64,000 nt of DNA. Source: Myxococcota bacterium (GTDB lineage: Bacteria > Myxococcota_A > UBA796 > CAJQPC01). Both the position numbers and the translations under genes were made by a program. The stretch spans positions 224,001 to 288,000 of the forward strand of contig JAZAMN010000020.1 of NCBI GenBank assembly GCA_036229005.1. The letters run 5' to 3'. The notes under the pieces were generated by a model. It saw only the letters and a list, made by a program, of their open reading frames with translations. It was not told the origin of the DNA and made no database searches. Of this stretch, positions 1-64,000 are shown one piece after another (position 1 is the first letter of the stretch; every line of letters begins with the position of its first letter).

Positions 1-1039
1 CCTCGCAGCTTGTCCCGCCGGAGTTGCCCCCCAGGCGGTAGAGCTCCCGGCTGGTGTCGTGGTCCCAGCGGAAGGCGTCGCTGTCTGTGCTGCAGGTGAT
101 GCGCGGATCGGGCACCCCCTCACAGTCTGTGTCGTCCGGGTGCAGCTTGCACCAGCAGCGGGCGGACTCATCGTCGCTCCAGTCCTGCCGGTCGTCGAAG
201 GCGTAGCCGCTGGCCACAGACTGGTTGCTATAGTGGCCCGCGCCGTCGTTCTCCCACAGAAGGTTGGGCGCGCGTCCGTAGGAGGCCGCGAGCAGCTCCG
301 GGTAGCCGTCCCCGGTCAGATCGCAGGCCAGCGCGGACCAGGCGTTCGAGTGGGCCAGCCCCTGGTTGAGCACGCTCACGCTGCTCCAGCGCTCCGTCTT
401 GACGCCCGTGTCATAGGTCACGTCCACAAAGCTGCCTGAGCCGTCACCCTGATACAGGCGATCCTGCGCGGCGTTGTACTGCCCCACGAACAGGTCCAGG
501 CGCCCGTCCAGATCGTAGTCCGTGAAGGCCGCCCCGTAGGGGCGGTCCCCCGCCAGCACCAGGTCCCCCGCGCTGGTCTCCGAGAACACCCCGCTGCCGT
601 CGTTGAGCAGGATCTGGGAGACCGCCCCGCTCACCTGGGAGTCGTCCACGCCCACGTACAGATCCAGGTCGCCGTCGTTGTCCACGTCGCCGAAGGCCCA
701 GGTGGCCCCGCCCTGGCTCAGGCTACGCAGCCCCGACGACTCGCTGACGTCCAGGAAGCCGCCCTGCTGGTCATTGCGCAGCAGCCACAGCTTGGGGGCG
801 TCCGCGCTGCCCACGGCCATGCCATCCCGCACGGCCAGGTCCGGCCAGCCGTCGTTGTCGATGTCCACGGCCGAGATGCGCACGCCCGTGGCGCCGATCT
901 CCGACAGGCCCCAGGCCTCCGTGGCCTCTACAAAGGCGGTCTCCCCAGACTCCCACGCGCTCCCCGCGTTGCAGATCTCCGGGAGACCCGTCTCCTGGGC
1001 GTCGTCCTTCTTGCAGGCCAGCAGGGCAAGTAGCAGCAT
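1..1039 (-). CDS. FG-GAP/VCBS repeat (CRTAC1/ASPIC-UnbV-like) lipoprotein, 3' end runs off the window
   Basis: Translated by hand: MLLLALLACKKDD..., with repeats AVDIDNDGWPDL, FGDVDNDGDLDLYV, FTDYDLDGRLDLFV and CDLTGDGYPELL. AGGAG SD upstream and an in-frame TGA 3 codons before the ATG. Missing from the ORF track because it is open-ended. Confidence 0.85.
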   Translation of the reverse strand, partial: MLLLALLACKKDDAQETGLPEICNAGSAWESGETAFVEATEAWGLSEIGATGVRISAVDIDNDGWPDLAVRDGMAVGSADAPKLWLLRNDQQGGFLDVSESSGLRSLSQGGATWAFGDVDNDGDLDLYVGVDDSQVSGAVSQILLNDGSGVFSETSAGDLVLAGDRPYGAAFTDYDLDGRLDLFVGQYNAAQDRLYQGDGSGSFVDVTYDTGVKTERWSSVSVLNQGLAHSNAWSALACDLTGDGYPELLAASYGRAPNLLWENDGAGHYSNQSVASGYAFDDRQDWSDDESARCWCKLHPDDTDCEGVPDPRITCSTDSDAFRWDHDTSRELYRLGGNSGGTSCE

Positions 1040-1078
1040 GATCCGTCACTCCTGCCCAGGAGCTTAGCTGACCTGTGT

Positions 1079-2491
1079 TCAGTTGGAGCCGCCATCTGGC
1101 GAAGATCCTGAAAAGTGACCCTTCTGTCGCGCCAGGGCGGTGTCCAGATCCCAGTCTGGATCCTGCTCGCTGTCGTGGCAGCTCGTACAGACCGCCTCGA
1201 TCACACACACCGGGCAGTCCTCGCCGAGCCCCTCGATGCTGCCAGCGCCCGGTGCGTCCAGATGCGGCTGGCCTGGGCCATGGCAGCTCGCACAGGAAAC
1301 CCCGTCCTTCACCTGGTAGCCCTCCAGGCTCTTGGGGGGTGCGCCGGCCTCGACCGCGGTCGCGTGGCAGGAGACACATTGGGTGTCCTGCTGCTGCTTG
1401 CGCTTGAGCAGCTTCATCGCGCCGGCGTGGGGGCCCCTCTCCCAGGCCTGGACGGCGCCCTCGTGGCAGCTCACACAGTCCTGGGCGGCCAGGTTGTGGC
1501 CCTCTGGGAAGGCCAGCAGCGGGCGCTCCGCGCTCCCGTCGTTGAGGGCCTGGATGCGCGCCTGCAGCTCCTTCTCGCTGAGAGTGGCCGCCAGATAGTG
1601 GTCGATGTGGGGCAGGCCCTTCTCCACCGAGAAGTCGATGGAGTGCTTGGCGTCATGGCAGGTCTCACACTGCTCGGAGGCCACCACAGACTCCCCATCG
1701 TGGGGCCCACCGGCGCTGTGACAGGACTCGCAGCCCACGTGCATCAGGTCGCTCGCGTGGTCCCCCAACACAAAGCCGCTGGGCTGCCCCAGGCCGGTGA
1801 CGTGGCAGCTCACGCACTCCGGGTCCGTGGTCTTCTCGGCCTTGTAGATGGTCAGGTAGGCCACCGAGTGGTGGCTGAGCTGCCAGGAGCGGGACTCCTC
1901 CAGGTGGCAGGCGCTGCAGACTGTGTTGCCCTGATACACACCCGGCTCGAAGTGCGCGAACGCGTCCTGGCCCTGGCCCGCGCTGCGGCGCATCTTCATC
2001 AGGGTCGCGGCGCCATCGAACCAGGGGTAGTAGGCGTCCGTGGCGACGACCCCGCCCTGGCCGTCCGGCTCGAAGAGCAGCGCCGTGGGCGTGGACCGGG
2101 CCCCCACAGACCACGCGAAGCCCCGGGGGGTGTCGATCATCAGCGTGAAGGGCACCTGGTAGGTGTCCATGAACCACTGCAGCTCCTTTGGGCTGCTCCC
2201 GGAGTTGGCCACGCCGATGAACGCGACCTGGCCCTCCAGCTCCTTGGACAGCGCCACCACGCCCGGGATCGCGTGCTGGCAGTGGCTGCAGTGGGGGTTG
2301 AAGTACCAGACCAGCGTGGGCCCGGTGACGCGCTCCGCCAGCCACGCCGGCAGCTCCACCGCCTGGTTGGCCGGGGTGAGGAGTTGGGCGGTGTTCGCGG
2401 CAGGCGTGCCCTTGGACCAGGACGCGGGGGCGTCGCCGGTGCCGCCGAGGGCCAGGGGGAGGGTCAGCAGGATGGGCCAGAGGGAGCGCAT
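1079..2491 (-). CDS. Exported thioredoxin/TlpA-like domain fused to an octaheme (2 x c554-like tetraheme) cytochrome c
   Basis: Signal peptide MRSLWPILLTLPLALG, redoxin motif WYFNPHCSHC with STPT cis-Pro loop, and eight CxxCH motifs. TATACT lies 7 nt upstream of the ATG at 2491. Confidence 0.85.
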   Translation of the reverse strand: MRSLWPILLTLPLALGGTGDAPASWSKGTPAANTAQLLTPANQAVELPAWLAERVTGPTLVWYFNPHCSHCQHAIPGVVALSKELEGQVAFIGVANSGSSPKELQWFMDTYQVPFTLMIDTPRGFAWSVGARSTPTALLFEPDGQGGVVATDAYYPWFDGAATLMKMRRSAGQGQDAFAHFEPGVYQGNTVCSACHLEESRSWQLSHHSVAYLTIYKAEKTTDPECVSCHVTGLGQPSGFVLGDHASDLMHVGCESCHSAGGPHDGESVVASEQCETCHDAKHSIDFSVEKGLPHIDHYLAATLSEKELQARIQALNDGSAERPLLAFPEGHNLAAQDCVSCHEGAVQAWERGPHAGAMKLLKRKQQQDTQCVSCHATAVEAGAPPKSLEGYQVKDGVSCASCHGPGQPHLDAPGAGSIEGLGEDCPVCVIEAVCTSCHDSEQDPDWDLDTALARQKGHFSGSSPDGGSN

Positions 2492-2578
2492 GGCGGGGAG
2501 TATAGCCAGTTCACCGCGGCCGTTGAATGCCACCGTCCGGCGCCCGTAAGGAGCGCTCACCCCCAGCGCGGACGGCTC

Positions 2579-4510
2579 GTGTCTCCCCTGCTCCTGCTGG
2601 CCTGCCTGGGCCGGCCCACCCCCCACAGTCCTGAGCCCGCGGCCGCCGTTGCCGTACAGACCGTGCTCCCCGTGTCCGGCCCGGTCCGCTCAGAGGGCGA
2701 GGCGACTGTGTTCGGTTCCCCTGACTGGCGGGTCGTCGCGGTCACCGACGGCGGGGCGATCCGCAGCAGCGAGGTCCGCGGGATGCAGCTCGTCCGCAGC
2801 GATGGGGGGCACACAGACTGGCTCCCCGTCGCCGCCGGGACCTGCCAGCCCACCCAGGCGGCGCGGATCGTGTTCTGTGACCGCCGGGACTACGTGGACC
2901 TGGAGACCGGGCAGGTCCTGGCGAGCCACCCCTGGGCGCCCAACACGCCACAGACCTCAGCCGTGCTCCCCGACGGCTGGATCGCCCACATCGAGGGCTC
3001 GGCGCTGCGGGTACAGAACGCGTTCGGGGGAGGATCCGACACAGTCGAACTCCCGACCCCACCGACCGGCATTGCAGCCCTCCCTGGCGGCAGACTGCAG
3101 GTGAGCGCCGGCGAGGACGGGGGCATCTTCCTGATGCTGGACGGACACCTGGGCCAGGTCTCCCGGGGTCCCGGTCGCGGCGGCGAGCGCTGGGTCACAC
3201 AGTACACCGAGCGCGGCGCTGGCGCGCTGTTCAACGAGGGCGAGGTGCTCTTCCAGGTGGGCAACGCGGGCCGCAGCGCCTTCATCGACCACGTCTACCG
3301 CGTGGGCCAGATGCGGGTGTCCGGAGACAGCACACAGTTCGCCGCCGTGCTGGAGTTCGACCACCCCGAGACCGGCTACGAGCGCCGGGTGCAGTGGTAC
3401 CGGGTGCACCCCTACCACTTCGAGTTCATCGCCGAGCGCCCCCTGGACCGCGGAGATTGGCTCTACCCCACCCCCCACGGAGTGGTCCTGGTGGAGTGGC
3501 TGGACGGCGACCTCCACATCGAGGGTCCCGGCGGCACCCTCGCCGTGCTGGAGGAGCTCCCACAGAGCATGCACCCCCAGGTCAGCGGGGACGGCGCTCT
3601 GTGGCACCTGGGCGAGTACGGCACCACCCTGGACCCCCTGACCTGGCAGGTCTCCGGGCCCCGCCTCGCCAACCCGGGGCGCTCCCTGAGTGTCGTACAG
3701 ACCCGGGGTCCCTGGCGCGTGACCTGGGACGGGGAGACCAACGCGCTGTGGCGGGACGGGGTGTTCGTGCGCGCGCTGGACACCCGCTCTCTGGGGGGCC
3801 GGCCGGGGGGCTTCTCGGCGGACGGTGCCCGGCTGCTGGTGGGCACTCGGGTGGTGGAGACACAGAGCGGGGAGCTTCTGTACGACCTGGGGGACTGGCT
3901 CGAGGACGACGACCCCGAGCTGGCTCTGCACCCGGACGGCGAGACCGTGCTGGTCTTCTCCGAGGGGGCCGACGCAGACCAGATCAGCCGGGTGCGGCTC
4001 TCCGACGGAGAGTCTCTGTGGTCCACCCCCATCCCCCGCCGCAAGGCCAACGTGGTCACCACCCTGGCGCTCAGCGACGACGCACAGACCCTGGCCATCA
4101 GCCGCTGGCAGCGCGACCTGAGCCTGATCGATCTGGAGACCGGCGCGCTACAGTCCACCCACCGGATCGCGGGCATTCAGGAGGTGGCCTGGGGTCCCGC
4201 CGGCGAGCTCGCGCTACAGACCGCCCCCTTCACCGGGGGGACGGGCACCTACGTGCTAGAGAAGGGTCGCGTGCGGCGGGTGGAGGAGCGCACGGCCACC
4301 TACGTGGACTTCGACCCCCAAGGCCGGCTCGTGATGGCCTTCCAGAGGTGGGGCGAGCACCCCGGGAGCATCGAGCGCCTGGACCTGGAGAGCGGTGCGC
4401 TACAGACCATGGCCCTGCCCGTCAGCCTGCAGGGCCTGGAGGCCCACGGGGACCACGTCCTCCTGAGCGCCAGGTGGACCAGCGCGGTGTGGAGCCTGCC
4501 CTGGCCTTGA
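2579..4510 (+). CDS. WD40/YVTN-like beta-propeller lipoprotein
   Basis: GTG start MSPLLLLAC; repeats FSADGARLL, LHPDGETVLV, LSDDAQTLAI, FDPQGRLV. The 5' part of ORF 1115..4510 overlaps the cytochrome gene and is discarded. Confidence 0.7.
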   Translation: MSPLLLLACLGRPTPHSPEPAAAVAVQTVLPVSGPVRSEGEATVFGSPDWRVVAVTDGGAIRSSEVRGMQLVRSDGGHTDWLPVAAGTCQPTQAARIVFCDRRDYVDLETGQVLASHPWAPNTPQTSAVLPDGWIAHIEGSALRVQNAFGGGSDTVELPTPPTGIAALPGGRLQVSAGEDGGIFLMLDGHLGQVSRGPGRGGERWVTQYTERGAGALFNEGEVLFQVGNAGRSAFIDHVYRVGQMRVSGDSTQFAAVLEFDHPETGYERRVQWYRVHPYHFEFIAERPLDRGDWLYPTPHGVVLVEWLDGDLHIEGPGGTLAVLEELPQSMHPQVSGDGALWHLGEYGTTLDPLTWQVSGPRLANPGRSLSVVQTRGPWRVTWDGETNALWRDGVFVRALDTRSLGGRPGGFSADGARLLVGTRVVETQSGELLYDLGDWLEDDDPELALHPDGETVLVFSEGADADQISRVRLSDGESLWSTPIPRRKANVVTTLALSDDAQTLAISRWQRDLSLIDLETGALQSTHRIAGIQEVAWGPAGELALQTAPFTGGTGTYVLEKGRVRRVEERTATYVDFDPQGRLVMAFQRWGEHPGSIERLDLESGALQTMALPVSLQGLEAHGDHVLLSARWTSAVWSLPWP

Positions 4511-4543
4511 GTTAGGGGGAGGGCTCAGCCGGACCTCGCCTGC

Positions 4544-4924
4544 ATGCACCAGCCTGGACAGATCCATTGGTTCACCCTGCCGTCCGGCGGTGGGGAGCAG
4601 TCTGTGCCACACCCACATCTGCTCCTCTCCGTACAAGGAGACCCCTTGCACGCCCGGCTGCTTGAGGAGGGGAGGCCAGCGGGCGGCGTGGCCCTCGTGC
4701 TCTGTGGGCTCACCACCAACATGGCACGGGCCTCCTGGCAGGGCAACACAGTCCTGGACGCCGGCGAGGCCGGGCTGGAGCGCGCCAGCGTGGTGGAGCT
4801 CTCCAAGCTGGTCTGTGTGGGCCCCGAGCAGCTTGGGGAGTTCGTGGGGGTGCTTGGAGCGCGGCGCTGGGCCGAGGTGTGGGGGAAGCTGGAGTGGCTG
4901 TTGGTGGGGCGGGCGCGGCGCTGA
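4544..4924 (+). CDS. PemK/MazF-family toxin-like protein (orphan)
   Basis: 126 aa with the PemK pattern GQIHW...PHPHL...VLCGLTTN...GNTVLDAGEAGLERASVV...LGEFVGVL. Confidence 0.7.
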   Translation: MHQPGQIHWFTLPSGGGEQSVPHPHLLLSVQGDPLHARLLEEGRPAGGVALVLCGLTTNMARASWQGNTVLDAGEAGLERASVVELSKLVCVGPEQLGEFVGVLGARRWAEVWGKLEWLLVGRARR

Positions 4925-4928
4925 GGGG

Positions 4929-5609
4929 TCACAGGAGGTCGGACACGCCAGACTGGGTGCGGATGAGCACCCCTTGTGTGGGTGGGGCTGGCAGGTGGGT
5001 CTCCGTCACATAGTCGACCTCCCACAGAAAGACCGCGTCGTCCGCAAGGACCTCTGCCTGCCCGGCGCTGGCGGGGAAGACGCAGGTGTCGATGTCGGAG
5101 GACTCGGGGTCCGTGCGGTGCGAGAGCCGGACCACCAGCAAGCCCTGTTCCGTGGGAGTCCAGCTCACCTTCAGCGAGGCGCCGTGCGGCTGCTCTTCGA
5201 CCTGGACCTGGAGGTCCACCCACGGCGGGACTGTGATGGGTTCCTCCAACTGGAAGGCCGGGATGTCATCCCCTGTGGACCGCACGGTCATGGCGCTGCC
5301 CCCCGGCCAGCCCGACACCGTCGACTCCAGCGGCTCGCCGTCCAGGCTCACCTGCACCTCTCCCGCGGAGTACCAAGGGCCATCTGTGATGGTAGCGTAC
5401 CGCGACGTGCAGTCCCCCGGCTCAAGTACGGGGAGGCTGCCCCGACTCACCCAGTGCGATGCCCGGGTGCTGCGGCCGTCGACGTCTCCTCTTCCGTCCA
5501 GATAGACGACGGCGTACAGTTCCTCGAAGGGGATGGGCTCACCGCTGTCCACGCCTGTGTCGAGGCCGGTGTGCGGGGAGGGGGTGGTGCAGGCGAGGAG
5601 GAGGAGCAT
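4929..5609 (-). CDS. Hypothetical lipoprotein
   Basis: Starts MLLLLAC; protein-like composition. Confidence 0.65.
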   Translation of the reverse strand: MLLLLACTTPSPHTGLDTGVDSGEPIPFEELYAVVYLDGRGDVDGRSTRASHWVSRGSLPVLEPGDCTSRYATITDGPWYSAGEVQVSLDGEPLESTVSGWPGGSAMTVRSTGDDIPAFQLEEPITVPPWVDLQVQVEEQPHGASLKVSWTPTEQGLLVVRLSHRTDPESSDIDTCVFPASAGQAEVLADDAVFLWEVDYVTETHLPAPPTQGVLIRTQSGVSDLL

Positions 5610-5672
5610 GGGTTCCCGCAGTGTTGAGCTTGACGAGGGTCAGTGTACCCGCCGCTCAGAGGAACACAGCCC

Positions 5673-6572
5673 TCAGAGGAATACACCCGCCAGGACCGTG
5701 CCCTCGATCGCCTGCTCGGAGACGATGATGCCCTCGCGGTCCACGCGCAGCAGGCCGCGGCCGCGGCTGAGCAGGACGAGCTCCTGGCTGCCGGGGTCCC
5801 AGCCGCAGGCGACGATGTCGCCCAGGATGTCCGTGGGGGCCAGCCAAGGGTCTGTGTCACCTCCGGCGAGCGCCTCGATGCTGCGGGCGTTCCCGCCCAC
5901 ATCACAGACCATGGGCTGGCCGCCCTGGCCCAGGAAGAGGTCGGTGGTGCGGGTGCGGCTGGTGTCGTAGCGCTGGAGCACGGTCCAGCCGTCGCTGGTG
6001 CCCTGGAGGAGGCGGAGGCTGCCGTCTTCGTAGTCGACCACATACAGACCCTGGGCGCCGTCGTGGTGGACGTGCAGCAGCTCGCCGAAGCTGACGCCGG
6101 AGATCTGGGTGACCACGCCGTTGTTGTTGCGGTACAGGTTGGTCTGTGTTCCGACAATGAGCTGGCCGTTGACCCGGGTGACGTCCTGAGGGCCCAACGG
6201 GAGCTGCCCGAGCTGGACGCCCGCGCCCAGGTCGTAGATCGCCCCGTCCTCCAGCACGCCGGCCAGGTGGCTGTCGTCCTGGAGGGCGAACGCGAGCTCG
6301 ATCTCCTGCTTGCCCAGCAGAGTGGGCGCGCCGCCGACGGGCAGCTCCGTGAGCATGCGGGTGCTCAGGTCGCTGGACAAGGACACGGCCCAGCCGCCCA
6401 GCTCAGGGTCCCCCACCGGGGGGTTTGTGTCCTGGGGGTCGCTGTCCTGGGGGTCGGTGTCCGGCAGGTGGGTGTCGGCCAGACAGTCCTCGCCTGCGGC
6501 GCAGTCGATTCCGGCAGGCTGGAAGAGCACACAGCCTGAGAGGTGGGCCAGGACGGCGGGCAGCAGAGACAT
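5673..6572 (-). CDS. Hypothetical lipoprotein with D/P-rich linker and probable beta-propeller
   Basis: MSLLPAVLAHLSGC lipobox; DTDPQDSDPQDT linker. Confidence 0.65.
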   Translation of the reverse strand: MSLLPAVLAHLSGCVLFQPAGIDCAAGEDCLADTHLPDTDPQDSDPQDTNPPVGDPELGGWAVSLSSDLSTRMLTELPVGGAPTLLGKQEIELAFALQDDSHLAGVLEDGAIYDLGAGVQLGQLPLGPQDVTRVNGQLIVGTQTNLYRNNNGVVTQISGVSFGELLHVHHDGAQGLYVVDYEDGSLRLLQGTSDGWTVLQRYDTSRTRTTDLFLGQGGQPMVCDVGGNARSIEALAGGDTDPWLAPTDILGDIVACGWDPGSQELVLLSRGRGLLRVDREGIIVSEQAIEGTVLAGVFL

Positions 6573-6581
6573 GCCCTCGAC

Positions 6582-8147
6582 CTACACCGCTTGTCGTGCT
6601 TTGGCCACCCGCCGGCGCAGGAGTCCGGGCAGCAGCACAAACACAAAGGCCCAGCTCCCTCGGCAGCCGGGGCCGGTGGCGTCGGGAGCGGGCAGGACCA
6701 TGTGGCCGGCGCCCACGCGGTTGTCGGGGTCGGCCCAGGTGGGCTCGAGGGGGCGGTGGGCCTGGGACTGGAGCCAGTCGGCGGCGTCGCGGGCGGTCCA
6801 GGTGGGGTGGGCGGACATGACGACGGCGATGGTGGCAGCGGCGGCAGGGCTGGCGGCGCTGGTGCCGTAGAAGCCGGTGGGACCGTAGACGGAGCTGCTC
6901 AGGCCGTCGGGGGCGACGATGTCGGGCTTGAGGTGGCCGGCCTGGTTGGGGCCCTGGCTGGAGAAGGCCTCCAGGTTGCCCAGGTAGTTGGTGCTGGGGG
7001 CGGCGCCGACGGTGAAGGCCAGCGGGTGGGTGCCGGGGTCGGTGACGCTGCCCTGGGCCATGCTGCCCTCGACGCGGCCGGAGGTGCTGATGAGGTTCCA
7101 GCGGAAGTCGTCGTCCCCGGCGGTGCGGACGAGCTTGAGATAGGTCCACTGGTCCTCCTCCAGCCAGGCGCCGATGCGCTCGACGGGCTCGCAGCCGCCC
7201 TTGCCGGCGAGGTCGCGGGTGGCGCGGTCCAGGAGGGTGCCGTCCTCGGCGTAGAGGAAGAGGTCGACGTTGGTGTCGCCGCACTTGCCGTAGTCGTCCC
7301 AGTGGACGGAGAGGCCTCGGCGCTTGCCGGCGGTGAGGAAGATGGGGAGGAGGTCGCCGCCCTCGGCGAAGTCGTGGACGCCGTCGCCGTCGGGGTCGTT
7401 GAACTGGGCCTGGTAGTGGCCGCGGGCGTAGTTTCCGGCGGAGGTGACCAGCAGGACGCCGCCCTCGGAGAGGGACTCCACCACGTCGCCGGCGGGGCCG
7501 GTGCCGTCGTAGAAGCTGGAGTTGAAGAAGCTCATGGAGAGCGTGAGGACGTCGATCTCGTTGCGGATGGCCCAGGCGGCGGCGTTCTCGAAGGTGGTGA
7601 GGCCGTTGACGCGGACCAGGTGGAGTTCGACCTGGGGGGCGAGGTCGCGGACCACCTCGGCGCAGGCCAGGCCGTGGGCACCGACCTCGTAGGCAAAGCG
7701 GGGGGCCAGGGAGTCGATGGGGGGCGTGCAGCCCTCCTGGGCCCAGCAGTCCCAGGACTCGAAGTCGCCGAGCTCGTCGGTCTCGAGCTCCGTGCCATAC
7801 CACTGGAGGTCCAGGACGGCGACCTTGACGCCCTGGCCCTGGTAGCCGGCGTCGTGCCAGGGCTGGAGGCCGATGGCGTCGATGCCCTCGCTGGCGCTCC
7901 ACTGGCCGAGCTCGATGACACCGACGGGCTCGGGGAGCCAGGCGCCGGACTCCGGGGGGGCCGCGAGCAGGGCGTGGGTAGCCGAGCGGGACAGGGCGCC
8001 GGGGGCGTTGGGGTCGGGGACGCGGACCAGCTCCTCGATGAGGAGGTCGCCGAGCTCGGGGTCCTGGGCGTGGGCGGGGCTCAGGAGGGTGGCGAGGAGG
8101 GGCAGCACGCCGAGAGGGTAGCCGAGTTGGGGTGGGTGATGGGGCAC
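6582..8147 (-). CDS. S8 (subtilisin-like) serine peptidase with MYXO-CTERM-like tail; true start may be ~13 codons downstream
   Basis: Triad motifs VAVLDLQ, HGLACAE and GTSAASP; SAGN oxyanion motif; FSSQGP and KPDIVAP; C-terminus GC + hydrophobic stretch + RRR. Confidence 0.85.
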   Translation of the reverse strand: MPHHPPQLGYPLGVLPLLATLLSPAHAQDPELGDLLIEELVRVPDPNAPGALSRSATHALLAAPPESGAWLPEPVGVIELGQWSASEGIDAIGLQPWHDAGYQGQGVKVAVLDLQWYGTELETDELGDFESWDCWAQEGCTPPIDSLAPRFAYEVGAHGLACAEVVRDLAPQVELHLVRVNGLTTFENAAAWAIRNEIDVLTLSMSFFNSSFYDGTGPAGDVVESLSEGGVLLVTSAGNYARGHYQAQFNDPDGDGVHDFAEGGDLLPIFLTAGKRRGLSVHWDDYGKCGDTNVDLFLYAEDGTLLDRATRDLAGKGGCEPVERIGAWLEEDQWTYLKLVRTAGDDDFRWNLISTSGRVEGSMAQGSVTDPGTHPLAFTVGAAPSTNYLGNLEAFSSQGPNQAGHLKPDIVAPDGLSSSVYGPTGFYGTSAASPAAAATIAVVMSAHPTWTARDAADWLQSQAHRPLEPTWADPDNRVGAGHMVLPAPDATGPGCRGSWAFVFVLLPGLLRRRVAKARQAV

Positions 8148-8222
8148 GAGGGGGGTGGGTGAAATGGCACAAGGCGAGGCACGAAGGGTCGGGACGCGGC
8201 GAGGGGGCCTCGTGAGGGCGGC

Positions 8223-8520
8223 GGCGACGGCCGGCGACCGGAAACCGGCGATGACCTGGGAGGAAGCTTCGTTGGTGGTGGCAGCCGACTTGTGGCGGCG
8301 TATCGGGGAGGGCCCTCGCGACGCGAGAGGCCACGGGGTCGGAGAGGGCGGCGGAGCGGGTTCGGCGATGACCGCGCTGCGATCAGCACAACGCCATGCC
8401 CCGATACCTGCCTCCTGACTCCTGACTCCCGGCCCCCCTCATTCCCCTCGGTCAGAGCCTCCACCACCCGAGCCTCCCCTCCCCGTCATGCCGGTCTCCG
8501 GTCGCCTGTCGCCGGTCGCC
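8223..8520. repeat. Intergenic element with ~60-bp imperfect inverted arms and heptamer tandem repeats
   Basis: 8233-8286 GGCGACCGGAAACCGGCGATGAC..GGTGGTGG matches the reverse complement of 8457-8506; related motifs occur at 59183-59363. Confidence 0.6.
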
Positions 8521-8599
8521 CGCAGTCCAAGCCAGCCCAAAGCGCCCAGCCAGATCCACCAACGCCAAAGCCGGCACACATCTTGCTCCGGTCGCGCGC

Positions 8600-9937
8600 A
8601 TGACGCCTCAAGACCTCGCCGCCTGGGACCGCCCGGGCCCCCGCTACACCAGCTACCCCACCGTCCCGCTGTGGAAGCCCATCGAGCGCTCGGACATCGC
8701 CCAGGCGCTCAGCGGGCTCTCGGAGCAGGCGCAGGTCTATGTGCACCTGCCCTTCTGCGCGGAGCAGTGCTCGTTCTGCGGGTGCACGCAGGTGGTGGCC
8801 GGCCGCCAGAGCGCGGGCGACAAGTACCTGGACGCGCTGCAGGCGCAGGTGGAGAACCTGGAGCTGCCCGCCCAGCGGGTGCCCGTGCAGCGCATCCACC
8901 TGGGGGGTGGGACGCCGACCTGGATGGACCTGCCGCAGCTTGAGCGGCTGCACAGCATCCTGATGAGCCGCTTCGACCCCCAGCCGGGCGCGGAGCTCTC
9001 GGTGGAGGGCGATCCGCAGATCACGACCATCGAGCAGCTCGAGCTGCTCACCGAGCAGGGCTACCGCCGCCTGTCCCTGGGCGTGCAGAGCTTCCACGAC
9101 CAGGTGCTGCAGGCCGTGCACCGGCCCCAGCTCGTGGACCGCGTGCCCCTGCTGCTGGAGAAGGCCCGCTCCCTGGGGTGGACCGGCCTGAACCTGGACC
9201 TGATGTACGGGCTGCCCTACCAACAGCCCGAGGTGCTGCGCCGCGACCTGGAGCACGCGGTCGATCTGCAGCCCGACCGGGTCGCGGTGTTCGGCTACGC
9301 GCACGTGCCCTGGATCCGACGCCACCAGCGCCGCATCAACGAGGCCACGCTCCCGGGCACCATGGCGCGCGCGGAGTCCGCGCTGATCGCCCAGGAGGTG
9401 TTCACCGAGGCCGGGTACGTGGCCATCGGGATGGACCACTTCGCCAAGGCCGACGACGCGCTGGCCATCGCCCAGGCCAAGGGCGAGCTGACGCGGAACT
9501 TCATGGGCTACATGCCCGGCCCACAGGCGGACATGATCGGTCTGGGCGTCTCTTCGATCTCCCAGGTCCAGGGCACCTTCTGGCAACAGTCCAGCCGGCT
9601 CGCGCCCTGGCAGCGCGAGGCGCTGGGGGGCAGCCTGGAGCCGGAGCGCGGCTGGGTGTCTTCGGGCGAAGACCTGCTGCGGGAGTGGTGCATCGCCGAG
9701 CTGATGTGCCACATGCGCCTGGACGCCGACCGGCTGCGGGAGCGCTTCTCCGTCGAGTTCAAGGACCACTTCGCGGACGCGGTCGATGGCCTCCAGGACC
9801 TGGTCCACGCTGGGCTCGTACAGGTCGACGCGCACGGCGTGCAGGTGAAGGAAGAAGGCCGCCCTCTGCTGCGCCTGGCCGCCGCGCCCTTCGACGCCTG
9901 GCGGGGCGGCGGCGCGAGGTACTCTCGGGCCGTGTGA
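8600..9937 (+). CDS. hemN: Oxygen-independent coproporphyrinogen III oxidase (radical SAM)
   Basis: GPRYTSYPT; YVHLPFCAEQCSFCGC; GGGTPT; DLMYGLP; IGMDHFA; RNFMGY. Confidence 0.93.
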   Translation: MTPQDLAAWDRPGPRYTSYPTVPLWKPIERSDIAQALSGLSEQAQVYVHLPFCAEQCSFCGCTQVVAGRQSAGDKYLDALQAQVENLELPAQRVPVQRIHLGGGTPTWMDLPQLERLHSILMSRFDPQPGAELSVEGDPQITTIEQLELLTEQGYRRLSLGVQSFHDQVLQAVHRPQLVDRVPLLLEKARSLGWTGLNLDLMYGLPYQQPEVLRRDLEHAVDLQPDRVAVFGYAHVPWIRRHQRRINEATLPGTMARAESALIAQEVFTEAGYVAIGMDHFAKADDALAIAQAKGELTRNFMGYMPGPQADMIGLGVSSISQVQGTFWQQSSRLAPWQREALGGSLEPERGWVSSGEDLLREWCIAELMCHMRLDADRLRERFSVEFKDHFADAVDGLQDLVHAGLVQVDAHGVQVKEEGRPLLRLAAAPFDAWRGGGARYSRAV

Positions 9938-9943
9938 GGGCCC

Positions 9944-10639
9944 ATGGATCACGCCGACCTCCGCGCGGAGCTGCTGGCCGGGCTGCGAGCCCAGGCCGAC
10001 CCCGAGCGCGCCGCCCAGATGGAGCGCTACATGAAGGGTCAGGCGCGCTACTGGGGCGTGCCAAAGCCGGCGTTGAAGGGTCTGCTTGCGGGTGTCCTCG
10101 CTGGTGGGGACAAGCTGAGCTGGGTGGACGCGCGGGACACGGCCCAGGCGGTGTGGTCGCAGGCTGAGAGACGGGAGGAGCAGTACCTCGCCCTCCTCCT
10201 GACGGGAGCACAGCGCCACCGGAGGCACCTGCGGCTGGCCGAGCTGCCGCTCTTTGAGCGCTGGATCGTCGAGGGGGCGTGGTGGGACCTGGTCGACGAC
10301 TTGGCGGTCAACCGCCTGGGGCCCATGTACGCGGAGCCTCAGCGCATGGAGGCGGAGATGCGCGCGTGGGCCGAGGACGCGGATCTGTGGAAGCGGCGCT
10401 CGGCGATCCTCAGCCAGCTCAAGCGCCGGGAGCAGACGGACACGGAGCTGCTGGAGGCCTGCATCCTGCCCAGCATCGAGCGCCCGGAGTTCTGGCTGCG
10501 CAAGGCGATCGGCTGGGTGCTGCGGCAGTACGCGCGGACGGACCCGGACTGGGTGGTGGCCTTCGTCGCGGACCACCCGGAGATGAGCGGGCTGTCGCGG
10601 CGCGAGGCGACCAAGCACCTGGGGGGCTACGCCGGCTGA
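9944..10639 (+). CDS. DNA alkylation repair protein (AlkD-like HEAT-repeat family)
   Basis: WWDLVD; LWKRRSAILSQL; EFWLRKAIGWVLRQY; LSRREA. Confidence 0.85.
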   Translation: MDHADLRAELLAGLRAQADPERAAQMERYMKGQARYWGVPKPALKGLLAGVLAGGDKLSWVDARDTAQAVWSQAERREEQYLALLLTGAQRHRRHLRLAELPLFERWIVEGAWWDLVDDLAVNRLGPMYAEPQRMEAEMRAWAEDADLWKRRSAILSQLKRREQTDTELLEACILPSIERPEFWLRKAIGWVLRQYARTDPDWVVAFVADHPEMSGLSRREATKHLGGYAG

Positions 10640-10911
10640 ATGAGCTCCACCCCCAGGCTAGGCCCTCTCAATGAGCGATTCGCTGAGGCTACGGCGTCTC
10701 GGTGAGCGAATCGACGACCGATTGGGCCCTGGAGCACCGAAAGCGGCGTGTTTTCAGCCCAGATCGGCCAGTCTGAGGGCAGATCGGTGGGTTCAGCGCT
10801 CACTGGTGGGCCGTAGCCTCAGGCGAGCGCTCATTGAGAGCCCGTAGCCAGGGGTGGGCGCTCATTGAAGGCCCGTAGCCACGGCTGGGCGCTCATTGGG
10901 ACCCCGTAGCC
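10625..10911. repeat. 287-bp element, copy 1: 31-bp-phased GGCTACG..TGAGCG units inverted around a 132-bp core
   Basis: GGCTA(C/G) at 10625, 10656, 10687; GTAGCC at 10813, 10844, 10875, 10906; the core is homologous to the reverse complement of 59442-59573. Confidence 0.85.
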
Positions 10912-10999
10912 ACGCTCAAGCCGGCCTGTCCTCAACGTCAGAGGGGTGTGGGTTGCGTGGGCAGGGCCGGGAAGTGAAGAGGTGGGCCGGAGACTGACC

Positions 11000-12163
11000 A
11001 TGCTGCCGCTGTTCCTCTTGTTTTCCTGCTCCAACCCCGCACTCCAGGAGGAGTACGAGGCCCGGAAGGCCGCCGCGCTGAGTGCGCCGGGTGAGGTGCC
11101 CAAGGGCTGGGAGGCGGAGGGCGCGCTGCGCATGTGTGGGCCGGCGATGGAGCAGATGCTGGGGACGGCGATCGCGCGGGAGTCCAAGGCGGCCAAGCCC
11201 ATGGACGTCAAGGGGATGGGGACCATCAAGCCGGTGCTGGAGCTCAAGAGCTTCAAGCTCATCGAGCCGGCGTGCAAGGAGTGCGTGGGGACAAAGGGGC
11301 GTCTGGAGGGCAACGCCGAGGTGAAGGTCGCCGGGATCAAGACAAAGATTCCCTTCAAGGCCAACTTTGAGATGGACTTGCGCTTCTCGTCGGAGCAGCG
11401 GGGGGAGCGGCGGCACATCGTGCTGACACCGCAGGAGGTGCGCAAGCTCAAGGTGAAGTTCGAGGGCGCGGCGCCCATGAACCTGTCGGGCGTGGTCGAG
11501 AAGTACGGCGCGCAGGTGCTGGCGCAGATCGACCCGGTGGACCTGGGCGACCTGGGCGGGCCGGAGCTGCACCTGCGGGACGCGCGGGTGGTCGGAGACG
11601 GCGGCTGCATGCGGATCGAGCTGCTCACGGACGCGCCGGAGCCCGCCGCGGTGGGCAAGTGGCCGAAGGCCCCGGAGGAGGGCTGGCAGGCGGTGGTGAG
11701 CGAAGAGGCGCTGCTGGCCATCGCGCGCCGGGAGGCCTTCGCGATGGGCGACGTCGCCGATGGGATGGGGATCTACGCGGAGCCGACCTCTCTGGACGTG
11801 GACGGCGATGCCTTCACCCTGGGGCTTCGGGTGTGGCGGCTCGGTGGCCCTGACTGGTGGCGGGACTACACCCTCAAGGGCTCGTTGGCGGTCACGGGTC
11901 AGGAGCTGGTGCTGGCCGCAGACGAGGTCATCGAGGGCCCGAAGTCCGAGGGCGCTGGCGTGGCCGACCCGCTGGCCCTGGTCGGCGAGGCGTACCTGAT
12001 GCGCATCCTCCAGGACTCGGCCCAGGGCGCGCTGCCGGCGGCCGACAGCTTCTCGATGGGGAGCTCCCAGTGGTCTGTGGTCACGGAGGACGCCCGGGGT
12101 GTGGGTGACAGCCTGGTGATCAGTGGGAAGATCCAGATCGGAAAGAGCAAGAAGGCCCGGTGA
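11000..12163 (+). CDS. Hypothetical lipoprotein
   Basis: MLPLFLLFSC start with upstream GGAG; long ORF with typical codon use. Confidence 0.7.
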   Translation: MLPLFLLFSCSNPALQEEYEARKAAALSAPGEVPKGWEAEGALRMCGPAMEQMLGTAIARESKAAKPMDVKGMGTIKPVLELKSFKLIEPACKECVGTKGRLEGNAEVKVAGIKTKIPFKANFEMDLRFSSEQRGERRHIVLTPQEVRKLKVKFEGAAPMNLSGVVEKYGAQVLAQIDPVDLGDLGGPELHLRDARVVGDGGCMRIELLTDAPEPAAVGKWPKAPEEGWQAVVSEEALLAIARREAFAMGDVADGMGIYAEPTSLDVDGDAFTLGLRVWRLGGPDWWRDYTLKGSLAVTGQELVLAADEVIEGPKSEGAGVADPLALVGEAYLMRILQDSAQGALPAADSFSMGSSQWSVVTEDARGVGDSLVISGKIQIGKSKKAR

Positions 12164-12195
12164 AGCGGTAGGATCGGCGCACCACAGAGGTCCCC

Positions 12196-14388
12196 ATGTT
12201 GCTGCTGCTGTCCTCCTTCTCCCTGGCCGCCCTCCCCGACTGCGAGGACTTCGACGCGGACTTCGGCCCGCCGCCCGAGGTGGATGAGGCCTGCGTGTCC
12301 GAGCCGGCCATCGGGACCTTCGACCCCCAGGTCAAGTGGCAGTGGGGCGAGAATCTGTCGGCGTCCGGCTACAACGAGGCCATCACCACACCGATGGTCG
12401 CCAACCTGACGGACGACAACGGCGACGGCGTCATCGACGAGGCCGACACCCCCGACGTGGTGTTCGTGTCCGAGACCTACTACGGCTGGGGCCAGGCCGG
12501 CGTGCTGATGGGCCTGTCCGGGAGCGACGGCTCCGAGCTGTTCGCGTGGCCCGACATCGGCGGGCACGGCTTCGTGGGGGGCAGCGGCGTGGCCATCGCG
12601 GACATCGACGCGGATGGCAGCCCGGACGTGTGCGTGGCGGGCACCACCTACGCGGTGATCTGCGCCGAAGTGGACGGCAGCCTCAAGTGGGCGGCGGGGT
12701 CTTCGGCCTCCGGCTCCTGGGGGGCCGCGGCCTACCCCGTGATCGGGGACATGGACGGCGACGGCTTCGGTGAGGTCGCCGTGGGCGCCGACATCTTCGA
12801 CTACGACGGCACCGCGCTCGGTCAGGGCGCGAGCTGGGACGGCAACCTGGGCGTGGGGCGCATGTCCCTGATGCTGGACGTGGACGGCGACAACCAGCTT
12901 GAGCTTGTGGCCGGCGGCGCAGCCTACGAGCGCGACGGCACGCTGGTCTGGGCCGGCAGCTACGACGGCTACACCGGCGCGGGGGACCTGGACGGGGACG
13001 GCGTGCCCGAGGTCGCCATCACCGGCGACGGCTACGTGACCGCAATCTCCACCCTGGACGGCAGCACGATCTGGCGCACCGCCATCCCCGGCGGCGGGCG
13101 CGGCGGGGCCCCGAACATCGCGGACTTCGACGGCGACGGGGAGGCCGAGATCGGTGTCGCGGGCGCCACCTACTACAGCGTGGTCGAGTCCGACGGCGTG
13201 GTGCTCTGGTCCACGCCCAGCGTCGACGCGTCCTCGAACGTGACCGGCAGCTCGGTGTTCGACTTCGAAGGGGACGGCCAGGCCGAGGTCGTCTACGCCG
13301 ACGAATACAGCCTCTACGTGCTCGCCGGCCCCACCGGCGAGGTGCTGATGGACGAGACCCGCCACGACTCGGCCACCTGGTTCGAGTACCCGGTGATCGC
13401 CGACCTGGACGGCGACGGCTCCAGCGAGATCCTGGTCAGCTCCTGCCGCTACCGCACCAACGGGGACTGGGTGGGGGTCACCGCCATCGAGTCCGCCAGC
13501 GGCTCCTGGATGGCCAGCCGCCCCATCTGGAACCAGCACGCCTACCACATCACAAACATCAACGATGACGGCAGCTTGCCCCTCCCTGCCGACGCCACGC
13601 TGGACCTGCACAACAGCTTCCGGGCGGGGGGACTCGTGGACGGCCCCTCCGACTGGCTGATCGACCTCTCGGTGGACCAGCAGGCCTGCGACTCCGGGTG
13701 CGGGCTGGTGGAGGTCAACTTTGCCGTCACCAACACGGGCATGCGCGACGCCACCGACGTTCAGATCACCCTGTTCCGCTACGAAGAGGGCATGCCCGTG
13801 GACCTGGCCAGCGACATCGTGGGCAGCGTGGCCAGCGGCGGGCGGAGCGTCCTCGATGTGGGCCTGGGGCGCGCAGACTGGGGCGACGGCGACCTGTGGG
13901 CGGTGGTCACCCACGACGCCTCCTTCCGCGAGTGCGACGAAGACAACAACCTGCTCAACCTGGGCCCCTTCCCCGGGGCGGACGCGGACCAGGACGGCGA
14001 CGGCGCTCTGCCCGTGGAGTGCGGCGGCGACGACTGCGACGACAGCGACCCCTGGGTGGGGCCCGACGCGCCCGAGATCCCCTACGACGGCATCGACAAC
14101 GACTGCGATGAGGGGACAGCGGATGACGACCTGGACGGAGACAGCTACCCCACCGCCCAGGATTGTGATGACCAGGACCCCGACGTGAACCCCGGCGCAG
14201 ACGAGGTCATCGGGGACGGCATCGACAACGACTGCGACGGCAGCGAGGAGCCCGACTGCGACGACTGCATCCTGGAGGACACCGTGCAGGGCGGCGGCGG
14301 CTGCGGCTGCGCGAGCACCCCCAGCGGAGGGGCCTTCGGGTGGATAGGCCTGCTGGTGGTCGGCGTGCTGATCCGCCGGCGGCGCTGA
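12196..14388 (+). CDS. Cell-surface FG-GAP repeat protein with CARDB-like domain, MopE-like Cys/Asp repeats and MYXO-CTERM tail
   Basis: Many DxDGDG repeats; DGIDNDCD motifs; C-terminus GGGGCGCAS...GWIGLLVVGVLIRRRR. Confidence 0.88.
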   Translation: MLLLLSSFSLAALPDCEDFDADFGPPPEVDEACVSEPAIGTFDPQVKWQWGENLSASGYNEAITTPMVANLTDDNGDGVIDEADTPDVVFVSETYYGWGQAGVLMGLSGSDGSELFAWPDIGGHGFVGGSGVAIADIDADGSPDVCVAGTTYAVICAEVDGSLKWAAGSSASGSWGAAAYPVIGDMDGDGFGEVAVGADIFDYDGTALGQGASWDGNLGVGRMSLMLDVDGDNQLELVAGGAAYERDGTLVWAGSYDGYTGAGDLDGDGVPEVAITGDGYVTAISTLDGSTIWRTAIPGGGRGGAPNIADFDGDGEAEIGVAGATYYSVVESDGVVLWSTPSVDASSNVTGSSVFDFEGDGQAEVVYADEYSLYVLAGPTGEVLMDETRHDSATWFEYPVIADLDGDGSSEILVSSCRYRTNGDWVGVTAIESASGSWMASRPIWNQHAYHITNINDDGSLPLPADATLDLHNSFRAGGLVDGPSDWLIDLSVDQQACDSGCGLVEVNFAVTNTGMRDATDVQITLFRYEEGMPVDLASDIVGSVASGGRSVLDVGLGRADWGDGDLWAVVTHDASFRECDEDNNLLNLGPFPGADADQDGDGALPVECGGDDCDDSDPWVGPDAPEIPYDGIDNDCDEGTADDDLDGDSYPTAQDCDDQDPDVNPGADEVIGDGIDNDCDGSEEPDCDDCILEDTVQGGGGCGCASTPSGGAFGWIGLLVVGVLIRRRR

Positions 14389-14436
14389 GTCCCTGGGCCG
14401 GGGTCCCTGGGCCGGGATCCCTGGGCCGGGGTCCCC
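14389..14436. repeat. 14-bp tandem repeat (RTCCCTGGGCCGGG x ~3.4) between convergent genes
   Basis: Units read directly at 14389, 14403 and 14417, with a partial unit at 14431. Confidence 0.85.
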
Positions 14437-14445
14437 GAAGCGGGC

Positions 14446-15060
14446 CTACTCCTCGGAGCGCGCGGCGGCCAGAGGTGCGTCGGCGGTGACCTCCAGCTCG
14501 TCGGGCACGGCGGGCTCCTCGGGGGCGGTGGCCAACACCACCTTTGCGGGGCGCAGCAGGCGATCATGGAGCTTGTACGCCGGCACCCACTGGGAGAGCA
14601 GCTTGCCGGGGTCCTGCTCGGCGCTGGCCTGCTGGGCGATGGCCTCCTGCCAGGCCGGGTCGAAGTCCGCGCCGGGCTCGACGTCCAGGCGGGTGACGCC
14701 GTGCTGCTTGAGGCGGGCCAGGAGTTGGGTGCGGGTGGCCTCGATGCCGGCGCGCAGGCCCGCGTCTTCCGGGCAGGCGGGGGTGGCCAGGGCCCGGTCC
14801 AGGTTGTCCAGGGCCTCCAGCAGGTCCTTGACCAGGGGCTCGGACGCGAAGCGGAGCTGGGTCTCGGCCTGCCCCTTGACCCGGCGCACCGTGTCGTCGC
14901 GGTCCTTCACGCTGCGCTCCACCACGTTCTGCAGCTCGCCCGCCTTGTGCTGGCTGTCTTCGAGCTGGCGCTCGGTCCCCTGGAGCTTCTGCCAGATCCA
15001 CGCAGCGGCCCCGCCCAGCGAGACCGACAACAGACCCAGTACGCCTACAATGACTTCCAT
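14446..15060 (-). CDS. grpE: GrpE nucleotide exchange factor with N-terminal transmembrane segment
   Basis: LVKDLLEALDNLDRAL; FDPAWQEAI; YKLHDRLLRPAKVV; N-terminal VIVGVLGLLSVSLGGAAAWIW. Confidence 0.8.
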   Translation of the reverse strand: MEVIVGVLGLLSVSLGGAAAWIWQKLQGTERQLEDSQHKAGELQNVVERSVKDRDDTVRRVKGQAETQLRFASEPLVKDLLEALDNLDRALATPACPEDAGLRAGIEATRTQLLARLKQHGVTRLDVEPGADFDPAWQEAIAQQASAEQDPGKLLSQWVPAYKLHDRLLRPAKVVLATAPEEPAVPDELEVTADAPLAAARSEE

Positions 15061-15129
15061 GTCCCCTCGCTAACGCGGCCCAGCGCATTAATGGGACCGT
15101 GAACGCCATTCACATCTGGAGCCTCCTCC

Positions 15130-16128
15130 ATGCAGCCCGTCCGTCTCGGCCGCTCCGGCCTCAAGGTCAGCCCCCTCTGCCTGGGCACCATGACCTTCGC
15201 CGACACCACCGACCTGAGCGTGGCCCGTCAGATCACCGACCTGTGCCTGGAGCGCGGGGTGTTCTTCTGGGACACCGCCGACATGTACTCCAAGGGCGCG
15301 AGCGAGGAGATGGTCGGCGAGCTGATGCGCGGCCGCCGCCAGGAGATCGTGCTGGCCACCAAGGTGTTCGCGCCCATGGGTCCGGGGGCCAACGACCGCG
15401 GCCTGAGCGCCCGGCACATCCACCAGGCCTGCGAGGCCAGCCTGCGCCGCCTGGGCACCGACTGGATCGACCTCTACTACCTGCACATCCCCGACGACAG
15501 CGTGCCTCTGGACGAGTCGCTGCGGGCCCTGGAGGACCTCGCTCGCAGCGGCAAGGTCCGCTACCTGGCCGCGAGCAACTACCGGGCCTGGGAGGTGATG
15601 GAGATGCTGCAGATCGCCGGCAGCCACGGCTGGCAGCCGATCTCCGCGGTGCAGCCCCTCTACAACCTGGTCAACCGCGACATCGAGGTCGAGCTGCTCC
15701 CCATGTGCCGGGCCAAGGGTCTGGGCGTGGTCAGCTACAGCCCCCTGGCGCGCGGCATCCTGACGGGCAAGTACCGCTGGGGCGAGCAGACCGAGAACAG
15801 CCGCCTGGCCCGCGCCGACAAGCGCTTCATGCAGGCCGAGTGGCGGCAGGAGTCCGTGTCCACCGCCGACGCGCTGGTCCAGCTCGGGGAGCAGCGCGGG
15901 GTCACCGCCGGCCAGCTCGCGATCGCCTGGGCCATGGCCAACGAGAACATCAGCTCCGTCATCCTGGGTGCGCGCACGCTGGAGCACGCCCGCCAGGCGC
16001 TGGACGCCGCGGACATCCAGTGGGACGCCGAGCTGGAGGCCGCCTGCAACGCCCTGATCCCCCCGGGCTGCCACTCGGGCAAGGCCTTCCCCGACGACCA
16101 GTACCCCATCACCGGTCGGGTGATCTGA
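15130..16128 (+). CDS. Aldo/keto reductase
   Basis: LGRSGLKVSPLCLGTMTF; DTADMY; SLRRLGTDWIDLYYLH; YSPLARG. Confidence 0.93.
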   Translation: MQPVRLGRSGLKVSPLCLGTMTFADTTDLSVARQITDLCLERGVFFWDTADMYSKGASEEMVGELMRGRRQEIVLATKVFAPMGPGANDRGLSARHIHQACEASLRRLGTDWIDLYYLHIPDDSVPLDESLRALEDLARSGKVRYLAASNYRAWEVMEMLQIAGSHGWQPISAVQPLYNLVNRDIEVELLPMCRAKGLGVVSYSPLARGILTGKYRWGEQTENSRLARADKRFMQAEWRQESVSTADALVQLGEQRGVTAGQLAIAWAMANENISSVILGARTLEHARQALDAADIQWDAELEAACNALIPPGCHSGKAFPDDQYPITGRVI

Positions 16129-16174
16129 GGGGGAGCGCGCGGGTTAGCGTCAGGGGCACCTGACAGGAGCCCCC

Positions 16175-16975
16175 ATGTCCGTGCGCTTTGAAGCTGACGC
16201 CGAGCTGCCCCATCTGTGGTGGCTCACCCTGGACCGCCCCGAGGCCCGCAACGCCTGGAGCGACGAGATGCTGGCTGCCTTCCTGGCGGCCATCGACCAG
16301 GCCGAGGCCGATGACGAGGTGCGCTGTGTGGCCCTGACGGGCGCTGGGCGGGCCTTCTCCGCGGGTGGGGATCTCAAGGCCATGCGCGACAAGGCGGGCA
16401 TGTTCGAGGGCGGGCCCGTCACCCTCCGCTCCCGCTACACCCGGGGCATCCAGTCCATCCCCCGGCGCCTGGCCCGCTTCGACAAGCCCCTGATCGCGGC
16501 GGTCAACGGCGCGGCCATCGGGGCCGGCCTGGATCTCGCCTGCATGTGCGACATCCGGGTGGCCGTGAACTCCGCCAAGATGGGCAGCACCTTCGTCAAG
16601 GTGGGGCTGATCCCCGGCGACGGCGGCGCCTGGCTGCTCTCCCGCACCATCGGCTACCCGCAGGCCATGGACATGATTCTCTCCGGTCGCGTGATCACGG
16701 CCGAAGAGGGCCTCAAGATGGGCCTCGTGCACGAGGTCTGCGAGCGCGACGTGCTGGAGCCCGCCGTTCGGCGCCGGGCCTCCGAGATCCTGGCCAACTC
16801 CCCCCTGGCGGTGCGGCTCGCGAAGTCCGCGATGCAGCGCTCCTGGGACCTGCCCATGGACACCGCGCTGGAGCTGGCGGCCACCTACCAGGGCGTCGTG
16901 CAGAACACGGACGACCACCTGGAGGGCGTCAGCGCCATCCTGGAGAAGCGGGATCCGGAGTTCAAGGGCCGGTGA
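16175..16975 (+). CDS. Enoyl-CoA hydratase/isomerase family protein
   Basis: AFSAGGDL; KPLIAAVNGAAIGAGLDLA; GLIPGDGG. Confidence 0.92.
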   Translation: MSVRFEADAELPHLWWLTLDRPEARNAWSDEMLAAFLAAIDQAEADDEVRCVALTGAGRAFSAGGDLKAMRDKAGMFEGGPVTLRSRYTRGIQSIPRRLARFDKPLIAAVNGAAIGAGLDLACMCDIRVAVNSAKMGSTFVKVGLIPGDGGAWLLSRTIGYPQAMDMILSGRVITAEEGLKMGLVHEVCERDVLEPAVRRRASEILANSPLAVRLAKSAMQRSWDLPMDTALELAATYQGVVQNTDDHLEGVSAILEKRDPEFKGR

Positions 16976-17050
16976 ACCCAGCCGCTAGAGGCGCGTAAGC
17001 ACGAGGCACAGCGGGCCGGCGTACTCCCTGTCGAAGACAAGGAGGCTCCC

Positions 17051-17962
17051 ATGCCCGAGAACGCACCCGCTGACGCCCCTCCCACCGACGCCGTCACAGC
17101 GACCGACGCCCTGAGCTCCGCCGGGCAGGCCGCACAGCAACTGGGCGACGACCCCATGGGCACCCTGTCCGTGTGGCTGGAGCCGCTGGTGGACAGCGGC
17201 CTGGACATCGGGCTCAAGCTCCTGGGCGCTGTGATCCTGTGGTTCGTCGGCCGCATCGCCATCCGCATGGTCAAGAAGACCGTCGGCGTGCAGCTCGAGA
17301 AGCGCAAGATCGACGCGACCATCATCCGCTACGCCGACTCCGCGCTGAACATCCTGCTGAACCTGCTCCTGGTCCTGGCCATCCTGTCGGTGTTCGGCAT
17401 CGAGACCACCACCTTCGCGGGCCTTCTGGCTGCGGCGGGTGTGGCCATCGGAATGGCCTGGAGCGGGCTGCTCTCCAACTTCGCCGCCGGGGCCTTCCTG
17501 ATCCTGCTGCGGCCCTTCAAGGTCGGGGACTTCATCGAGGCGGGCGGGGTGACCGGCACGGTGCAGGAGATCGGCCTGTTCGTGACCGCCGTGAACACCC
17601 TGGACAACGTGCGGGTGTTCGTGGGGAACAACGCCATCTTCTCCGGCAACATCAAGAACTTCCACACCAACGACTACCGCCGCGTGGATCTGGTCGCCCA
17701 GCTCCCCCACGGCGTGGACCCCCGGGACGCCATCGCGCAGCTCAAGGTGGCCCTGGCCGAGATCCCCAACACGGTCAAGGAGGCCAGCGTGGAGATCCTG
17801 GAGTTCAACCTGGCCGGCCCGGTGCTCGCGGTGCGCCCCTTTGTGCACAACGACAACTACTGGCAGGTGTACTTCGACACCAACGCGGCCATCCGCGATG
17901 TGTTCGCCAAGGCCGGCTACCCAGTCCCCCAGAAGCACCTGCAGATCCAGCAGGCGTCCTGA
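17051..17962 (+). CDS. mscS: Small-conductance mechanosensitive channel
   Basis: Three TM segments; LSNFAAG; RPFKVGDFIE; GTVQEIGLF. Confidence 0.9.
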   Translation: MPENAPADAPPTDAVTATDALSSAGQAAQQLGDDPMGTLSVWLEPLVDSGLDIGLKLLGAVILWFVGRIAIRMVKKTVGVQLEKRKIDATIIRYADSALNILLNLLLVLAILSVFGIETTTFAGLLAAAGVAIGMAWSGLLSNFAAGAFLILLRPFKVGDFIEAGGVTGTVQEIGLFVTAVNTLDNVRVFVGNNAIFSGNIKNFHTNDYRRVDLVAQLPHGVDPRDAIAQLKVALAEIPNTVKEASVEILEFNLAGPVLAVRPFVHNDNYWQVYFDTNAAIRDVFAKAGYPVPQKHLQIQQAS

Positions 17963-18065
17963 CGGCTGCGGGGCGGGCGAGCGGTCGACGCCAGGGTCAC
18001 CTCGCCGATGGGATCGTGCTAAGCACGCGGGTCACACACACGCATCTGAAAGCGGAGTACCCCGA

Positions 18066-20102
18066 ATGCTGCTTGTGCTCTCCAGCCTGCTCGCCTGCCC
18101 CAAGGAGACCGCGGTCGAGGCCGCGGCCCCCGTCACCCCGGAGCTGCCCTCCTACGCCACCACCGTGCTGGCCGACATGGACCCCAGCGCGGACGCCTGC
18201 TCGGACTTCTACCAGTTCGCCTGCGGCGGCTGGATGGCCCGCACCGAGCTGCCCGCGGACAAGCCCTCCTGGACCCGCTCCTTCTCGGTGATCGCCGAGT
18301 CCAACCGGGCCTTCCTCAAGGAGAAGCTGGAGGCCGCCGCGGCCGACCCCTCCGCCGGGGACGAGAACTGGGCCAAGCTGGGCGCCGCCTACGGGGCCTG
18401 CATGGACGATGAGGCCCGCAACGCCGCCGGCGTGGGCGCTCTGGACGCCATGCACACCCAGGTGATGGCGCTCAAGGGCACCGCGGACCTGCCCGCCCTG
18501 ATCGGCCAGATGAACCTGATCGGCGCCGACCCCTTCTACGGGAACTACATCGAGGGCGACTACAAGGACCCCACCCTGACCATCCTGCACATGGGCCAGG
18601 GCGGCCTGGGCCTGCCCGACCGCGACTACTACCTCAAGGACGACAGCGCCGAGCTGCTGGCTTCCTACGAGGCGACCATCGCGAGCCTGCTGGAGCAGGC
18701 GGGCTGGGCCGACGCCGAGACCGCTCCCGAGATGGCCAAGGCCGTCGTCGCCTTCGAGACCGAGCTGGCCAAGGTGCACGTGCCCCGCGCCGAGCTGCGC
18801 GACCCCACCACGACCTACCACCGCATCGAGCGCGAAGGCCTGGTCGAGCAGGTGGGCGTGATCGACTGGGAGGCCACCTTCACCGCGATGGGCGGCCCCG
18901 ACATCACCACCATCAACGTCGAGCGCCCCGAGGTGCTGGCCGCGACCTTCAAGCTGGTCGACGAGACCGACGCCGCCACCCTGCAGGCCTACCTGAGCTG
19001 GCGCCTGCTGAGCAGCATGGGCTCCAACCTGCCCCCCAGCATGTACGGCACCCTCTTTGACTTCTACGGCAAGCAGGTGCAGGGCCAGGCCGAGCCCGAG
19101 GCGAGCTGGAAGCGCTGCGTGCGCTACACCGACGGCGCGCTGGGCGAGGCCCTGGGCCAGTTCTTCGTGGCCGAGCGCTTCTCCGGCGACTCCAAGCCCA
19201 AGGCCGAGGAGATGATCGCCAGCATCCAGGACAACTTCGAGGAGCGCCTCCCCGAGTTGGACTGGATGGACGAGGACACCCGCGGCGCCGCCGTGGAGAA
19301 GAAGAACACCCTGGTCAACCAGATCGGCTACCCGGATACGTGGAAGGACTACAGCGAGCTGGCCGTGTCCCAGGACCACCTGGCCAACGTGCTGGCCAGC
19401 CACCACTTCGAGACCGCCGAGGCCGTCGCCCGCATCGGCAACCCCACCGACCCCAAGCGCTGGCTGATGAGCCCGCCCACGGTCAACGCCTACTACCACC
19501 CGCTCTACAACCAGATGGTGTTCCCGGCGGGCATCCTGCAGCCCCCCTTCTACGACGCCGAGTTCCCCATGGCGATGAACTACGGGGCCATCGGCATGGT
19601 CATGGGCCACGAGCTGACCCACGGCTTTGACGACCAGGGCCGCAAGTTCGACCCCCAAGGCCGCATGAACGAGTGGTGGACGCCCCAGGCCAGCGAGAAC
19701 TTCGAGGGCCGCGCCGACTGCGTGGTCGAGCAGTTCAACGGCTTCTCCGTGGGCGAGGACCTGAGCGTCAACGGCGAGCTCACCCTGGGCGAGAACATCG
19801 CGGACCTGGGCGGCCTCAAGGTCTCCTTCGCCGCGTTCCAGGACTACAAGGCCGCAAACGAGCTGCCCGCGGAGCCGATCCCCGGCATCACCCAGGACCA
19901 GCTCTTCTTCCTGGCCTACGCCCAGGCCTGGTGCACCAAGGCCAGCCCCGAGTACGAGAAGATGCAGGTGCTGAGCGATCCCCACAGCCCCGCGCGCTAC
20001 CGTATCCAGGGCCCCCTGGCCAACCTGCCGGAGTTCCACGAGGCCTTCGGCTGCGAGGCCGGCACCCCGATGCACCCCGAGAACACCTGCGAGGTCTGGT
20101 AG
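18066..20102 (+). CDS. M13 family (neprilysin/PepO-like) metallopeptidase, lipoprotein
   Basis: MLLVLSSLLAC; DFYQFACGGW; VNAYY; HELTHGFD; GENIADLGG; DPHSP. Confidence 0.93.
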   Translation: MLLVLSSLLACPKETAVEAAAPVTPELPSYATTVLADMDPSADACSDFYQFACGGWMARTELPADKPSWTRSFSVIAESNRAFLKEKLEAAAADPSAGDENWAKLGAAYGACMDDEARNAAGVGALDAMHTQVMALKGTADLPALIGQMNLIGADPFYGNYIEGDYKDPTLTILHMGQGGLGLPDRDYYLKDDSAELLASYEATIASLLEQAGWADAETAPEMAKAVVAFETELAKVHVPRAELRDPTTTYHRIEREGLVEQVGVIDWEATFTAMGGPDITTINVERPEVLAATFKLVDETDAATLQAYLSWRLLSSMGSNLPPSMYGTLFDFYGKQVQGQAEPEASWKRCVRYTDGALGEALGQFFVAERFSGDSKPKAEEMIASIQDNFEERLPELDWMDEDTRGAAVEKKNTLVNQIGYPDTWKDYSELAVSQDHLANVLASHHFETAEAVARIGNPTDPKRWLMSPPTVNAYYHPLYNQMVFPAGILQPPFYDAEFPMAMNYGAIGMVMGHELTHGFDDQGRKFDPQGRMNEWWTPQASENFEGRADCVVEQFNGFSVGEDLSVNGELTLGENIADLGGLKVSFAAFQDYKAANELPAEPIPGITQDQLFFLAYAQAWCTKASPEYEKMQVLSDPHSPARYRIQGPLANLPEFHEAFGCEAGTPMHPENTCEVW

Positions 20103-20108
20103 TCCACC

Positions 20109-21287
20109 GTGACCCCCCGCCCCCCTGGCGCTGACCGCCTGCTCGTCGTCGTCTCCGACACGGAGCTCGGGGCGGGTGGGGTCACGGACGACTTCCCCCA
20201 GTCCGAACACCTGGGCCGCCTGCTGCTGGAGTACCGGCAGCGGGTCAGCGAGCCCATCGACTTTGTGTTCAACGGCGACACCTTCGACTTCCTCAAGACG
20301 CGGGTGTCCGGCCGCTGGCCCCTGCACGTCACCGCCGACCTGGCCGTGGCCAAGCTGCACAACATCCACCGGGCGCACGGTCCCTTCTTTGACTGCCTGC
20401 GGCAGCTCGCGGCCAGCCCCGACACGAACCTTCACTTTGTGGTCGGCAACCACGACCCGGACCTGGTCTTCCCCCACGTCCAGCGCATGCTGCGTCGCCT
20501 GCTGGACGACGACGGCAGCTCCGCGCACTTCCCCGGCTTCACCCTACGCTTTGGTGATGTCCACATCGAGCACGGCAACCAGGCCGACGCCATGTTCCGC
20601 GTCGACCCCACCCGCCTCTTCTCCGAGCTCAAGGGGCGCCCGCTGCTGGCCCTCCCCTGGGGCAGCGTCGCCATCCTGGAGGTGGCGATGCCCATGCAGC
20701 CGGTGCTCTACCACTTTGACCGCGTCAAGCCGCGCGAAGAGCTGATCGCCCAGGTCCCCGAGCTCCAGGACCTGCTCACCAGCGCCTACTACCAGTACTG
20801 GCGCGAGCACGGCCGGAGCTGGATGCGCCGCGACGACCCCGTGCGCAAGCTCTCCTGGACCGCGTTCAAGGAGATCCTCTACCGCTTCGGCACCCGCGAT
20901 CTGAACCTCTCGGTCGGCGACCACTACCAGAAGCTGGTCATGGGCGGCCCCATCCGCACGGCCATCATCGGCCACCTCCACGCCGCCGGCTGGTGGACCA
21001 GCGCCGACCGCCGGGTGCTCACCCTGGGCTGCTGGCGCAACGAGTTCACCTTCGCCGACGGCGGCTTCGAGCCCCTGAACTGCGTGCACGCCGAGGTCTG
21101 GATGAAGGGCGATCGCTCCCTGAGCGCCCAGCTCGTCGAGCACCCCGCGCCCCCGCTGCCCGCCGGCTACGTGCCCCCCATCCACAAGCAGCTCCCCGAG
21201 CTCCGGCGCCTGCTCTCAGAGGGCGATCTGGAGGGGGTCAAGCGGGCTTGGGAGCGGCAGGAGACGCTCGACCAGACCTTGTCGTAG
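20109..21287 (+). CDS. Calcineurin-like metallophosphoesterase
   Basis: VSDTELG; NGDTFD; GNHD; EHG; GHLH. Confidence 0.8.
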   Translation: MTPRPPGADRLLVVVSDTELGAGGVTDDFPQSEHLGRLLLEYRQRVSEPIDFVFNGDTFDFLKTRVSGRWPLHVTADLAVAKLHNIHRAHGPFFDCLRQLAASPDTNLHFVVGNHDPDLVFPHVQRMLRRLLDDDGSSAHFPGFTLRFGDVHIEHGNQADAMFRVDPTRLFSELKGRPLLALPWGSVAILEVAMPMQPVLYHFDRVKPREELIAQVPELQDLLTSAYYQYWREHGRSWMRRDDPVRKLSWTAFKEILYRFGTRDLNLSVGDHYQKLVMGGPIRTAIIGHLHAAGWWTSADRRVLTLGCWRNEFTFADGGFEPLNCVHAEVWMKGDRSLSAQLVEHPAPPLPAGYVPPIHKQLPELRRLLSEGDLEGVKRAWERQETLDQTLS

Positions 21288-21398
21288 CGCGCCCCGGGGC
21301 GCGCTCCTTCCCAGCCGCACCTCGCGCGCAAGTGGGATGGCTGTAGGGTCACAGACGAGGACAGGCTGGTGATGTTGGGCCCCTGATTGGAGTGCGCA

Positions 21399-22595
21399 AT
21401 GATCCCCTTCCTCCTCCTGTTCTCTCTGGCCTGCAAGGACGGCGGCGGCGTCGATGACTCCCAGGTCACGGGGACGGACGACACCCAGAGCGGCGACGAC
21501 ACGGGCGCCGAGTGTCTGGAGGCGAGCGCCCCCAGCGGGCTCACCCTGGTCGGCGAGGCCACGCCCCTGACCGCCCCGACCCTGACCTGGACCGAGCCGG
21601 TGGAGGGCTGCGCGCAGACCGTGGAGATCCAGCTCGCGCTGGGCGATGGGAGCGATCCGGCGGCCTGGCTGGACTGGACCGCCGTGACCCAGCCCTGGGA
21701 CGGCAGCCTGAGCACCCCGCTGCCCTTGGAGGGTGAGGTCGTGGCCTCGCTGCGGGCGGTGGACGCCCTGGGGAACCAGTCCGAGGCCGTCAGCGCCAGC
21801 TTCACCATGTGGAGCCCCAGCGCGCTGGAGGGGATGGTGGCCTGGTACGACTTCGCGGACACGGACACCCTACTGGGCACGGGCTGCTCGGCCCCCGCCG
21901 CCGAGGGCGAGGTGATCCACTGCGTGGACGACAAGTCCGGCAACGGCAACGACCTGAGCGACGCCGACGCGGGCGAGGGCTACCCCGACTTTGACGGGCC
22001 CCTGCGCACGACGCTGAACGGGCGGGCGGCCGCGGACTTCCACGGCCAGCGCCTGCTGTGGGTGCCGCACAACGACTCGATCGGCTTCCAGGCCCCGGGC
22101 ATGGTGGCGGTCTGGGTGGACGCGCCCAGCCGCGTGAACGACTACACGGGCGAGTACCCCCTGAACAAGGAGGGCGCCTACGAGTTCGCCTACCGCGAGG
22201 GGCAGCTCAAGGCGGCCATCGAGACCGAGGCCAGCGGGCGCTGGGAGTGGGGCACCGTGGACCCGGGCGCGAGCCCGGAGCTGCAGCTCAACGCCTTTGT
22301 CTACGACGGGACCAACTGGGTGTTCCGCCGGAACGCAGAGCCGCTGGGGCTGATGTCGCCGGCGGGCAACCAGACCGGGCTAACCAACGCCGGCTACTAC
22401 GAGCTCCACTACGGCGGGCAGACCTTTGTGATCACCGAGACCCCGCTGGTGATCGGCGGGCGGCCCCTGGGCAACAGGGTGAGCTACGAGGCCGTGCAGG
22501 GCGAGCTGCTGCTCTTTGACCAGGTCCCCACCGGCACCGACCTGAACCTGCTGGAGCGCCAGCTCATGGAGAAGTGGCAGATCGCCACGGAGTAG
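21399..22595 (+). CDS. Lipoprotein with Ig/FN3-like and LamG/ConA-like domains
   Basis: MIPFLLLFSLAC; WYDFAD...DKSGNGNDL...GELLLFD...L.EKW pattern typical of LamG-like modules. Confidence 0.7.
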   Translation: MIPFLLLFSLACKDGGGVDDSQVTGTDDTQSGDDTGAECLEASAPSGLTLVGEATPLTAPTLTWTEPVEGCAQTVEIQLALGDGSDPAAWLDWTAVTQPWDGSLSTPLPLEGEVVASLRAVDALGNQSEAVSASFTMWSPSALEGMVAWYDFADTDTLLGTGCSAPAAEGEVIHCVDDKSGNGNDLSDADAGEGYPDFDGPLRTTLNGRAAADFHGQRLLWVPHNDSIGFQAPGMVAVWVDAPSRVNDYTGEYPLNKEGAYEFAYREGQLKAAIETEASGRWEWGTVDPGASPELQLNAFVYDGTNWVFRRNAEPLGLMSPAGNQTGLTNAGYYELHYGGQTFVITETPLVIGGRPLGNRVSYEAVQGELLLFDQVPTGTDLNLLERQLMEKWQIATE

Positions 22596-22598
22596 CGG

Positions 22599-23675
22599 TC
22601 AGTCGGCGCGGAAGACCCGCGGCAGGGGCTGGAGGGTGAGCAGGCCTTCGTCCAGCCACTGCTGCACCGGGTCGTCCAGGCCCACCTTGCCGACGTAGAG
22701 CAGGTTGAGATCGCCGCCCTGCTCCACCCAGGAACGGACGCGACGCAGGCCCTGGTAGTACACGACATCCTTGGCGTAGACCCCGGGCTTTCCGGGGTCG
22801 GCCAGCCCGCGCTTGAGGCGCTCGGCGACCCCCCAGGCCAGGCCCGGCTCGGACTCGCGGCGCAGGTGCTCGTGCAGCTCGCGGAAGCCCATGTGGCGGG
22901 CCCACTCGACGGCCTGGACCACCACCCCCTGCCGCCAGCTCGTGCCGGGAGAGGCGGCGCCGGCGCGCTCTTCGGCGAACAGGGCCAGGCCCTCCTCCGT
23001 CGCCAGGGAGCCGGGCAGGCCGGTGGAGAAGATGCGCAGGGGCTGGCGGTTGCCGTTGACCGCGCGGGTGGCGTGGACCTCGATCTCGTGGACGATGAGC
23101 CGGGGCACGTCCTGGCGGCGGAAGATGGAGCCGGGGCGCACCTTGATCTCGCGCTTTGCGCCGTCGACCAGGACGCGGGCGGACATCACGGTGTCCATCT
23201 CGACGCTCCAGTCGTCCAGGCCGCGGGTGTTCAGGGCGCCCCGCAGCGCCCGCAGCATGCCCTGGGCTCCCACCGTGGCGGGGGTCAGGTCGCGGCCGTA
23301 GGGCTCGGTGCGGGCCGCGCTCAGCAGTTCCTCGTCGGGGAACCAGTCGTTGTGGAGCGCGAGGGCCTGGAAAGCCTGGGGGGTGCGGTCCCGGAGCGCG
23401 AGGATCAAGAGCCTCGCTCCCTCGATGGCCGTGGCGAGCATCAGACCAAAGGGGTGATCCAGGGGCGGCTGGAGGCTGTCCAGAAAGCGCAGCTCGTCGT
23501 CGGCCCAGGCGGCGGGTCGGTAGACAAAGGGCGGCTCGACCTGACCGGAGCGGAAGGCGTGGCGGGCCTCCGGGCTGTTGACCGGGTTCAGGAACTGGAA
23601 GAAGCGCACGCGCTGATGCAGGCTGTGGAGGGCCTGATCGACCTGCAGGACGGGCTCTGGCAACAAGGCAGTCAC
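22599..23675 (-). CDS. DUF1704 / MATCAP-like (QEGLA-motif family) metallocarboxypeptidase
   Basis: HEIEVH (HExxxH); TEEGLA; RLKRG; YAKDVVYYQG. Confidence 0.8.
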   Translation of the reverse strand: MTALLPEPVLQVDQALHSLHQRVRFFQFLNPVNSPEARHAFRSGQVEPPFVYRPAAWADDELRFLDSLQPPLDHPFGLMLATAIEGARLLILALRDRTPQAFQALALHNDWFPDEELLSAARTEPYGRDLTPATVGAQGMLRALRGALNTRGLDDWSVEMDTVMSARVLVDGAKREIKVRPGSIFRRQDVPRLIVHEIEVHATRAVNGNRQPLRIFSTGLPGSLATEEGLALFAEERAGAASPGTSWRQGVVVQAVEWARHMGFRELHEHLRRESEPGLAWGVAERLKRGLADPGKPGVYAKDVVYYQGLRRVRSWVEQGGDLNLLYVGKVGLDDPVQQWLDEGLLTLQPLPRVFRAD

Positions 23676-23726
23676 GGGCGGAATCTACTCCCCCAGGGGC
23701 TCCGCGGCATGGGTTATCTCCGGAGC

Positions 23727-24629
23727 ATGCAGCTCTCTCCCGAACTCCTGATGCAGCTCCCGCCGGAGCAGATCCGCGCAGCCTTCCCTGGCTTCCTGGC
23801 CAGCTACATCCAGGGGGCGCCGGAGATCGCGGCGGCGACGATGGCGCACTCCGCGGAGATCCTGGGGGCGAGCAGCGATGGGCAGCTCAAGGCGACCCTC
23901 AAGGCATTCGCCGAGCTGGGAGGCGGTGGGTACCGGCCCTACAACGCCCTCCCCACCATCCGGGAGCTGGCGCGGGGCTGGATGCAGCGGGTGATGATCC
24001 CGGGCGCAGTCGAGGGCACCGAGCACCTTTTGGCGGCGCGGGGCAAGAACCAGCTCTGGGTGGGCAACCACCGCAGCTACATCGACACCTCGGCGACCGA
24101 CGCTCTGCTGGCGGGGGCCGGGCTGGACTACCTGGCCGACGACATGATGGTGGTCGCCGGGCCCAAGGTGTACTCGGACACCTTCCGGCGGGTGGCCGCG
24201 GCGGGGCTGAACACGCTGATGGTGGCCCAGAGCACGCAGATCGGGCACAACGCGGCGGAGCTCTCCCCCCGAGAGGTCGCCGCCATCGCCCTCAACAGCC
24301 TCAAGCAGAGCCAGGTGTGGCGCGCCGAGCGCGGCCCGGTGCTGCTCTACCCCGAGGGCACGCGCACCCGCAGCGGGCGCATGGGCCCCTTCCTGCGGGC
24401 GGCCGCGCGCTACGCCCGGAACGTCGACGTGATCGTGCCCATGGCCATCATCGGCAGCGACGACCTCTTTGGCCTGGACGAGAAGATCCGGCCGTCCAAG
24501 GTGACCCTGCGGGTGGGCGAACCCTTCGAGCCGCCCAAGGGCAAGACGGCCTGGCTGGAGGAGGCCCACGCGCGGGTGGCCGCGCTGCTCCCGGAGGAGA
24601 TGGGGCCGGAGGGCGAGGTGTTGAAGTAG
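23727..24629 (+). CDS. Lysophospholipid/glycerol-3-phosphate acyltransferase
   Basis: NHRSYID (HxxxxD); YPEGTR; IVPMAI. Confidence 0.85.
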   Translation: MQLSPELLMQLPPEQIRAAFPGFLASYIQGAPEIAAATMAHSAEILGASSDGQLKATLKAFAELGGGGYRPYNALPTIRELARGWMQRVMIPGAVEGTEHLLAARGKNQLWVGNHRSYIDTSATDALLAGAGLDYLADDMMVVAGPKVYSDTFRRVAAAGLNTLMVAQSTQIGHNAAELSPREVAAIALNSLKQSQVWRAERGPVLLYPEGTRTRSGRMGPFLRAAARYARNVDVIVPMAIIGSDDLFGLDEKIRPSKVTLRVGEPFEPPKGKTAWLEEAHARVAALLPEEMGPEGEVLK

Positions 24630-24655
24630 AGGCAATCCGTGGGTACATTCCCCCC

Positions 24656-25081
24656 ATGTCTCTCCACCCCGACATCACCATTCGCACGGCAGACGGTCGC
24701 CCTCTGGTCGCGGTCGAGGTCAAGGGTATCCGGGACACCAGCGATGCCTGGGCCGCGCAATATCGGCGCAACCTCATCGCACACGCCACCTGGCCCACCA
24801 CCCTCTTCCTGCTGGTGACCCCCGACCGGGTCTACGTCTGGCGTCCGTCTGAGGACTCGGAACCATCCGAACGCAGGCCGGATCGCAGCCTGGACGCCGG
24901 CTCATTCTGGCAGGAGCTTGCCGGCGATCTGAACCGGGAGGACCTGCGAGGAGAGGCCTTCGAGCTGTTGGTTCACTCTTGGCTCTCTGCGTTGCGGGAG
25001 CAAGAGCTCCCCGACGGCCTCAGGGGCCTCGGCCTGGGTGAGGCGCTCGAGATGGGTGAAGTCCGAGCCAACGCGGCGTGA
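24656..25081 (+). CDS. Small PD-(D/E)XK/HsdR_N-like restriction-fold protein
   Basis: PDITI...VAVEVK...LFLLVTPDRVYVW; TACATT 6 nt upstream of the ATG. Confidence 0.6.
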   Translation: MSLHPDITIRTADGRPLVAVEVKGIRDTSDAWAAQYRRNLIAHATWPTTLFLLVTPDRVYVWRPSEDSEPSERRPDRSLDAGSFWQELAGDLNREDLRGEAFELLVHSWLSALREQELPDGLRGLGLGEALEMGEVRANAA

Positions 25082-25680
25082 CCCGTGTCTATGTAGAGAC
25101 CAACTTCGTGCTGGAGTTGGCCTTGAATCAGCCCCAGGCCTCAGTCTGCGAACGCTTGCTCACTCTGGCCGAGAGTGGCTCGCTTGAGCTCGCTGTGCCT
25201 GCATTCTGCCTGGTCGAGCCTCTGTGGACGCTCGGACATCGCCGCGGCCAGCGGCAGCGCCTCAAAGAGTCCCTGGATCAGGAGCTGCGACAACTGCGGC
25301 GCAGTGGTCGGGCGCGCGACCAGGTGCCCGGCTTGCTGCAGCTGAGCACCACGCTGGTGCAGCTGGCCCGGGATGATGAGAAGCAGCTCTCCCAGATACA
25401 GCGTCGGCTGATGGACTGCAGCACCGTCCTGGCAATGGACGCCCAAGTGCTGAACGAGAGTCAGTCGGCCCAGCGACGCCGCGACCTGAGCGGCCCGGAC
25501 GCCGTCGTTTTCGCGAGCGTCCTCTGCGATCTCCGGCAGCGCCCCCCGACCTCCGCACACTTTGTGACCTTGAACTCCAAGGACTTTGACGAGCCGCGCC
25601 TGGTTGAAGACCTGGCAGACCAGGGTTGTCTGCTGCACACATCCTTCAAGGCGGCGATGAAGCAGCTCTCCGTTACTTGA
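25078..25680 (+). CDS. PIN domain protein (DUF4935-like)
   Basis: VYVETNFVLE; FCLVE; DAVVFAS; FVTLNSKDF; GTGA overlap with the upstream gene. Confidence 0.8.
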   Translation: MTRVYVETNFVLELALNQPQASVCERLLTLAESGSLELAVPAFCLVEPLWTLGHRRGQRQRLKESLDQELRQLRRSGRARDQVPGLLQLSTTLVQLARDDEKQLSQIQRRLMDCSTVLAMDAQVLNESQSAQRRRDLSGPDAVVFASVLCDLRQRPPTSAHFVTLNSKDFDEPRLVEDLADQGCLLHTSFKAAMKQLSVT

Positions 25681-28039
25681 GCTCAACCCGCGTATACGCG
25701 TCCCCACCCTCGTCGGCGTTGGCCGGGCGCCAGCTCCCGGCGGACTTCTGCCTGGGGAGCCAGCGGCGGACGGCCTGCTTGAGGGCGCCGGTGCCGTGGC
25801 CGTGCAGGATCCAGCCCACGGACTCGCCGTGGCGGAGCAGGCGGTCCAGGAAGTACTCGGCCTCCTCCAGCGCCTCGTCGGCGCGCTTGCCGCGCAGGTC
25901 CAGGGTGTTCCGGGAGGTGCGCACGCCGCCGCCCGAGCTGACCTCGACTGCGGGCGCAGTCATGACCGGCTTGGGTGCGGGCTTGGGGGCCGCTGGACGA
26001 CCGTCCAGCAAGGTGAGCTCCGTGAGCTTCGCGCGCACCTTCATGCCGTTCACCTCGACTTCGACCCGACCCTTGCGGGGGGGGCCCAGGACGGTGCCGA
26101 CGCGGCCGGCGCCCTTGACCCGCACGCGGTCGCCCTTCTCCAGGTTCCGGGGGGGCGGGGCGCTCTCGCGCTGAGGCTGGGGCACGGCGACCTTGCCCTT
26201 GAGGGCGCGCACGGTCTCCAGGGCCTTGCCGGCGTCGCGCAGGTTGGGGTTCTTCTGCAAGGCGGCGACCAGGGTCTTGACCTGCGATTCGGCGGCGGCC
26301 AGGCGCTCCAGGGTCTCCTTGGCCTCGCGCTCGGCCAGGGCCTTGGCGCGGCGCTCGACCTTGGCCTTGGCGCGCTCCAGCTCCTTCTCCCGCTTGGCCA
26401 GGTTGTCCCGCTTGGTGGCGAGCTGGCGCTGCAGCTTGTCGAGCTCCTCGCGCTGGTCCTCCAGGTCCTCGAGCAGCGAGCCGGCCTTGAGCTGGGTCTC
26501 GTCCAGGAAGGACTCGGCCTGATCCACGAGGCCGGCGTCCAGGCCCATCCGTCGGGCGGTGGAGAAGGCATGGGAGAGGCCGACCGCGTCCTTGCGCACC
26601 CGGTAGGTGGGCACGCCGTCCTCCAGCCCCACGGCGGCGTTGGCGAAGCGGGGGTCGGCGGCGGCGAAGGCCTTGAGGTCGGTGTAGTGGGTGGTCACGC
26701 CCACGCGGGAGCCCAGGTCCACCACGCGCTCGAGCACGGCGCGGGCCAGGGCAGCGCCCTGTGCGGGGTCGGTGCCCACGGCGACCTCGTCCAGCAGGAC
26801 CAGGGTGCCGGGCTTGGCGCGGCCCAGGATCTCCTTGAGCACGAGCAGGTGCCCGGAGAAGGTGGACAGGTCGCCCTCCACCGACTGCAGGTCGCCGATG
26901 TCCGCGATGACGTCGGAGAACACGTCGATGCGGCTGCCCTCCTTGGCCGGGAAGGGCACGCCGGCGCGCACGAAGAGGGCGGCCAGGCCCAGGGTCTTGA
27001 GCGCGACCGTCTTGCCGCCGGTGTTGGGGCCCGAGAGGATCAGGCCGCGCTGCTCGGCGTTCAGGTCCAGGTCATTGGCGACCACGTCCAGCCCGCGCAG
27101 GGTGAGCACGGGGTGGCGGGCCTCCAGCAGGTGGATGACGCCGCCCCGCCCGATGATGGGCATGGTCCCCTTGAGGCTGCGGCCCAGCTCTGCGCGGGCG
27201 CAGGCCAGATCCACGACGACGGCCAGCTCCAGGGCCTCGACCACCGGCTCGACGTGGCGCGCCAGCAGCATGGACAGGCGCTGCAGGATTCTCCGGATCG
27301 CGCGTTCAAGCTCCGCTTCCGCGATGCGCAGGCGGTTGTTGAGCTCCACCACCTCGGCGGGCTCCACGAACACGGTCTCGCCGGACTTTGAGGTGTCGTG
27401 GACGATGCCCAGGCCCTTGCGCTTGGCCTCCACCTTGATGGGGAGCACGTAGCGGTCGCTGCGCTGGGTGACGAAGTTGTCCTGCAGCAGCGGCGCCATC
27501 TCCGGGTCCCGCAGCAGCGCCTCCAGGGTGGACTGGACGCGGCGGTGCAGGCCGGCGATGCGCTCCCGCAGCTCGCCCAGCTCGGGGTAGGTGCTCTCGG
27601 AGAGCTGCCCGCGGTCGTCGAAGCTGTAGACCAGGGCCTCGGTCATCTCGGGGTCGAGCTGCATGGCCTGCATGCGGTCGGCCAGCAGCGGGGCGTCCTC
27701 GTCGCGCTCCAGCACCCAGATGCGCAGGTCGTCCAGCGCGTCCAGGGTGCGCCCGACGGCGGCGAGCTCCACCACCTCCAGCACCTGCCCCTGCTCGGTG
27801 CGGCGGGCGAAGGCCTCGATGTCGTGGATGGCCCCGACGGGGATGCGCTCGCCCTCGTCCTCCAGAAGCTGCACCTCCCGCACCTGGGTGTACAGCGCCT
27901 CCGCCGCCTCACGGGTGGAGACGAGGGGGAACTCGAGGGCGCGCGCGGCGCCCCGCTCGGTGCGGGCGGCCTTGGACAGGTGCAGCAGCACGCTCTGCCA
28001 GTCCAGGGTCTCCAGGGTGCGTTGGTCGAGGGCGTTCAT
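25673..28039 (-). CDS. mutS2: Endonuclease MutS2 (ATPase + KOW + Smr)
   Basis: GPNTGGKT; DIGDLQS..LSTFSGH; LLDEVAVGTDP; TTHY; C-terminal LDLRG...ILHGHGTGAL Smr domain. Confidence 0.93.
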   Translation of the reverse strand: MNALDQRTLETLDWQSVLLHLSKAARTERGAARALEFPLVSTREAAEALYTQVREVQLLEDEGERIPVGAIHDIEAFARRTEQGQVLEVVELAAVGRTLDALDDLRIWVLERDEDAPLLADRMQAMQLDPEMTEALVYSFDDRGQLSESTYPELGELRERIAGLHRRVQSTLEALLRDPEMAPLLQDNFVTQRSDRYVLPIKVEAKRKGLGIVHDTSKSGETVFVEPAEVVELNNRLRIAEAELERAIRRILQRLSMLLARHVEPVVEALELAVVVDLACARAELGRSLKGTMPIIGRGGVIHLLEARHPVLTLRGLDVVANDLDLNAEQRGLILSGPNTGGKTVALKTLGLAALFVRAGVPFPAKEGSRIDVFSDVIADIGDLQSVEGDLSTFSGHLLVLKEILGRAKPGTLVLLDEVAVGTDPAQGAALARAVLERVVDLGSRVGVTTHYTDLKAFAAADPRFANAAVGLEDGVPTYRVRKDAVGLSHAFSTARRMGLDAGLVDQAESFLDETQLKAGSLLEDLEDQREELDKLQRQLATKRDNLAKREKELERAKAKVERRAKALAEREAKETLERLAAAESQVKTLVAALQKNPNLRDAGKALETVRALKGKVAVPQPQRESAPPPRNLEKGDRVRVKGAGRVGTVLGPPRKGRVEVEVNGMKVRAKLTELTLLDGRPAAPKPAPKPVMTAPAVEVSSGGGVRTSRNTLDLRGKRADEALEEAEYFLDRLLRHGESVGWILHGHGTGALKQAVRRWLPRQKSAGSWRPANADEGGDAYTRVELK

Positions 28040-28144
28040 GGCGCGCCCATTTATGCACGGCCCGGGGGCGTGGCCAGCGCGATCTGCGCCAACCCGGCGA
28101 ACACGACCCGCAGGGCACCCCAAGGCTCCAGGGTGCCCCGGGGC

Positions 28145-30907
28145 TCAGCGCGAGTAGAAGCCCGAGCGGATGCGCGCGTCCTGCTCGTCGTAGGGGGTCT
28201 CAAGCTGGTTCCAGCCCAGCTCGTCGGTGGCCAGCAGGCTGGGCTGCATCTTCTCGGCGTAGCCCTCGACCAGGATGACCTCGTGTTCGTGGCAGAAGTC
28301 CAGCTCGCGCTCCAGGGCCGCGGGGTCCAGAGCGGTGATCCCAGAGTCGTAGCGCTCCCGAAGCCCCTCTCCATACAGGACGTCCTGGTCGAGCTGGTAG
28401 AGGAGGTGGTCGTTGAGCACCTGGACGGCGTAGGACTTGGCGACCAGCTCAGCCCGCGCCAGCTCCACCTGCTCGGGGCTGCCCGGGAGGCTGTCGGTGG
28501 TCTCCAGCAGGGCGCGGGAGACCTGGCCCACGTGGCCGCTGTCGACGCTGATCTTGGCCATCAGGACGGTGGGGCCGTCGGGCCAGCGCTCGATCCAGGC
28601 CCGGGGGGTGTAGACCAGGCCGGCGCCCTCGCGCAGCCGATCAAAGAGCTCCGCCTGCATGCGGGCGACGATGACGGCTTGGGCGGCGGGATCGGCGTCG
28701 GCGACGTCCTGTAGGCGGCAGGAGAAGCGGACCTGGGCGTTCGACATCGGTCGGTCCCGCCAATGGAGCTGGCGATCCACCAGAGGCACCTCTGCGATCT
28801 CGGCGACAGCGAGGTGCTTGTCCTTGCTCTTCCACGCGCCGAAGGTCTGCTCGACCAGGGCCATCAGGGCGTCGGTCTCGAAGCCACCGACGACCTCGAG
28901 GGTCGCGTTGGCGGGGTCGAAGTGGGCCAGCATCTGCCGCTTGGCGAGGCCAGAGGAGACCCGCAGGTTGCTGTTGGCGCGCTGGCCCAGGGGGTGGCCC
29001 GGCAGGAGCATGCCCATGCGCAGCCAGTACTGGTCGGTGCGGGCGTAGAGGTTCAGGGTGTCGGTGAGCCAGCCCTCGCTGTAGGAGCTGAACTCGGTCT
29101 GGCTGACCATCTCGGCGAGCACCCACAGCATCTCGTGCAGGTTCCCGGCGCTGCCGCTGACCTCCAGGTAGCTGCCCTGACCGTCCCAGGCCTCGCGGAC
29201 CTGCAGGCCCACGCGGCGCCCCTCCATCTGGAGCTCCCAGGGGGTGTAGTTGTAGTGCTTGACGACCTCGGCGGCCCAGGGCTTGGGCTCGGTGGCGGTG
29301 GAGCCGGCAAAGCGCAGGCGCACGACGACCTGGCTCTGGCCTTCGCGGGGGAGCGCGCGCACGCTCAGGCCATTCTCCGTGCTGCGGCGCTCCACCTGGG
29401 GGAAGGGCGCAGGGCTGGCGCTGGCGGCGGGCTTGGGGAGCACGCTGGGCCGGTCGGGGTCGAGCTCGACGTTGTGCTCGACCTCGTGGACGACCGAGAG
29501 GCGGGGCTTGAGGTGGACGAACACGGCCCGCTCCGGGGTCAGGAAGCGCTCCGCGAGGGCGGCGGACTCGCTGTCCAGTGAGCCCAGGGACTGCAGGCCC
29601 TGCAGGGCGTAGTCCGGGCGCCCCGAGTAGTGCATGTGCACGAAGGCTTCGTGGCTGCCGTACAGCGGCGAGGGCAGCTCACCGGCCTCCACCAGAGCGT
29701 TGAGCAGGAAGAGGCTGCCGCTGCCGCGCTCCCAGAGCTCGGCGGGGTAGGTGGTGTTGGGATCCAGCGGCAGCGCGGCGCGGCGCCCGGCCTCCAGCAG
29801 GTTGGCCCGCATGCGCTCCATCCAGGCGCGGTTGTCGCTGCGCTGGTGGGTCATGGTGGGCAGCACCTGACAGGCCAGCACGGAGCCGAACTGGCGGGGG
29901 ACGACCACGCAGGTGTTGGTCCGGAAGCCGGCCCTCCGGGCGAGCACGATGGTGTCCCCGCCCTCGACGTACTCGTCCTGGCGGAGCGTGATCAGGATGC
30001 TCTCCAGGGACATGGCCAGGTACTCGGCGGCGGCGTCGTGGCCCTGCCAGCTCCCCGGCAGGGTCCAGGCGACACCCAGGCCCGGCTGCAGACCCGGCGC
30101 GAAGGCCTCTCCGGCGTCCTGGCTGGCGGGCGCGGGGGGATTGGAGGCCCGGCCGCTGGGCAGGTAGCAGGCGCCCTCGCCTTGGGTGAGCTGGGGGTCC
30201 ATGCCCTCCAGCATCGCGATGACCTCGCTGGCGTCCACGTCCCCCACGACGACCATGCTGGTGTTGGCATAGCTGTAGTCGGCCGCCAGGCTCTGGAGGG
30301 CCTCCAGGGTCGCGTCGCTGCCCCCGCGCTCCAGCGAGTGGTAGACGTGGCCCTCCGGGTACAGCGCCTGGGAGAGCTGGGGGGAGATCACCCAGACCTC
30401 GGGCCAGCCCAGGCGGCGCTCGGCCTGGACGACGCGCTCTTCGGCGCTGACCAGCGTCTGATCGATGCCCTGCAGGGGGTCGTTGATGCGCTGGAGCTCC
30501 AGCTCAAGCAGGGCCTCCAGCTCTTGCCGCCGGGCGATGGTCGCGTAGGTGGTCAGATCGGCGCGGGTGTAGCCGTTGAAGTGCGCGCCCATGGCGTGGA
30601 GCTGGTCCCAGACCGACACCCCGCCGGGGGTGGAGCGGAACCACAGGTGCTCCAGCAGGTGGGCCCCCTCTCCAGCGCCCGGCGCCTCCTCCCGGGCGCC
30701 GACACCCACGGAAGTCGTGATGGAGACCACGTCCAGATCGGGGCGCTCAATGACGGTCAGGCGCAGCCCCGCGGGCAGGCAGGCGTTGGTGTACTCCGCA
30801 CCCGCGGTCTCCCCCGCCCAGCGAAAGGCGGGCTCAGGCCCGGTCGAGAAGCCCGTCAGCCCAACACTCAGCAGCCCCAGGGCCGCTGCTCGATCGATCC
30901 TCCCCAC
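28145..30907 (-). CDS. M16 family (insulinase-like) zinc peptidase, two-module
   Basis: AHLLEHLWF (HxxEH); NGYT; second module begins NGLSV; GGAGGAG SD before the GTG at 30907. Confidence 0.8.
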   Translation of the reverse strand: MGRIDRAAALGLLSVGLTGFSTGPEPAFRWAGETAGAEYTNACLPAGLRLTVIERPDLDVVSITTSVGVGAREEAPGAGEGAHLLEHLWFRSTPGGVSVWDQLHAMGAHFNGYTRADLTTYATIARRQELEALLELELQRINDPLQGIDQTLVSAEERVVQAERRLGWPEVWVISPQLSQALYPEGHVYHSLERGGSDATLEALQSLAADYSYANTSMVVVGDVDASEVIAMLEGMDPQLTQGEGACYLPSGRASNPPAPASQDAGEAFAPGLQPGLGVAWTLPGSWQGHDAAAEYLAMSLESILITLRQDEYVEGGDTIVLARRAGFRTNTCVVVPRQFGSVLACQVLPTMTHQRSDNRAWMERMRANLLEAGRRAALPLDPNTTYPAELWERGSGSLFLLNALVEAGELPSPLYGSHEAFVHMHYSGRPDYALQGLQSLGSLDSESAALAERFLTPERAVFVHLKPRLSVVHEVEHNVELDPDRPSVLPKPAASASPAPFPQVERRSTENGLSVRALPREGQSQVVVRLRFAGSTATEPKPWAAEVVKHYNYTPWELQMEGRRVGLQVREAWDGQGSYLEVSGSAGNLHEMLWVLAEMVSQTEFSSYSEGWLTDTLNLYARTDQYWLRMGMLLPGHPLGQRANSNLRVSSGLAKRQMLAHFDPANATLEVVGGFETDALMALVEQTFGAWKSKDKHLAVAEIAEVPLVDRQLHWRDRPMSNAQVRFSCRLQDVADADPAAQAVIVARMQAELFDRLREGAGLVYTPRAWIERWPDGPTVLMAKISVDSGHVGQVSRALLETTDSLPGSPEQVELARAELVAKSYAVQVLNDHLLYQLDQDVLYGEGLRERYDSGITALDPAALERELDFCHEHEVILVEGYAEKMQPSLLATDELGWNQLETPYDEQDARIRSGFYSR

Positions 30908-31001
30908 TGTCTCCTCCCATGAAGTCGGGCGGAGCCTACCCCAACCGGCGCCCCGGACACCAGAGGGAGCCCCCCGCTCCCCTCCGGAATAGAGCCTGCC
31001 C

Positions 31002-32363
31002 ATGTGGCTGCTGCTCTCCGCCTTGACCCTGGCCTCTCCAGGGACCGACGCGATCTCCGAAGGGGACGCCGCGCGCTACGCGGGGGACCGGGTGAGCGCC
31101 CGCGAGCACTACCGGGCGGCGGCCGAGAGCGAAGACCCCGCGGCCCAGGCCATGGCGCACCTGCGGCTGATGCAGATGTCCGGCAACTTCGGGATGATGG
31201 CCCACGGCCCCAAGCTGGACCGCGCGCTCTACACCGACAGCCGCGACCCCTGGCTCTACCTGGCCTGGGCGGACTTCCACCTGATGCTGCCCCCGCAGCT
31301 CGGTGGAGACCCCGAGGTCGCCGCGCGCTGGGCCCAGGCCGCGATGGAGGCGCTCCCCGGTCCGGCCCTGGCCCGCATGTACCTGGCCACCGGCGACCCC
31401 GATGTCCTCGCCGAGCTGGAGGCCACAGAGGAGCGCGACGGCCTGGGGGATGCGTTGGTGGAGCACGCCGGTGAGCTCCCCCCACAGCCGGGCACCTGGA
31501 TGTTCTCCCTGGGCTTCGCGGGGGCCCCGGGCGCGGGCTTCGGCGGCGGCGTCAGCTTCGTGCACCCCGACCTGGCCCTGCGCGGCTGGCAGCTCAGCGT
31601 GGGGGCCTTCGCCAACACCCGCGGTGGCTACGTGGGCACCTGGAGCGTGCAGAGCCCGGGCACGCTCTACGGCCACAACAGCGGCACCGCCGCGCGCACC
31701 TGGATCGACGTCTACGACGACGCCGGCGTGCCCACCCGCAGCCAGATGGACCTGTACCAAGCCACCCTGGGTCCCGGCTGGAGCCACGGCCCCTGGCGCC
31801 TGAGCGTGGGCATGCGCGCGCGCTGGGACAGCCTGGAGGGCGCCCCCCTCAAGCCCAGCCACGGCCCCTTCGCCAGCGCCCGCTTCGACAAGACCAGCGG
31901 CTGGGGAAAGACCCGCCGCGGCGGCTGGGCCAGCGCCAGCATCGACCACAGCCAGTGGGGCTACGCGCACACCAGCTACCACCTGCGCAGCGCCAGCTAC
32001 CTGCCCTTCGCCAAGGGCGTCGTCGCCGGCCGACTCACCTGGGACCACGAGCTCCAGGACGCCCCCGTCTACCGCTTGCCCAGCGCGGGCGGCTCCGACC
32101 TGCACCGCGGCGCCTGGACCGGTCGCTACCGCGCCCCCCGCATCGCCACCGCCGACCTGGAGCAGCGCTGGATGGTCTGGGGCCCCCTGGAGCTCGCCGT
32201 GTTCGGCAACGTCGCGTGGGTCGACCTGGAGGAGCTCCACCCCGCCGGCGGCTTCGGCGTCCGCTTGATCATGCCGCCCGAAGAGCTCAACGTGCTGCGC
32301 CTGGACTTTGCGTGGTCGGACTCGGATTTCGGGGTGTACGTGGCGTACGGCGAGACCTTCTGA
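31002..32363 (+). CDS. Outer-membrane Omp85/surface-antigen-like beta-barrel with N-terminal helical domain
   Basis: Short signal peptide; amphipathic strands; GGSDLHRG..GRYR (VRGY-like); GFGVR..LRLDFAW; ends YGETF. Confidence 0.65.
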   Translation: MWLLLSALTLASPGTDAISEGDAARYAGDRVSAREHYRAAAESEDPAAQAMAHLRLMQMSGNFGMMAHGPKLDRALYTDSRDPWLYLAWADFHLMLPPQLGGDPEVAARWAQAAMEALPGPALARMYLATGDPDVLAELEATEERDGLGDALVEHAGELPPQPGTWMFSLGFAGAPGAGFGGGVSFVHPDLALRGWQLSVGAFANTRGGYVGTWSVQSPGTLYGHNSGTAARTWIDVYDDAGVPTRSQMDLYQATLGPGWSHGPWRLSVGMRARWDSLEGAPLKPSHGPFASARFDKTSGWGKTRRGGWASASIDHSQWGYAHTSYHLRSASYLPFAKGVVAGRLTWDHELQDAPVYRLPSAGGSDLHRGAWTGRYRAPRIATADLEQRWMVWGPLELAVFGNVAWVDLEELHPAGGFGVRLIMPPEELNVLRLDFAWSDSDFGVYVAYGETF

Positions 32364-32378
32364 GTCCGGCGTTTCCCC

Positions 32379-33077
32379 TCAATAGTCCGGCGCCACACAC
32401 TGGATCTGCACGCTCGTCTCCCGGTCCGCCTCCACCGGCACGACCACGCTGTCGGCCTGCGCCTCCCAGCCCATCGAGCGCGCGTTGCACCAGCCCTCAG
32501 GGACGGTCCACGCCAGGGTGACCTCGCCGGGGGGGAGGTTGATGAACCACACCAGCGACTCGTCGGTGGTGACGTGCCCAGGGACCCCAGCGGTGAAGTG
32601 GTCGATGACGTAGGCCTCCCCAGCCGCCTCCCCGTCGATCAGGACCTCCAGCTCGACCCCCGCCAGGGTCTGCCCGCCGTCGGAGGACAGGTCCCCCGCG
32701 AACACCGACACCATGCCGGTCCCCGCCTCCCAGGTGCCGGCGCCCAGCCAGTCTTCGTAGACCCAGTCCGATAGGCTGCGGGCGGCCCAGCGCGCGACCC
32801 AGTTGTTGTTCAGGTCCAGCGGGATGAGCAGCGACTGGTTGCCCGGGTGGTCCACGCGGATGGCCACCGGCCCCGAGGGCAGCCCGCCCAGGTGCGCGAA
32901 CCCGTCCTCCCCCACCTGCTCGCAGGAGGCCTCCCGGCAGACCTCGGCGCCCTCCAGGAAGGCCGAGTTGCCCTGCACCCACACCGACGCGCTGTGCCCA
33001 CCGTCCGTGGCCACCGGGTCCACGTCCATCACACCGGGCGCGGTGTCCCCCGCGCACGCCAGCCACAGCCAGATCAT
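32379..33077 (-). CDS. Hypothetical lipoprotein (carboxypeptidase-regulatory/transthyretin-like domains)
   Basis: MIWLWLAC; ATGA overlap with the upstream gene; FINLPPG motif. Confidence 0.65.
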   Translation of the reverse strand: MIWLWLACAGDTAPGVMDVDPVATDGGHSASVWVQGNSAFLEGAEVCREASCEQVGEDGFAHLGGLPSGPVAIRVDHPGNQSLLIPLDLNNNWVARWAARSLSDWVYEDWLGAGTWEAGTGMVSVFAGDLSSDGGQTLAGVELEVLIDGEAAGEAYVIDHFTAGVPGHVTTDESLVWFINLPPGEVTLAWTVPEGWCNARSMGWEAQADSVVVPVEADRETSVQIQCVAPDY

Positions 33078-34132
33078 CGCGCCTCCCAGTAGCGCAGGCC
33101 GTCCACCAGGCGCTGCGCGGTGTAGGGGCTGGTCGCGCTGTCCTCGCAGTAGCCCATCAGGTCCGGGGTCTCCGGGGGCAGCCAGACCTGGGCGATGGGG
33201 TCCCAGGTCGCGATGCCCACAGCCCCCTCCTCGTCCGGGAAGCCCGGATCCACGCTGTCCGGACCGCACGAGGGCGTGTGCATCGCCCCCAGCAGGTGCC
33301 CCAGCTCGTGCGCCATGGTCTTGTGGTTGCGCGCGCTGCCCTCCCAGGGGCCCACCGCCGCCCGCAGCTCCGGCTGGAAGTCCATGCCGCCGGCCAGGCC
33401 CGCCCCATCGCTGGCCGAATAGAGCCCGTAGTAGAGCACCGAGGGCGCCGCCCCCTCCGCCTGGTGCAGCGCGCCCAGGGCGTAGACCTCCTCGGCCAGG
33501 TCCTCGCTGTCGCGCACGCCGCCGTCCCGCTCCATGCCGTCTGGGTGCACACTCAGCAGCACCTGCGACGTGGGGATGAAGCGCAGCAGAGCAGCCTCGA
33601 GCTCCGCGAGCGCCGCGTCATCCAGCTCCGGCGCGACGTCGTTGAAGCGCAGGGGCACCAGCACGAGCTCCAGCGGCGGGACCGCCTGCGCGTCCAGGGA
33701 GAGGAAGCGGTCTGCGGGCCGCCTCGCGCTGCCGGCCTCACCGCGGGACACCCCGTCCACCTCGAACACCGAGACCCGGATGGCCGCCGTCGAGGTCACG
33801 CTGTCCGCGTCCAGCTCCAGGGTCAGCTCCGCCCCCTCGGCGCCCACGTCCAGCGCCTGGGCGTCCAGCTCCACGGGCCATCCGTCCGCATCCAGGCCCT
33901 CGGCCACCACGCGCACCCGCCGCGGCTCGAAGCCCGACTCCGGCGCCAGGGTCACCCGCAGGGCCGCCCCGCGATCCGCGATGACGGTGGTCTGCCGCGC
34001 CTGGACCGGGGCCCCATCGAGCACCAGGGGCACGGTGGCGGTCTGGCCCAGCAGCACCTCGTCGATGGAGAGATCTGCGGCCAGTGGCGGAGGGGATCCG
34101 CAGGCCAGGAGGTGCAGCAGCCATGGCGTCAT
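33074..34132 (-). CDS. Zinc metallopeptidase lipoprotein (M66/reprolysin-like)
   Basis: AHELGHLLGAMH (HExxHxxGxxH); DLMGYC Met-turn. Confidence 0.8.
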   Translation of the reverse strand: MTPWLLHLLACGSPPPLAADLSIDEVLLGQTATVPLVLDGAPVQARQTTVIADRGAALRVTLAPESGFEPRRVRVVAEGLDADGWPVELDAQALDVGAEGAELTLELDADSVTSTAAIRVSVFEVDGVSRGEAGSARRPADRFLSLDAQAVPPLELVLVPLRFNDVAPELDDAALAELEAALLRFIPTSQVLLSVHPDGMERDGGVRDSEDLAEEVYALGALHQAEGAAPSVLYYGLYSASDGAGLAGGMDFQPELRAAVGPWEGSARNHKTMAHELGHLLGAMHTPSCGPDSVDPGFPDEEGAVGIATWDPIAQVWLPPETPDLMGYCEDSATSPYTAQRLVDGLRYWEAR

Positions 34133-34914
34133 CAGAAGCTCCCCGCTCGGGCCCCCGCCACCTTGCCATCCTTGAAGACCAAGGTTCCAGGCGCATACTC
34201 CGCGCCCGCGACGCTCAAGGTGTCGTAGCTGACGACCTGCGTGAGCGCGCCGGAGCTGTCCAGGAAGACGTCGACCCCGGCGGGCAGGGAGACGCCCCCG
34301 ACGCGGCTCTCGCGGCCCAACATGCAGCGGGCCAGCGAGCCGTCGCGATGCAGGGTGGCGGCGTTCTCGCAGGGGATCCCGCCGACGCCCAGGTGCTGGC
34401 GCGGGGGCTCGATGTCAAAGAAGGTGAGCTGGCGGATCGAGGCGCTGCCGGCCTCCAGGTCGAACCAGAAGCCCACCTGGGCGCCGCGGCGCACCAGCAG
34501 CTCCCCAAAGCGGTGGTCGCGGCCCAGCTTGCACACCGCGAAGCCGCCGCCGTCCACCATCAGGCGCCCGCTGCAGGGCACGCCGGTGACCGGGACCGTG
34601 CGGGTGAGCGCGACGCTGAGGCCGCTGGGGTCGCCGCCGTCCGGGGCGTACAGGACCGGCTCCCCGTGGCTGTCTGGGGGGAGGGAGGCCAACAGCTCGG
34701 GCGCCACACCCAGGTCCACCCCGCCAAAGGGATCCCCCTCGGGCTTCTCTGCACTGGCTGGCTCCGGCGAGGTCACCGGCAGGGGCTCGGGCTCCGGATC
34801 CTGGGGCACCACCGGCGTCCAGTCCCCCGGGGTGGCCTCGGAGGTCGGCGAGACCGCGCGCTCCGCCTGGGGCTCTGCGGGCTCCTGCAAACACGCGATC
34901 AAGAGAAGCAACAT
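34132..34914 (-). CDS. Hypothetical lipoprotein
   Basis: MLLLLIAC; Pro-rich linker; TAGGCT 6 nt upstream. Confidence 0.65.
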   Translation of the reverse strand: MLLLLIACLQEPAEPQAERAVSPTSEATPGDWTPVVPQDPEPEPLPVTSPEPASAEKPEGDPFGGVDLGVAPELLASLPPDSHGEPVLYAPDGGDPSGLSVALTRTVPVTGVPCSGRLMVDGGGFAVCKLGRDHRFGELLVRRGAQVGFWFDLEAGSASIRQLTFFDIEPPRQHLGVGGIPCENAATLHRDGSLARCMLGRESRVGGVSLPAGVDVFLDSSGALTQVVSYDTLSVAGAEYAPGTLVFKDGKVAGARAGSF

Positions 34915-34966
34915 GGGGCCAGCCTACCGGCTATCGGGACTCCCCGCCCTCTCTGGAGCCGCCTTC

Positions 34967-35635
34967 ATGATCCGACTGCGTGGACTGGTCAAGCGCTACC
35001 CCGCCGCGGGGGGCTCCCTGACGGTGCTCAAGGGCTTGGACCTGGACATCGCGGCGGGCGAGGCCGTGGCGATCATGGGCAGCTCGGGCTCGGGCAAGAG
35101 CACCCTGCTCAACGTGCTGGGGCTGCTCGATGGCTTTGACGAGGGCAGCTACCACTTGAACCAGGAGGACATGTCCGGCCTGAGCGAGGTGGAGGCCGCC
35201 GCCCTGCGCTCCCGCACCCTGGGCTTCGTGTTCCAGAGCTTCAACCTGCTGGAGACCAAGGACGCCGTCGAGAACGTGGCCCTGCCGCTGTACTACCAGC
35301 GGGTGCCTCGGGCGGAGCGCCACGAGCGGGCCCGGGCGATGCTGGAGCGGGTGGGGCTGGCGGACCGGGCGGACCACCGGCCCTCGCAGCTCTCCGGCGG
35401 GCAGAAGCAGCGCGTGGCCATCGCGCGGGCCCTGGTGGCGCAGCCCAAGGTGATCCTGGCCGACGAGCCCACGGGCGCCCTGGACACGGCGACCACCCAC
35501 GAGATCATGGAGCTGCTGGAGGAGGTCAACGCCGCCGGCATCACCCTGGTTGTGGTCACCCACGAGCCGGACATCGGGGCGCGCCTGGGCCGCACCATCC
35601 GGCTGAGCGACGGGCGCATCGTGGAGGGGGCGTGA
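34967..35635 (+). CDS. ABC transporter ATP-binding protein (MacB/LolD-like)
   Basis: GSSGSGKST; LSGGQKQR; ILADEPTG; VVTH. Confidence 0.93.
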   Translation: MIRLRGLVKRYPAAGGSLTVLKGLDLDIAAGEAVAIMGSSGSGKSTLLNVLGLLDGFDEGSYHLNQEDMSGLSEVEAAALRSRTLGFVFQSFNLLETKDAVENVALPLYYQRVPRAERHERARAMLERVGLADRADHRPSQLSGGQKQRVAIARALVAQPKVILADEPTGALDTATTHEIMELLEEVNAAGITLVVVTHEPDIGARLGRTIRLSDGRIVEGA

Positions 35636-36861
35636 AGGACGCCATCGAGGCCTGGCGCGAGGTCATCGAGACCTGGTGGCGCCAGCCCTTCCGCACCCTG
35701 AGCACCGCCGCGACCGTGGCCTGGGGCATCTTCATGCTGGTGCTGCTGCTGGGCGCCGGTCAGGGGCTGGAGAACAGCCTGCGCTGGCAGTACCGCGACG
35801 ACGCGATGAACAGCCTGTGGCTCTACCCGGGGACCACCTCGCGCCCCTACCGCGGGCTGAACAAGGGGCGGCCCATCGCCTTCGAGAACCGCGACTACGC
35901 CTGGCTGGAGGGCTTCCCGGACGTGGTGGAGGCCACCGGGCGCAACACCGTCCGCAGCACCCCCGTGCGCTACCGGGACCGGGTGGGGCAGTACTCGATG
36001 CGGGCCGCGCACCCCGAGCACCAGGCCACCGAGAAGAGCACGGTGGTGGCCGGCCGCTTCCTGAACGACCGGGACGTCGCCGAGCGGCGCAAGGTCGCGG
36101 TGATCGGCAAGCCCGTGGCGGAGTTCCTGTTCCGGGGGGCCGACCCCATCGGGCAGGAGATCGTCGTGCTGAGCAGCGCGCTGACGGTGGTCGGCGTGTT
36201 CGACGACGAGGGCAGCGCCCGCGAGACCCAGATGTTCTACGTGCCCATCACCACCGGGCAGGTGCTCACGGGCGAGGGCGAGGGAATCGGGCAGCTCATG
36301 TTCACCGTGGACCCCGACACCGACCTGGAGCAGAGCCAGGCCATCGAGTCCCGCATCCGGCGGGCGCTGGGGCCGCGCCTGGGCTTTGACCCCGACGACC
36401 CGCGGGCGCTGCGCGTGCGCAACAACGTGGCGTCCTTCGCCGAGGTGCAGGCGGTGTTCACGCAGGTGCGCGCGTTCACCTGGGCGGTGGGCCTGGGGAC
36501 CCTGCTGGCGGGGGTCGTGGGCGTCTCCAACATCATGCTGATCAGCGTGCAGGAGCGCACCCGCGAGCTGGGGCTGCGCAAGGCGCTCGGCGCCACCCCG
36601 TCCTCGCTGGAGCGCATGATCCTCCGAGAGGCGCTGGGGCTCACGGGGATCGCCGGCGCAGCCGGCCTGTTGGGGGGCGTCGTGGTGGTGCAGGCCGCAG
36701 CCCTCTGGCTCCCGGAGAACGACTACCTGCGGGACCCCGGGGTGGACCTGGACGCCGTGCTCATCGCGACGGGGCTGGTGGTCTGCGCGGGAGGGATCGC
36801 GGGGTGGTTCCCAGCACGCCAGGCCGCCAACATCCCGGCCGTGGAGGCCCTGCGCGCATGA
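35632..36861 (+). CDS. ABC transporter permease (MacB/FtsX family)
   Basis: GRFLN; VGVSNIMLISVQERTRELGLRKALGA. Confidence 0.92.
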   Translation: MKDAIEAWREVIETWWRQPFRTLSTAATVAWGIFMLVLLLGAGQGLENSLRWQYRDDAMNSLWLYPGTTSRPYRGLNKGRPIAFENRDYAWLEGFPDVVEATGRNTVRSTPVRYRDRVGQYSMRAAHPEHQATEKSTVVAGRFLNDRDVAERRKVAVIGKPVAEFLFRGADPIGQEIVVLSSALTVVGVFDDEGSARETQMFYVPITTGQVLTGEGEGIGQLMFTVDPDTDLEQSQAIESRIRRALGPRLGFDPDDPRALRVRNNVASFAEVQAVFTQVRAFTWAVGLGTLLAGVVGVSNIMLISVQERTRELGLRKALGATPSSLERMILREALGLTGIAGAAGLLGGVVVVQAAALWLPENDYLRDPGVDLDAVLIATGLVVCAGGIAGWFPARQAANIPAVEALRA

Positions 36862-38105
36862 GGGCACTGGACGGCTGGATCGAGGTCTGGGAGGTCGTGC
36901 GCACCCACCGCGTGCGCAGCCTGCTGACCATGGGCGGGGTGTTCTGGGGGATGCTCATGCTGCTGCTGATGGCGGGCTTTGGGCGGGGCCTGGAGCAGAG
37001 CGTGTCCAGCAGCCTGGGCGGCCGCGGGACCAACGCCGTGTTCATGTGGGGGCGGCACACCTCGCTGCCCTACAAGGGGAACAAGCCGGGGCGCCCGGTG
37101 GACTTCAACAACAGCGACGTGCAGGCGCTGCAGACCCAGCTCGGCGCCCTGGAGTACATGGCCCCGCGCAACCAGCTCGGCGGCTGGCGCTCCCGGAACG
37201 AGGTCGTGGGGAACAGCAACTCGGGCAGCTTCCAGGTCATGGGGGACGTGCCGGAGTTCTCGCGCATCCAGCCCATGCGCATGCGGCAGGGGCGCTTTTT
37301 GAACCCCCTGGACATGGAGCAGGAGCGCAAGGTCGCCGTGATCGGCGCCCAGGTCGCCGCCGAGCTCTGGGGCCGCCGGGACCCCACCGGTGAGCCGCTG
37401 CGCATCAACGGCGTGTGGTTCGTGGTCGTCGGCGTGCTGGAGAGCCGCCTGAGCGGGGACCAGTCCGAGCGGGCCGAGAGCACCATCCACATCCCCTTCA
37501 CCACCTTCCAGCGCACCTTCAACGTGGGGGACGAGGTGGGCTGGCTCACCTTCACGGCCGCCGCCGACGCCAGCGCGCTGGAGCTCGAGCAGCAGGCCCG
37601 CGCCATCCTGGCGGCCCGCCACGGCATCCACCCTGACGACGAGCCCGCCCTGGGCTCCCACAACTCCGAGGCCGAGTGGCGCCAGCTCCAGGCCACCTTC
37701 AAGGGCATCCGCGCCTTCGTGGTGGTCGTGGGCGCCTTCACCCTGCTCTCCGGCGTGATCGGCGTGTCCAACATCCTGCTGGTCACCGTCCGGGAGCGCA
37801 CCGCCGAGATCGGCCTCCGCCGCGCCCTGGGCGCCACCGCCCGCGAGGTCGTGGGCATGATCCTCCGCGAGGCCATGGTCATGGTCGGGGTCGCCGGCTA
37901 CGCGGGCCTGGTCGTGGGCGTGGGCCTGCTGGAGCTCCTGCGGCGCCTGCTGGCCGACTCCGAGAGCTTCGGTGACCCCCAGGTCGGCCTGCCCCTGGTC
38001 GCCTCCGCCGGCCTGAGCCTGCTCTTCGCGGGCGCCATCGCCGCCTTCCTGCCGGCCCGCCGCGCGGCCGCAATCTCCCCTGTAGAGGCCCTGAGAAGCG
38101 AATGA
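36858..38105 (+). CDS. ABC transporter permease (MacB/FtsX family), paralog 2
   Basis: GRFLN; IGVSNILLVTVRERTAEIGLRRALGA; ATGA overlap. Confidence 0.92.
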   Translation: MRALDGWIEVWEVVRTHRVRSLLTMGGVFWGMLMLLLMAGFGRGLEQSVSSSLGGRGTNAVFMWGRHTSLPYKGNKPGRPVDFNNSDVQALQTQLGALEYMAPRNQLGGWRSRNEVVGNSNSGSFQVMGDVPEFSRIQPMRMRQGRFLNPLDMEQERKVAVIGAQVAAELWGRRDPTGEPLRINGVWFVVVGVLESRLSGDQSERAESTIHIPFTTFQRTFNVGDEVGWLTFTAAADASALELEQQARAILAARHGIHPDDEPALGSHNSEAEWRQLQATFKGIRAFVVVVGAFTLLSGVIGVSNILLVTVRERTAEIGLRRALGATAREVVGMILREAMVMVGVAGYAGLVVGVGLLELLRRLLADSESFGDPQVGLPLVASAGLSLLFAGAIAAFLPARRAAAISPVEALRSE

Positions 38106-39175
38106 AGCGAGCCCTCCCCGTCGTCGTGGTCCTGGTGATCGTGGCGCTCTTTGTCGGCACCCTGGGCTACCTGTGGAGCCAGTCCCAGGCCCCCGCCGAA
38201 GAGGTCCAGACCCTCCAGCCCGGCCCCCAGGACATCGTGCTCAAGACCGTGGCCACCGGCGCCATCGTCCCCCGCAACGAGGTCGCCATCAAGCCCCAGG
38301 TCAGCGGCCTGATCTCCGTGCTCCACGTCGAGCCCGGCGACACCGTCGCGCGCGGGGACCTGCTCGCCGAGATCCAGGTCGTGCCGGACACGGGCCAGCT
38401 CAGCAATGCCTCGACGGCGGTCTCCCAGGCAAAGATCCGTCTGGCGGAGGCCCAGCGCGAGGAGGTGAGGGTCTCCGCGCTCGTACAGAAGGGTGCCCTC
38501 TCCCAGGCCGCGCTCGACACCGCGCAGACCGAGCTCTCCCTGGCCCAGGAGGCGCTGCGGGGGGCTCAGGACACCCTGGCCATCATCCGCAAAGGCGCCG
38601 CGCGCGGCGGGGGCGAGGTCCGGACCGAGGTGCGCGCCACCGTCCCCGGCACCGTGCTCACCGTGCCCGTCAAGGAGGGCCAGTCGGTCATCGAGGCCAA
38701 CACCTTCAACGAGGGCACCACCATCGCCGAGGTCGCCGACATGGGCGATCTCATCTTCCAAGGCAACGTCGACGAGTCCGAGGTCGGCCGCATCCGCACC
38801 GGCCTGCCCCTGGTCATCCGCATCGGCGCCTACCCCGACCAGCGCTTCGACGGTGCGCTCGAGTACATCGCCCCCAAGGGCAACGAGGAGTCCGGGGCCG
38901 TGCTCTTCGAGATCAAGGCCGCCCTGCAGGTGCCCGAAGGGCAGTTCATCCGCGCCGGGGTCAGCGCCAACGCCGACATCGTCCTGGAGAAGAAGGAGGG
39001 GGTCCTGGCGATCAACGAATCCGCCCTCATCTTCGAGCAGGGCCAGACCTACGTACAGGTGCAGCGACCCGATGGCACCTACGAGGACACGCTGGTCGAG
39101 CTGGGCATCAGCGACGGGATCCACGCGGAGGTGCTGAGCGGGCTCAGTGGCGGTGAGGTGGTGAAGAAGCAGTAG
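38102..39175 (+). CDS. Efflux periplasmic adaptor subunit (MacA/HlyD-like)
   Basis: N-terminal TM; IKPQVSG..V..GD.V..GD; coiled hairpin; VDESEVG. Confidence 0.9.
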   Translation: MKRALPVVVVLVIVALFVGTLGYLWSQSQAPAEEVQTLQPGPQDIVLKTVATGAIVPRNEVAIKPQVSGLISVLHVEPGDTVARGDLLAEIQVVPDTGQLSNASTAVSQAKIRLAEAQREEVRVSALVQKGALSQAALDTAQTELSLAQEALRGAQDTLAIIRKGAARGGGEVRTEVRATVPGTVLTVPVKEGQSVIEANTFNEGTTIAEVADMGDLIFQGNVDESEVGRIRTGLPLVIRIGAYPDQRFDGALEYIAPKGNEESGAVLFEIKAALQVPEGQFIRAGVSANADIVLEKKEGVLAINESALIFEQGQTYVQVQRPDGTYEDTLVELGISDGIHAEVLSGLSGGEVVKKQ

Positions 39176-39223
39176 GCGGGGGGTGGCGGGGGATTAGACT
39201 GAGCTTGTTCACCAGGAGAGAGC

Positions 39224-40441
39224 GTGGAATCCGCGAGCGCGACCTATTTCACTGCGCTTGAGTTCGAGAACGTGCGCTGCTTTGGCCCGCGCCAGCGCCT
39301 GGATCTGTCCGATGGACAGGGTGGCTGGGCGCGGTGGACGCTGCTGCTTGGGGAGAATGGGACGGGGAAGACGACGGTGCTGCAGCTGCTGGCGGCGAGC
39401 GTAATCAGAGGGAAGACCTCCCCGAGCATCCCCCCGGACACATTCAGCGCGGGGGATGTCGTCGTTGAGCACTCAGACGGGTTCTGGTTGCGTTGGCAGC
39501 CCCACAAAAACGGGGCGTCGTGGCGGAACTCCGACCCATTGGCCCACGTCTACCTCGTCGGCTACGGCGCCCACCGCCAGTCCATCGAGCACATGATCGA
39601 GCTGGACAAGACCGGGGCCGACGCCACCCTCTTCTCCCCAGACGCCGGACTGATCGACGCCCAGGCCTGGCTGCTCCAACTGGACTACGCCGCCAAGTCC
39701 AACCCCCTATTTCAGGCCCAGCTCGACCAGGTCAAGCAGACCCTGCTCTCGGTGCTTCCCGACGTCTCCGATGTCCGCATCGTCGGCCCGGGCGCCAGGG
39801 ACGCCAAGGCAACCGCGACCCCCTCCTCGGCCCTGGTCGAGTGTGAGACGCCCTACGGCTGGGTCCCCATGGACCAGCTCAGCCTGGGCTACCAGTCCAC
39901 GCTGACCTGGGTTGTGGATCTGGTCGCGCGCATGTACCACCGCTATCCGGAGTCCGAGAACCCGCTGGCGGAGCCCGTCGTCGTGCTCATCGACGAGCTC
40001 GACCTCCACCTGCACCCCCGCTGGCAGCGGGAGGTCATCGGCTACCTGTCCGCGCGCTTCCCCAAGGCCCAGTTCATCGCGACGGCCCACAGCCCGCTGG
40101 TGGTCCAGGCCGCAGAAGGGGCCAACATCGCCGTGTTCCGCCGGGAGGGGGACCACGTGGTCATCGATCAGGACCACCAGAACATCCGCGGATGGCGGGT
40201 GGACCAGTTGCTGACCAGCGACCTCTTTGGGCTGGAGAGCGCCCGGAGCCCTGAGGTCGCCGCACAGCGTGCCCGTCGGATCGAGCTGCTGAACACACCC
40301 CAGCGCTCCCCTGCCCAAGAGGCCGAGCTCGCCAAGCTCCGCGAGGCACTCTCCGCCCTCCCCACCGAGAGCACTCCGGAGAAGCAGCGGGCGCTCGACC
40401 TGCTCACGCAGGCACTGGGACACCTCAAGGCCGGCCCGTGA
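39224..40441 (+). CDS. AAA/ABC-type ATPase, PtuA-like (Septu)
   Basis: ENVRCF; GENGTGKT; LSLGYQ; VLIDELDLHLHPRWQ; FIATAHSP. Confidence 0.85.
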   Translation: MESASATYFTALEFENVRCFGPRQRLDLSDGQGGWARWTLLLGENGTGKTTVLQLLAASVIRGKTSPSIPPDTFSAGDVVVEHSDGFWLRWQPHKNGASWRNSDPLAHVYLVGYGAHRQSIEHMIELDKTGADATLFSPDAGLIDAQAWLLQLDYAAKSNPLFQAQLDQVKQTLLSVLPDVSDVRIVGPGARDAKATATPSSALVECETPYGWVPMDQLSLGYQSTLTWVVDLVARMYHRYPESENPLAEPVVVLIDELDLHLHPRWQREVIGYLSARFPKAQFIATAHSPLVVQAAEGANIAVFRREGDHVVIDQDHQNIRGWRVDQLLTSDLFGLESARSPEVAAQRARRIELLNTPQRSPAQEAELAKLREALSALPTESTPEKQRALDLLTQALGHLKAGP

Positions 40442-41172
40442 TCAAGGTCCGGAAGCGGGAGGAGGGGCCTGCTGTCCTCCGCGACTCGGGGGCCACCAGC
40501 ACGGCTGCACTCTGTCGAGCCTATGACCGGGGAGAGCGGCACTTTGAGTTCGACCGGGGCATCTACGCCCACAGCAGCGTCAAGAGCGCGCTGGTCGACG
40601 ACCAGCACGCCAAGTGCTGCTTCTGCGAGAGCAAGGTGACGGCGGTCGCCTACGGGGATGTCGAGCACTTCCGCCCCAAGGGCGGCTACCGCCAGGAGCC
40701 CGGCGACTCGCTGATCAGCCCCGGCTACTACTGGCTGGCCTACGAGTGGTCGAACCTCTTCTTGAGCTGCCAGATCTGCAACCAGCGCTACAAGCGCAAC
40801 CTCTTCCCCCTGGTGGACCCCGCCGCGCGGGCCAAGAACCACCACCACTCATTGGCGGCAGAGCACCCCCTGCTGGTCGCGCCGGATGGCCAACCGGAGG
40901 AGCACATCGCCTTCGACGAAGAGGTCGCTGTCGGGACCACTGACGCGGGACGCGTGAGCGTCACCACTCTGGACCTGAATCGGTATGAGCTGACCGAAGC
41001 CCGGCTCGCGCTGCTGAAACCCATGCGGATGATGGAAACCGCGATCCAGACCAGCCACCTGCCGCTAAACCTGCGTCAGCAGATGTACGAACTCCTGATG
41101 GAAGCCCGAGCGCCAGGGAGCCCCTTCGCGGGGATGCTCCGCGCCCGCCCCCTGCCCGAAGCACCGGTGTAG
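40438..41172 (+). CDS. HNH endonuclease, PtuB-like
   Basis: KCCFCES; VEHFRPK; YYWLAYEWSNLFLSCQICNQ..K.N.FP; GTGA overlap with the ATPase. Confidence 0.85.
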   Translation: MIKVRKREEGPAVLRDSGATSTAALCRAYDRGERHFEFDRGIYAHSSVKSALVDDQHAKCCFCESKVTAVAYGDVEHFRPKGGYRQEPGDSLISPGYYWLAYEWSNLFLSCQICNQRYKRNLFPLVDPAARAKNHHHSLAAEHPLLVAPDGQPEEHIAFDEEVAVGTTDAGRVSVTTLDLNRYELTEARLALLKPMRMMETAIQTSHLPLNLRQQMYELLMEARAPGSPFAGMLRARPLPEAPV

Positions 41173-41185
41173 GGTCTGCCCCAGC

Positions 41186-41830
41186 ATGTCCTCGCCTGCA
41201 CCCAGAGCCGTCTACGCAGTCCTGTGCATCCTCTATCTGGGGGTGATGGGCCTACGACCCTTCCCCGCCGACTGGCTCCTCAAGGCCCTCCCCATCCTGC
41301 TGCTGGGGGCCTACGCGGCCAAGGTGGGGCGGGGCCGGGTGCGCGGCATCCTGATCGCAGCCCTCGCGATGTCGGCGCTGGGGGACGTCCTGCTGGCCCT
41401 GGATGGGCTCTTCCTCCCCGGACTGGGCGCCTTCTTGGTGGCCCAGCTCTGCTACGCCGGGCTCTTCTTCTCCCAGTCCGAGCGCAGCCCCCGCGGCTGG
41501 ATGTGGGCCATCGGTGTGGTGATGCTGGTGGCGTCGGTCGGCGCTGGGATCCTGCCCCAGGCGGGCGAGATGGCGCTGCCGGTGGGCGGCTACATGCTGG
41601 CGATCTCCACGATGGCCATCGGCGCGGGCTTCCGCCGCGACCCGGAGTTCTGGTGGGTGGGGCTGGGCGCCCTGGTGTTCGTGGCCAGCGACAGCCTGAT
41701 CGCCGTGAACACCTTCGTGCAGCCCTTTGGCCTGGCCGATCTGGCCGTGATGGTGACCTACTACCTGGCGCAGGGACTGATGGTCTTTGGGGTCTTGGGG
41801 GCCGAGGGGCTTTCGGGCCCCCGAAGCTGA
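41186..41830 (+). CDS. Lysoplasmalogenase (YhhN/TMEM86 family)
   Basis: LLKALP; SALGDVLL; GLGAFLVAQLCY; FVASDSLIA; VMVTYYLAQ. Confidence 0.88.
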   Translation: MSSPAPRAVYAVLCILYLGVMGLRPFPADWLLKALPILLLGAYAAKVGRGRVRGILIAALAMSALGDVLLALDGLFLPGLGAFLVAQLCYAGLFFSQSERSPRGWMWAIGVVMLVASVGAGILPQAGEMALPVGGYMLAISTMAIGAGFRRDPEFWWVGLGALVFVASDSLIAVNTFVQPFGLADLAVMVTYYLAQGLMVFGVLGAEGLSGPRS

Positions 41831-41855
41831 AGGGTCCAACCCCCAAAGGAGTCCC

Positions 41856-42353
41856 ATGTTCTCCCTCCTCTGCGCCCTTGCCCTCGGCGAGGACACCGTG
41901 GCCCTCGGCGAGGACACCGTCCCGCCAACCCCCGACACCGGCGTCCGCATCTTCCTGGGCGCCGGCAGCGCCCAGAACCAAGGCAGCGTCGGCGAGGCCC
42001 TGGAGCTCGGCGCCCACCGCGTCACCTACAAGAACCGCGTGGGCTCTCAGCTTGGCGGCAGCCTGTCCTTCTACCGGGCCGGAGCGCTGACCCTGCCGGT
42101 CCTCAACGCGGACGCGATGGTGCGCTGGCGGCCCTCGGAGACCTGGCGGGTGCAGCCCTACGCGAGCGCCGGGATCGGCCTCTCGATGCTCCTGATCCTC
42201 CCCTTCCCCGCCGCCACGATCGGCCTGGGCCTGGACATCCCCGTGGGCAACCTGCACCTGGACGGCGCGCTGCGCGGCCGCTGGATCGCCGACCCCTACG
42301 GCCAGACCGACGGCGTGAGCGTCACCACGCTGGAGCTGGGTCTGCGGGTCTGA
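41856..42353 (+). CDS. Small outer-membrane beta-barrel-like protein
   Basis: AAGGAG SD; short signal peptide; QPYASAGIG; ends ELGLRV; ALGEDTV duplicated. Confidence 0.6.
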   Translation: MFSLLCALALGEDTVALGEDTVPPTPDTGVRIFLGAGSAQNQGSVGEALELGAHRVTYKNRVGSQLGGSLSFYRAGALTLPVLNADAMVRWRPSETWRVQPYASAGIGLSMLLILPFPAATIGLGLDIPVGNLHLDGALRGRWIADPYGQTDGVSVTTLELGLRV

Positions 42354-42380
42354 GTCCGCCGCCCGGGCTACAGTCCGCGC

Positions 42381-42878
42381 ATGTCTGACAACACCGCCCT
42401 CATCGAGCGCTTCTACGCCGCCTTCGCCCAACGCGACGCGGCCGGCATGAGCGCCTGCTACCACCCAAACGTCCGCTTCTCCGACCCGGCCTTCCCCGAC
42501 CTCAAGGGGGTCGAGGCCGCCGCGATGTGGCACATGCTCTGCGAGCGCGGCGCCGATCTGCGCGTCGAGCACAGCGCGGTGCAGGCCAGCGGCGACAGCG
42601 GCAGCGCCCACTGGGAGGCCTGGTACACCTTCTCGACCACGGGCCGCTCGGTGCACAACATCATCGACGCCAGCTTCCGCTTCCAGGACGGGCGCGTCAT
42701 CGAGCACCGCGACGTGTTCGACTTCTCGCGCTGGTCCAAGCAGGCGCTGGGGGCCCCGGGCTACCTGCTGGGTTGGTCGGGCTTTCTGCGCAACAAGGTC
42801 CAGACCCAGGCCGACAAGGGCCTGCGGATCTGGATGGGCAAGCACGACGGCGGCGCCGGGCTCATCCCCCCGCTCTGA
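42381..42878 (+). CDS. SnoaL/NTF2-like protein
   Basis: IERFYAAF; CYHP..F.DP.F; HWEAWYTF; HRDVFDF. Confidence 0.88.
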   Translation: MSDNTALIERFYAAFAQRDAAGMSACYHPNVRFSDPAFPDLKGVEAAAMWHMLCERGADLRVEHSAVQASGDSGSAHWEAWYTFSTTGRSVHNIIDASFRFQDGRVIEHRDVFDFSRWSKQALGAPGYLLGWSGFLRNKVQTQADKGLRIWMGKHDGGAGLIPPL

Positions 42879-42903
42879 GGGGTCGAGGGGCTGCTGGGCC
42901 TAG

Positions 42904-43134
42904 CAGGCTGCTGAAAAACGCCCCTGGTCGGTCATGAGTCGGGCTGTTGCGCCCGACTCACCCTTCGGGCCAGGTCCAGATTCCGTCCGCCGACGCCATC
43001 GAGACTTCGGGTTCTACCCTCCGTCTCGCCCTCCGGCATCCTCGGTTGGGGGTCTCGACCCCCGCTCTCGGCTGTGTCGGCAGCGGGCCAAAATCTGCCC
43101 TCTGGTGACCTCGGGGCCCTTTTTCAGCAGCCTG
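42904..43134. mobile_element. MITE (~231 bp) with 15-bp perfect TIRs flanked by CTAG
   Basis: CTAG|CAGGCTGCTGAAAAA ... TTTTTCAGCAGCCTG|CTAG; no credible internal ORF. Confidence 0.8.
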
Positions 43135-43377
43135 CTAGAGCAGATCCTCTTCCACCACGCCGACAGCGCCCTGGGTCAGCACCTTGATGCGCTCCTCGGC
43201 GGAGTCGAGGCGCTCGTGGCAGCTCCGCGTGAGCTCGATGCCCTCCTCAAAGAGCTTGAGGGCCTGCTCCAGGGGCAGGTCCCCCTGCTCCAGGGCCGCC
43301 ACCCGGGACTCCAGGCGCTCCATGAGGGTCTCGAAGCTCTCGGCGGGCTTCGACTCGGTCGACTCCGTGGCGCTCAC
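43135..43377 (-). CDS. xseB: Exodeoxyribonuclease VII small subunit
   Basis: SFETLMERLE..V..LEQGDLPLEQALKLFEEG..L...C...L..AEERI; GTG start overlaps the SDR stop. Confidence 0.9.
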   Translation of the reverse strand: MSATESTESKPAESFETLMERLESRVAALEQGDLPLEQALKLFEEGIELTRSCHERLDSAEERIKVLTQGAVGVVEEDLL

Positions 43378-44168
43378 TGCTTGTCTCCAGAGAAGGACAT
43401 CACGGCCTTGCCGTAGAGCCCCGTGAACAGGCGCACCAGCCAGCTCGGCGCGGTGCGGGCGATGCCCATGCCCCAGCGGATGTGGAAGCTGGGCGTGACG
43501 ATGGGGGTGTTGCGCTCCAGCCCGCGCAGGGCGTCGCGCACGACCTTCTGGGGAGAGGCCATGGCCCAGGCGGGCGGGTCGGCGGCGCCATCGGCGGCCA
43601 CCGCGAAGAACTCCGTGGCGACGGGCCCAGGGGCCAGGCAGCTCACGTTCACGCCGGTGCCCCGCAGCTCGCTGCGCAGGGCGTCCGAGAAGGAGTTCAC
43701 GAAGGCCTTGGTGGCCCCGTAGAGGGCCATGGTGGGCAGCGGGACCATGCCGGCCGTGCTGCCCACGTTCAGGATGCCGCCGCGCCCCTGTTGCACCATT
43801 CGGGGCAGGTAGAGGTCGCCGAGCTGGAGCAGGGCCCGGCAGTTCAGGTCCAGCATGGACAGGCTCGCGCCCAGGTTGTCCAGGTGGGCGCCGGCCTTGC
43901 CGAAGCCCGCGTTGTTGATGATGACGTCGACGTCGGGGAAGCGCTCGTGCAGGGCGTCGATCTGCGCGGCGTCCGTGAGGTCCACGGACATGACCTCGCA
44001 GGGGACCTGCAGCTCGGCGGCGAGAGCCTCCAGTCGCTCCAGGCGGCGCGCCACCAGGATCAGCCGCCCGACGCCCTTGGCCTGGAGCTGCCGAGCGAAC
44101 TCGACGCCCATGCCGGCGCTGGCTCCGGTGACCAGCACCGTGAGCCCCTTGAGATCCAGGCACGCCAT
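43374..44168 (-). CDS. SDR family oxidoreductase
   Basis: TGASAGMG; NNAG; YGATK; PGPVAT. Confidence 0.92.
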   Translation of the reverse strand: MACLDLKGLTVLVTGASAGMGVEFARQLQAKGVGRLILVARRLERLEALAAELQVPCEVMSVDLTDAAQIDALHERFPDVDVIINNAGFGKAGAHLDNLGASLSMLDLNCRALLQLGDLYLPRMVQQGRGGILNVGSTAGMVPLPTMALYGATKAFVNSFSDALRSELRGTGVNVSCLAPGPVATEFFAVAADGAADPPAWAMASPQKVVRDALRGLERNTPIVTPSFHIRWGMGIARTAPSWLVRLFTGLYGKAVMSFSGDKQ

Positions 44169-44169
44169 C

Positions 44170-46410
44170 TCAGGCCTGGGCCTTGACGCGCTCGATGCGC
44201 CCGACCTTGAAGGTCCGCAGGTCGCCGGTCTCGGCGTTGCGGGCCACCACGACCTGCTCCCCAGCGGGGTTCAGGGCCAGGCGGCTTGGCTCCAGGGTGT
44301 AGCCCACGCGCTTGCCGTCCTTGCCGGCGTACTGCACCCGGACGGCCTGCCGCAGGGCGATGGCGCGGTCCAGGACCTTGCGGACCTCGGCGGGGGACAG
44401 GCGGGGGGCCTCGACGGGCTTCTTCTTCTTCTTCTTGCGGCGGCCGGTGGAGCTGCCGGGGACCGGCAGCAGGTCCTCGGGCTGGGTGTCGGCCTCGTGG
44501 GCGCGGGCCAGCGGGTTGTCGCTCGTCTCGCGGGCCTCCGCCAGGAGCTGGTGCAGGGCCTCGCGGGCGCTGATCTGTCCGGGCTCCCCGGGGTAGTGCC
44601 GGAGGTCCTTGGCCGGGGACAGCCCCAGCTCGCTCAGGGCCTCGAAGACCTCGGCGATGCGGGAACGATCGATCGCATACATGCCGGGGGCGAAGCGGTG
44701 CAGGAGGTGGGGACGCAGGCTGCGAGCGGCCTCGATCTCCTTCACCTTGGTCTTGGCGACGGTCATGACCACGCAGTCGTGGAACTCGACGTCCACGCCG
44801 CTGCCCATCCAGCTCTTGAGGGTCTGGTCCACGTTCTCGGGCAGGCCGATCTGGCTGCCCTCCCGCAAGAACTCCAGGACATCGTCGCGGCGCCAGCCCT
44901 TGGCCAGGGCCTGCTCGATGCTGATCTCGGAGATCTTGTAGGTGTTGGCGCGATCACAGCCCGTGAGCTCCGCCAGCTCTCCGATGTGGAAGAGCAGCAT
45001 GGGCGGCAGCCCCGCGGGGGCCATGATCTCGTAGCTGGGGGTCAGGTAGAACTGGCTGAACTCGCCCTCCTCCGCAGGCTCGATCATGGCGAGCGCGCGG
45101 GGGGTGAGGCGGTAGAACTTCTCCTGGCCCCACTCGCCCAGCTCCAGCATCCCGGCGTTGGCCAGGGGCGCGAAGGAGAAGGACTCCCGCTCGTGGGAGC
45201 GGGTGGCGGCGAACTCGCCCTTGTGGAAGCGCTTGCGCCAGTCCTCGCCGCGGGTCCAGCGACGGTAGAGCGCCTGCAGCGGCTGCTCGGGGACCCACTC
45301 GCCCTTGCCGGAGTGCACCGCGTAGAGGATCCACTCGGCGTAGCGGAAGCGCTGGTCCAGGCTGCGGAAGATGAGGTCGCGCTGGTCCTCGGACTCAAGC
45401 TGCAGCCACTCTTCGACCACGTCCCGGTTGACCGCCAGGCGGTCCCCGCTCAGCTCGCAGAGGCCGTGCTGGATCAGGAAGTCGATGTGGAAGTGGAAGA
45501 GCTCGCTGTTGGCGTCCCAGAGCTGGCCGAAGAACTCGTCCATCTCCTGCTTGTCGGCCTTGAAGATGTCCTGCTGCTGGGTCAGGCGCGGGGGCCGCTG
45601 ATCGATGTAGGTGCACAGCGTGGTGATCGAGAAGTCCAGCGGCGGCACGAAGGCCCGGGCGTTGCGGACGCGGATCTCGTCGTGCTGGAACACGCCCACC
45701 TTGAGCTCGGACTCCAGGTGCTCCACCAGGTGCTCCACCAGGGGATCGGGCACCAGGTAGAAGAACGCGCCGTCCTGCTCCTCGGAGGCGTTGACCAGGC
45801 CCTTGTCGGCCAAGACCAACAGCACCCGGGTCCAGTCGCGCTCGTGTCCGCCCAAGGACAGGTGCAGCTCGCGAAGGAGCTCCTCGGAGTGGGCGAGGCC
45901 GCCGCACTGGATGAGGATCGCCAGCGCCATGCGCTCCTTCTCGTGCAGGCCCTTGAGCATGGAGCCCAGGCGCTTGCCCTTGGCGATCGCCCGCACGGAG
46001 AGCTGGACCATGCGGTCGATGTCGCCCACGCGGGTGGGCTGGCCGCCCAGGCCCTTGTAGAGCTTGGAGAGCAGGCCCTCGGGCATGCGCCCGAAGTAGT
46101 CCTCGAGCTCTCCGATCTCCTCGTTCGACAGCTTCCGCCTGCGGTTCAGACCCGCGACGGCCGGCCCCCTGCGCTTGCGACGACGGCGCTTGCGGCGACG
46201 ACTCCGACCAGTGTTCGGGGTGCTCACGGCGGGGGAGTTGTCCTCATCCCGACGACGGCGACGGCGGCCCCCACCGGACGAGGACTTCTCGCCCTGCGCC
46301 TGCTGCTGGACCTGCTCCTCGCCTCCACCACCCTCGGACTTGCTCCGACGGCGACGGCGGCGGCGGCGCTTGTTCTTGTTGTTGGCGTCAGCGCCGGCTT
46401 GCTCGGACAT
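44170..46410 (-). CDS. XPB-partner helicase-associated (Helicase_C_3-like) protein with C-terminal WYL-like domain and Arg-rich N-terminus
   Basis: LTPSYEIMAP...YKISEISIEQAL..G...LPENV..L.SW; C-terminus VRVQY.GKDG..LEPSRL...DLRTFKVGRI. Confidence 0.75.
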   Translation of the reverse strand: MSEQAGADANNKNKRRRRRRRRSKSEGGGGEEQVQQQAQGEKSSSGGGRRRRRRDEDNSPAVSTPNTGRSRRRKRRRRKRRGPAVAGLNRRRKLSNEEIGELEDYFGRMPEGLLSKLYKGLGGQPTRVGDIDRMVQLSVRAIAKGKRLGSMLKGLHEKERMALAILIQCGGLAHSEELLRELHLSLGGHERDWTRVLLVLADKGLVNASEEQDGAFFYLVPDPLVEHLVEHLESELKVGVFQHDEIRVRNARAFVPPLDFSITTLCTYIDQRPPRLTQQQDIFKADKQEMDEFFGQLWDANSELFHFHIDFLIQHGLCELSGDRLAVNRDVVEEWLQLESEDQRDLIFRSLDQRFRYAEWILYAVHSGKGEWVPEQPLQALYRRWTRGEDWRKRFHKGEFAATRSHERESFSFAPLANAGMLELGEWGQEKFYRLTPRALAMIEPAEEGEFSQFYLTPSYEIMAPAGLPPMLLFHIGELAELTGCDRANTYKISEISIEQALAKGWRRDDVLEFLREGSQIGLPENVDQTLKSWMGSGVDVEFHDCVVMTVAKTKVKEIEAARSLRPHLLHRFAPGMYAIDRSRIAEVFEALSELGLSPAKDLRHYPGEPGQISAREALHQLLAEARETSDNPLARAHEADTQPEDLLPVPGSSTGRRKKKKKKPVEAPRLSPAEVRKVLDRAIALRQAVRVQYAGKDGKRVGYTLEPSRLALNPAGEQVVVARNAETGDLRTFKVGRIERVKAQA

Positions 46411-46440
46411 CCGAAAACCTCACTCTGCGGGTCGCTGCCC

Positions 46441-48123
46441 TCAGGCAGCCGTGTCCTGGATCAGGTAGCGGTAGCCCTGCTCGGTCAAAAAGAGCTGTCG
46501 CTTCATGGCGAACTCCTGCTCCTTGCTGTCCTTGGTGACCACCGTGTAGAAGAAGGCGCCGTCGCCCTTACCGGGGCGCAGGATGCGACCCAGTCGCTGG
46601 GCCTCCTCCTGGCGGCTGCCGAAGGTCCCCGAGACCTGGATCGCCACGTTGGCGTCGGGGAGGTCGATCGAGAAGTTCGCCACCTTGGAGACCACCAACA
46701 GGTTGATCTCGCCGCTGCGGAACTTCTCGAAGAGCTCGACCCGCTTGCCGTGCGGGGTCTTGCCCGTGATCAGGGGCGCCCGGAACTTGCGGGCGATGGC
46801 CTGGAGCTGGTCGACGTAGGTCCCGATGACCAGGATGTTGTCCTTGCGGTGCTTGTCCACAAGGTCCTTGATCGCCCCCATCTTCTCGCGGTTGACCGAG
46901 GCCTCCTTGAACTGCTGCTGCGCGTTCAGCCGCTCGTAGCGGTGGGCCATCTGGGGCGTGAAGGGCACCCGCACCTCGTAGCAGGTGGCCTCGGCGATGA
47001 AGCCCCCGCTCTCGAGCTGCTGCCAGGGCAGGTCGTAGCGCTTGGGGCCCACCAACGAGAACACGTCGCCCTGCCGCCCATCCTCGCGGATCAGGGTGGC
47101 GGTGAGGCCAAGCCGGCGCCGACCCTGCAGAGCCGCGGTGGCGCCAAAGACCGGCGCGGGCAGCAGGTGGACCTCGTCATAGACGATGAGCCCCCAGTCC
47201 TCGTCCGAGAACAGGTGCAGGTGCTCGAAGTCGGCGTCCTTGGAGCGGCGGAAGGTGAGGATCTGGTAGGTCGCGACGGTGACCGGCCGGATCTCCTTGC
47301 GGCTGCCCATGTAGGCTCCCACCTGCTCGTCGGTGAGCTGGGTCTTGTCCTTGATCTCGTTGACCCACTGCTCCACCGCGGCCGCGTTGGTCGCCAGGAT
47401 GAGGGTCTTGGTCTGGCAGCGCCGCATGGCCTCGATGGCCACGATGGTCTTGCCGGCGCCGCAGGGGAGCACGACGGTGCCGTGGCCACCCTGGGGCTTG
47501 GAGTTCATGAACCAGCGGTCCACGGCCTCGACCTGGTAGGGCCGGGGCGCGAAGGGCTTGCCGTTGCCCAGCATGGTCTCGCGCAGGTCGACCTTGAGGG
47601 GCGCGCCGGGCAGGAAGCCGGCCAGGTCCTCGATGGGCCAGCCGCTCTGCAGCATGCGCTGCTTGAAGATGCCCCGCTGACCGGTGGGGATGGCCCAGTG
47701 CCGCTTGCCGTCGGGGACCATGATCTCCTTGGCGACGGGCTCCTTGCTGGCCATCTTGGCCACGAAGGCGGTCTCGAACTGCACCCGGAGCAGCTCGGCG
47801 GGCTTGTCGGGGTGCGGCACCAGCTTGACCAGGCCGTAGCGGTCGATGGTCTCGGCCGTGCTCTCGCGCACCGCCGGCGGCACGTCGAACTTGGACAGGT
47901 CCCGCAGGCCCTCGATGATCTCCTCTTTGCCCATGCCGGAGCTGGCTGCGTTCCACAGGGACAGGGGGGAGATGCGGTAGGTGTGGAGGTGCTCTGGAGA
48001 GGCCTCGAGCTCTGCGAAGCGCGCGATGAAGTCGCGGGCCTCGGCGTAGCGGGCGTGTTTCGTCTCCAGCAGGACCTTGCCGTCACCTTGAACGATGACG
48101 GGGTTGTCAGGCTTGACGTGCAT
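46441..48123 (-). CDS. XPB/Rad25 (ERCC3)-like DNA repair helicase
   Basis: SPEHLHTYRISPLSLWNA; RPYQ; LPCGAGKT; YDEVH; GLTAT; QEEAQRLGRILRP. Confidence 0.92.
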   Translation of the reverse strand: MHVKPDNPVIVQGDGKVLLETKHARYAEARDFIARFAELEASPEHLHTYRISPLSLWNAASSGMGKEEIIEGLRDLSKFDVPPAVRESTAETIDRYGLVKLVPHPDKPAELLRVQFETAFVAKMASKEPVAKEIMVPDGKRHWAIPTGQRGIFKQRMLQSGWPIEDLAGFLPGAPLKVDLRETMLGNGKPFAPRPYQVEAVDRWFMNSKPQGGHGTVVLPCGAGKTIVAIEAMRRCQTKTLILATNAAAVEQWVNEIKDKTQLTDEQVGAYMGSRKEIRPVTVATYQILTFRRSKDADFEHLHLFSDEDWGLIVYDEVHLLPAPVFGATAALQGRRRLGLTATLIREDGRQGDVFSLVGPKRYDLPWQQLESGGFIAEATCYEVRVPFTPQMAHRYERLNAQQQFKEASVNREKMGAIKDLVDKHRKDNILVIGTYVDQLQAIARKFRAPLITGKTPHGKRVELFEKFRSGEINLLVVSKVANFSIDLPDANVAIQVSGTFGSRQEEAQRLGRILRPGKGDGAFFYTVVTKDSKEQEFAMKRQLFLTEQGYRYLIQDTAA

Positions 48124-48367
48124 GCTTCATACAGCGCGCTCCAGAGTGGTCCACGGGCCTAAGCCCAGCCGGCCACGAGCGTGGTCTGGGTTCATGGGTT
48201 CACCGGCACCCCACGTGCCTGGCAGCCATAAGAAAAGCAGATCGACCCCTGCGATGCGCTTCCCGAGGGACAGCGCGAGGATGCGTCGACGGTCGCAGGT
48301 TGGGACGGGAGCGTCCGGCTTACCTGGACCAATCCAAGGGAACGCAGAGCGATCCCGGGACACCAGA

Positions 48368-48396
48368 GAGATAGGCGGGGTCTGCGGGGGTGTCAA
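48368..48396 (-). promoter_or_regulatory. Putative sigma70 promoter for the XPB operon (TTGACA-17 bp-TATCTC)
   Basis: Perfect -35 on the minus strand at 48391-48396, 17-nt spacer, imperfect -10. Confidence 0.45.
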
Positions 48397-48471
48397 GGGG
48401 AAATCGACATCAGCGCCCCCGCACACCGGGTGAATCCCCCTCCGGAGCCCCCCCCCAAGGGCCCGGGGTCC

Positions 48472-50091
48472 TCAGCCCAGGAAGGGGTAGCGCCAGTCCC
48501 GGGGCGGGTTCAGGTTCTCCTTGACGGTGTGGGGGCTGACCCAGCGCGCCAGGTTGGCCTTGGAGCCCGCCTTGTCGTTGGTGCCGCTGGCCCGCGCGCC
48601 GCCGAAGGGCTGCTGACCGACCACCGCGCCGGTGGGCTTGTCGTTGATGTAGAAGTTGCCGGCGGCGTTGCGCAGGGCCACCAGGGCCTCGTTGATGGCG
48701 TAGCGGTCGCGGGCGAAGATGGCGCCGGTCAGGGCGTAGGGTGAGGTCTGGTCCACGACCTGCAGGATCTCGCTGTACTTGGCGTCGTCGTAGACGTAGG
48801 CGGTCAGGATGGGGCCGAAGATCTCCTCGGCCATCATGCGGTGCCCGGGGTCATCGACCTCCACCAGGGTGGGCTGCACGAACCAGCCGGTGCTGCTGTC
48901 GGCCTGCCCGCCGATGTGCACGGTGCCGGTCTCGTGGGCGTAGCGCAGGTAGTCGCTGTGGCTGTTGAAGGCCTTCTCGTCGATGACCGCGGCCATGAAG
49001 TTGGAGAAGTCCCGCACGTCGCCCATCTTGTACTCGCCGACGATGGCGGTGACGCGGTCCAGGACCTCGTCCCAGAGCGACCGGGGGATGTAGATGCGGG
49101 AGGCGGCCGAGCACTTCTGGCCCTGGTACTCGAAGGCGCCGCGGGCGATGGCCACGGAGAGCGTGACGGGGTCGGCAGAGGGGTGCGCGACGATGAAGTC
49201 CTTGCCGCCGGTCTCGCCCACCAGGCGGGGGTAGCTGCGGTAGTTCTCCAGGTTGTTCGCCACGCTCTTCCACAGGTGCTGGAAGGTCGGGGTGGAGCCG
49301 GTGAAGTGGATGCCCGCCAGCTCGCGGTGGGCCAGCACGGGGTCGCCCACGTCGGCGCCGCGCCCGTGCACCATGTTGATGACGCCGGGGGGCAGGCCGG
49401 CGGCCTCGAAGAGCTCCATCACGTAGTGGGCGGAGTGCGCCTGGGTGCGCGCGGGCTTCCAGACCACCGTGTTGCCCATCAGGGCGGCGGCGGCGGGCAG
49501 GTTGGCGCAGATGGACGTGAAGTTGAAGGGCGTCACCGCGAACACGAAGCCCTCCAGGGGCCGGTAGTCCAGGCGGTTCCACACGCCGGGCGGCGAGACC
49601 GGCGGCTGCTCGGTGTAGAGCTCCTTGGCGAAATCCACGTTGAAGCGGAAGAAGTCCACCAGCTCACACGCCGCGTCGATCTCCGCCTGGTGCACGGTCT
49701 TGCCCTGCCCCAGCATGGTGGAGGCGTTCAGCTTGTCGCGGAAGGGCCCGGCCAGCAGCTCGGCGGCGCGCAGGAACACCGAGGCGCGCTCGGACCAGGG
49801 CGTGGCGGCCCACTCCGCCTTGGCGTCCAGAGAGGCCTGGATGGCCTTGGCCACGGTGTCCTCGCCTGCCAGGTGGGCGTGCCCCAGTACGTGCCCGTGG
49901 TCAGTGGGCATGGTGACATCCAGGGTCTCGGAGGCCGAGATCCGCTCTCCCCCCACGATGGAGTGGAGCTCCAACACCTCGCCGGCCTGCTTGGCCAGCT
50001 CCGCCTCCAGGCTCACGCGCTCGGGGCTGTTGGGTGCGTAGCCCTTGACGGGCTCGTTGCGGGGAGTGGGGGGGTTGAAGATGCCGTCCAT
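48472..50091 (-). CDS. pruA: L-glutamate gamma-semialdehyde (P5C) dehydrogenase
   Basis: NEPV; AEIDAACELVDF; PFNFT; FTGST; GETGGK; EYQGQKCSA; EEIFGP; QQPFGGARASGTNDK. Confidence 0.93.
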   Translation of the reverse strand: MDGIFNPPTPRNEPVKGYAPNSPERVSLEAELAKQAGEVLELHSIVGGERISASETLDVTMPTDHGHVLGHAHLAGEDTVAKAIQASLDAKAEWAATPWSERASVFLRAAELLAGPFRDKLNASTMLGQGKTVHQAEIDAACELVDFFRFNVDFAKELYTEQPPVSPPGVWNRLDYRPLEGFVFAVTPFNFTSICANLPAAAALMGNTVVWKPARTQAHSAHYVMELFEAAGLPPGVINMVHGRGADVGDPVLAHRELAGIHFTGSTPTFQHLWKSVANNLENYRSYPRLVGETGGKDFIVAHPSADPVTLSVAIARGAFEYQGQKCSAASRIYIPRSLWDEVLDRVTAIVGEYKMGDVRDFSNFMAAVIDEKAFNSHSDYLRYAHETGTVHIGGQADSSTGWFVQPTLVEVDDPGHRMMAEEIFGPILTAYVYDDAKYSEILQVVDQTSPYALTGAIFARDRYAINEALVALRNAAGNFYINDKPTGAVVGQQPFGGARASGTNDKAGSKANLARWVSPHTVKENLNPPRDWRYPFLG

Positions 50092-50140
50092 GGAGAGCCT
50101 CCTGCGCCGGGGATTTCGGGAGGAGGGCTGTAGTCGGTGG

Positions 50141-50683
50141 CTACTCGAAGCGCACCCGACAGATCTCCGCGCCCTGGGAGCTGAACTCGACGTGGTCCAT
50201 GGCGCCGGCCAGCTCGACGTCCACCTTCTTGTCCAGGCCGTTGCTCCAAGAGGCCACCTGCTGCCCATTCAGGCTGGAGCTCGCGTGGCTGCACTCCCCC
50301 GAGCAGCCCGTGTTCACGCTCAGGATCGCCTTGGTACACCCCAGGTCGGCCGGGGGGACCAGCACCAGCTTGGCCGGCGACAGGATGGGGCAGTTGCCGG
50401 AAGGATCGCGCAGCACATAGGGCGTGAACTGGGTGCGCTCCCAGCGGCCCTCGACGCCGTCGACCTTGAAGTCCTTGTCGATCGGGACCTTGGAGAGGTC
50501 GATGTCGATGGCGCACGCAGATCCTGGGTCCACCGCCTGGGGCTTGCCCTCCTGACCCACCGCCTCCTGGACCTCTGCGCCCGCGAGCGAGGTCATCGAG
50601 ACGCGGGGCTTGGGGGCGACCGGCTCCGGCGCTGGCGGGGCGGGGGGCTCGGTGGTGCAGGCGAGGACAAAGGCGATGAGCAT
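50141..50683 (-). CDS. Hypothetical Cys-containing lipoprotein
   Basis: MLIAFVLAC; TAGACT 6 nt upstream. Confidence 0.65.
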   Translation of the reverse strand: MLIAFVLACTTEPPAPPAPEPVAPKPRVSMTSLAGAEVQEAVGQEGKPQAVDPGSACAIDIDLSKVPIDKDFKVDGVEGRWERTQFTPYVLRDPSGNCPILSPAKLVLVPPADLGCTKAILSVNTGCSGECSHASSSLNGQQVASWSNGLDKKVDVELAGAMDHVEFSSQGAEICRVRFE

Positions 50684-50729
50684 GCGCCCAGTCTACCCCG
50701 GTGGTTAGCCCGCCACTGGAGGCCTTCTC

Positions 50730-53246
50730 GTGATCCAGCCGGTCCAGGACATCCAGCCCACTGACGGCGCCCGCTTCGGGGGCAAGGCGGTGTCGCTGGG
50801 ACGCCTCGCGCGGCGCGGCCTGCCGGTGCCCCCCGCCCTGGGGCTCCCCGTCGAGGCCTTCCGCGCCTTCCTGCGCCACAACGGCCTCCAGGACCGGGCG
50901 CGCGGCCTGTACCGGCGCCCCGATCCCGACGCCCTGAGCCAGCTCCGCTCGATGATCCGCCACGGGCGCCTGCCCCCCGAGCTGGCCGGACAGCTCCGCC
51001 ACCAGGCCGCCGAGCTGGGGGAGCGCTTGGTGGTCCGCAGCTCCGCGATCGAGGAGGACGGCGCAGAGCACAGCTTCGCCGGTCAGTTCGCCTCGCTGCT
51101 CAACCTGCGGCCGGGCGACCCCGTGGAGGCCGCGGTCAAGGAGTGCTGGGCCAGCCTCTTCTCCCTGCAGGCCGTGGCCTACCGCAAGGCCCGCGGCGTG
51201 CGCGGCGAGCCCGGGATGGGGGTCGTCGTCCAGCGGTTGGTGGACGCCCGCTGCGCCGGGGTGGTGTTCACCATGAACCCCGTCGACGGCAGCTTCGGCG
51301 AGGTCGTGGTCGAGGCCGTCTTCGGTCAGGGCGAGGCCCTGGTCAGCGGCGCGGTGGCCCCGGATCGCTACCTGCTGCGCCGCCCCCGCAAGCTCCCCCG
51401 GGGCCTGGGCCGCGTCTGGAACCGCCTGCGGGTGGTCGAGCTGGAGGCCGACACCATGCCCCAGCCCCGCCGCCTGGCCCCGCTGAACCCCGGCGCCCTG
51501 GACTGGGCCCCCGTGCACACCCCGGACGCCCGCAAGCTCGACCGCAAGGAGGTCCAGCGCCTCGCCCGCCTCGCCCTGCGGGCCGAGCGCCACAGCGGCC
51601 TGCCCCAGGACATCGAGTGGGCCATCGACCAGGAGGGCACCCTGTTCGTCCTCCAGGCCCGCCCCATCACGGCCGCCGGAGAGCCCGAGCGCGGGGACGG
51701 CGTGCTCTGGACCCGCCGCTTCCTGGGGGAGCGCTGGACCAGCCTGGCCACCCCCATGGGCTGGAGCATCACCTCCGAGCTGCTGATGTGGTTCATCGAC
51801 TACCCGGAGACCGCCAGCCGCTACCTGGGCGGCGCCCCCCCGCTGCGCCTGTTGCGCGGCCGCCCCTACGTGAACGTCACCGTGTTCCGGCACCTGGCCT
51901 TCAAGCTGCCCGGCCGGCGCCCCCCCAGCTTCATGATGGACTTCCTGCCCCCCCAGGAGGTCGCCCGCTGGACCCGCCGCTTCGCCTACCCCCCCGACCG
52001 GCGCGTCTACCGCAGCATCTTCTCGACCACCCTGCGCGAGCGGCGCTGGCAGCGCTTCCGCTGGAACCCCCTGAGCAACCACAAGGCCTGGGACGCCTTC
52101 TCCGCGCGCCTGGAGCGGGAGCTGCCGGAGCTGGAGAGCGGACTTGGGGACCTCGCCGTCGCCGACAAGCTCGATCGGATGGACACGCTCATCGAGCTCA
52201 AGAGGGTGTACCTCAAGATCCACGTGGTGAGCCTGCTCTTCGCGAACCTCGCCTACCAGATCATGAAGGACCGGCTGCCCCACGACCTCGCCGACGACCT
52301 GCTCACGGTCCCCAGCGACAACCCCACCGTGGAGACCCACCTGGCCCTCTACGCCCTGGCCACCGGGGCCATGACCCAGGCCAACTTCCTCTCCCGCTTC
52401 GGCCACCGCAGCTCCGAGGGCTCCTGGGAGCTCTTCGCCACCCGCTGGGCCGAGGACCCCAGCCTCCTGGAGCCCCTGCTGGAGCCCTACCGCCGCGGCC
52501 TCCAGAGCGACCCCACCGAGCGCATCGCCCAGCAGCAACGCGCGGTCAAGCAGGCCCTGGCCTCCCTGCGCCAGAGGCTGCCCCTCTCCGAGCGCGCCGT
52601 CGTCCTGAGGGAGGTCGACCTGGCCCGCCGCTACCTCCAGCTCCGGGAGGAGCAGCGCTTCCACTTCGAGCGCCTGATGTGGGCCCTCAAGCGCTGTGTT
52701 CAGGCGCTGGGAGCGGACCTGCTGCCCGATCCCACCTTGGTCCAACACCTGGAGATCGGGGAGCTCCGCGCCCTCGCAGCCGGAGATCGCTCCCCAGACG
52801 AGGCCACCGAGATCGCGACCCGCCGGCTGCGGCAGTGGACCACCTTCGCGGCGCAGCCTCCGCCTCCGACCTTCCTGATCGGGGACCAGGGCGTCGAGCT
52901 CGAGGGGAGCGGCCGCGAGCTCAAGGGCCTGGGCATCAGCGCCGGACGCGCCACGGGGACCGTCCGCGTGATCACCTCGCTGGACCAGGCCGAGCGCCTG
53001 CAGCCCGGGGACATCCTGGTCACCACCGCGACCGATCCCGGGTGGACCCCGCTCTTCCTGGTCGCCAGCGCCGTGGTCATGGAGTTGGGCTCCATGCTCA
53101 GTCATGGCGCGGTCGTCGCCCGCGAGTACCGGCTCCCGGCGGTGGTGAATGTGCCCGACGCGACCCGCGTGCTGCGGGACGGACAGCGGGTGACCGTGGA
53201 CGGCGGTCGCGGGCGCGTGTGGATCGAAGAGGAGCCCGAGGGGTAG
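50730..53246 (+). CDS. PEP-utilising phosphotransferase with RPH-like architecture (ATP-grasp, central domain, His swivel)
   Basis: GGKA; VRSSA.EED..SFAGQF; QDIEWA; LQARPIT; TDPGWTPLF; SHGAVVAREY. Confidence 0.88.
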   Translation: MIQPVQDIQPTDGARFGGKAVSLGRLARRGLPVPPALGLPVEAFRAFLRHNGLQDRARGLYRRPDPDALSQLRSMIRHGRLPPELAGQLRHQAAELGERLVVRSSAIEEDGAEHSFAGQFASLLNLRPGDPVEAAVKECWASLFSLQAVAYRKARGVRGEPGMGVVVQRLVDARCAGVVFTMNPVDGSFGEVVVEAVFGQGEALVSGAVAPDRYLLRRPRKLPRGLGRVWNRLRVVELEADTMPQPRRLAPLNPGALDWAPVHTPDARKLDRKEVQRLARLALRAERHSGLPQDIEWAIDQEGTLFVLQARPITAAGEPERGDGVLWTRRFLGERWTSLATPMGWSITSELLMWFIDYPETASRYLGGAPPLRLLRGRPYVNVTVFRHLAFKLPGRRPPSFMMDFLPPQEVARWTRRFAYPPDRRVYRSIFSTTLRERRWQRFRWNPLSNHKAWDAFSARLERELPELESGLGDLAVADKLDRMDTLIELKRVYLKIHVVSLLFANLAYQIMKDRLPHDLADDLLTVPSDNPTVETHLALYALATGAMTQANFLSRFGHRSSEGSWELFATRWAEDPSLLEPLLEPYRRGLQSDPTERIAQQQRAVKQALASLRQRLPLSERAVVLREVDLARRYLQLREEQRFHFERLMWALKRCVQALGADLLPDPTLVQHLEIGELRALAAGDRSPDEATEIATRRLRQWTTFAAQPPPPTFLIGDQGVELEGSGRELKGLGISAGRATGTVRVITSLDQAERLQPGDILVTTATDPGWTPLFLVASAVVMELGSMLSHGAVVAREYRLPAVVNVPDATRVLRDGQRVTVDGGRGRVWIEEEPEG

Positions 53247-53259
53247 GATCCCCGCGGCG

Positions 53260-56200
53260 ATGGCTCAAGAGTTCACCCCGCGGATCTACGGCAAGTACTA
53301 CCTCATCGACCGCATCGCGGTCGGGGGCATGGCGGAGGTCTACGCCGCGCGCAGCTTCTCCACGGGCGGCTTCGCCAAGACCCTGGTCATCAAGCGCATC
53401 CTGGAGCGCTACTCCGCCGACCCCGCGTTCGTCTCGATGTTCATCGACGAGGCCAAGATCAGCGTGGGCCTCCAGCACGCCAACATCGTGCAGGTCTACG
53501 ACTTCGGCAAGATCAAGGAGAACTACTACCTGGCCATGGAGTGGGTGGACGGCCGGGACCTCAAGCGCCTGTTCCGCCGCCTCTCCCGCAGCCACGAGCT
53601 GATGCCCACGGACTACGCGCTCTACATCGCCCACGAGGCCTGCAAGGCGCTGCACTACGCCCACACCCTGACCAACATCCGCGGCGAGGCCCTGGGCATC
53701 GTCCACCAGGACATCAGCCCCAGCAACGTGGTGGTCTCCTTCAAGGGCGAGGTCAAGGTCGTCGACTTCGGCATCGCCGCCACCCAGTCGCTGTCCAACG
53801 AGGCCAAGGACGGCATCAACTGGGGCAAGGTCCAGTACGTCGCCCCCGAGCGCCTGCGCTCCAAGAAGGCCACCCCCCGCAGCGACCTCTTCTCCCTGGG
53901 CGTCGTGCTCCACGAGATGCTGACGGGCAAGGGCCTCTTCCGCGCCCGTGACCCCAAGACCAGCGCCCGCCGCATCCTGGCCGGCGACTACCCGCCCCCC
54001 AGCGCCTTCAACCCAGAAGTCAGCCCCGAGCTGGACCGCCTCGTGCAGCGCGCGCTCTCCCTGGACCCGGAGGACCGCTTCCTGGACGCCGGGGACATGC
54101 AGGAGGCCCTGTTCGACCAGCTCGAGCAGCGCAACCCGCAGATGCTGCAGCGGGGGCTCGCGGACTACCTCCAGGACCACTTCGGCCAGGAGCGAAAGCT
54201 GCAGCTCGCCCGCCTGGAGAAGGGCTCCCAGGTCGCCCAGGAGTTCCACGAGGCCGTCGGCGAGGTCTTCGACGACGAGCGCCTCGCCGACCGCGGCGCC
54301 ATCCCTCTGGGCCCCGAGCTGCTGGCCGCCCTCGGGCGCACCCAGACCGATCCTACCGATGTCCCCATGGCCCCGGGCGTCGCGCCGGTCATCCCGCCAG
54401 AGGACGACCCCAGCGAGCACGGCCTCTCCGGCCCTGTGCCCACCGGCACCCTCTCCGGCCCCTTGAGCGGCCCCCTCAGCGGCCCCATGACCGGGCCCCA
54501 CGACTCCCTCCCCGGGGACACCGGTCGCTACCGTCCGCCGACGGGCCCCATGCCACCGCGTCCCCAGCGCCCCCGCTCCACCGTGGTGCAGGGCGTGCGC
54601 CCGGAGGACGGCGGCAACCGCAGCGTCATCCTGCTCCCCATGCTGGCCGTGGGGCTCGCGCTGCTGGGCGGCGCCGGGCTGGTCATCTGGGCCCTGAACA
54701 CCCAGGAGCCCCCGCTCCCCAGCGACATCCTCATCGAGGAGATCCGCAGCCGCCACCCCGAGCCGCAGGGCGATGTCCTCGCCCTCACCGACCAGGGCTG
54801 GGAGTCGCTGCGCCAAGGGAGCCTGGAGGGTGACGAGCAGGCCTACGAGCACCTCGAGCTCGCCGTCTCCCTGGACCCGGAGAGCCCCCGCGCGGTCGCT
54901 GGTCTGGCCCTGGCCTACGGGCGCCGGAGTCGGGACCGCCTGGCCCTGGAGGACCGCGCCTGGAAGCTCCTGGGCCGCGCCCGGGACCTGGACCCCAGCC
55001 TGCCCGAGCTGGCCGCCGTGGAGTCGGAGCTCTACTGGATGCGCGGTCAGGAGCGCTCCGCCCTGGACGCCGCCGAGGCCTGCACCCTGCCCCTCTGTGC
55101 GCTGCTCAAGGCCGAGATCTCCGGGGAGGAAGAGGACCTGCGGGCCCTCGAGAACGGCGCAGCAGACGGCCCGAGATTGCAGCGCCTGCTCGCTGTCGAG
55201 GCTCTGTCCACCGGCGAGGTCACCCGGGCTCTGCAGCACCTGGAGGCCAACAAGGATCTGCTCTCCCGCCTGGAGCGAAGCCGCGTGCTCCTCCGAGCCG
55301 GAGACTTCGACGGCGCCCTGTCCGCCATCGAAGCCGAAGCCCAGGAGGGTCAGCGCGACGCCGCCCTGCTCGCCGCCGAGCTGCAGATCCTGCGCGGCCA
55401 GCCCCAGCGCGCCATGCGCCTGCTGACCCCGGTGCTGGAGGACCCCGACCTCAAGCGCCGCGCCATCGCGCCCCAGGCGCTGGTGCTCGCCTCGAACGCC
55501 CAGCTCGACATGGAGGACAGCGGCACCGCCCTGGACTTCGCGCGGCAGGCCAACGCCCTGGAGCCCGACTGGCCCCCCGCGCGCCTGGCCCTCGGCCGCG
55601 CCGCCCTGGCCCAGGACGACCTGGACACCGTCGACCTGGCCCTCAAGGCCCTGGACACCAGCGCGCTCCCCGCCTGGCAGCAGTCCCTGGTCCAGCTCGG
55701 CGTCGCGGAGCTCGCGCGCGCCCTGGAGCGGGACCGCTACGCCTCGCTCTCGCTGGAGCTCGCGCTGGACACCGCGCCTCGCTGGCTGCGCCTGCACCTG
55801 GAGGTCGCGCTCGCCCGCCACGTCCTGGCCGAAGCCGACGGGCTCAAGCCCGCCTGGGCCTACTCCCCCATCGCGCCGCCCTCGGGGCTGATCCCCCTGC
55901 GCCCGGTGCAGATGCCCGAGGACGCGACCCCCATGCAGCGCAGCGCCCTCTGTCTGCTGGACGGCGGCTGCACCGACTGGCGGGAGCTGGAGACGGGAGA
56001 CCTGCACTGGGACGCCCGCCTGGCCCTCAGCAACGGTCAGCCGGAGCGCGCCCTGGAGCTGCTCGGCGACCAGGACACCAGCCTGCTGCACGCCGAGGCG
56101 CTCTCCATGCTCGGGGACCCCGCCGCGGACGTCGCCTGGGGGCTGCTCCCGGACACCCTGGAGACCCACCTGGCGCGCGCCCGATCCGCCCAGGTCTGGG

Positions 56201-56292
56201 GCGAGCACGCCCAGCGCGAGGCCGCCGCACGCGAAGCTCTGCGACTGGATCCGCAGGACCCCGAAGCCCTGCGGCTGCTCCTGAACCCCTGA
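53260..56292 (+). CDS. Membrane Ser/Thr protein kinase with C-terminal TPR region
   Basis: GGMAEVY; VIKR; HQDISPSN; DFG; APE; SDLFSLG; TM segment; TPR-like helices. Confidence 0.92.
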   Translation: MAQEFTPRIYGKYYLIDRIAVGGMAEVYAARSFSTGGFAKTLVIKRILERYSADPAFVSMFIDEAKISVGLQHANIVQVYDFGKIKENYYLAMEWVDGRDLKRLFRRLSRSHELMPTDYALYIAHEACKALHYAHTLTNIRGEALGIVHQDISPSNVVVSFKGEVKVVDFGIAATQSLSNEAKDGINWGKVQYVAPERLRSKKATPRSDLFSLGVVLHEMLTGKGLFRARDPKTSARRILAGDYPPPSAFNPEVSPELDRLVQRALSLDPEDRFLDAGDMQEALFDQLEQRNPQMLQRGLADYLQDHFGQERKLQLARLEKGSQVAQEFHEAVGEVFDDERLADRGAIPLGPELLAALGRTQTDPTDVPMAPGVAPVIPPEDDPSEHGLSGPVPTGTLSGPLSGPLSGPMTGPHDSLPGDTGRYRPPTGPMPPRPQRPRSTVVQGVRPEDGGNRSVILLPMLAVGLALLGGAGLVIWALNTQEPPLPSDILIEEIRSRHPEPQGDVLALTDQGWESLRQGSLEGDEQAYEHLELAVSLDPESPRAVAGLALAYGRRSRDRLALEDRAWKLLGRARDLDPSLPELAAVESELYWMRGQERSALDAAEACTLPLCALLKAEISGEEEDLRALENGAADGPRLQRLLAVEALSTGEVTRALQHLEANKDLLSRLERSRVLLRAGDFDGALSAIEAEAQEGQRDAALLAAELQILRGQPQRAMRLLTPVLEDPDLKRRAIAPQALVLASNAQLDMEDSGTALDFARQANALEPDWPPARLALGRAALAQDDLDTVDLALKALDTSALPAWQQSLVQLGVAELARALERDRYASLSLELALDTAPRWLRLHLEVALARHVLAEADGLKPAWAYSPIAPPSGLIPLRPVQMPEDATPMQRSALCLLDGGCTDWRELETGDLHWDARLALSNGQPERALELLGDQDTSLLHAEALSMLGDPAADVAWGLLPDTLETHLARARSAQVWGEHAQREAAAREALRLDPQDPEALRLLLNP

Positions 56293-56310
56293 AAGTCTTA
56301 TGCTCCCCCC

Positions 56311-59169
56311 GTGAGCGAGCAAGACACCCACACCTTCGGGCCCTACCGGGCCATCGAGCGCATCTTCACCGACGAGGAGTCCGAGGGCTTCCGCGCGGTG
56401 CGGGAGGGCGCCCGCAGCGCCTGCCTGCTCAAGATCCTCACCCCCAAGCTGTCGGCGGATCCCAGCTTCGAGGACATCTTCCAGGACAGCATCGACCTGA
56501 GCCGGGCCGTGGACCTGCCCGGCGTGCTCCGGGTCGAAGACGCCGGCCAGCTCCAGGGCGTGCGCTACCTGGCCCTGAGCTGGGTCGAGGGCCGCTCCTT
56601 CCAGCAGCTCCAGGGGACCCTGGAGTCCCAGGGGATCACCCTGCCGCCGGAGCTCTCCACCTGGCTGGTGCTCCAGATCTGCGAGACCCTGGCCCACCTC
56701 CACGTGCTCCAGGGCCCCAAGGGGCAGGACCTGGGCATCGTGCACCACGACCTGGCCCCGGCCACCCTGACCGTCGGCTTCGACGGCCTGCCGCGCTTCT
56801 GCGATGCGCGCATGGTCCGCGCCGAGCACGTGGCCGACCCCGGCCGCAGCGCGGCGCGGGTGGGCAACCCCGCCTACTTCGCCCCCGAGCGGGTCAAGGG
56901 CGCGCCCCCCAGCGTCCAGTCCGACCTGTGGGCCATCGGTGTGCTGCTCTGGGAGCTGCTCACCGGGCGCCCCCTCTTCCGGGGCGGCAGCCGCGAGGAG
57001 GTGATGGCCGAGGTCCTCATCGCCCCCATCGCCTCCCCGCGCACCCACAACGACAGCATCGATCCCGCCCTCGCGGAGATCGTGATGCGCGCCCTGACCC
57101 GCGCCCCCGAGCGGCGCTTCCAGTCCGCGTCCTCCCTGGCCGGCGCCCTGCGCACCTGGCTGGATCAGAAGGACCCCAGCGGACTGCGGGCCGGCGTGGT
57201 CGGCATCCTGGACAACCTCTACGCCGAGGAGGCCCGCCGCGCCCGCGAGCTCGCCGCCCGGCTGGCCCCCGAGGCCATGGCGCCCGCTCCCCACGACGAG
57301 GAGCAGGAGACCGAGCGCAGCGGCTGGCTCCCCTGGACCCTGGCCGCCGTCTCCCTGCTCGCCCTGGGCGCCGTCGTCGTGCTCATCCTCAACAAGGGCG
57401 ACGACAGCGGGCCCCGGATCACCGACGCCCAGCCCCTGATCGACGAGCTCCAGCGCGAGCACCCCGGCGCCGCCCCCGAGCCCGGCCGCATCGACGAGGG
57501 CTGGGACCTGCTGATGGACGGGACCCTGTCCACCGACGAACAGGCCGCCGAACTCCTGGAGACCGCGCTCGCGGCCGACCCCGACGATCCGGCCGCAGCC
57601 GCCGGGCTGGCGCTGGCCTACGCCCGCCTCAGCCGGGAGCAGAGCGACCTCTCCCTGCGCTCCGTCGAGCTGCTCTCCCGCTCCCAGAAGCTCTCCCCCG
57701 CCACCCCCGAGCTCCTGCGCGCCGAGGCCGGCATCGCCCTGGCCGCCGACAACCACGCCGGCGCCACCGAGCGCGCCCGGAGCTGCCTGCAGCAGCTCCC
57801 CCAGGACCCCTTCTGCACGGGCGTCCAGGGCCTCGCGCTGCTGGCCCAGGGCCGCGGCACCGACGCCTTCCCGCTGCTCCAGTCCGCCGCCCAGGCCCTC
57901 CCCAGCGCCGACGGCCTCCAGCGCGCCACCGGACAGGCCGCCCTGGACAGCGGCGACCTCTTGGCCGCCCAGACCGCCCTCAGTGAGGCCGCCAGGCGCC
58001 AGCCCAAGGATCCCCAGGTCCACCTGGCCCTGGCCCGCCTCCACGCCAAGGCCGGCATGTGGCCCGAGCTGCTGGCCGACACCGAGGCCCTCCTCAAGCT
58101 CAACCGCCGCCACCCCGAGGCCCGCTACATCCAGGGCATGCTCCTGCTGCAGGTCCTCGACCAGCCCGAGCGCGCCGTCCAGCAGCTCGGCGGCCTGGCC
58201 GAGGACCCCGAGTGCCCCCCCGAGCTCCAGGTCCCCGCCCTCCGCGGCGCCGCCTTCGCCGCCCTCGCCACCGGCCGCGCCGCCGAGGCCGAGCGCCACG
58301 CCCAGCGCGCCCTGGAGGCCCAGTCCGGGGACCCCGTGGCCGCCCTGGCGCTCGCCTACGCCCTGCGCGCCCAGCAGCGCCTCGCCGATGCCGACCTGGC
58401 CATCGCCGATGCCCAACCGGAGCGGGTGCCCCGCGGTGAGCAGGCCTGGTTCAACCTCCACGCCGGCCTCTTCTACCTGGAGGCCGACCGCCTGCCCCAG
58501 GCCAAGGCCCGCCTGAGCGAGTCCCTGCGCCTGGACCCCCAGCAGCTCCACGCCACCCTGGCCTTGGCCCTGCTCGAGGCCCGGATGCGCGAGCCCGGGC
58601 GCGCCATGGGCACCCTGCGCAGCAGCGCCGAGATCGACCTGAGCGTCGCCGCCGAGCAGCGCCCCAACCACGCCCTCCCCCTGCCCGAGCTCAGCGCCCT
58701 CCAGGCCAGCCTGATCGCCGCCATGCCCGAGAACCAGGGCGAGATCGAGGCCCTGCTCGGCGCGTGGATCTGCTGGCAGGACGGTCAGTGCGAGGGCACC
58801 CAGGCCGCGCTCCAGCCCTACGTCGGCCCCGCCCCCACCCAGGCCCCCTGGCGCCTGCTGAGCGCCCGCAGCCTCATCGCCCAGGGTCAGGAGGAGGAGG
58901 CTCTGGCCCTGCTTGAAGATGAGCTCCCCACCGCCAGGCTCCTGCGCGCCGACACCCTCGCTTCACTGGGTCGCACAGACGAGGCCATCCTGCTCCTGCG
59001 CGGTCTCCAGCTCTCCGGCCCCCAGGCCGCCGTCGCCCAGACCCGCCTCGCCCGCCTGTTGATGCCCACGGATCCCGGCGGCGCCCGGAAGGCCGCGCGC
59101 CAGGCGATGGCGGATGACTCGGACAATGTGGTGGCGGCGGGGCTGCTGTTGGAGACGGGGGAGCGCTAA
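56311..59169 (+). CDS. Ser/Thr kinase-like protein (probable pseudokinase) with TM and TPR region
   Basis: No Gly-rich loop; LLKIL; HHDLAPAT; CDARM in place of DFG; APE and SDLWAIG retained. Confidence 0.85.
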   Translation: MSEQDTHTFGPYRAIERIFTDEESEGFRAVREGARSACLLKILTPKLSADPSFEDIFQDSIDLSRAVDLPGVLRVEDAGQLQGVRYLALSWVEGRSFQQLQGTLESQGITLPPELSTWLVLQICETLAHLHVLQGPKGQDLGIVHHDLAPATLTVGFDGLPRFCDARMVRAEHVADPGRSAARVGNPAYFAPERVKGAPPSVQSDLWAIGVLLWELLTGRPLFRGGSREEVMAEVLIAPIASPRTHNDSIDPALAEIVMRALTRAPERRFQSASSLAGALRTWLDQKDPSGLRAGVVGILDNLYAEEARRARELAARLAPEAMAPAPHDEEQETERSGWLPWTLAAVSLLALGAVVVLILNKGDDSGPRITDAQPLIDELQREHPGAAPEPGRIDEGWDLLMDGTLSTDEQAAELLETALAADPDDPAAAAGLALAYARLSREQSDLSLRSVELLSRSQKLSPATPELLRAEAGIALAADNHAGATERARSCLQQLPQDPFCTGVQGLALLAQGRGTDAFPLLQSAAQALPSADGLQRATGQAALDSGDLLAAQTALSEAARRQPKDPQVHLALARLHAKAGMWPELLADTEALLKLNRRHPEARYIQGMLLLQVLDQPERAVQQLGGLAEDPECPPELQVPALRGAAFAALATGRAAEAERHAQRALEAQSGDPVAALALAYALRAQQRLADADLAIADAQPERVPRGEQAWFNLHAGLFYLEADRLPQAKARLSESLRLDPQQLHATLALALLEARMREPGRAMGTLRSSAEIDLSVAAEQRPNHALPLPELSALQASLIAAMPENQGEIEALLGAWICWQDGQCEGTQAALQPYVGPAPTQAPWRLLSARSLIAQGQEEEALALLEDELPTARLLRADTLASLGRTDEAILLLRGLQLSGPQAAVAQTRLARLLMPTDPGGARKAARQAMADDSDNVVAAGLLLETGER

Positions 59170-59182
59170 GCGGGCGGGTTCC

Positions 59183-59363
59183 GGGGGCCGGGTATCAGGT
59201 ATCAGGGGTCAGGTGTCAGGGGGCACTCGCGGCGACCGGAGACCGGCGACCGGCGACCGCCAATGACGGACATCCAGGCCCGATTGCTGGCGCCAGCCGA
59301 CTTGGTCGTGTGCTCAGGGAGGTCCTTCAACGACCGATACCCGATACCCGATACCTGATACCC
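59183..59363. repeat. Heptamer-based inverted-repeat element (same family as 8223-8520)
   Basis: GGGTATCAGGTATCAGG at 59190 is inverted to CCCGATACCTGATACCC ending 59363; internal GGCGACCGGAGACCGGCGACC. Confidence 0.65.
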
Positions 59364-59379
59364 GCCCTCCCACTTCCGC

Positions 59380-59666
59380 GGCTACGCCCTCCCAATGAGC
59401 GCCCCCCTCAGGCTACGCCCTCCCAACGAGCGCTTCCCCGAGGCTACGGCCCACCAGTGAGCGATTCACTCACCGATCTGGCCCCGAAGACCCCGTTTCT
59501 TCCCGAAAACCCACCAGAATCGGCCATTCAGCCCCGATTCGGTCGCCAAATCGCTCACCGAGCACCCGTAGCCTCAGCAAGGCGCTCACTCAGTGGGCGT
59601 AGCCACCCCACCCCGCTCACTCAGACCGCGTAGCCACCCCACCCCGCGCACTCAGCAGGCGTAGCC
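59380..59666. repeat. 287-bp element, copy 2 (core inverted relative to copy 1)
   Basis: GGCTAC at 59380, 59411, 59442; GTAGCC at 59568, 59599, 59630, 59661. Confidence 0.85.
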
Positions 59667-59680
59667 CCCAGCTCCCGGCC

Positions 59681-60496
59681 TCAAAAGCACCAATCGTTCT
59701 CGCGCCCCGGGTTCCCCACGTCCCCGTTCGTGAGCCAGCCGTACTGCTCGCACCAGTCGCTGCCGTCGTCGTTGCCGGAGACCGTCGCGTCGGCGGGGTC
59801 GATGCCCAGGGAGTTGCCCACCGCCGAGAAGCCCTCCTCGTAGCTCATCTTGTCCAGCACCTTGCCGCTGGGGCTGAGCAGGATGACCTCGTCTTCGGTG
59901 TTCGAGAGCCCAAAGCCCCCGCCAAAGGTCTGGTACAGGAAGGTTCCCTGGCAGGTCACGCCGCCGTTGTCCCAGGTCGAGTCGTTCGCGCAGATCACCA
60001 GGTAGTCGTCCGGTCCGACCACCAGGCTGCCCTTGGACACCGCGTCGATCACGTAGTCATCGACCCCCTCGTCCGCGAGACGGTGCCCCGACACGTCCAG
60101 CCAGTCCGTCGAGCTGTTGTAGAGCTCCACCCACTCGCCGTCCCCGTCGTCCGCGCCGTCCGGGTTGACCAGCAGCTCGTTGATCACCAGGTCGCCCTTG
60201 GCCGGGTCCCGCGGGTTGCTCTCCGAGTCGCCCGGATCCGAGTCCGCGTCCGAGTCGCTGTCCGAGTCCGCGTCGCTGTCGGCGTCCGAGTCCGCGTCGC
60301 TGTCGGCATCCGAATCCGCATCCGAGTCGGCGTCCGTGTCCGAGTCCGCGTCGGCGTCCGTGTCCGCGTCCGACTCCCCGGTGTCCTCGCTGCCCTCGCC
60401 TTGCCCAGGCCCCCAGCTCGGCAGCAGCCCGTCATCCCCCTCGTCGGAGAACAGCCCGGTCTCGATGCACGCCAGGGACAGAACGAGGAGGATCAT
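59681..60496 (-). CDS. Lamin-tail-domain lipoprotein with Asp-Ser/Ala/Thr dipeptide repeat linker
   Basis: MILLVLSLAC; DADSD repeats; LVINELLVNP...GEWVELYN; LSNTEDEV; GNPG. Confidence 0.85.
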   Translation of the reverse strand: MILLVLSLACIETGLFSDEGDDGLLPSWGPGQGEGSEDTGESDADTDADADSDTDADSDADSDADSDADSDADSDADSDSDSDADSDPGDSESNPRDPAKGDLVINELLVNPDGADDGDGEWVELYNSSTDWLDVSGHRLADEGVDDYVIDAVSKGSLVVGPDDYLVICANDSTWDNGGVTCQGTFLYQTFGGGFGLSNTEDEVILLSPSGKVLDKMSYEEGFSAVGNSLGIDPADATVSGNDDGSDWCEQYGWLTNGDVGNPGRENDWCF

Positions 60497-60597
60497 GGGC
60501 AGCTCCAGTGCCGGCAGGTTCACCGCCTGGAACCCTGGTGTCGAGCAACAACTCGACAACCTTCCCCGCCAGCGAGGTCACCCTTCCACCAACCCCC

Positions 60598-61572
60598 TCA
60601 GCGCATCAGCTCCCGCCAGCGCACCCGATTTCCCCAAACATGCCCCCACATCGCCCGCTCCCCCAGGGCCCACTCACCGCGGTCCTGGGCCCGCTTGCGC
60701 AGCGCGTCCGGCGCGCAGGCCACCCCCGCCGCCAGCCCCTTGAGCGCCGCCGGGATCGCCTCCGGGCCCACGCGCGCCGACCACCCCTTTCCTCGTGCGC
60801 GGGCGGCGGCCAACAGACCCAGGCGGGCCCCGGTCCAGAGCGGTAGGGTCAGGACCGCAGCAGCCGGCAGGCTGCGGAGCGCCACCCGGATCCGGTTCCG
60901 CTCCACCCAGAACACCTTCTCGGCGCCATAGCGGCCATGGCTCGCGCCCAGAGCGTGCTCGATCCGCGCCTGTGGCACGTAGCGCAGCGGGAAGCCCGCC
61001 CGCCGCGCGCGCAGCGACAGGTCCACGTCCTCCCCGAAGGCCACCAGGTCCGCGTCGAAGGCCCCCACCCGGGCGATCACCTCCCGGTGGATCAAAAAGG
61101 CCGCGCCACTGCAGGCCCCCACCTGTCCGGGCGCCTCGAAGGCCGGTCCGTCCGGCGCCTCGCGCCCCCGCGCCCAGTTGAAGCCATCCGGCCACAGCCC
61201 GTGCCCCGCGTTGTCCAGGCGCCCGCTGCCGTCGGCCAGCAGGATGCGCGGCTGGTAGAGCCCGGGCTCGGTGGCGGCGGCCAGCAGCGCCTCCACAAAG
61301 TCTGGCGCGGGCACCGTGTCGTCGTTGAGGACCAGGATCCATTTCCCCCGCGCCCGCTCGATCCCCGCGTTGGCGGCGGCCGCGAAGCGGGGGTTGGCCT
61401 GCAGGTCGAGCACCTCGCCGGCGGGCAGATCCCGCAGATCGGCCGTACCGGGCTCCGCGCTGACGACGGTGAGGAGCTCATCCTGTGGGCCAAGTTGCTC
61501 TTTCAACGCCGAGAGACAGCCGCGCAGCCAGTCGCCTCCCAGGTGGGTCACCACGACCACGGACAGGCGCAT
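60598..61572 (-). CDS. Glycosyltransferase family 2
   Basis: SVVVVT; FAAAANAG; LVLNDD; SGAAFL; EDVDLSLR. Confidence 0.88.
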   Translation of the reverse strand: MRLSVVVVTHLGGDWLRGCLSALKEQLGPQDELLTVVSAEPGTADLRDLPAGEVLDLQANPRFAAAANAGIERARGKWILVLNDDTVPAPDFVEALLAAATEPGLYQPRILLADGSGRLDNAGHGLWPDGFNWARGREAPDGPAFEAPGQVGACSGAAFLIHREVIARVGAFDADLVAFGEDVDLSLRARRAGFPLRYVPQARIEHALGASHGRYGAEKVFWVERNRIRVALRSLPAAAVLTLPLWTGARLGLLAAARARGKGWSARVGPEAIPAALKGLAAGVACAPDALRKRAQDRGEWALGERAMWGHVWGNRVRWRELMR

Positions 61573-62318
61573 CAGGGAACCTTGAAGAGGCTGGAGTCCA
61601 GCAGCCCCAGGCGCTGCAGGCGGAAGCGCAGGGCGGTCTCCAGGCAGGCGGCCCCGTAGCGCATGGCCGGCCGGAGCTGGATGGAGCTGGAGTCGGGGGC
61701 GTAGCGCGTGGGCACCGAGACCTCACCGATCCGGAACCCAAAGTGCACGGCCTGGGTCAACAGCTGCGCGTCGAACACGAAGTCATCGGCGTTGTCCTGC
61801 CAAGGGAGCTGCTCCAGCAGGGCCCGCGAGTAGGCGCGGTAGCCCGTGTGGGTCTCCGAGAGCTTCTTGCCCAGCAGCGCGTTCTGGGCCCCGGTGAGCA
61901 GGCGGTTCACGCCGTACTTCCACGGGGGCATGCCGCCGGCGAGCGCGCCGCCCCCCAGCATCCGGCTGCCCAGCACCAGCTCGTAGTGCCCCTGGGCGAT
62001 GGGCCAAGCCAGCGCCGGGAGCAGGCCGGGGGCGTACTGGTAGTCCGGGTGCAGCATCACCACGATGTCCGCGCCGTCCTCCAGGGCGAGCTGGTAGCAG
62101 CGCTTCTGGTTGGCCCCGTAGCCGCCGTTTTCGGGCTGCTCGAACACCACCTCCAGGCCCAGCTCCCGGGCGAGCTGCGCGGTGTCGTCCTGGCTGCCGT
62201 CGTCCACCAGGATGCGCGTGTCCACGACCCCCGGGGGGATCTCCTGGACGCAGCGGGTGAGCGTGCGGGCGGCGTTGTACGCGGGCAGCACCACGGCCAC
62301 CCGCTTTCCGTTGATCAT
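61572..62318 (-). CDS. Glycosyltransferase family 2 (DPM1-like)
   Basis: VVLPAYN; VDDGSQD; GYGANQK; HPDYQY; HTGYRAY. Confidence 0.9.
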   Translation of the reverse strand: MINGKRVAVVLPAYNAARTLTRCVQEIPPGVVDTRILVDDGSQDDTAQLARELGLEVVFEQPENGGYGANQKRCYQLALEDGADIVVMLHPDYQYAPGLLPALAWPIAQGHYELVLGSRMLGGGALAGGMPPWKYGVNRLLTGAQNALLGKKLSETHTGYRAYSRALLEQLPWQDNADDFVFDAQLLTQAVHFGFRIGEVSVPTRYAPDSSSIQLRPAMRYGAACLETALRFRLQRLGLLDSSLFKVP

Positions 62319-62350
62319 GCCCCCAGGGTATCCCGGTGTACCCTTCCCGG

Positions 62351-62902
62351 GTGGCACCCACCGACCCCGTCTCCCTGGACCCCACCCTCTCCCAGGGCCT
62401 CAGCACCCAGTCCTACGGCCCCGCGCCGCAGATCGACGGCCTGCGCATCCTCCCCCTGCGCGCCTTCCGCGACGACACCGGGTCCTTCGTCGAGCTCGGT
62501 CGCCTGGACCAGGTCGGCCGCCTGCTGGAGCTGCCAGACTTCCAGGTCCGCCAGATCAACCACAGCCTGATGCTGCCCGGCGCCATCAAGGCCTGGCACA
62601 TCCACCGCCTCCAGGACGACGTCTGGTTCGTCCCCGAGAACTCCCGCATCCTCTGCGCCTTCCGCGACCTGCGGGCCGGCAGCCCCACCCTGGGCGTCAC
62701 CGTCCGCAAGGTCCTGGGCGGCGGCGATCCCCTGCTCCTGCGCATCCCCGCCGGCGTCGCCCACGGCATGGCCAACCCCTTCGACGCCCCGGCCGCCCTG
62801 ATCTACCTCGTCGACCAGCACTTCAACGCCGAGTCCCCCGACGAGCACCGCCTGCCCTGGGACCACTGGGGCGCCGACATCTGGGAGCCCGAGCGGGGAT
62901 GA
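62351..62902 (+). CDS. rfbC: dTDP-4-dehydrorhamnose 3,5-epimerase family protein
   Basis: DDTGSFVE; QIN.S..PGAIKAWHIH..Q; DLRAGSPT; IPAGVAHG. Confidence 0.8.
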   Translation: MAPTDPVSLDPTLSQGLSTQSYGPAPQIDGLRILPLRAFRDDTGSFVELGRLDQVGRLLELPDFQVRQINHSLMLPGAIKAWHIHRLQDDVWFVPENSRILCAFRDLRAGSPTLGVTVRKVLGGGDPLLLRIPAGVAHGMANPFDAPAALIYLVDQHFNAESPDEHRLPWDHWGADIWEPERG

Positions 62903-63939
62903 AGGCCCTGATCCTGGCCGGAGGCAAGGGCAGCCGCCTGCGCCCTCTGACCGCCACCCGCTCCAAGCAGCTCCTCCCCGTCGCGGGCCGCCCCCTGCTC
63001 CACTACGCCGTCCAGGCCGTCCGCGACGCCGGCTGCCACGAGATCGGCGTCATCGTCGGCGACACCGGCCCCGAGATCCAGGCCGCCCTGGGCGACGGCA
63101 GCGCCTTTGGCGTCTCCATCACCCTGCTCCACCAACCCGAGCCCCTGGGCCTGGCCCACGCCCTGCTGGTCGCCGAGCCCTTCCTGGGCGCGCAGCCCTT
63201 CCTGATGTTCCTGGGCGACAACCTGCTCCAGGGCGCCATCGCCCCCTTCCTGCAGCGCCACGTCCGGGACGGAAACGCCGCCACCCTGCTGTTGGCCCGC
63301 GTCCCCGACCCCCAGCGCTTCGGCGTCGTCGAGGTCAGCGGCGAGCGCGTCACCCGCTTGGTCGAGAAGCCCCAAAACCCTGCTTCCGATTTGGCTTTGA
63401 CCGGGATCTACCTCCTGGACTCCCGCATCTTCTCCGCCGCCCGCGCCATCGCCCCCAGCCCCCGCGGCGAGCTGGAGATCACCGACGCCCTCCAGGTGCT
63501 CGTGGACCGCGGCGAGCCCGTCATCGGCCTGCCCGTCCAGGGCTGGTGGAAGGACACGGGGAAGCCAGAGGACCTGTTGGCCGCCAACCGCCTGCTGCTC
63601 CAACAACCCACCCCCGCAGCCCCCGCACACCCCGACATTCCCCCCACCAACGAGGACAGGCTGGGTGTGACCGTGCACCCTCCCTGCTGGCTCGGCCCCG
63701 GCGTTCACCTGGAGCGCTGCGAGCTCGGGCCTTTCGCCAGCATCGGCGCCGGCTGCAGCGTGGTGGACGCCCGCGTCTCCGACTCCATCGTCATGGACCA
63801 CGCCCGCCTGGAGTCCGTCCACCTGCAAGGCAGCCTGATCGGCCAGGGCGCCCGCGTGCGCGGCGCCGGCCCCGAGGGTCCCCCCGCCCGCCTGCACCTG
63901 GGCGACCAGAGCGTCGTGGAGCTGCCGTGCGGATCCTGA
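62899..63939 (+). CDS. rfbA: Glucose-1-phosphate thymidylyltransferase (long form)
   Basis: MKALILAGGKGSRLRP; KQLLPVA; PLGLAHA; LGDN; EKP; RGELEITDA; WKDTG. Confidence 0.9.
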   Translation: MKALILAGGKGSRLRPLTATRSKQLLPVAGRPLLHYAVQAVRDAGCHEIGVIVGDTGPEIQAALGDGSAFGVSITLLHQPEPLGLAHALLVAEPFLGAQPFLMFLGDNLLQGAIAPFLQRHVRDGNAATLLLARVPDPQRFGVVEVSGERVTRLVEKPQNPASDLALTGIYLLDSRIFSAARAIAPSPRGELEITDALQVLVDRGEPVIGLPVQGWWKDTGKPEDLLAANRLLLQQPTPAAPAHPDIPPTNEDRLGVTVHPPCWLGPGVHLERCELGPFASIGAGCSVVDARVSDSIVMDHARLESVHLQGSLIGQGARVRGAGPEGPPARLHLGDQSVVELPCGS

Positions 63940-64000
63940 TCACCGGCGGCAGCGGCTTCATCGGCGCCCACCTGGTGCGCCAGGTCCACGCGCGCTGGCC
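63927..64000 (+). CDS. rfbB: NAD-dependent epimerase/dehydratase (probable dTDP-glucose 4,6-dehydratase), 5' fragment
   Basis: GTG start MRILITGGSGFIGAHLV; follows rfbC and rfbA. Confidence 0.65.
   Translation, partial: MRILITGGSGFIGAHLVRQVHARW

Follow-up and report, generated by a model that had tools for sequence, protein, structure and literature searches.

Hundreds of genes in a Myxococcota genome appear to begin with very short, uncharged signal peptides

Introduction

By the textbook, a bacterial signal peptide includes a basic n-region and is no shorter than 15–16 residues. In the window analyzed here (the whole stretch of DNA, 64,000 nucleotides), 12 genes begin with leaders that reach a lipobox-like Cys at residue 7–14 with no preceding Lys or Arg, which raises the question of whether proteins can be exported with so little signal, and what in the export pathway might allow it. 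Genome-wide and comparative analyses indicate that hundreds of genes appear to start with uncharged signals of 7–11 residues, about half the textbook minimum, pointing to looser export rules. No paper on this trait was found in a literature search outside which most subscription journals and supplements lay.

Short leaders in the window

All 12 N-termini that an earlier note on this DNA had listed were found at their coordinates. For the leader at 2579, the position and the Cys were borne out, but the first codon is GTG and not ATG, and this is the least secure start among the 12. Three equally short Sec-type leaders described in the same note were also present (12196+, 31002+, and 41856+). 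The features are as follows:

1013..1039, minus strand: leader (MLLLALLAC, 9 residues including Cys) of an FG-GAP repeat protein; gene runs past the window edge
2579..4510, plus strand: gene starting at a GTG that is not forced, Cys at 9; weak match to a beta-propeller
4929..5609, minus strand: gene with Cys at 7 (MLLLLAC); forced start; no Pfam match
5673..6572, minus strand: gene with Cys at 14; forced start; no Pfam match
11000..12163, plus strand: gene with Cys at 10; GGAG upstream; no Pfam match
12196..14388, plus strand: FG-GAP and MopE-motif protein; short, uncharged Sec/SPI-type leader
18066..20102, plus strand: M13 metallopeptidase lipoprotein, Cys at 11; lipobox kept in orthologues
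21399..22595, plus strand: gene with Cys at 12; leader capped at 16 residues (stop 5 codons upstream), without Lys/Arg
31002..32363, plus strand: gene without Pfam match; short, uncharged Sec/SPI-type leader
32379..33077, minus strand: gene with Cys at 8; start overlapping the stop upstream (ATGA)
33074..34132, minus strand: gene with Cys at 11; forced start, TGATG coupling; weak M12 metallopeptidase match
34132..34914, minus strand: gene with Cys at 8; forced start
34921..34926, minus strand: -10-like box TAGGCT, 6 nt before the ATG at 34914; its TAG is an in-frame stop
41856..42353, plus strand: gene with short, uncharged Sec/SPI-type leader
50141..50683, minus strand: gene with Cys at 9; forced start; no Pfam family
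50690..50695, minus strand: -10-like box TAGACT, 6 nt before the ATG at 50683
59681..60496, minus strand: lamin-tail-domain protein, Cys at 10; GGAG upstream

A start was regarded as forced when it is the first ATG, GTG, or TTG past an in-frame stop, which is the case for 6 of the 12 genes (1039, 5609, 6572, 34132, 34914, and 50683); at 1039, the stop lies three codons upstream, as had been described. The remaining six have an in-frame GTG or TTG upstream. GGAG is located 5–8 nt before the starts at 11000, 18066, 21399, and 60496, and the previously noted stop-start couplings at 33077 and 34132 and -10-like boxes before 34914 and 50683 were all recovered. Judging from its box, the 34914 gene likely has a leaderless mRNA. 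The leader at 5609 is one of nine forced cases below position 8 in the whole genome. An Atlas search with the 50683 protein returned no match above 0.83, and none was informative.

Genome-wide extent

The gene set (5,373 genes, 90% coding) was called by a purpose-built codon model, and the most upstream possible start was taken for the frame count. When the position of the first Cys was tabulated genome-wide, as the earlier note had proposed, a lipobox Cys at residue 6–14 was detected in 435 of 5,326 coding frames, compared with 100 of 24,847 non-coding frames. Its position peaks at 8–10 with a sharp floor at 8; the control residues T, H, Y, W, and N showed no such peak, and Q showed a small bump at 10–14. 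Because of the contrast between coding and non-coding frames, and because the peak is missing in the control residues, the excess of short leaders is not due to chance. Approximately 633 of the 5,373 genes (~12% of all genes) qualify. The short-leader genes are spread over 70 of the 74 contigs with a GC3 equal to the genome average, which rules out a horizontal island. The trait, which had been regarded as window-wide, is real, but it is a property of the genome and of the order rather than of the window.

The filter forbids charges in the six residues before the Cys, so that for Cys8 the absence of Lys/Arg is by construction; among leaders with the Cys at 9–14, Lys or Arg was found in 9 of 343, compared with residues 2–6 of 41% of 2,354 genes. 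With cleavage sites placed by motif, 121 uncharged Sec/SPI candidates (median 14 residues, mode 11) and 59 Lys/Arg-bearing ones (median 22) were identified. Pal-like proteins, LolA, and BamD keep Lys/Arg-bearing signals in this genome; BamD was dropped as a test of core lipoproteins because it mostly carries a Sec/SPI signal in this class. A twin-arginine motif is not possible in the short set, and RR lipoproteins are separate and have long signals.

Start codons and translation signals

Wrongly assigned starts could in principle create such leaders, with the true upstream starts supplying an n-region. Upstream in-frame CTG or ATH codons that would add Lys/Arg are present in 77 of 396 short-signal genes, and half of the window genes have the upstream GTG or TTG mentioned above. 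On the other hand, no CTG or ATH alternative exists within 25 codons in 254 of the 396, and the Cys falls within 12 codons of a capping in-frame stop in 92 and within 14 codons in 133. With 133 of 396 leaders capped at 14 codons, wrong starts cannot explain the short leaders, and misassignment is ruled out for the capped set unless the stop is read through. The translation signals also favor the short starts: a Shine-Dalgarno (SD) motif precedes 56% of 387 short-signal starts but 11% of 4,788 internal ATGs, stop-start overlaps occur at 74 of the 387 (56 ATGA and 18 TGATG), and a -10 box 6–7 nt before the start codon, without SD, is found at 51 of the 387 (0% at internal ATGs; 2 of 150 in a further comparison). 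Misassignment is thus extremely improbable, and the short starts are almost certainly genuine.

The frequency of the -10 box correlates with that of short signals across the order (rho 0.46; kin are not independent and the counts overlap). Leaderless translation was rejected as the cause of the trait, since 87% of the short genes have no box and a family outside the order (f12) has the box without short signals.

Evidence for export and lipidation

Several features of the mature proteins bear on their location. Beyond the lipobox Cys, the number of Cys residues is even in 218 and odd in 63 proteins of the short set, compared with 207 even and 238 odd in cytoplasmic-type controls (p = 6e-17); in Lys/Arg-bearing lipoproteins, the corresponding numbers are 131 and 44. 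A CxxCH haem motif was found in 17 of 396 short-signal proteins and a further transmembrane segment in 6, and 12 of 21 OmpA-domain proteins (hand count) have uncharged leaders. Among 40 M13 orthologues, 38 have a lipobox Cys, which is kept with or without an Arg n-region; uncharged leaders of at most 12 residues occur in 7, across families f1, f3, and f7, and the gene has short and long signals in sister genomes. The even Cys counts, haem motifs, OmpA domains, and M13 orthologues together suggest export with an unpaired lipobox Cys, and the short-signal proteins are very probably exported.

The short signals are more hydrophobic (KD 2.82 vs. 2.29; Leu 50% vs. 29%). Of the short signals, 100 of 641 match a strict [LV][ASTVI][GAS]C box, as do 144 of 381 long ones. 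The most frequent box is LLAC, both in the short set and in the long Lys/Arg signals, and the short ones usually have Leu at -2. Among 83 Cys8 signals, 82 have a large second residue, a feature inseparable from the need for hydrophobic residues. Mature residues +2 to +21 have a net charge of -2.6, similar to canonical lipoproteins (-2.9, p = 0.2), and an extra-acidic mature region was therefore rejected as compensation. The prediction that standard tools would miss the set held insofar as a G+LPP-type pattern matched 0 of 641, although this pattern itself demands Lys/Arg.

An exported protein might also retain its leader as an uncleaved anchor or have its Cys acylated by an enzyme other than Lgt. 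The deviation of LLAC from the strict lipobox at -2 fits this possibility, as does the geometry, since a helix of seven residues cannot span a bilayer. However, the -1 residue is Ala, Gly, or Ser, with Ala in 346 of 435 (the filter allowed these three residues), LLAC is equally favored by long signals, and orthologues with canonical signals share the box. This alternative appears very unlikely, and lipidation by Lgt with cleavage of the short leaders by LspA is probable.

Distribution across relatives

The trait is limited to a single Myxococcota-like order, where its occurrence is patchy. More than 5 excess hits per Mb were observed in 62 of 110 order genomes and in 0 of 26 class members outside the order; by a hand calculation, about 8 was not exceeded in any of 243 other genomes of the phylum. 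Five low-trait members of the order have Arg-bearing signals of 13–20 residues.

Export machinery

The genome encodes Lgt, LspA, Lnt, Ffh, YidC, SecG, SecDF, LepB, and LolA; for Lnt, YidC, SecG, SecDF, LepB, and LolA, the analysis was confined to presence. The LspA catalytic motifs are intact, and no LspA column separates the order from the outgroup in 39 motif-filtered sequences, which do not comprise all paralogues. The operon Lgt shares its motifs with Myxococcota outgroups, unlike the HGGL of E. coli, and no trait-linked change was seen among 12 aligned Lgt sequences (three paralogues of this genome left out). In a quick tree, no change of the Ffh M-domain was tied to the trait. The acidic residues near the SecA signal groove, which we take to be E. 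coli 289–294, were discarded as a candidate because they lie in an E. coli insertion missing from order and outgroup alike.

Short signals might be handled by a dedicated component, such as an Lgt or LspA paralogue, an altered SecA, YidC, or a further factor; the sharp floor at Cys8 hints at a binding site whose size is fixed. This genome (G000) has four Lgt-family, two LspA, and at least three LepB-family genes, and SecA carries four order-wide changes (N369S, E431Q, V514K, and Y784R in E. coli numbering). Nevertheless, outgroups have 2–5 Lgt and 1–2 LspA genes, so that paralogue expansion was rejected as the cause; a high-trait order member (G098) has one LspA, and the LspA alignment does not divide the order from the outgroup. 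Such a component is quite unlikely.

In SecY, residue 187, described as a pore-ring Ile in PMC2171872, is Ala or Ser in 16 of 16 order members; it is Ile in 9 of 10 outgroups and Ala/Ser in one. Changes in the pore ring can lead to prl phenotypes (PMC3164448). Five of nine order-diagnostic SecY columns fall at 164–192, a cluster noticed after the fact. The prlA positions G69, I191, I278, and I408, which are named in PMC2171872, are unchanged in the order; at S282, Ala occurs in 5 of 16 order SecYs and 1 of 10 outgroups. High- and low-trait genomes are not cleanly told apart by any column of SecY, SecA, or Ffh. The modified export pathway proposed in the earlier note is therefore partly sustained: order-wide substitutions occur in SecY and SecA, including one at the pore ring, but they are shared by order members with Arg-bearing signals, among them the five low-trait genomes with the SecY 187 change. 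No trait-linked change was seen in LspA, the operon Lgt, or Ffh. Some relaxation of the Sec machinery seems slightly favored, and a contribution of SecY 187 itself is less likely than not.

Alternatively, only the signals may have changed: a dense Leu run with a lipobox would suffice for any Sec/Lgt/LspA system, minimal signals would have arisen by drift in the lineage, with the SecY/SecA substitutions as incidental markers of it. This is consistent with a SecY change that does not follow the trait inside the order and is Ala/Ser in 20 of 144 diverse SecYs (Thr in 9 more), with outgroup-like LspA, Lgt, and Ffh, with the greater hydrophobicity of the short signals, and with an M13 gene bearing both signal types in sister genomes. 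General acceptance, however, predicts wide occurrence, and neither the rest of the class nor the other phylum genomes exceed the low frequencies given above; moreover, the minimum in E. coli is 15–16 residues (PMC5963308). A change restricted to the signals is considered rather unlikely.

Proposed mechanism and significance

Under the best reading, to which we give an even chance, minimal signals densely packed with Leu follow the standard pathway through a Sec gate that has become relaxed. The signal would consist of Met, 3–7 mostly Leu residues, and the lipobox, and would use the ordinary Sec, Lgt, LspA, and Lnt route. The N-terminal Leu run would be caught co-translationally, with SRP marginally favored as the factor; as SRP blocks deformylation (PMC5454389), such capture could leave the formyl-Met uncharged. 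Orientation would be set by the acidic mature start instead of basic residues. Too short for a membrane-spanning helix, the signal would have no task beyond opening the lateral gate and delivering the Cys to Lgt at the periplasmic face, and the N-terminal region is not needed by Lgt (PMC4728403). Short signals may have become possible through a SecY gate loosened across the order (Ile187 to Ala/Ser plus changes in TM4/TM5 partners), after which several families would have shortened theirs independently. It is more speculative, and doubtful at present, that the whole order has a naturally permissive, prl-like translocon, with more than one-tenth of the proteome on seven-residue, possibly formyl-capped, non-spanning signals. 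If so, Sec export and the maturation of lipoproteins would require neither the n-region nor a membrane-spanning h-region.

Some 600 natural genes per genome appear to manage without the basic n-region and the 15–16 residues, down to a hard floor at seven. This offers a natural gauge of how small a signal can be and a set of sequences on which the roles of charge, length, and translocon gating can be separated. If the SecY change enables the trait, it would represent a natural signal-suppressor translocon, useful in export engineering. Pattern-based lipoprotein predictors that require Lys/Arg overlook these proteins, and gene callers may place the starts too far upstream, so the envelope proteome of the order is probably mis-annotated.

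Comparison with known systems

The short leaders share with Sec/SPII signals (E. coli Lpp type; PROSITE PS51257, G+LPP) a hydrophobic N-terminal run, a small residue plus Cys, and an acidic, Pro-rich tether past the Cys; Lgt, LspA, Lnt, and LolA are encoded, and orthologues have canonical signals. They differ in having 7–11 residues before the Cys, rather than the 16–26 of lipoprotein signals (PMC8689077) or the E. coli minimum of 15–16 (PMC5963308), in lacking a basic n-region, in mostly carrying Leu at -2, and in serving about 12% of all genes. Similarly, the Sec/SPI candidates show the usual h-region followed by an A-x-A motif, with OmpA-domain and other exported cargo, but uncharged ones (median 14 residues) stand alongside Lys/Arg-bearing ones (median 22).

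The prlA alleles of E. coli SecY offer a parallel in the small-residue swap at pore-ring Ile 187 and in signals otherwise counted defective, but the change in the order is natural, order-wide, and not at the prlA positions listed above. It is also seen in bacteria not known for short signals. For engineered uncharged poly-Leu signals, Hikita and Mizushima (1992; PMID 1318317), to go by the title, reportedly observed that a longer hydrophobic stretch compensates for missing charge. Hydrophobicity replaces charge in both cases, but there the stretch is longer and here the signal is shorter; such compensation by lengthening counts against the best explanation.

Short leaders in the window and across the genome

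The window corresponds to C20:224001-288000 (a contig of the source genome, G000), in an assembly of 6.4 Mb with 94% completeness and about 70% GC. An earlier note claimed 12 export leaders without Lys or Arg that end in a lipobox Cys at residues 7-14, and all 12 match that description on reading, with GTG as the start codon of gene 2579 (genes are named by start). In half of them (6/12), no other possible start lies between the leader and the in-frame stop upstream of it. The three short Sec-type leaders it also claimed were located at 12196+, 31002+, and 41856+. Pfam searches identified FG-GAP (1039), M13 peptidase (18066), and lamin-tail (60496) domains, with weak matches in two further proteins and no match in seven of the 12. 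Other genes observed in the window include:

1079-2488 (-), exported protein joining a thioredoxin-like part to a multihaem cytochrome c, its Arg signal being normal
14446-15060 (-), GrpE-domain protein with a membrane segment at its N-terminus
22599-23675 (-), protein with a MATCAP domain (tyrosine carboxypeptidase-like)
39224-41172 (+), AAA_21 ATPase with a small unnamed gene after it, the two perhaps forming a defence or toxin-antitoxin pair
44170-48123 (-), XPB/Rad25-like helicase adjoining a Helicase_C_3/WYL protein

Genes of G000 were called with a codon model (5,373 genes). The genome-wide tabulation of the first Cys proposed in the note was carried out independently of called starts, by starting every frame at its most upstream ATG/GTG/TTG and filtering for a hydrophobic run followed by Ala/Gly/Ser and Cys at residue 6-14. 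It bore out the pattern: 435 of 5,326 coding frames passed (3, 6, 83, 96, 102, 63, 43, 16, and 23 for Cys positions 6 to 14), as did 100 of 24,847 non-coding frames, without a peak. Since the filter permits positions 6 and 7, the floor at position 8 is real; four of the nine cases below it look genuine. Lys or Arg occurs in 9/343 leaders with Cys at 9-14 (at Cys8 the filter itself bars them). Non-coding and His controls indicate that 20-40 of the short-signal genes are likely false positives.

Upstream CTG/ATH codons could add Lys or Arg to 77 of the 396 leaders with Cys at or before residue 12. In this set, an in-frame stop lies no more than 12 codons before the Cys in 92 cases and no more than 14 in 133, so that lengthening is impossible with any start codon. 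Among the 387 genes with Cys at 8-12, a Shine-Dalgarno (SD) motif was found in 56% (vs 11% at internal ATGs) and a TAnnnT box 6-7 nt upstream of the start in 13% (vs 0%), and starts overlap the upstream gene as ATGA in 56 and TGATG in 18. That the true start codons lie elsewhere is scarcely credible. When starts were chosen by SD or -10 motifs, 1,022 lipobox genes were obtained, of which 633 (about 12% of genes) are short and uncharged. Short-signal genes occur on 70 of 74 contigs and have average GC3. The Sec/SPI-like set splits alike (121 uncharged signals, median 14; 59 with Lys/Arg, median 22), in keeping with the claim that Sec-type signals are equally short.

In 162/2,354 genes of G000 (34921-34926 and 50690-50695 in the window), the start codon is preceded at exactly 6 nt by a G-rich TAGnnT box, which also occurs in a family outside the order (f12). 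This suggests, at the sequence level, that leaderless mRNAs are frequent in G000. Leaderless genes were considered as the cause of the short signals and rejected as such despite their enrichment.

Taxonomic range

The short-leader trait is real and restricted to one order, which includes G000. The survey used a DNA pattern of Met, an uncharged residue, a hydrophobic run, and A/G-Cys at 8-11, giving 155 matches in G000 and 2 in the reversed control. More than 5 excess matches per Mb were found in 62/110 order genomes vs 0/26 in the rest of the class, and 21 of the 110 had at most 2. None of 243 other phylum genomes exceeded about 8 per Mb (calculated by hand), and 25 named genomes had 2-43 matches each; no conclusion depends on G042, which is unpublished. 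Leader forms in sampled DNA agree with this survey: Met-Leu-run-Cys in high-trait genomes, Met-Arg-h-Cys, mostly of 13-20 residues, in low-trait order members, and 15 to over 30 residues in other orders. Of the lipobox leaders pooled from named Myxococcota loci, 69/74 carry Lys or Arg.

In a quick, unrooted Ffh tree, the order forms one clade, with high-trait genomes in both halves mixed with low-trait ones. This arrangement suggests that shortening either arose or was reversed more than once. The remaining genomes of the class cluster with Myxococcaceae, Anaeromyxobacter, Polyangiaceae, and Kofleriaceae; thus, the lineage is Myxococcota-like.

Cargo of the short leaders

Cysteine parity was examined as an indirect sign of export of these putative lipoproteins, with the lipobox Cys left out and proteins with >8 Cys dropped. 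Even and odd counts were 218/63 in short-leader proteins (none in 49), 131/44 in Lys/Arg-bearing lipoproteins, and 207/238 in controls without a hydrophobic N-terminus (difference p=6e-17), which fits disulphide-bonded cargo with an unpaired lipobox Cys. CxxCH occurs in 17/396 short-leader proteins (Cys at or before 12) and a further transmembrane segment in only 6/396. Orthologues of the window M13 peptidase were found in 73 other genomes, and among the 40 whose starts were read by eye, 38 keep the lipobox Cys. Most have one Arg and 13-21 residues; uncharged leaders of at most 12 residues occur in seven (G001, G005, G012, G088, G111, G114, and G115; three families). Several of these orthologues (loci L426-L465) have a TAG/TAA-n-n-G box 6-7 nt before the start without SD, possibly a second promoter class. 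An uncleaved leader, or anchoring by a non-Lgt route, is very unlikely.

Uncharged leaders were present on 12/21 OmpA-domain proteins of G000, and Lys/Arg signals are retained by two Pal-like proteins and LolA (C2:59263, C11:212931, and C70:38304) and by BamD; shortening may have spared core envelope proteins. The best BamD-family (PF13525) match (L195-L224; L196 is C7:59665-60249 of G000) shows a Sec/SPI-type signal and no lipobox in most class genomes, and a lipobox was seen in the four named Myxococcota and two genomes of family f3. BamD may be non-lipidated in this class.

Export machinery and possible mechanism

G000 encodes SecY, SecA, SecG, SecDF, YidC, Ffh, LepB, four Lgt-family proteins, two LspA, Lnt, LolA, and two deformylases, with the same Lgt/LspA paralogue numbers as outgroups. 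A dedicated factor handling short signals is considered improbable. The note had inferred that the export pathway may be modified, which is partly supported. No trait-tied change was found in LspA, operon Lgt, or Ffh by comparison with outgroups; SecY and SecA carry order-wide substitutions, but low-trait order members share the SecY change. In 26 of 30 genomes compared (three without a match, one split; E. coli numbering), SecY 187 is Ala or Ser in 16/16 order members and Ile in 9/10 outgroups. I187 belongs to the isoleucine ring (excerpt of PMC2171872), and defective signals can pass when the pore ring carries substitutions (excerpt of PMC3164448). Other order changes are L164M, T168S/A, M169C, F192T, and E110Q, and five of nine order-diagnostic columns lie at 164-192. 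Counting against a role of this change, Ala/Ser at 187 also occurs in 20 of 144 diverse SecY representatives (6/150 unparsed), and no SecY column convincingly separates high- from low-trait genomes. Wholly unmodified machinery is rather unlikely. SecA has seven order-diagnostic columns, and sites that are conserved elsewhere carry order-wide substitutions (N369S, E431Q, V514K, and Y784R in E. coli numbering; L330-L357). In this group and Myxococcota outgroups, operon Lgt (L364; L361-L390) has GGLV-x-Y/H-GG instead of E. coli HGGL as such, and GRxGC in place of GRxGN.

The short signals are Leu-dense (Leu 50% vs 29%; hydrophobicity score KD 2.82 vs 2.29). Since strongly hydrophobic signals are routed to SRP (excerpt of PMC5963308) and SRP binding blocks deformylation (excerpt of PMC5454389), SRP capture could leave a neutral formyl-Met, possibly within the bilayer. 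The first residues of the mature part carry a net charge of -2.6, no more acidic than in canonical lipoproteins, and would supply the correct charge bias without an n-region. Because Lgt acts near the periplasmic side without engaging the N-terminal region (excerpt of PMC4728403) and LspA cleaves synthetic lipobox peptides (excerpt of PMC8689077), targeting or gating is probably the limiting step. The best reading, held with about as much belief as doubt, is that standard enzymes work with a relaxed Sec gate.

Comparison with known signals

A literature search of open-licence texts found no publication on this trait. The SPII training set of SignalP 6 was built on PROSITE and UniProt (excerpt of PMC9287161), and the G+LPPv3 pattern (excerpt of PMC13068155), run with its middle term taken as 6-20 uncharged residues, matched 0/641 short signals. 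Reported lengths are 16-26 residues for Sec/SPII signals (excerpt of PMC8689077) and a minimum of 15-16 in E. coli (excerpt of PMC5963308). Judged from their sequences, the short signals would work in the same way as Sec/SPII signals, but they fail two of the defining features, the n-region and the length.
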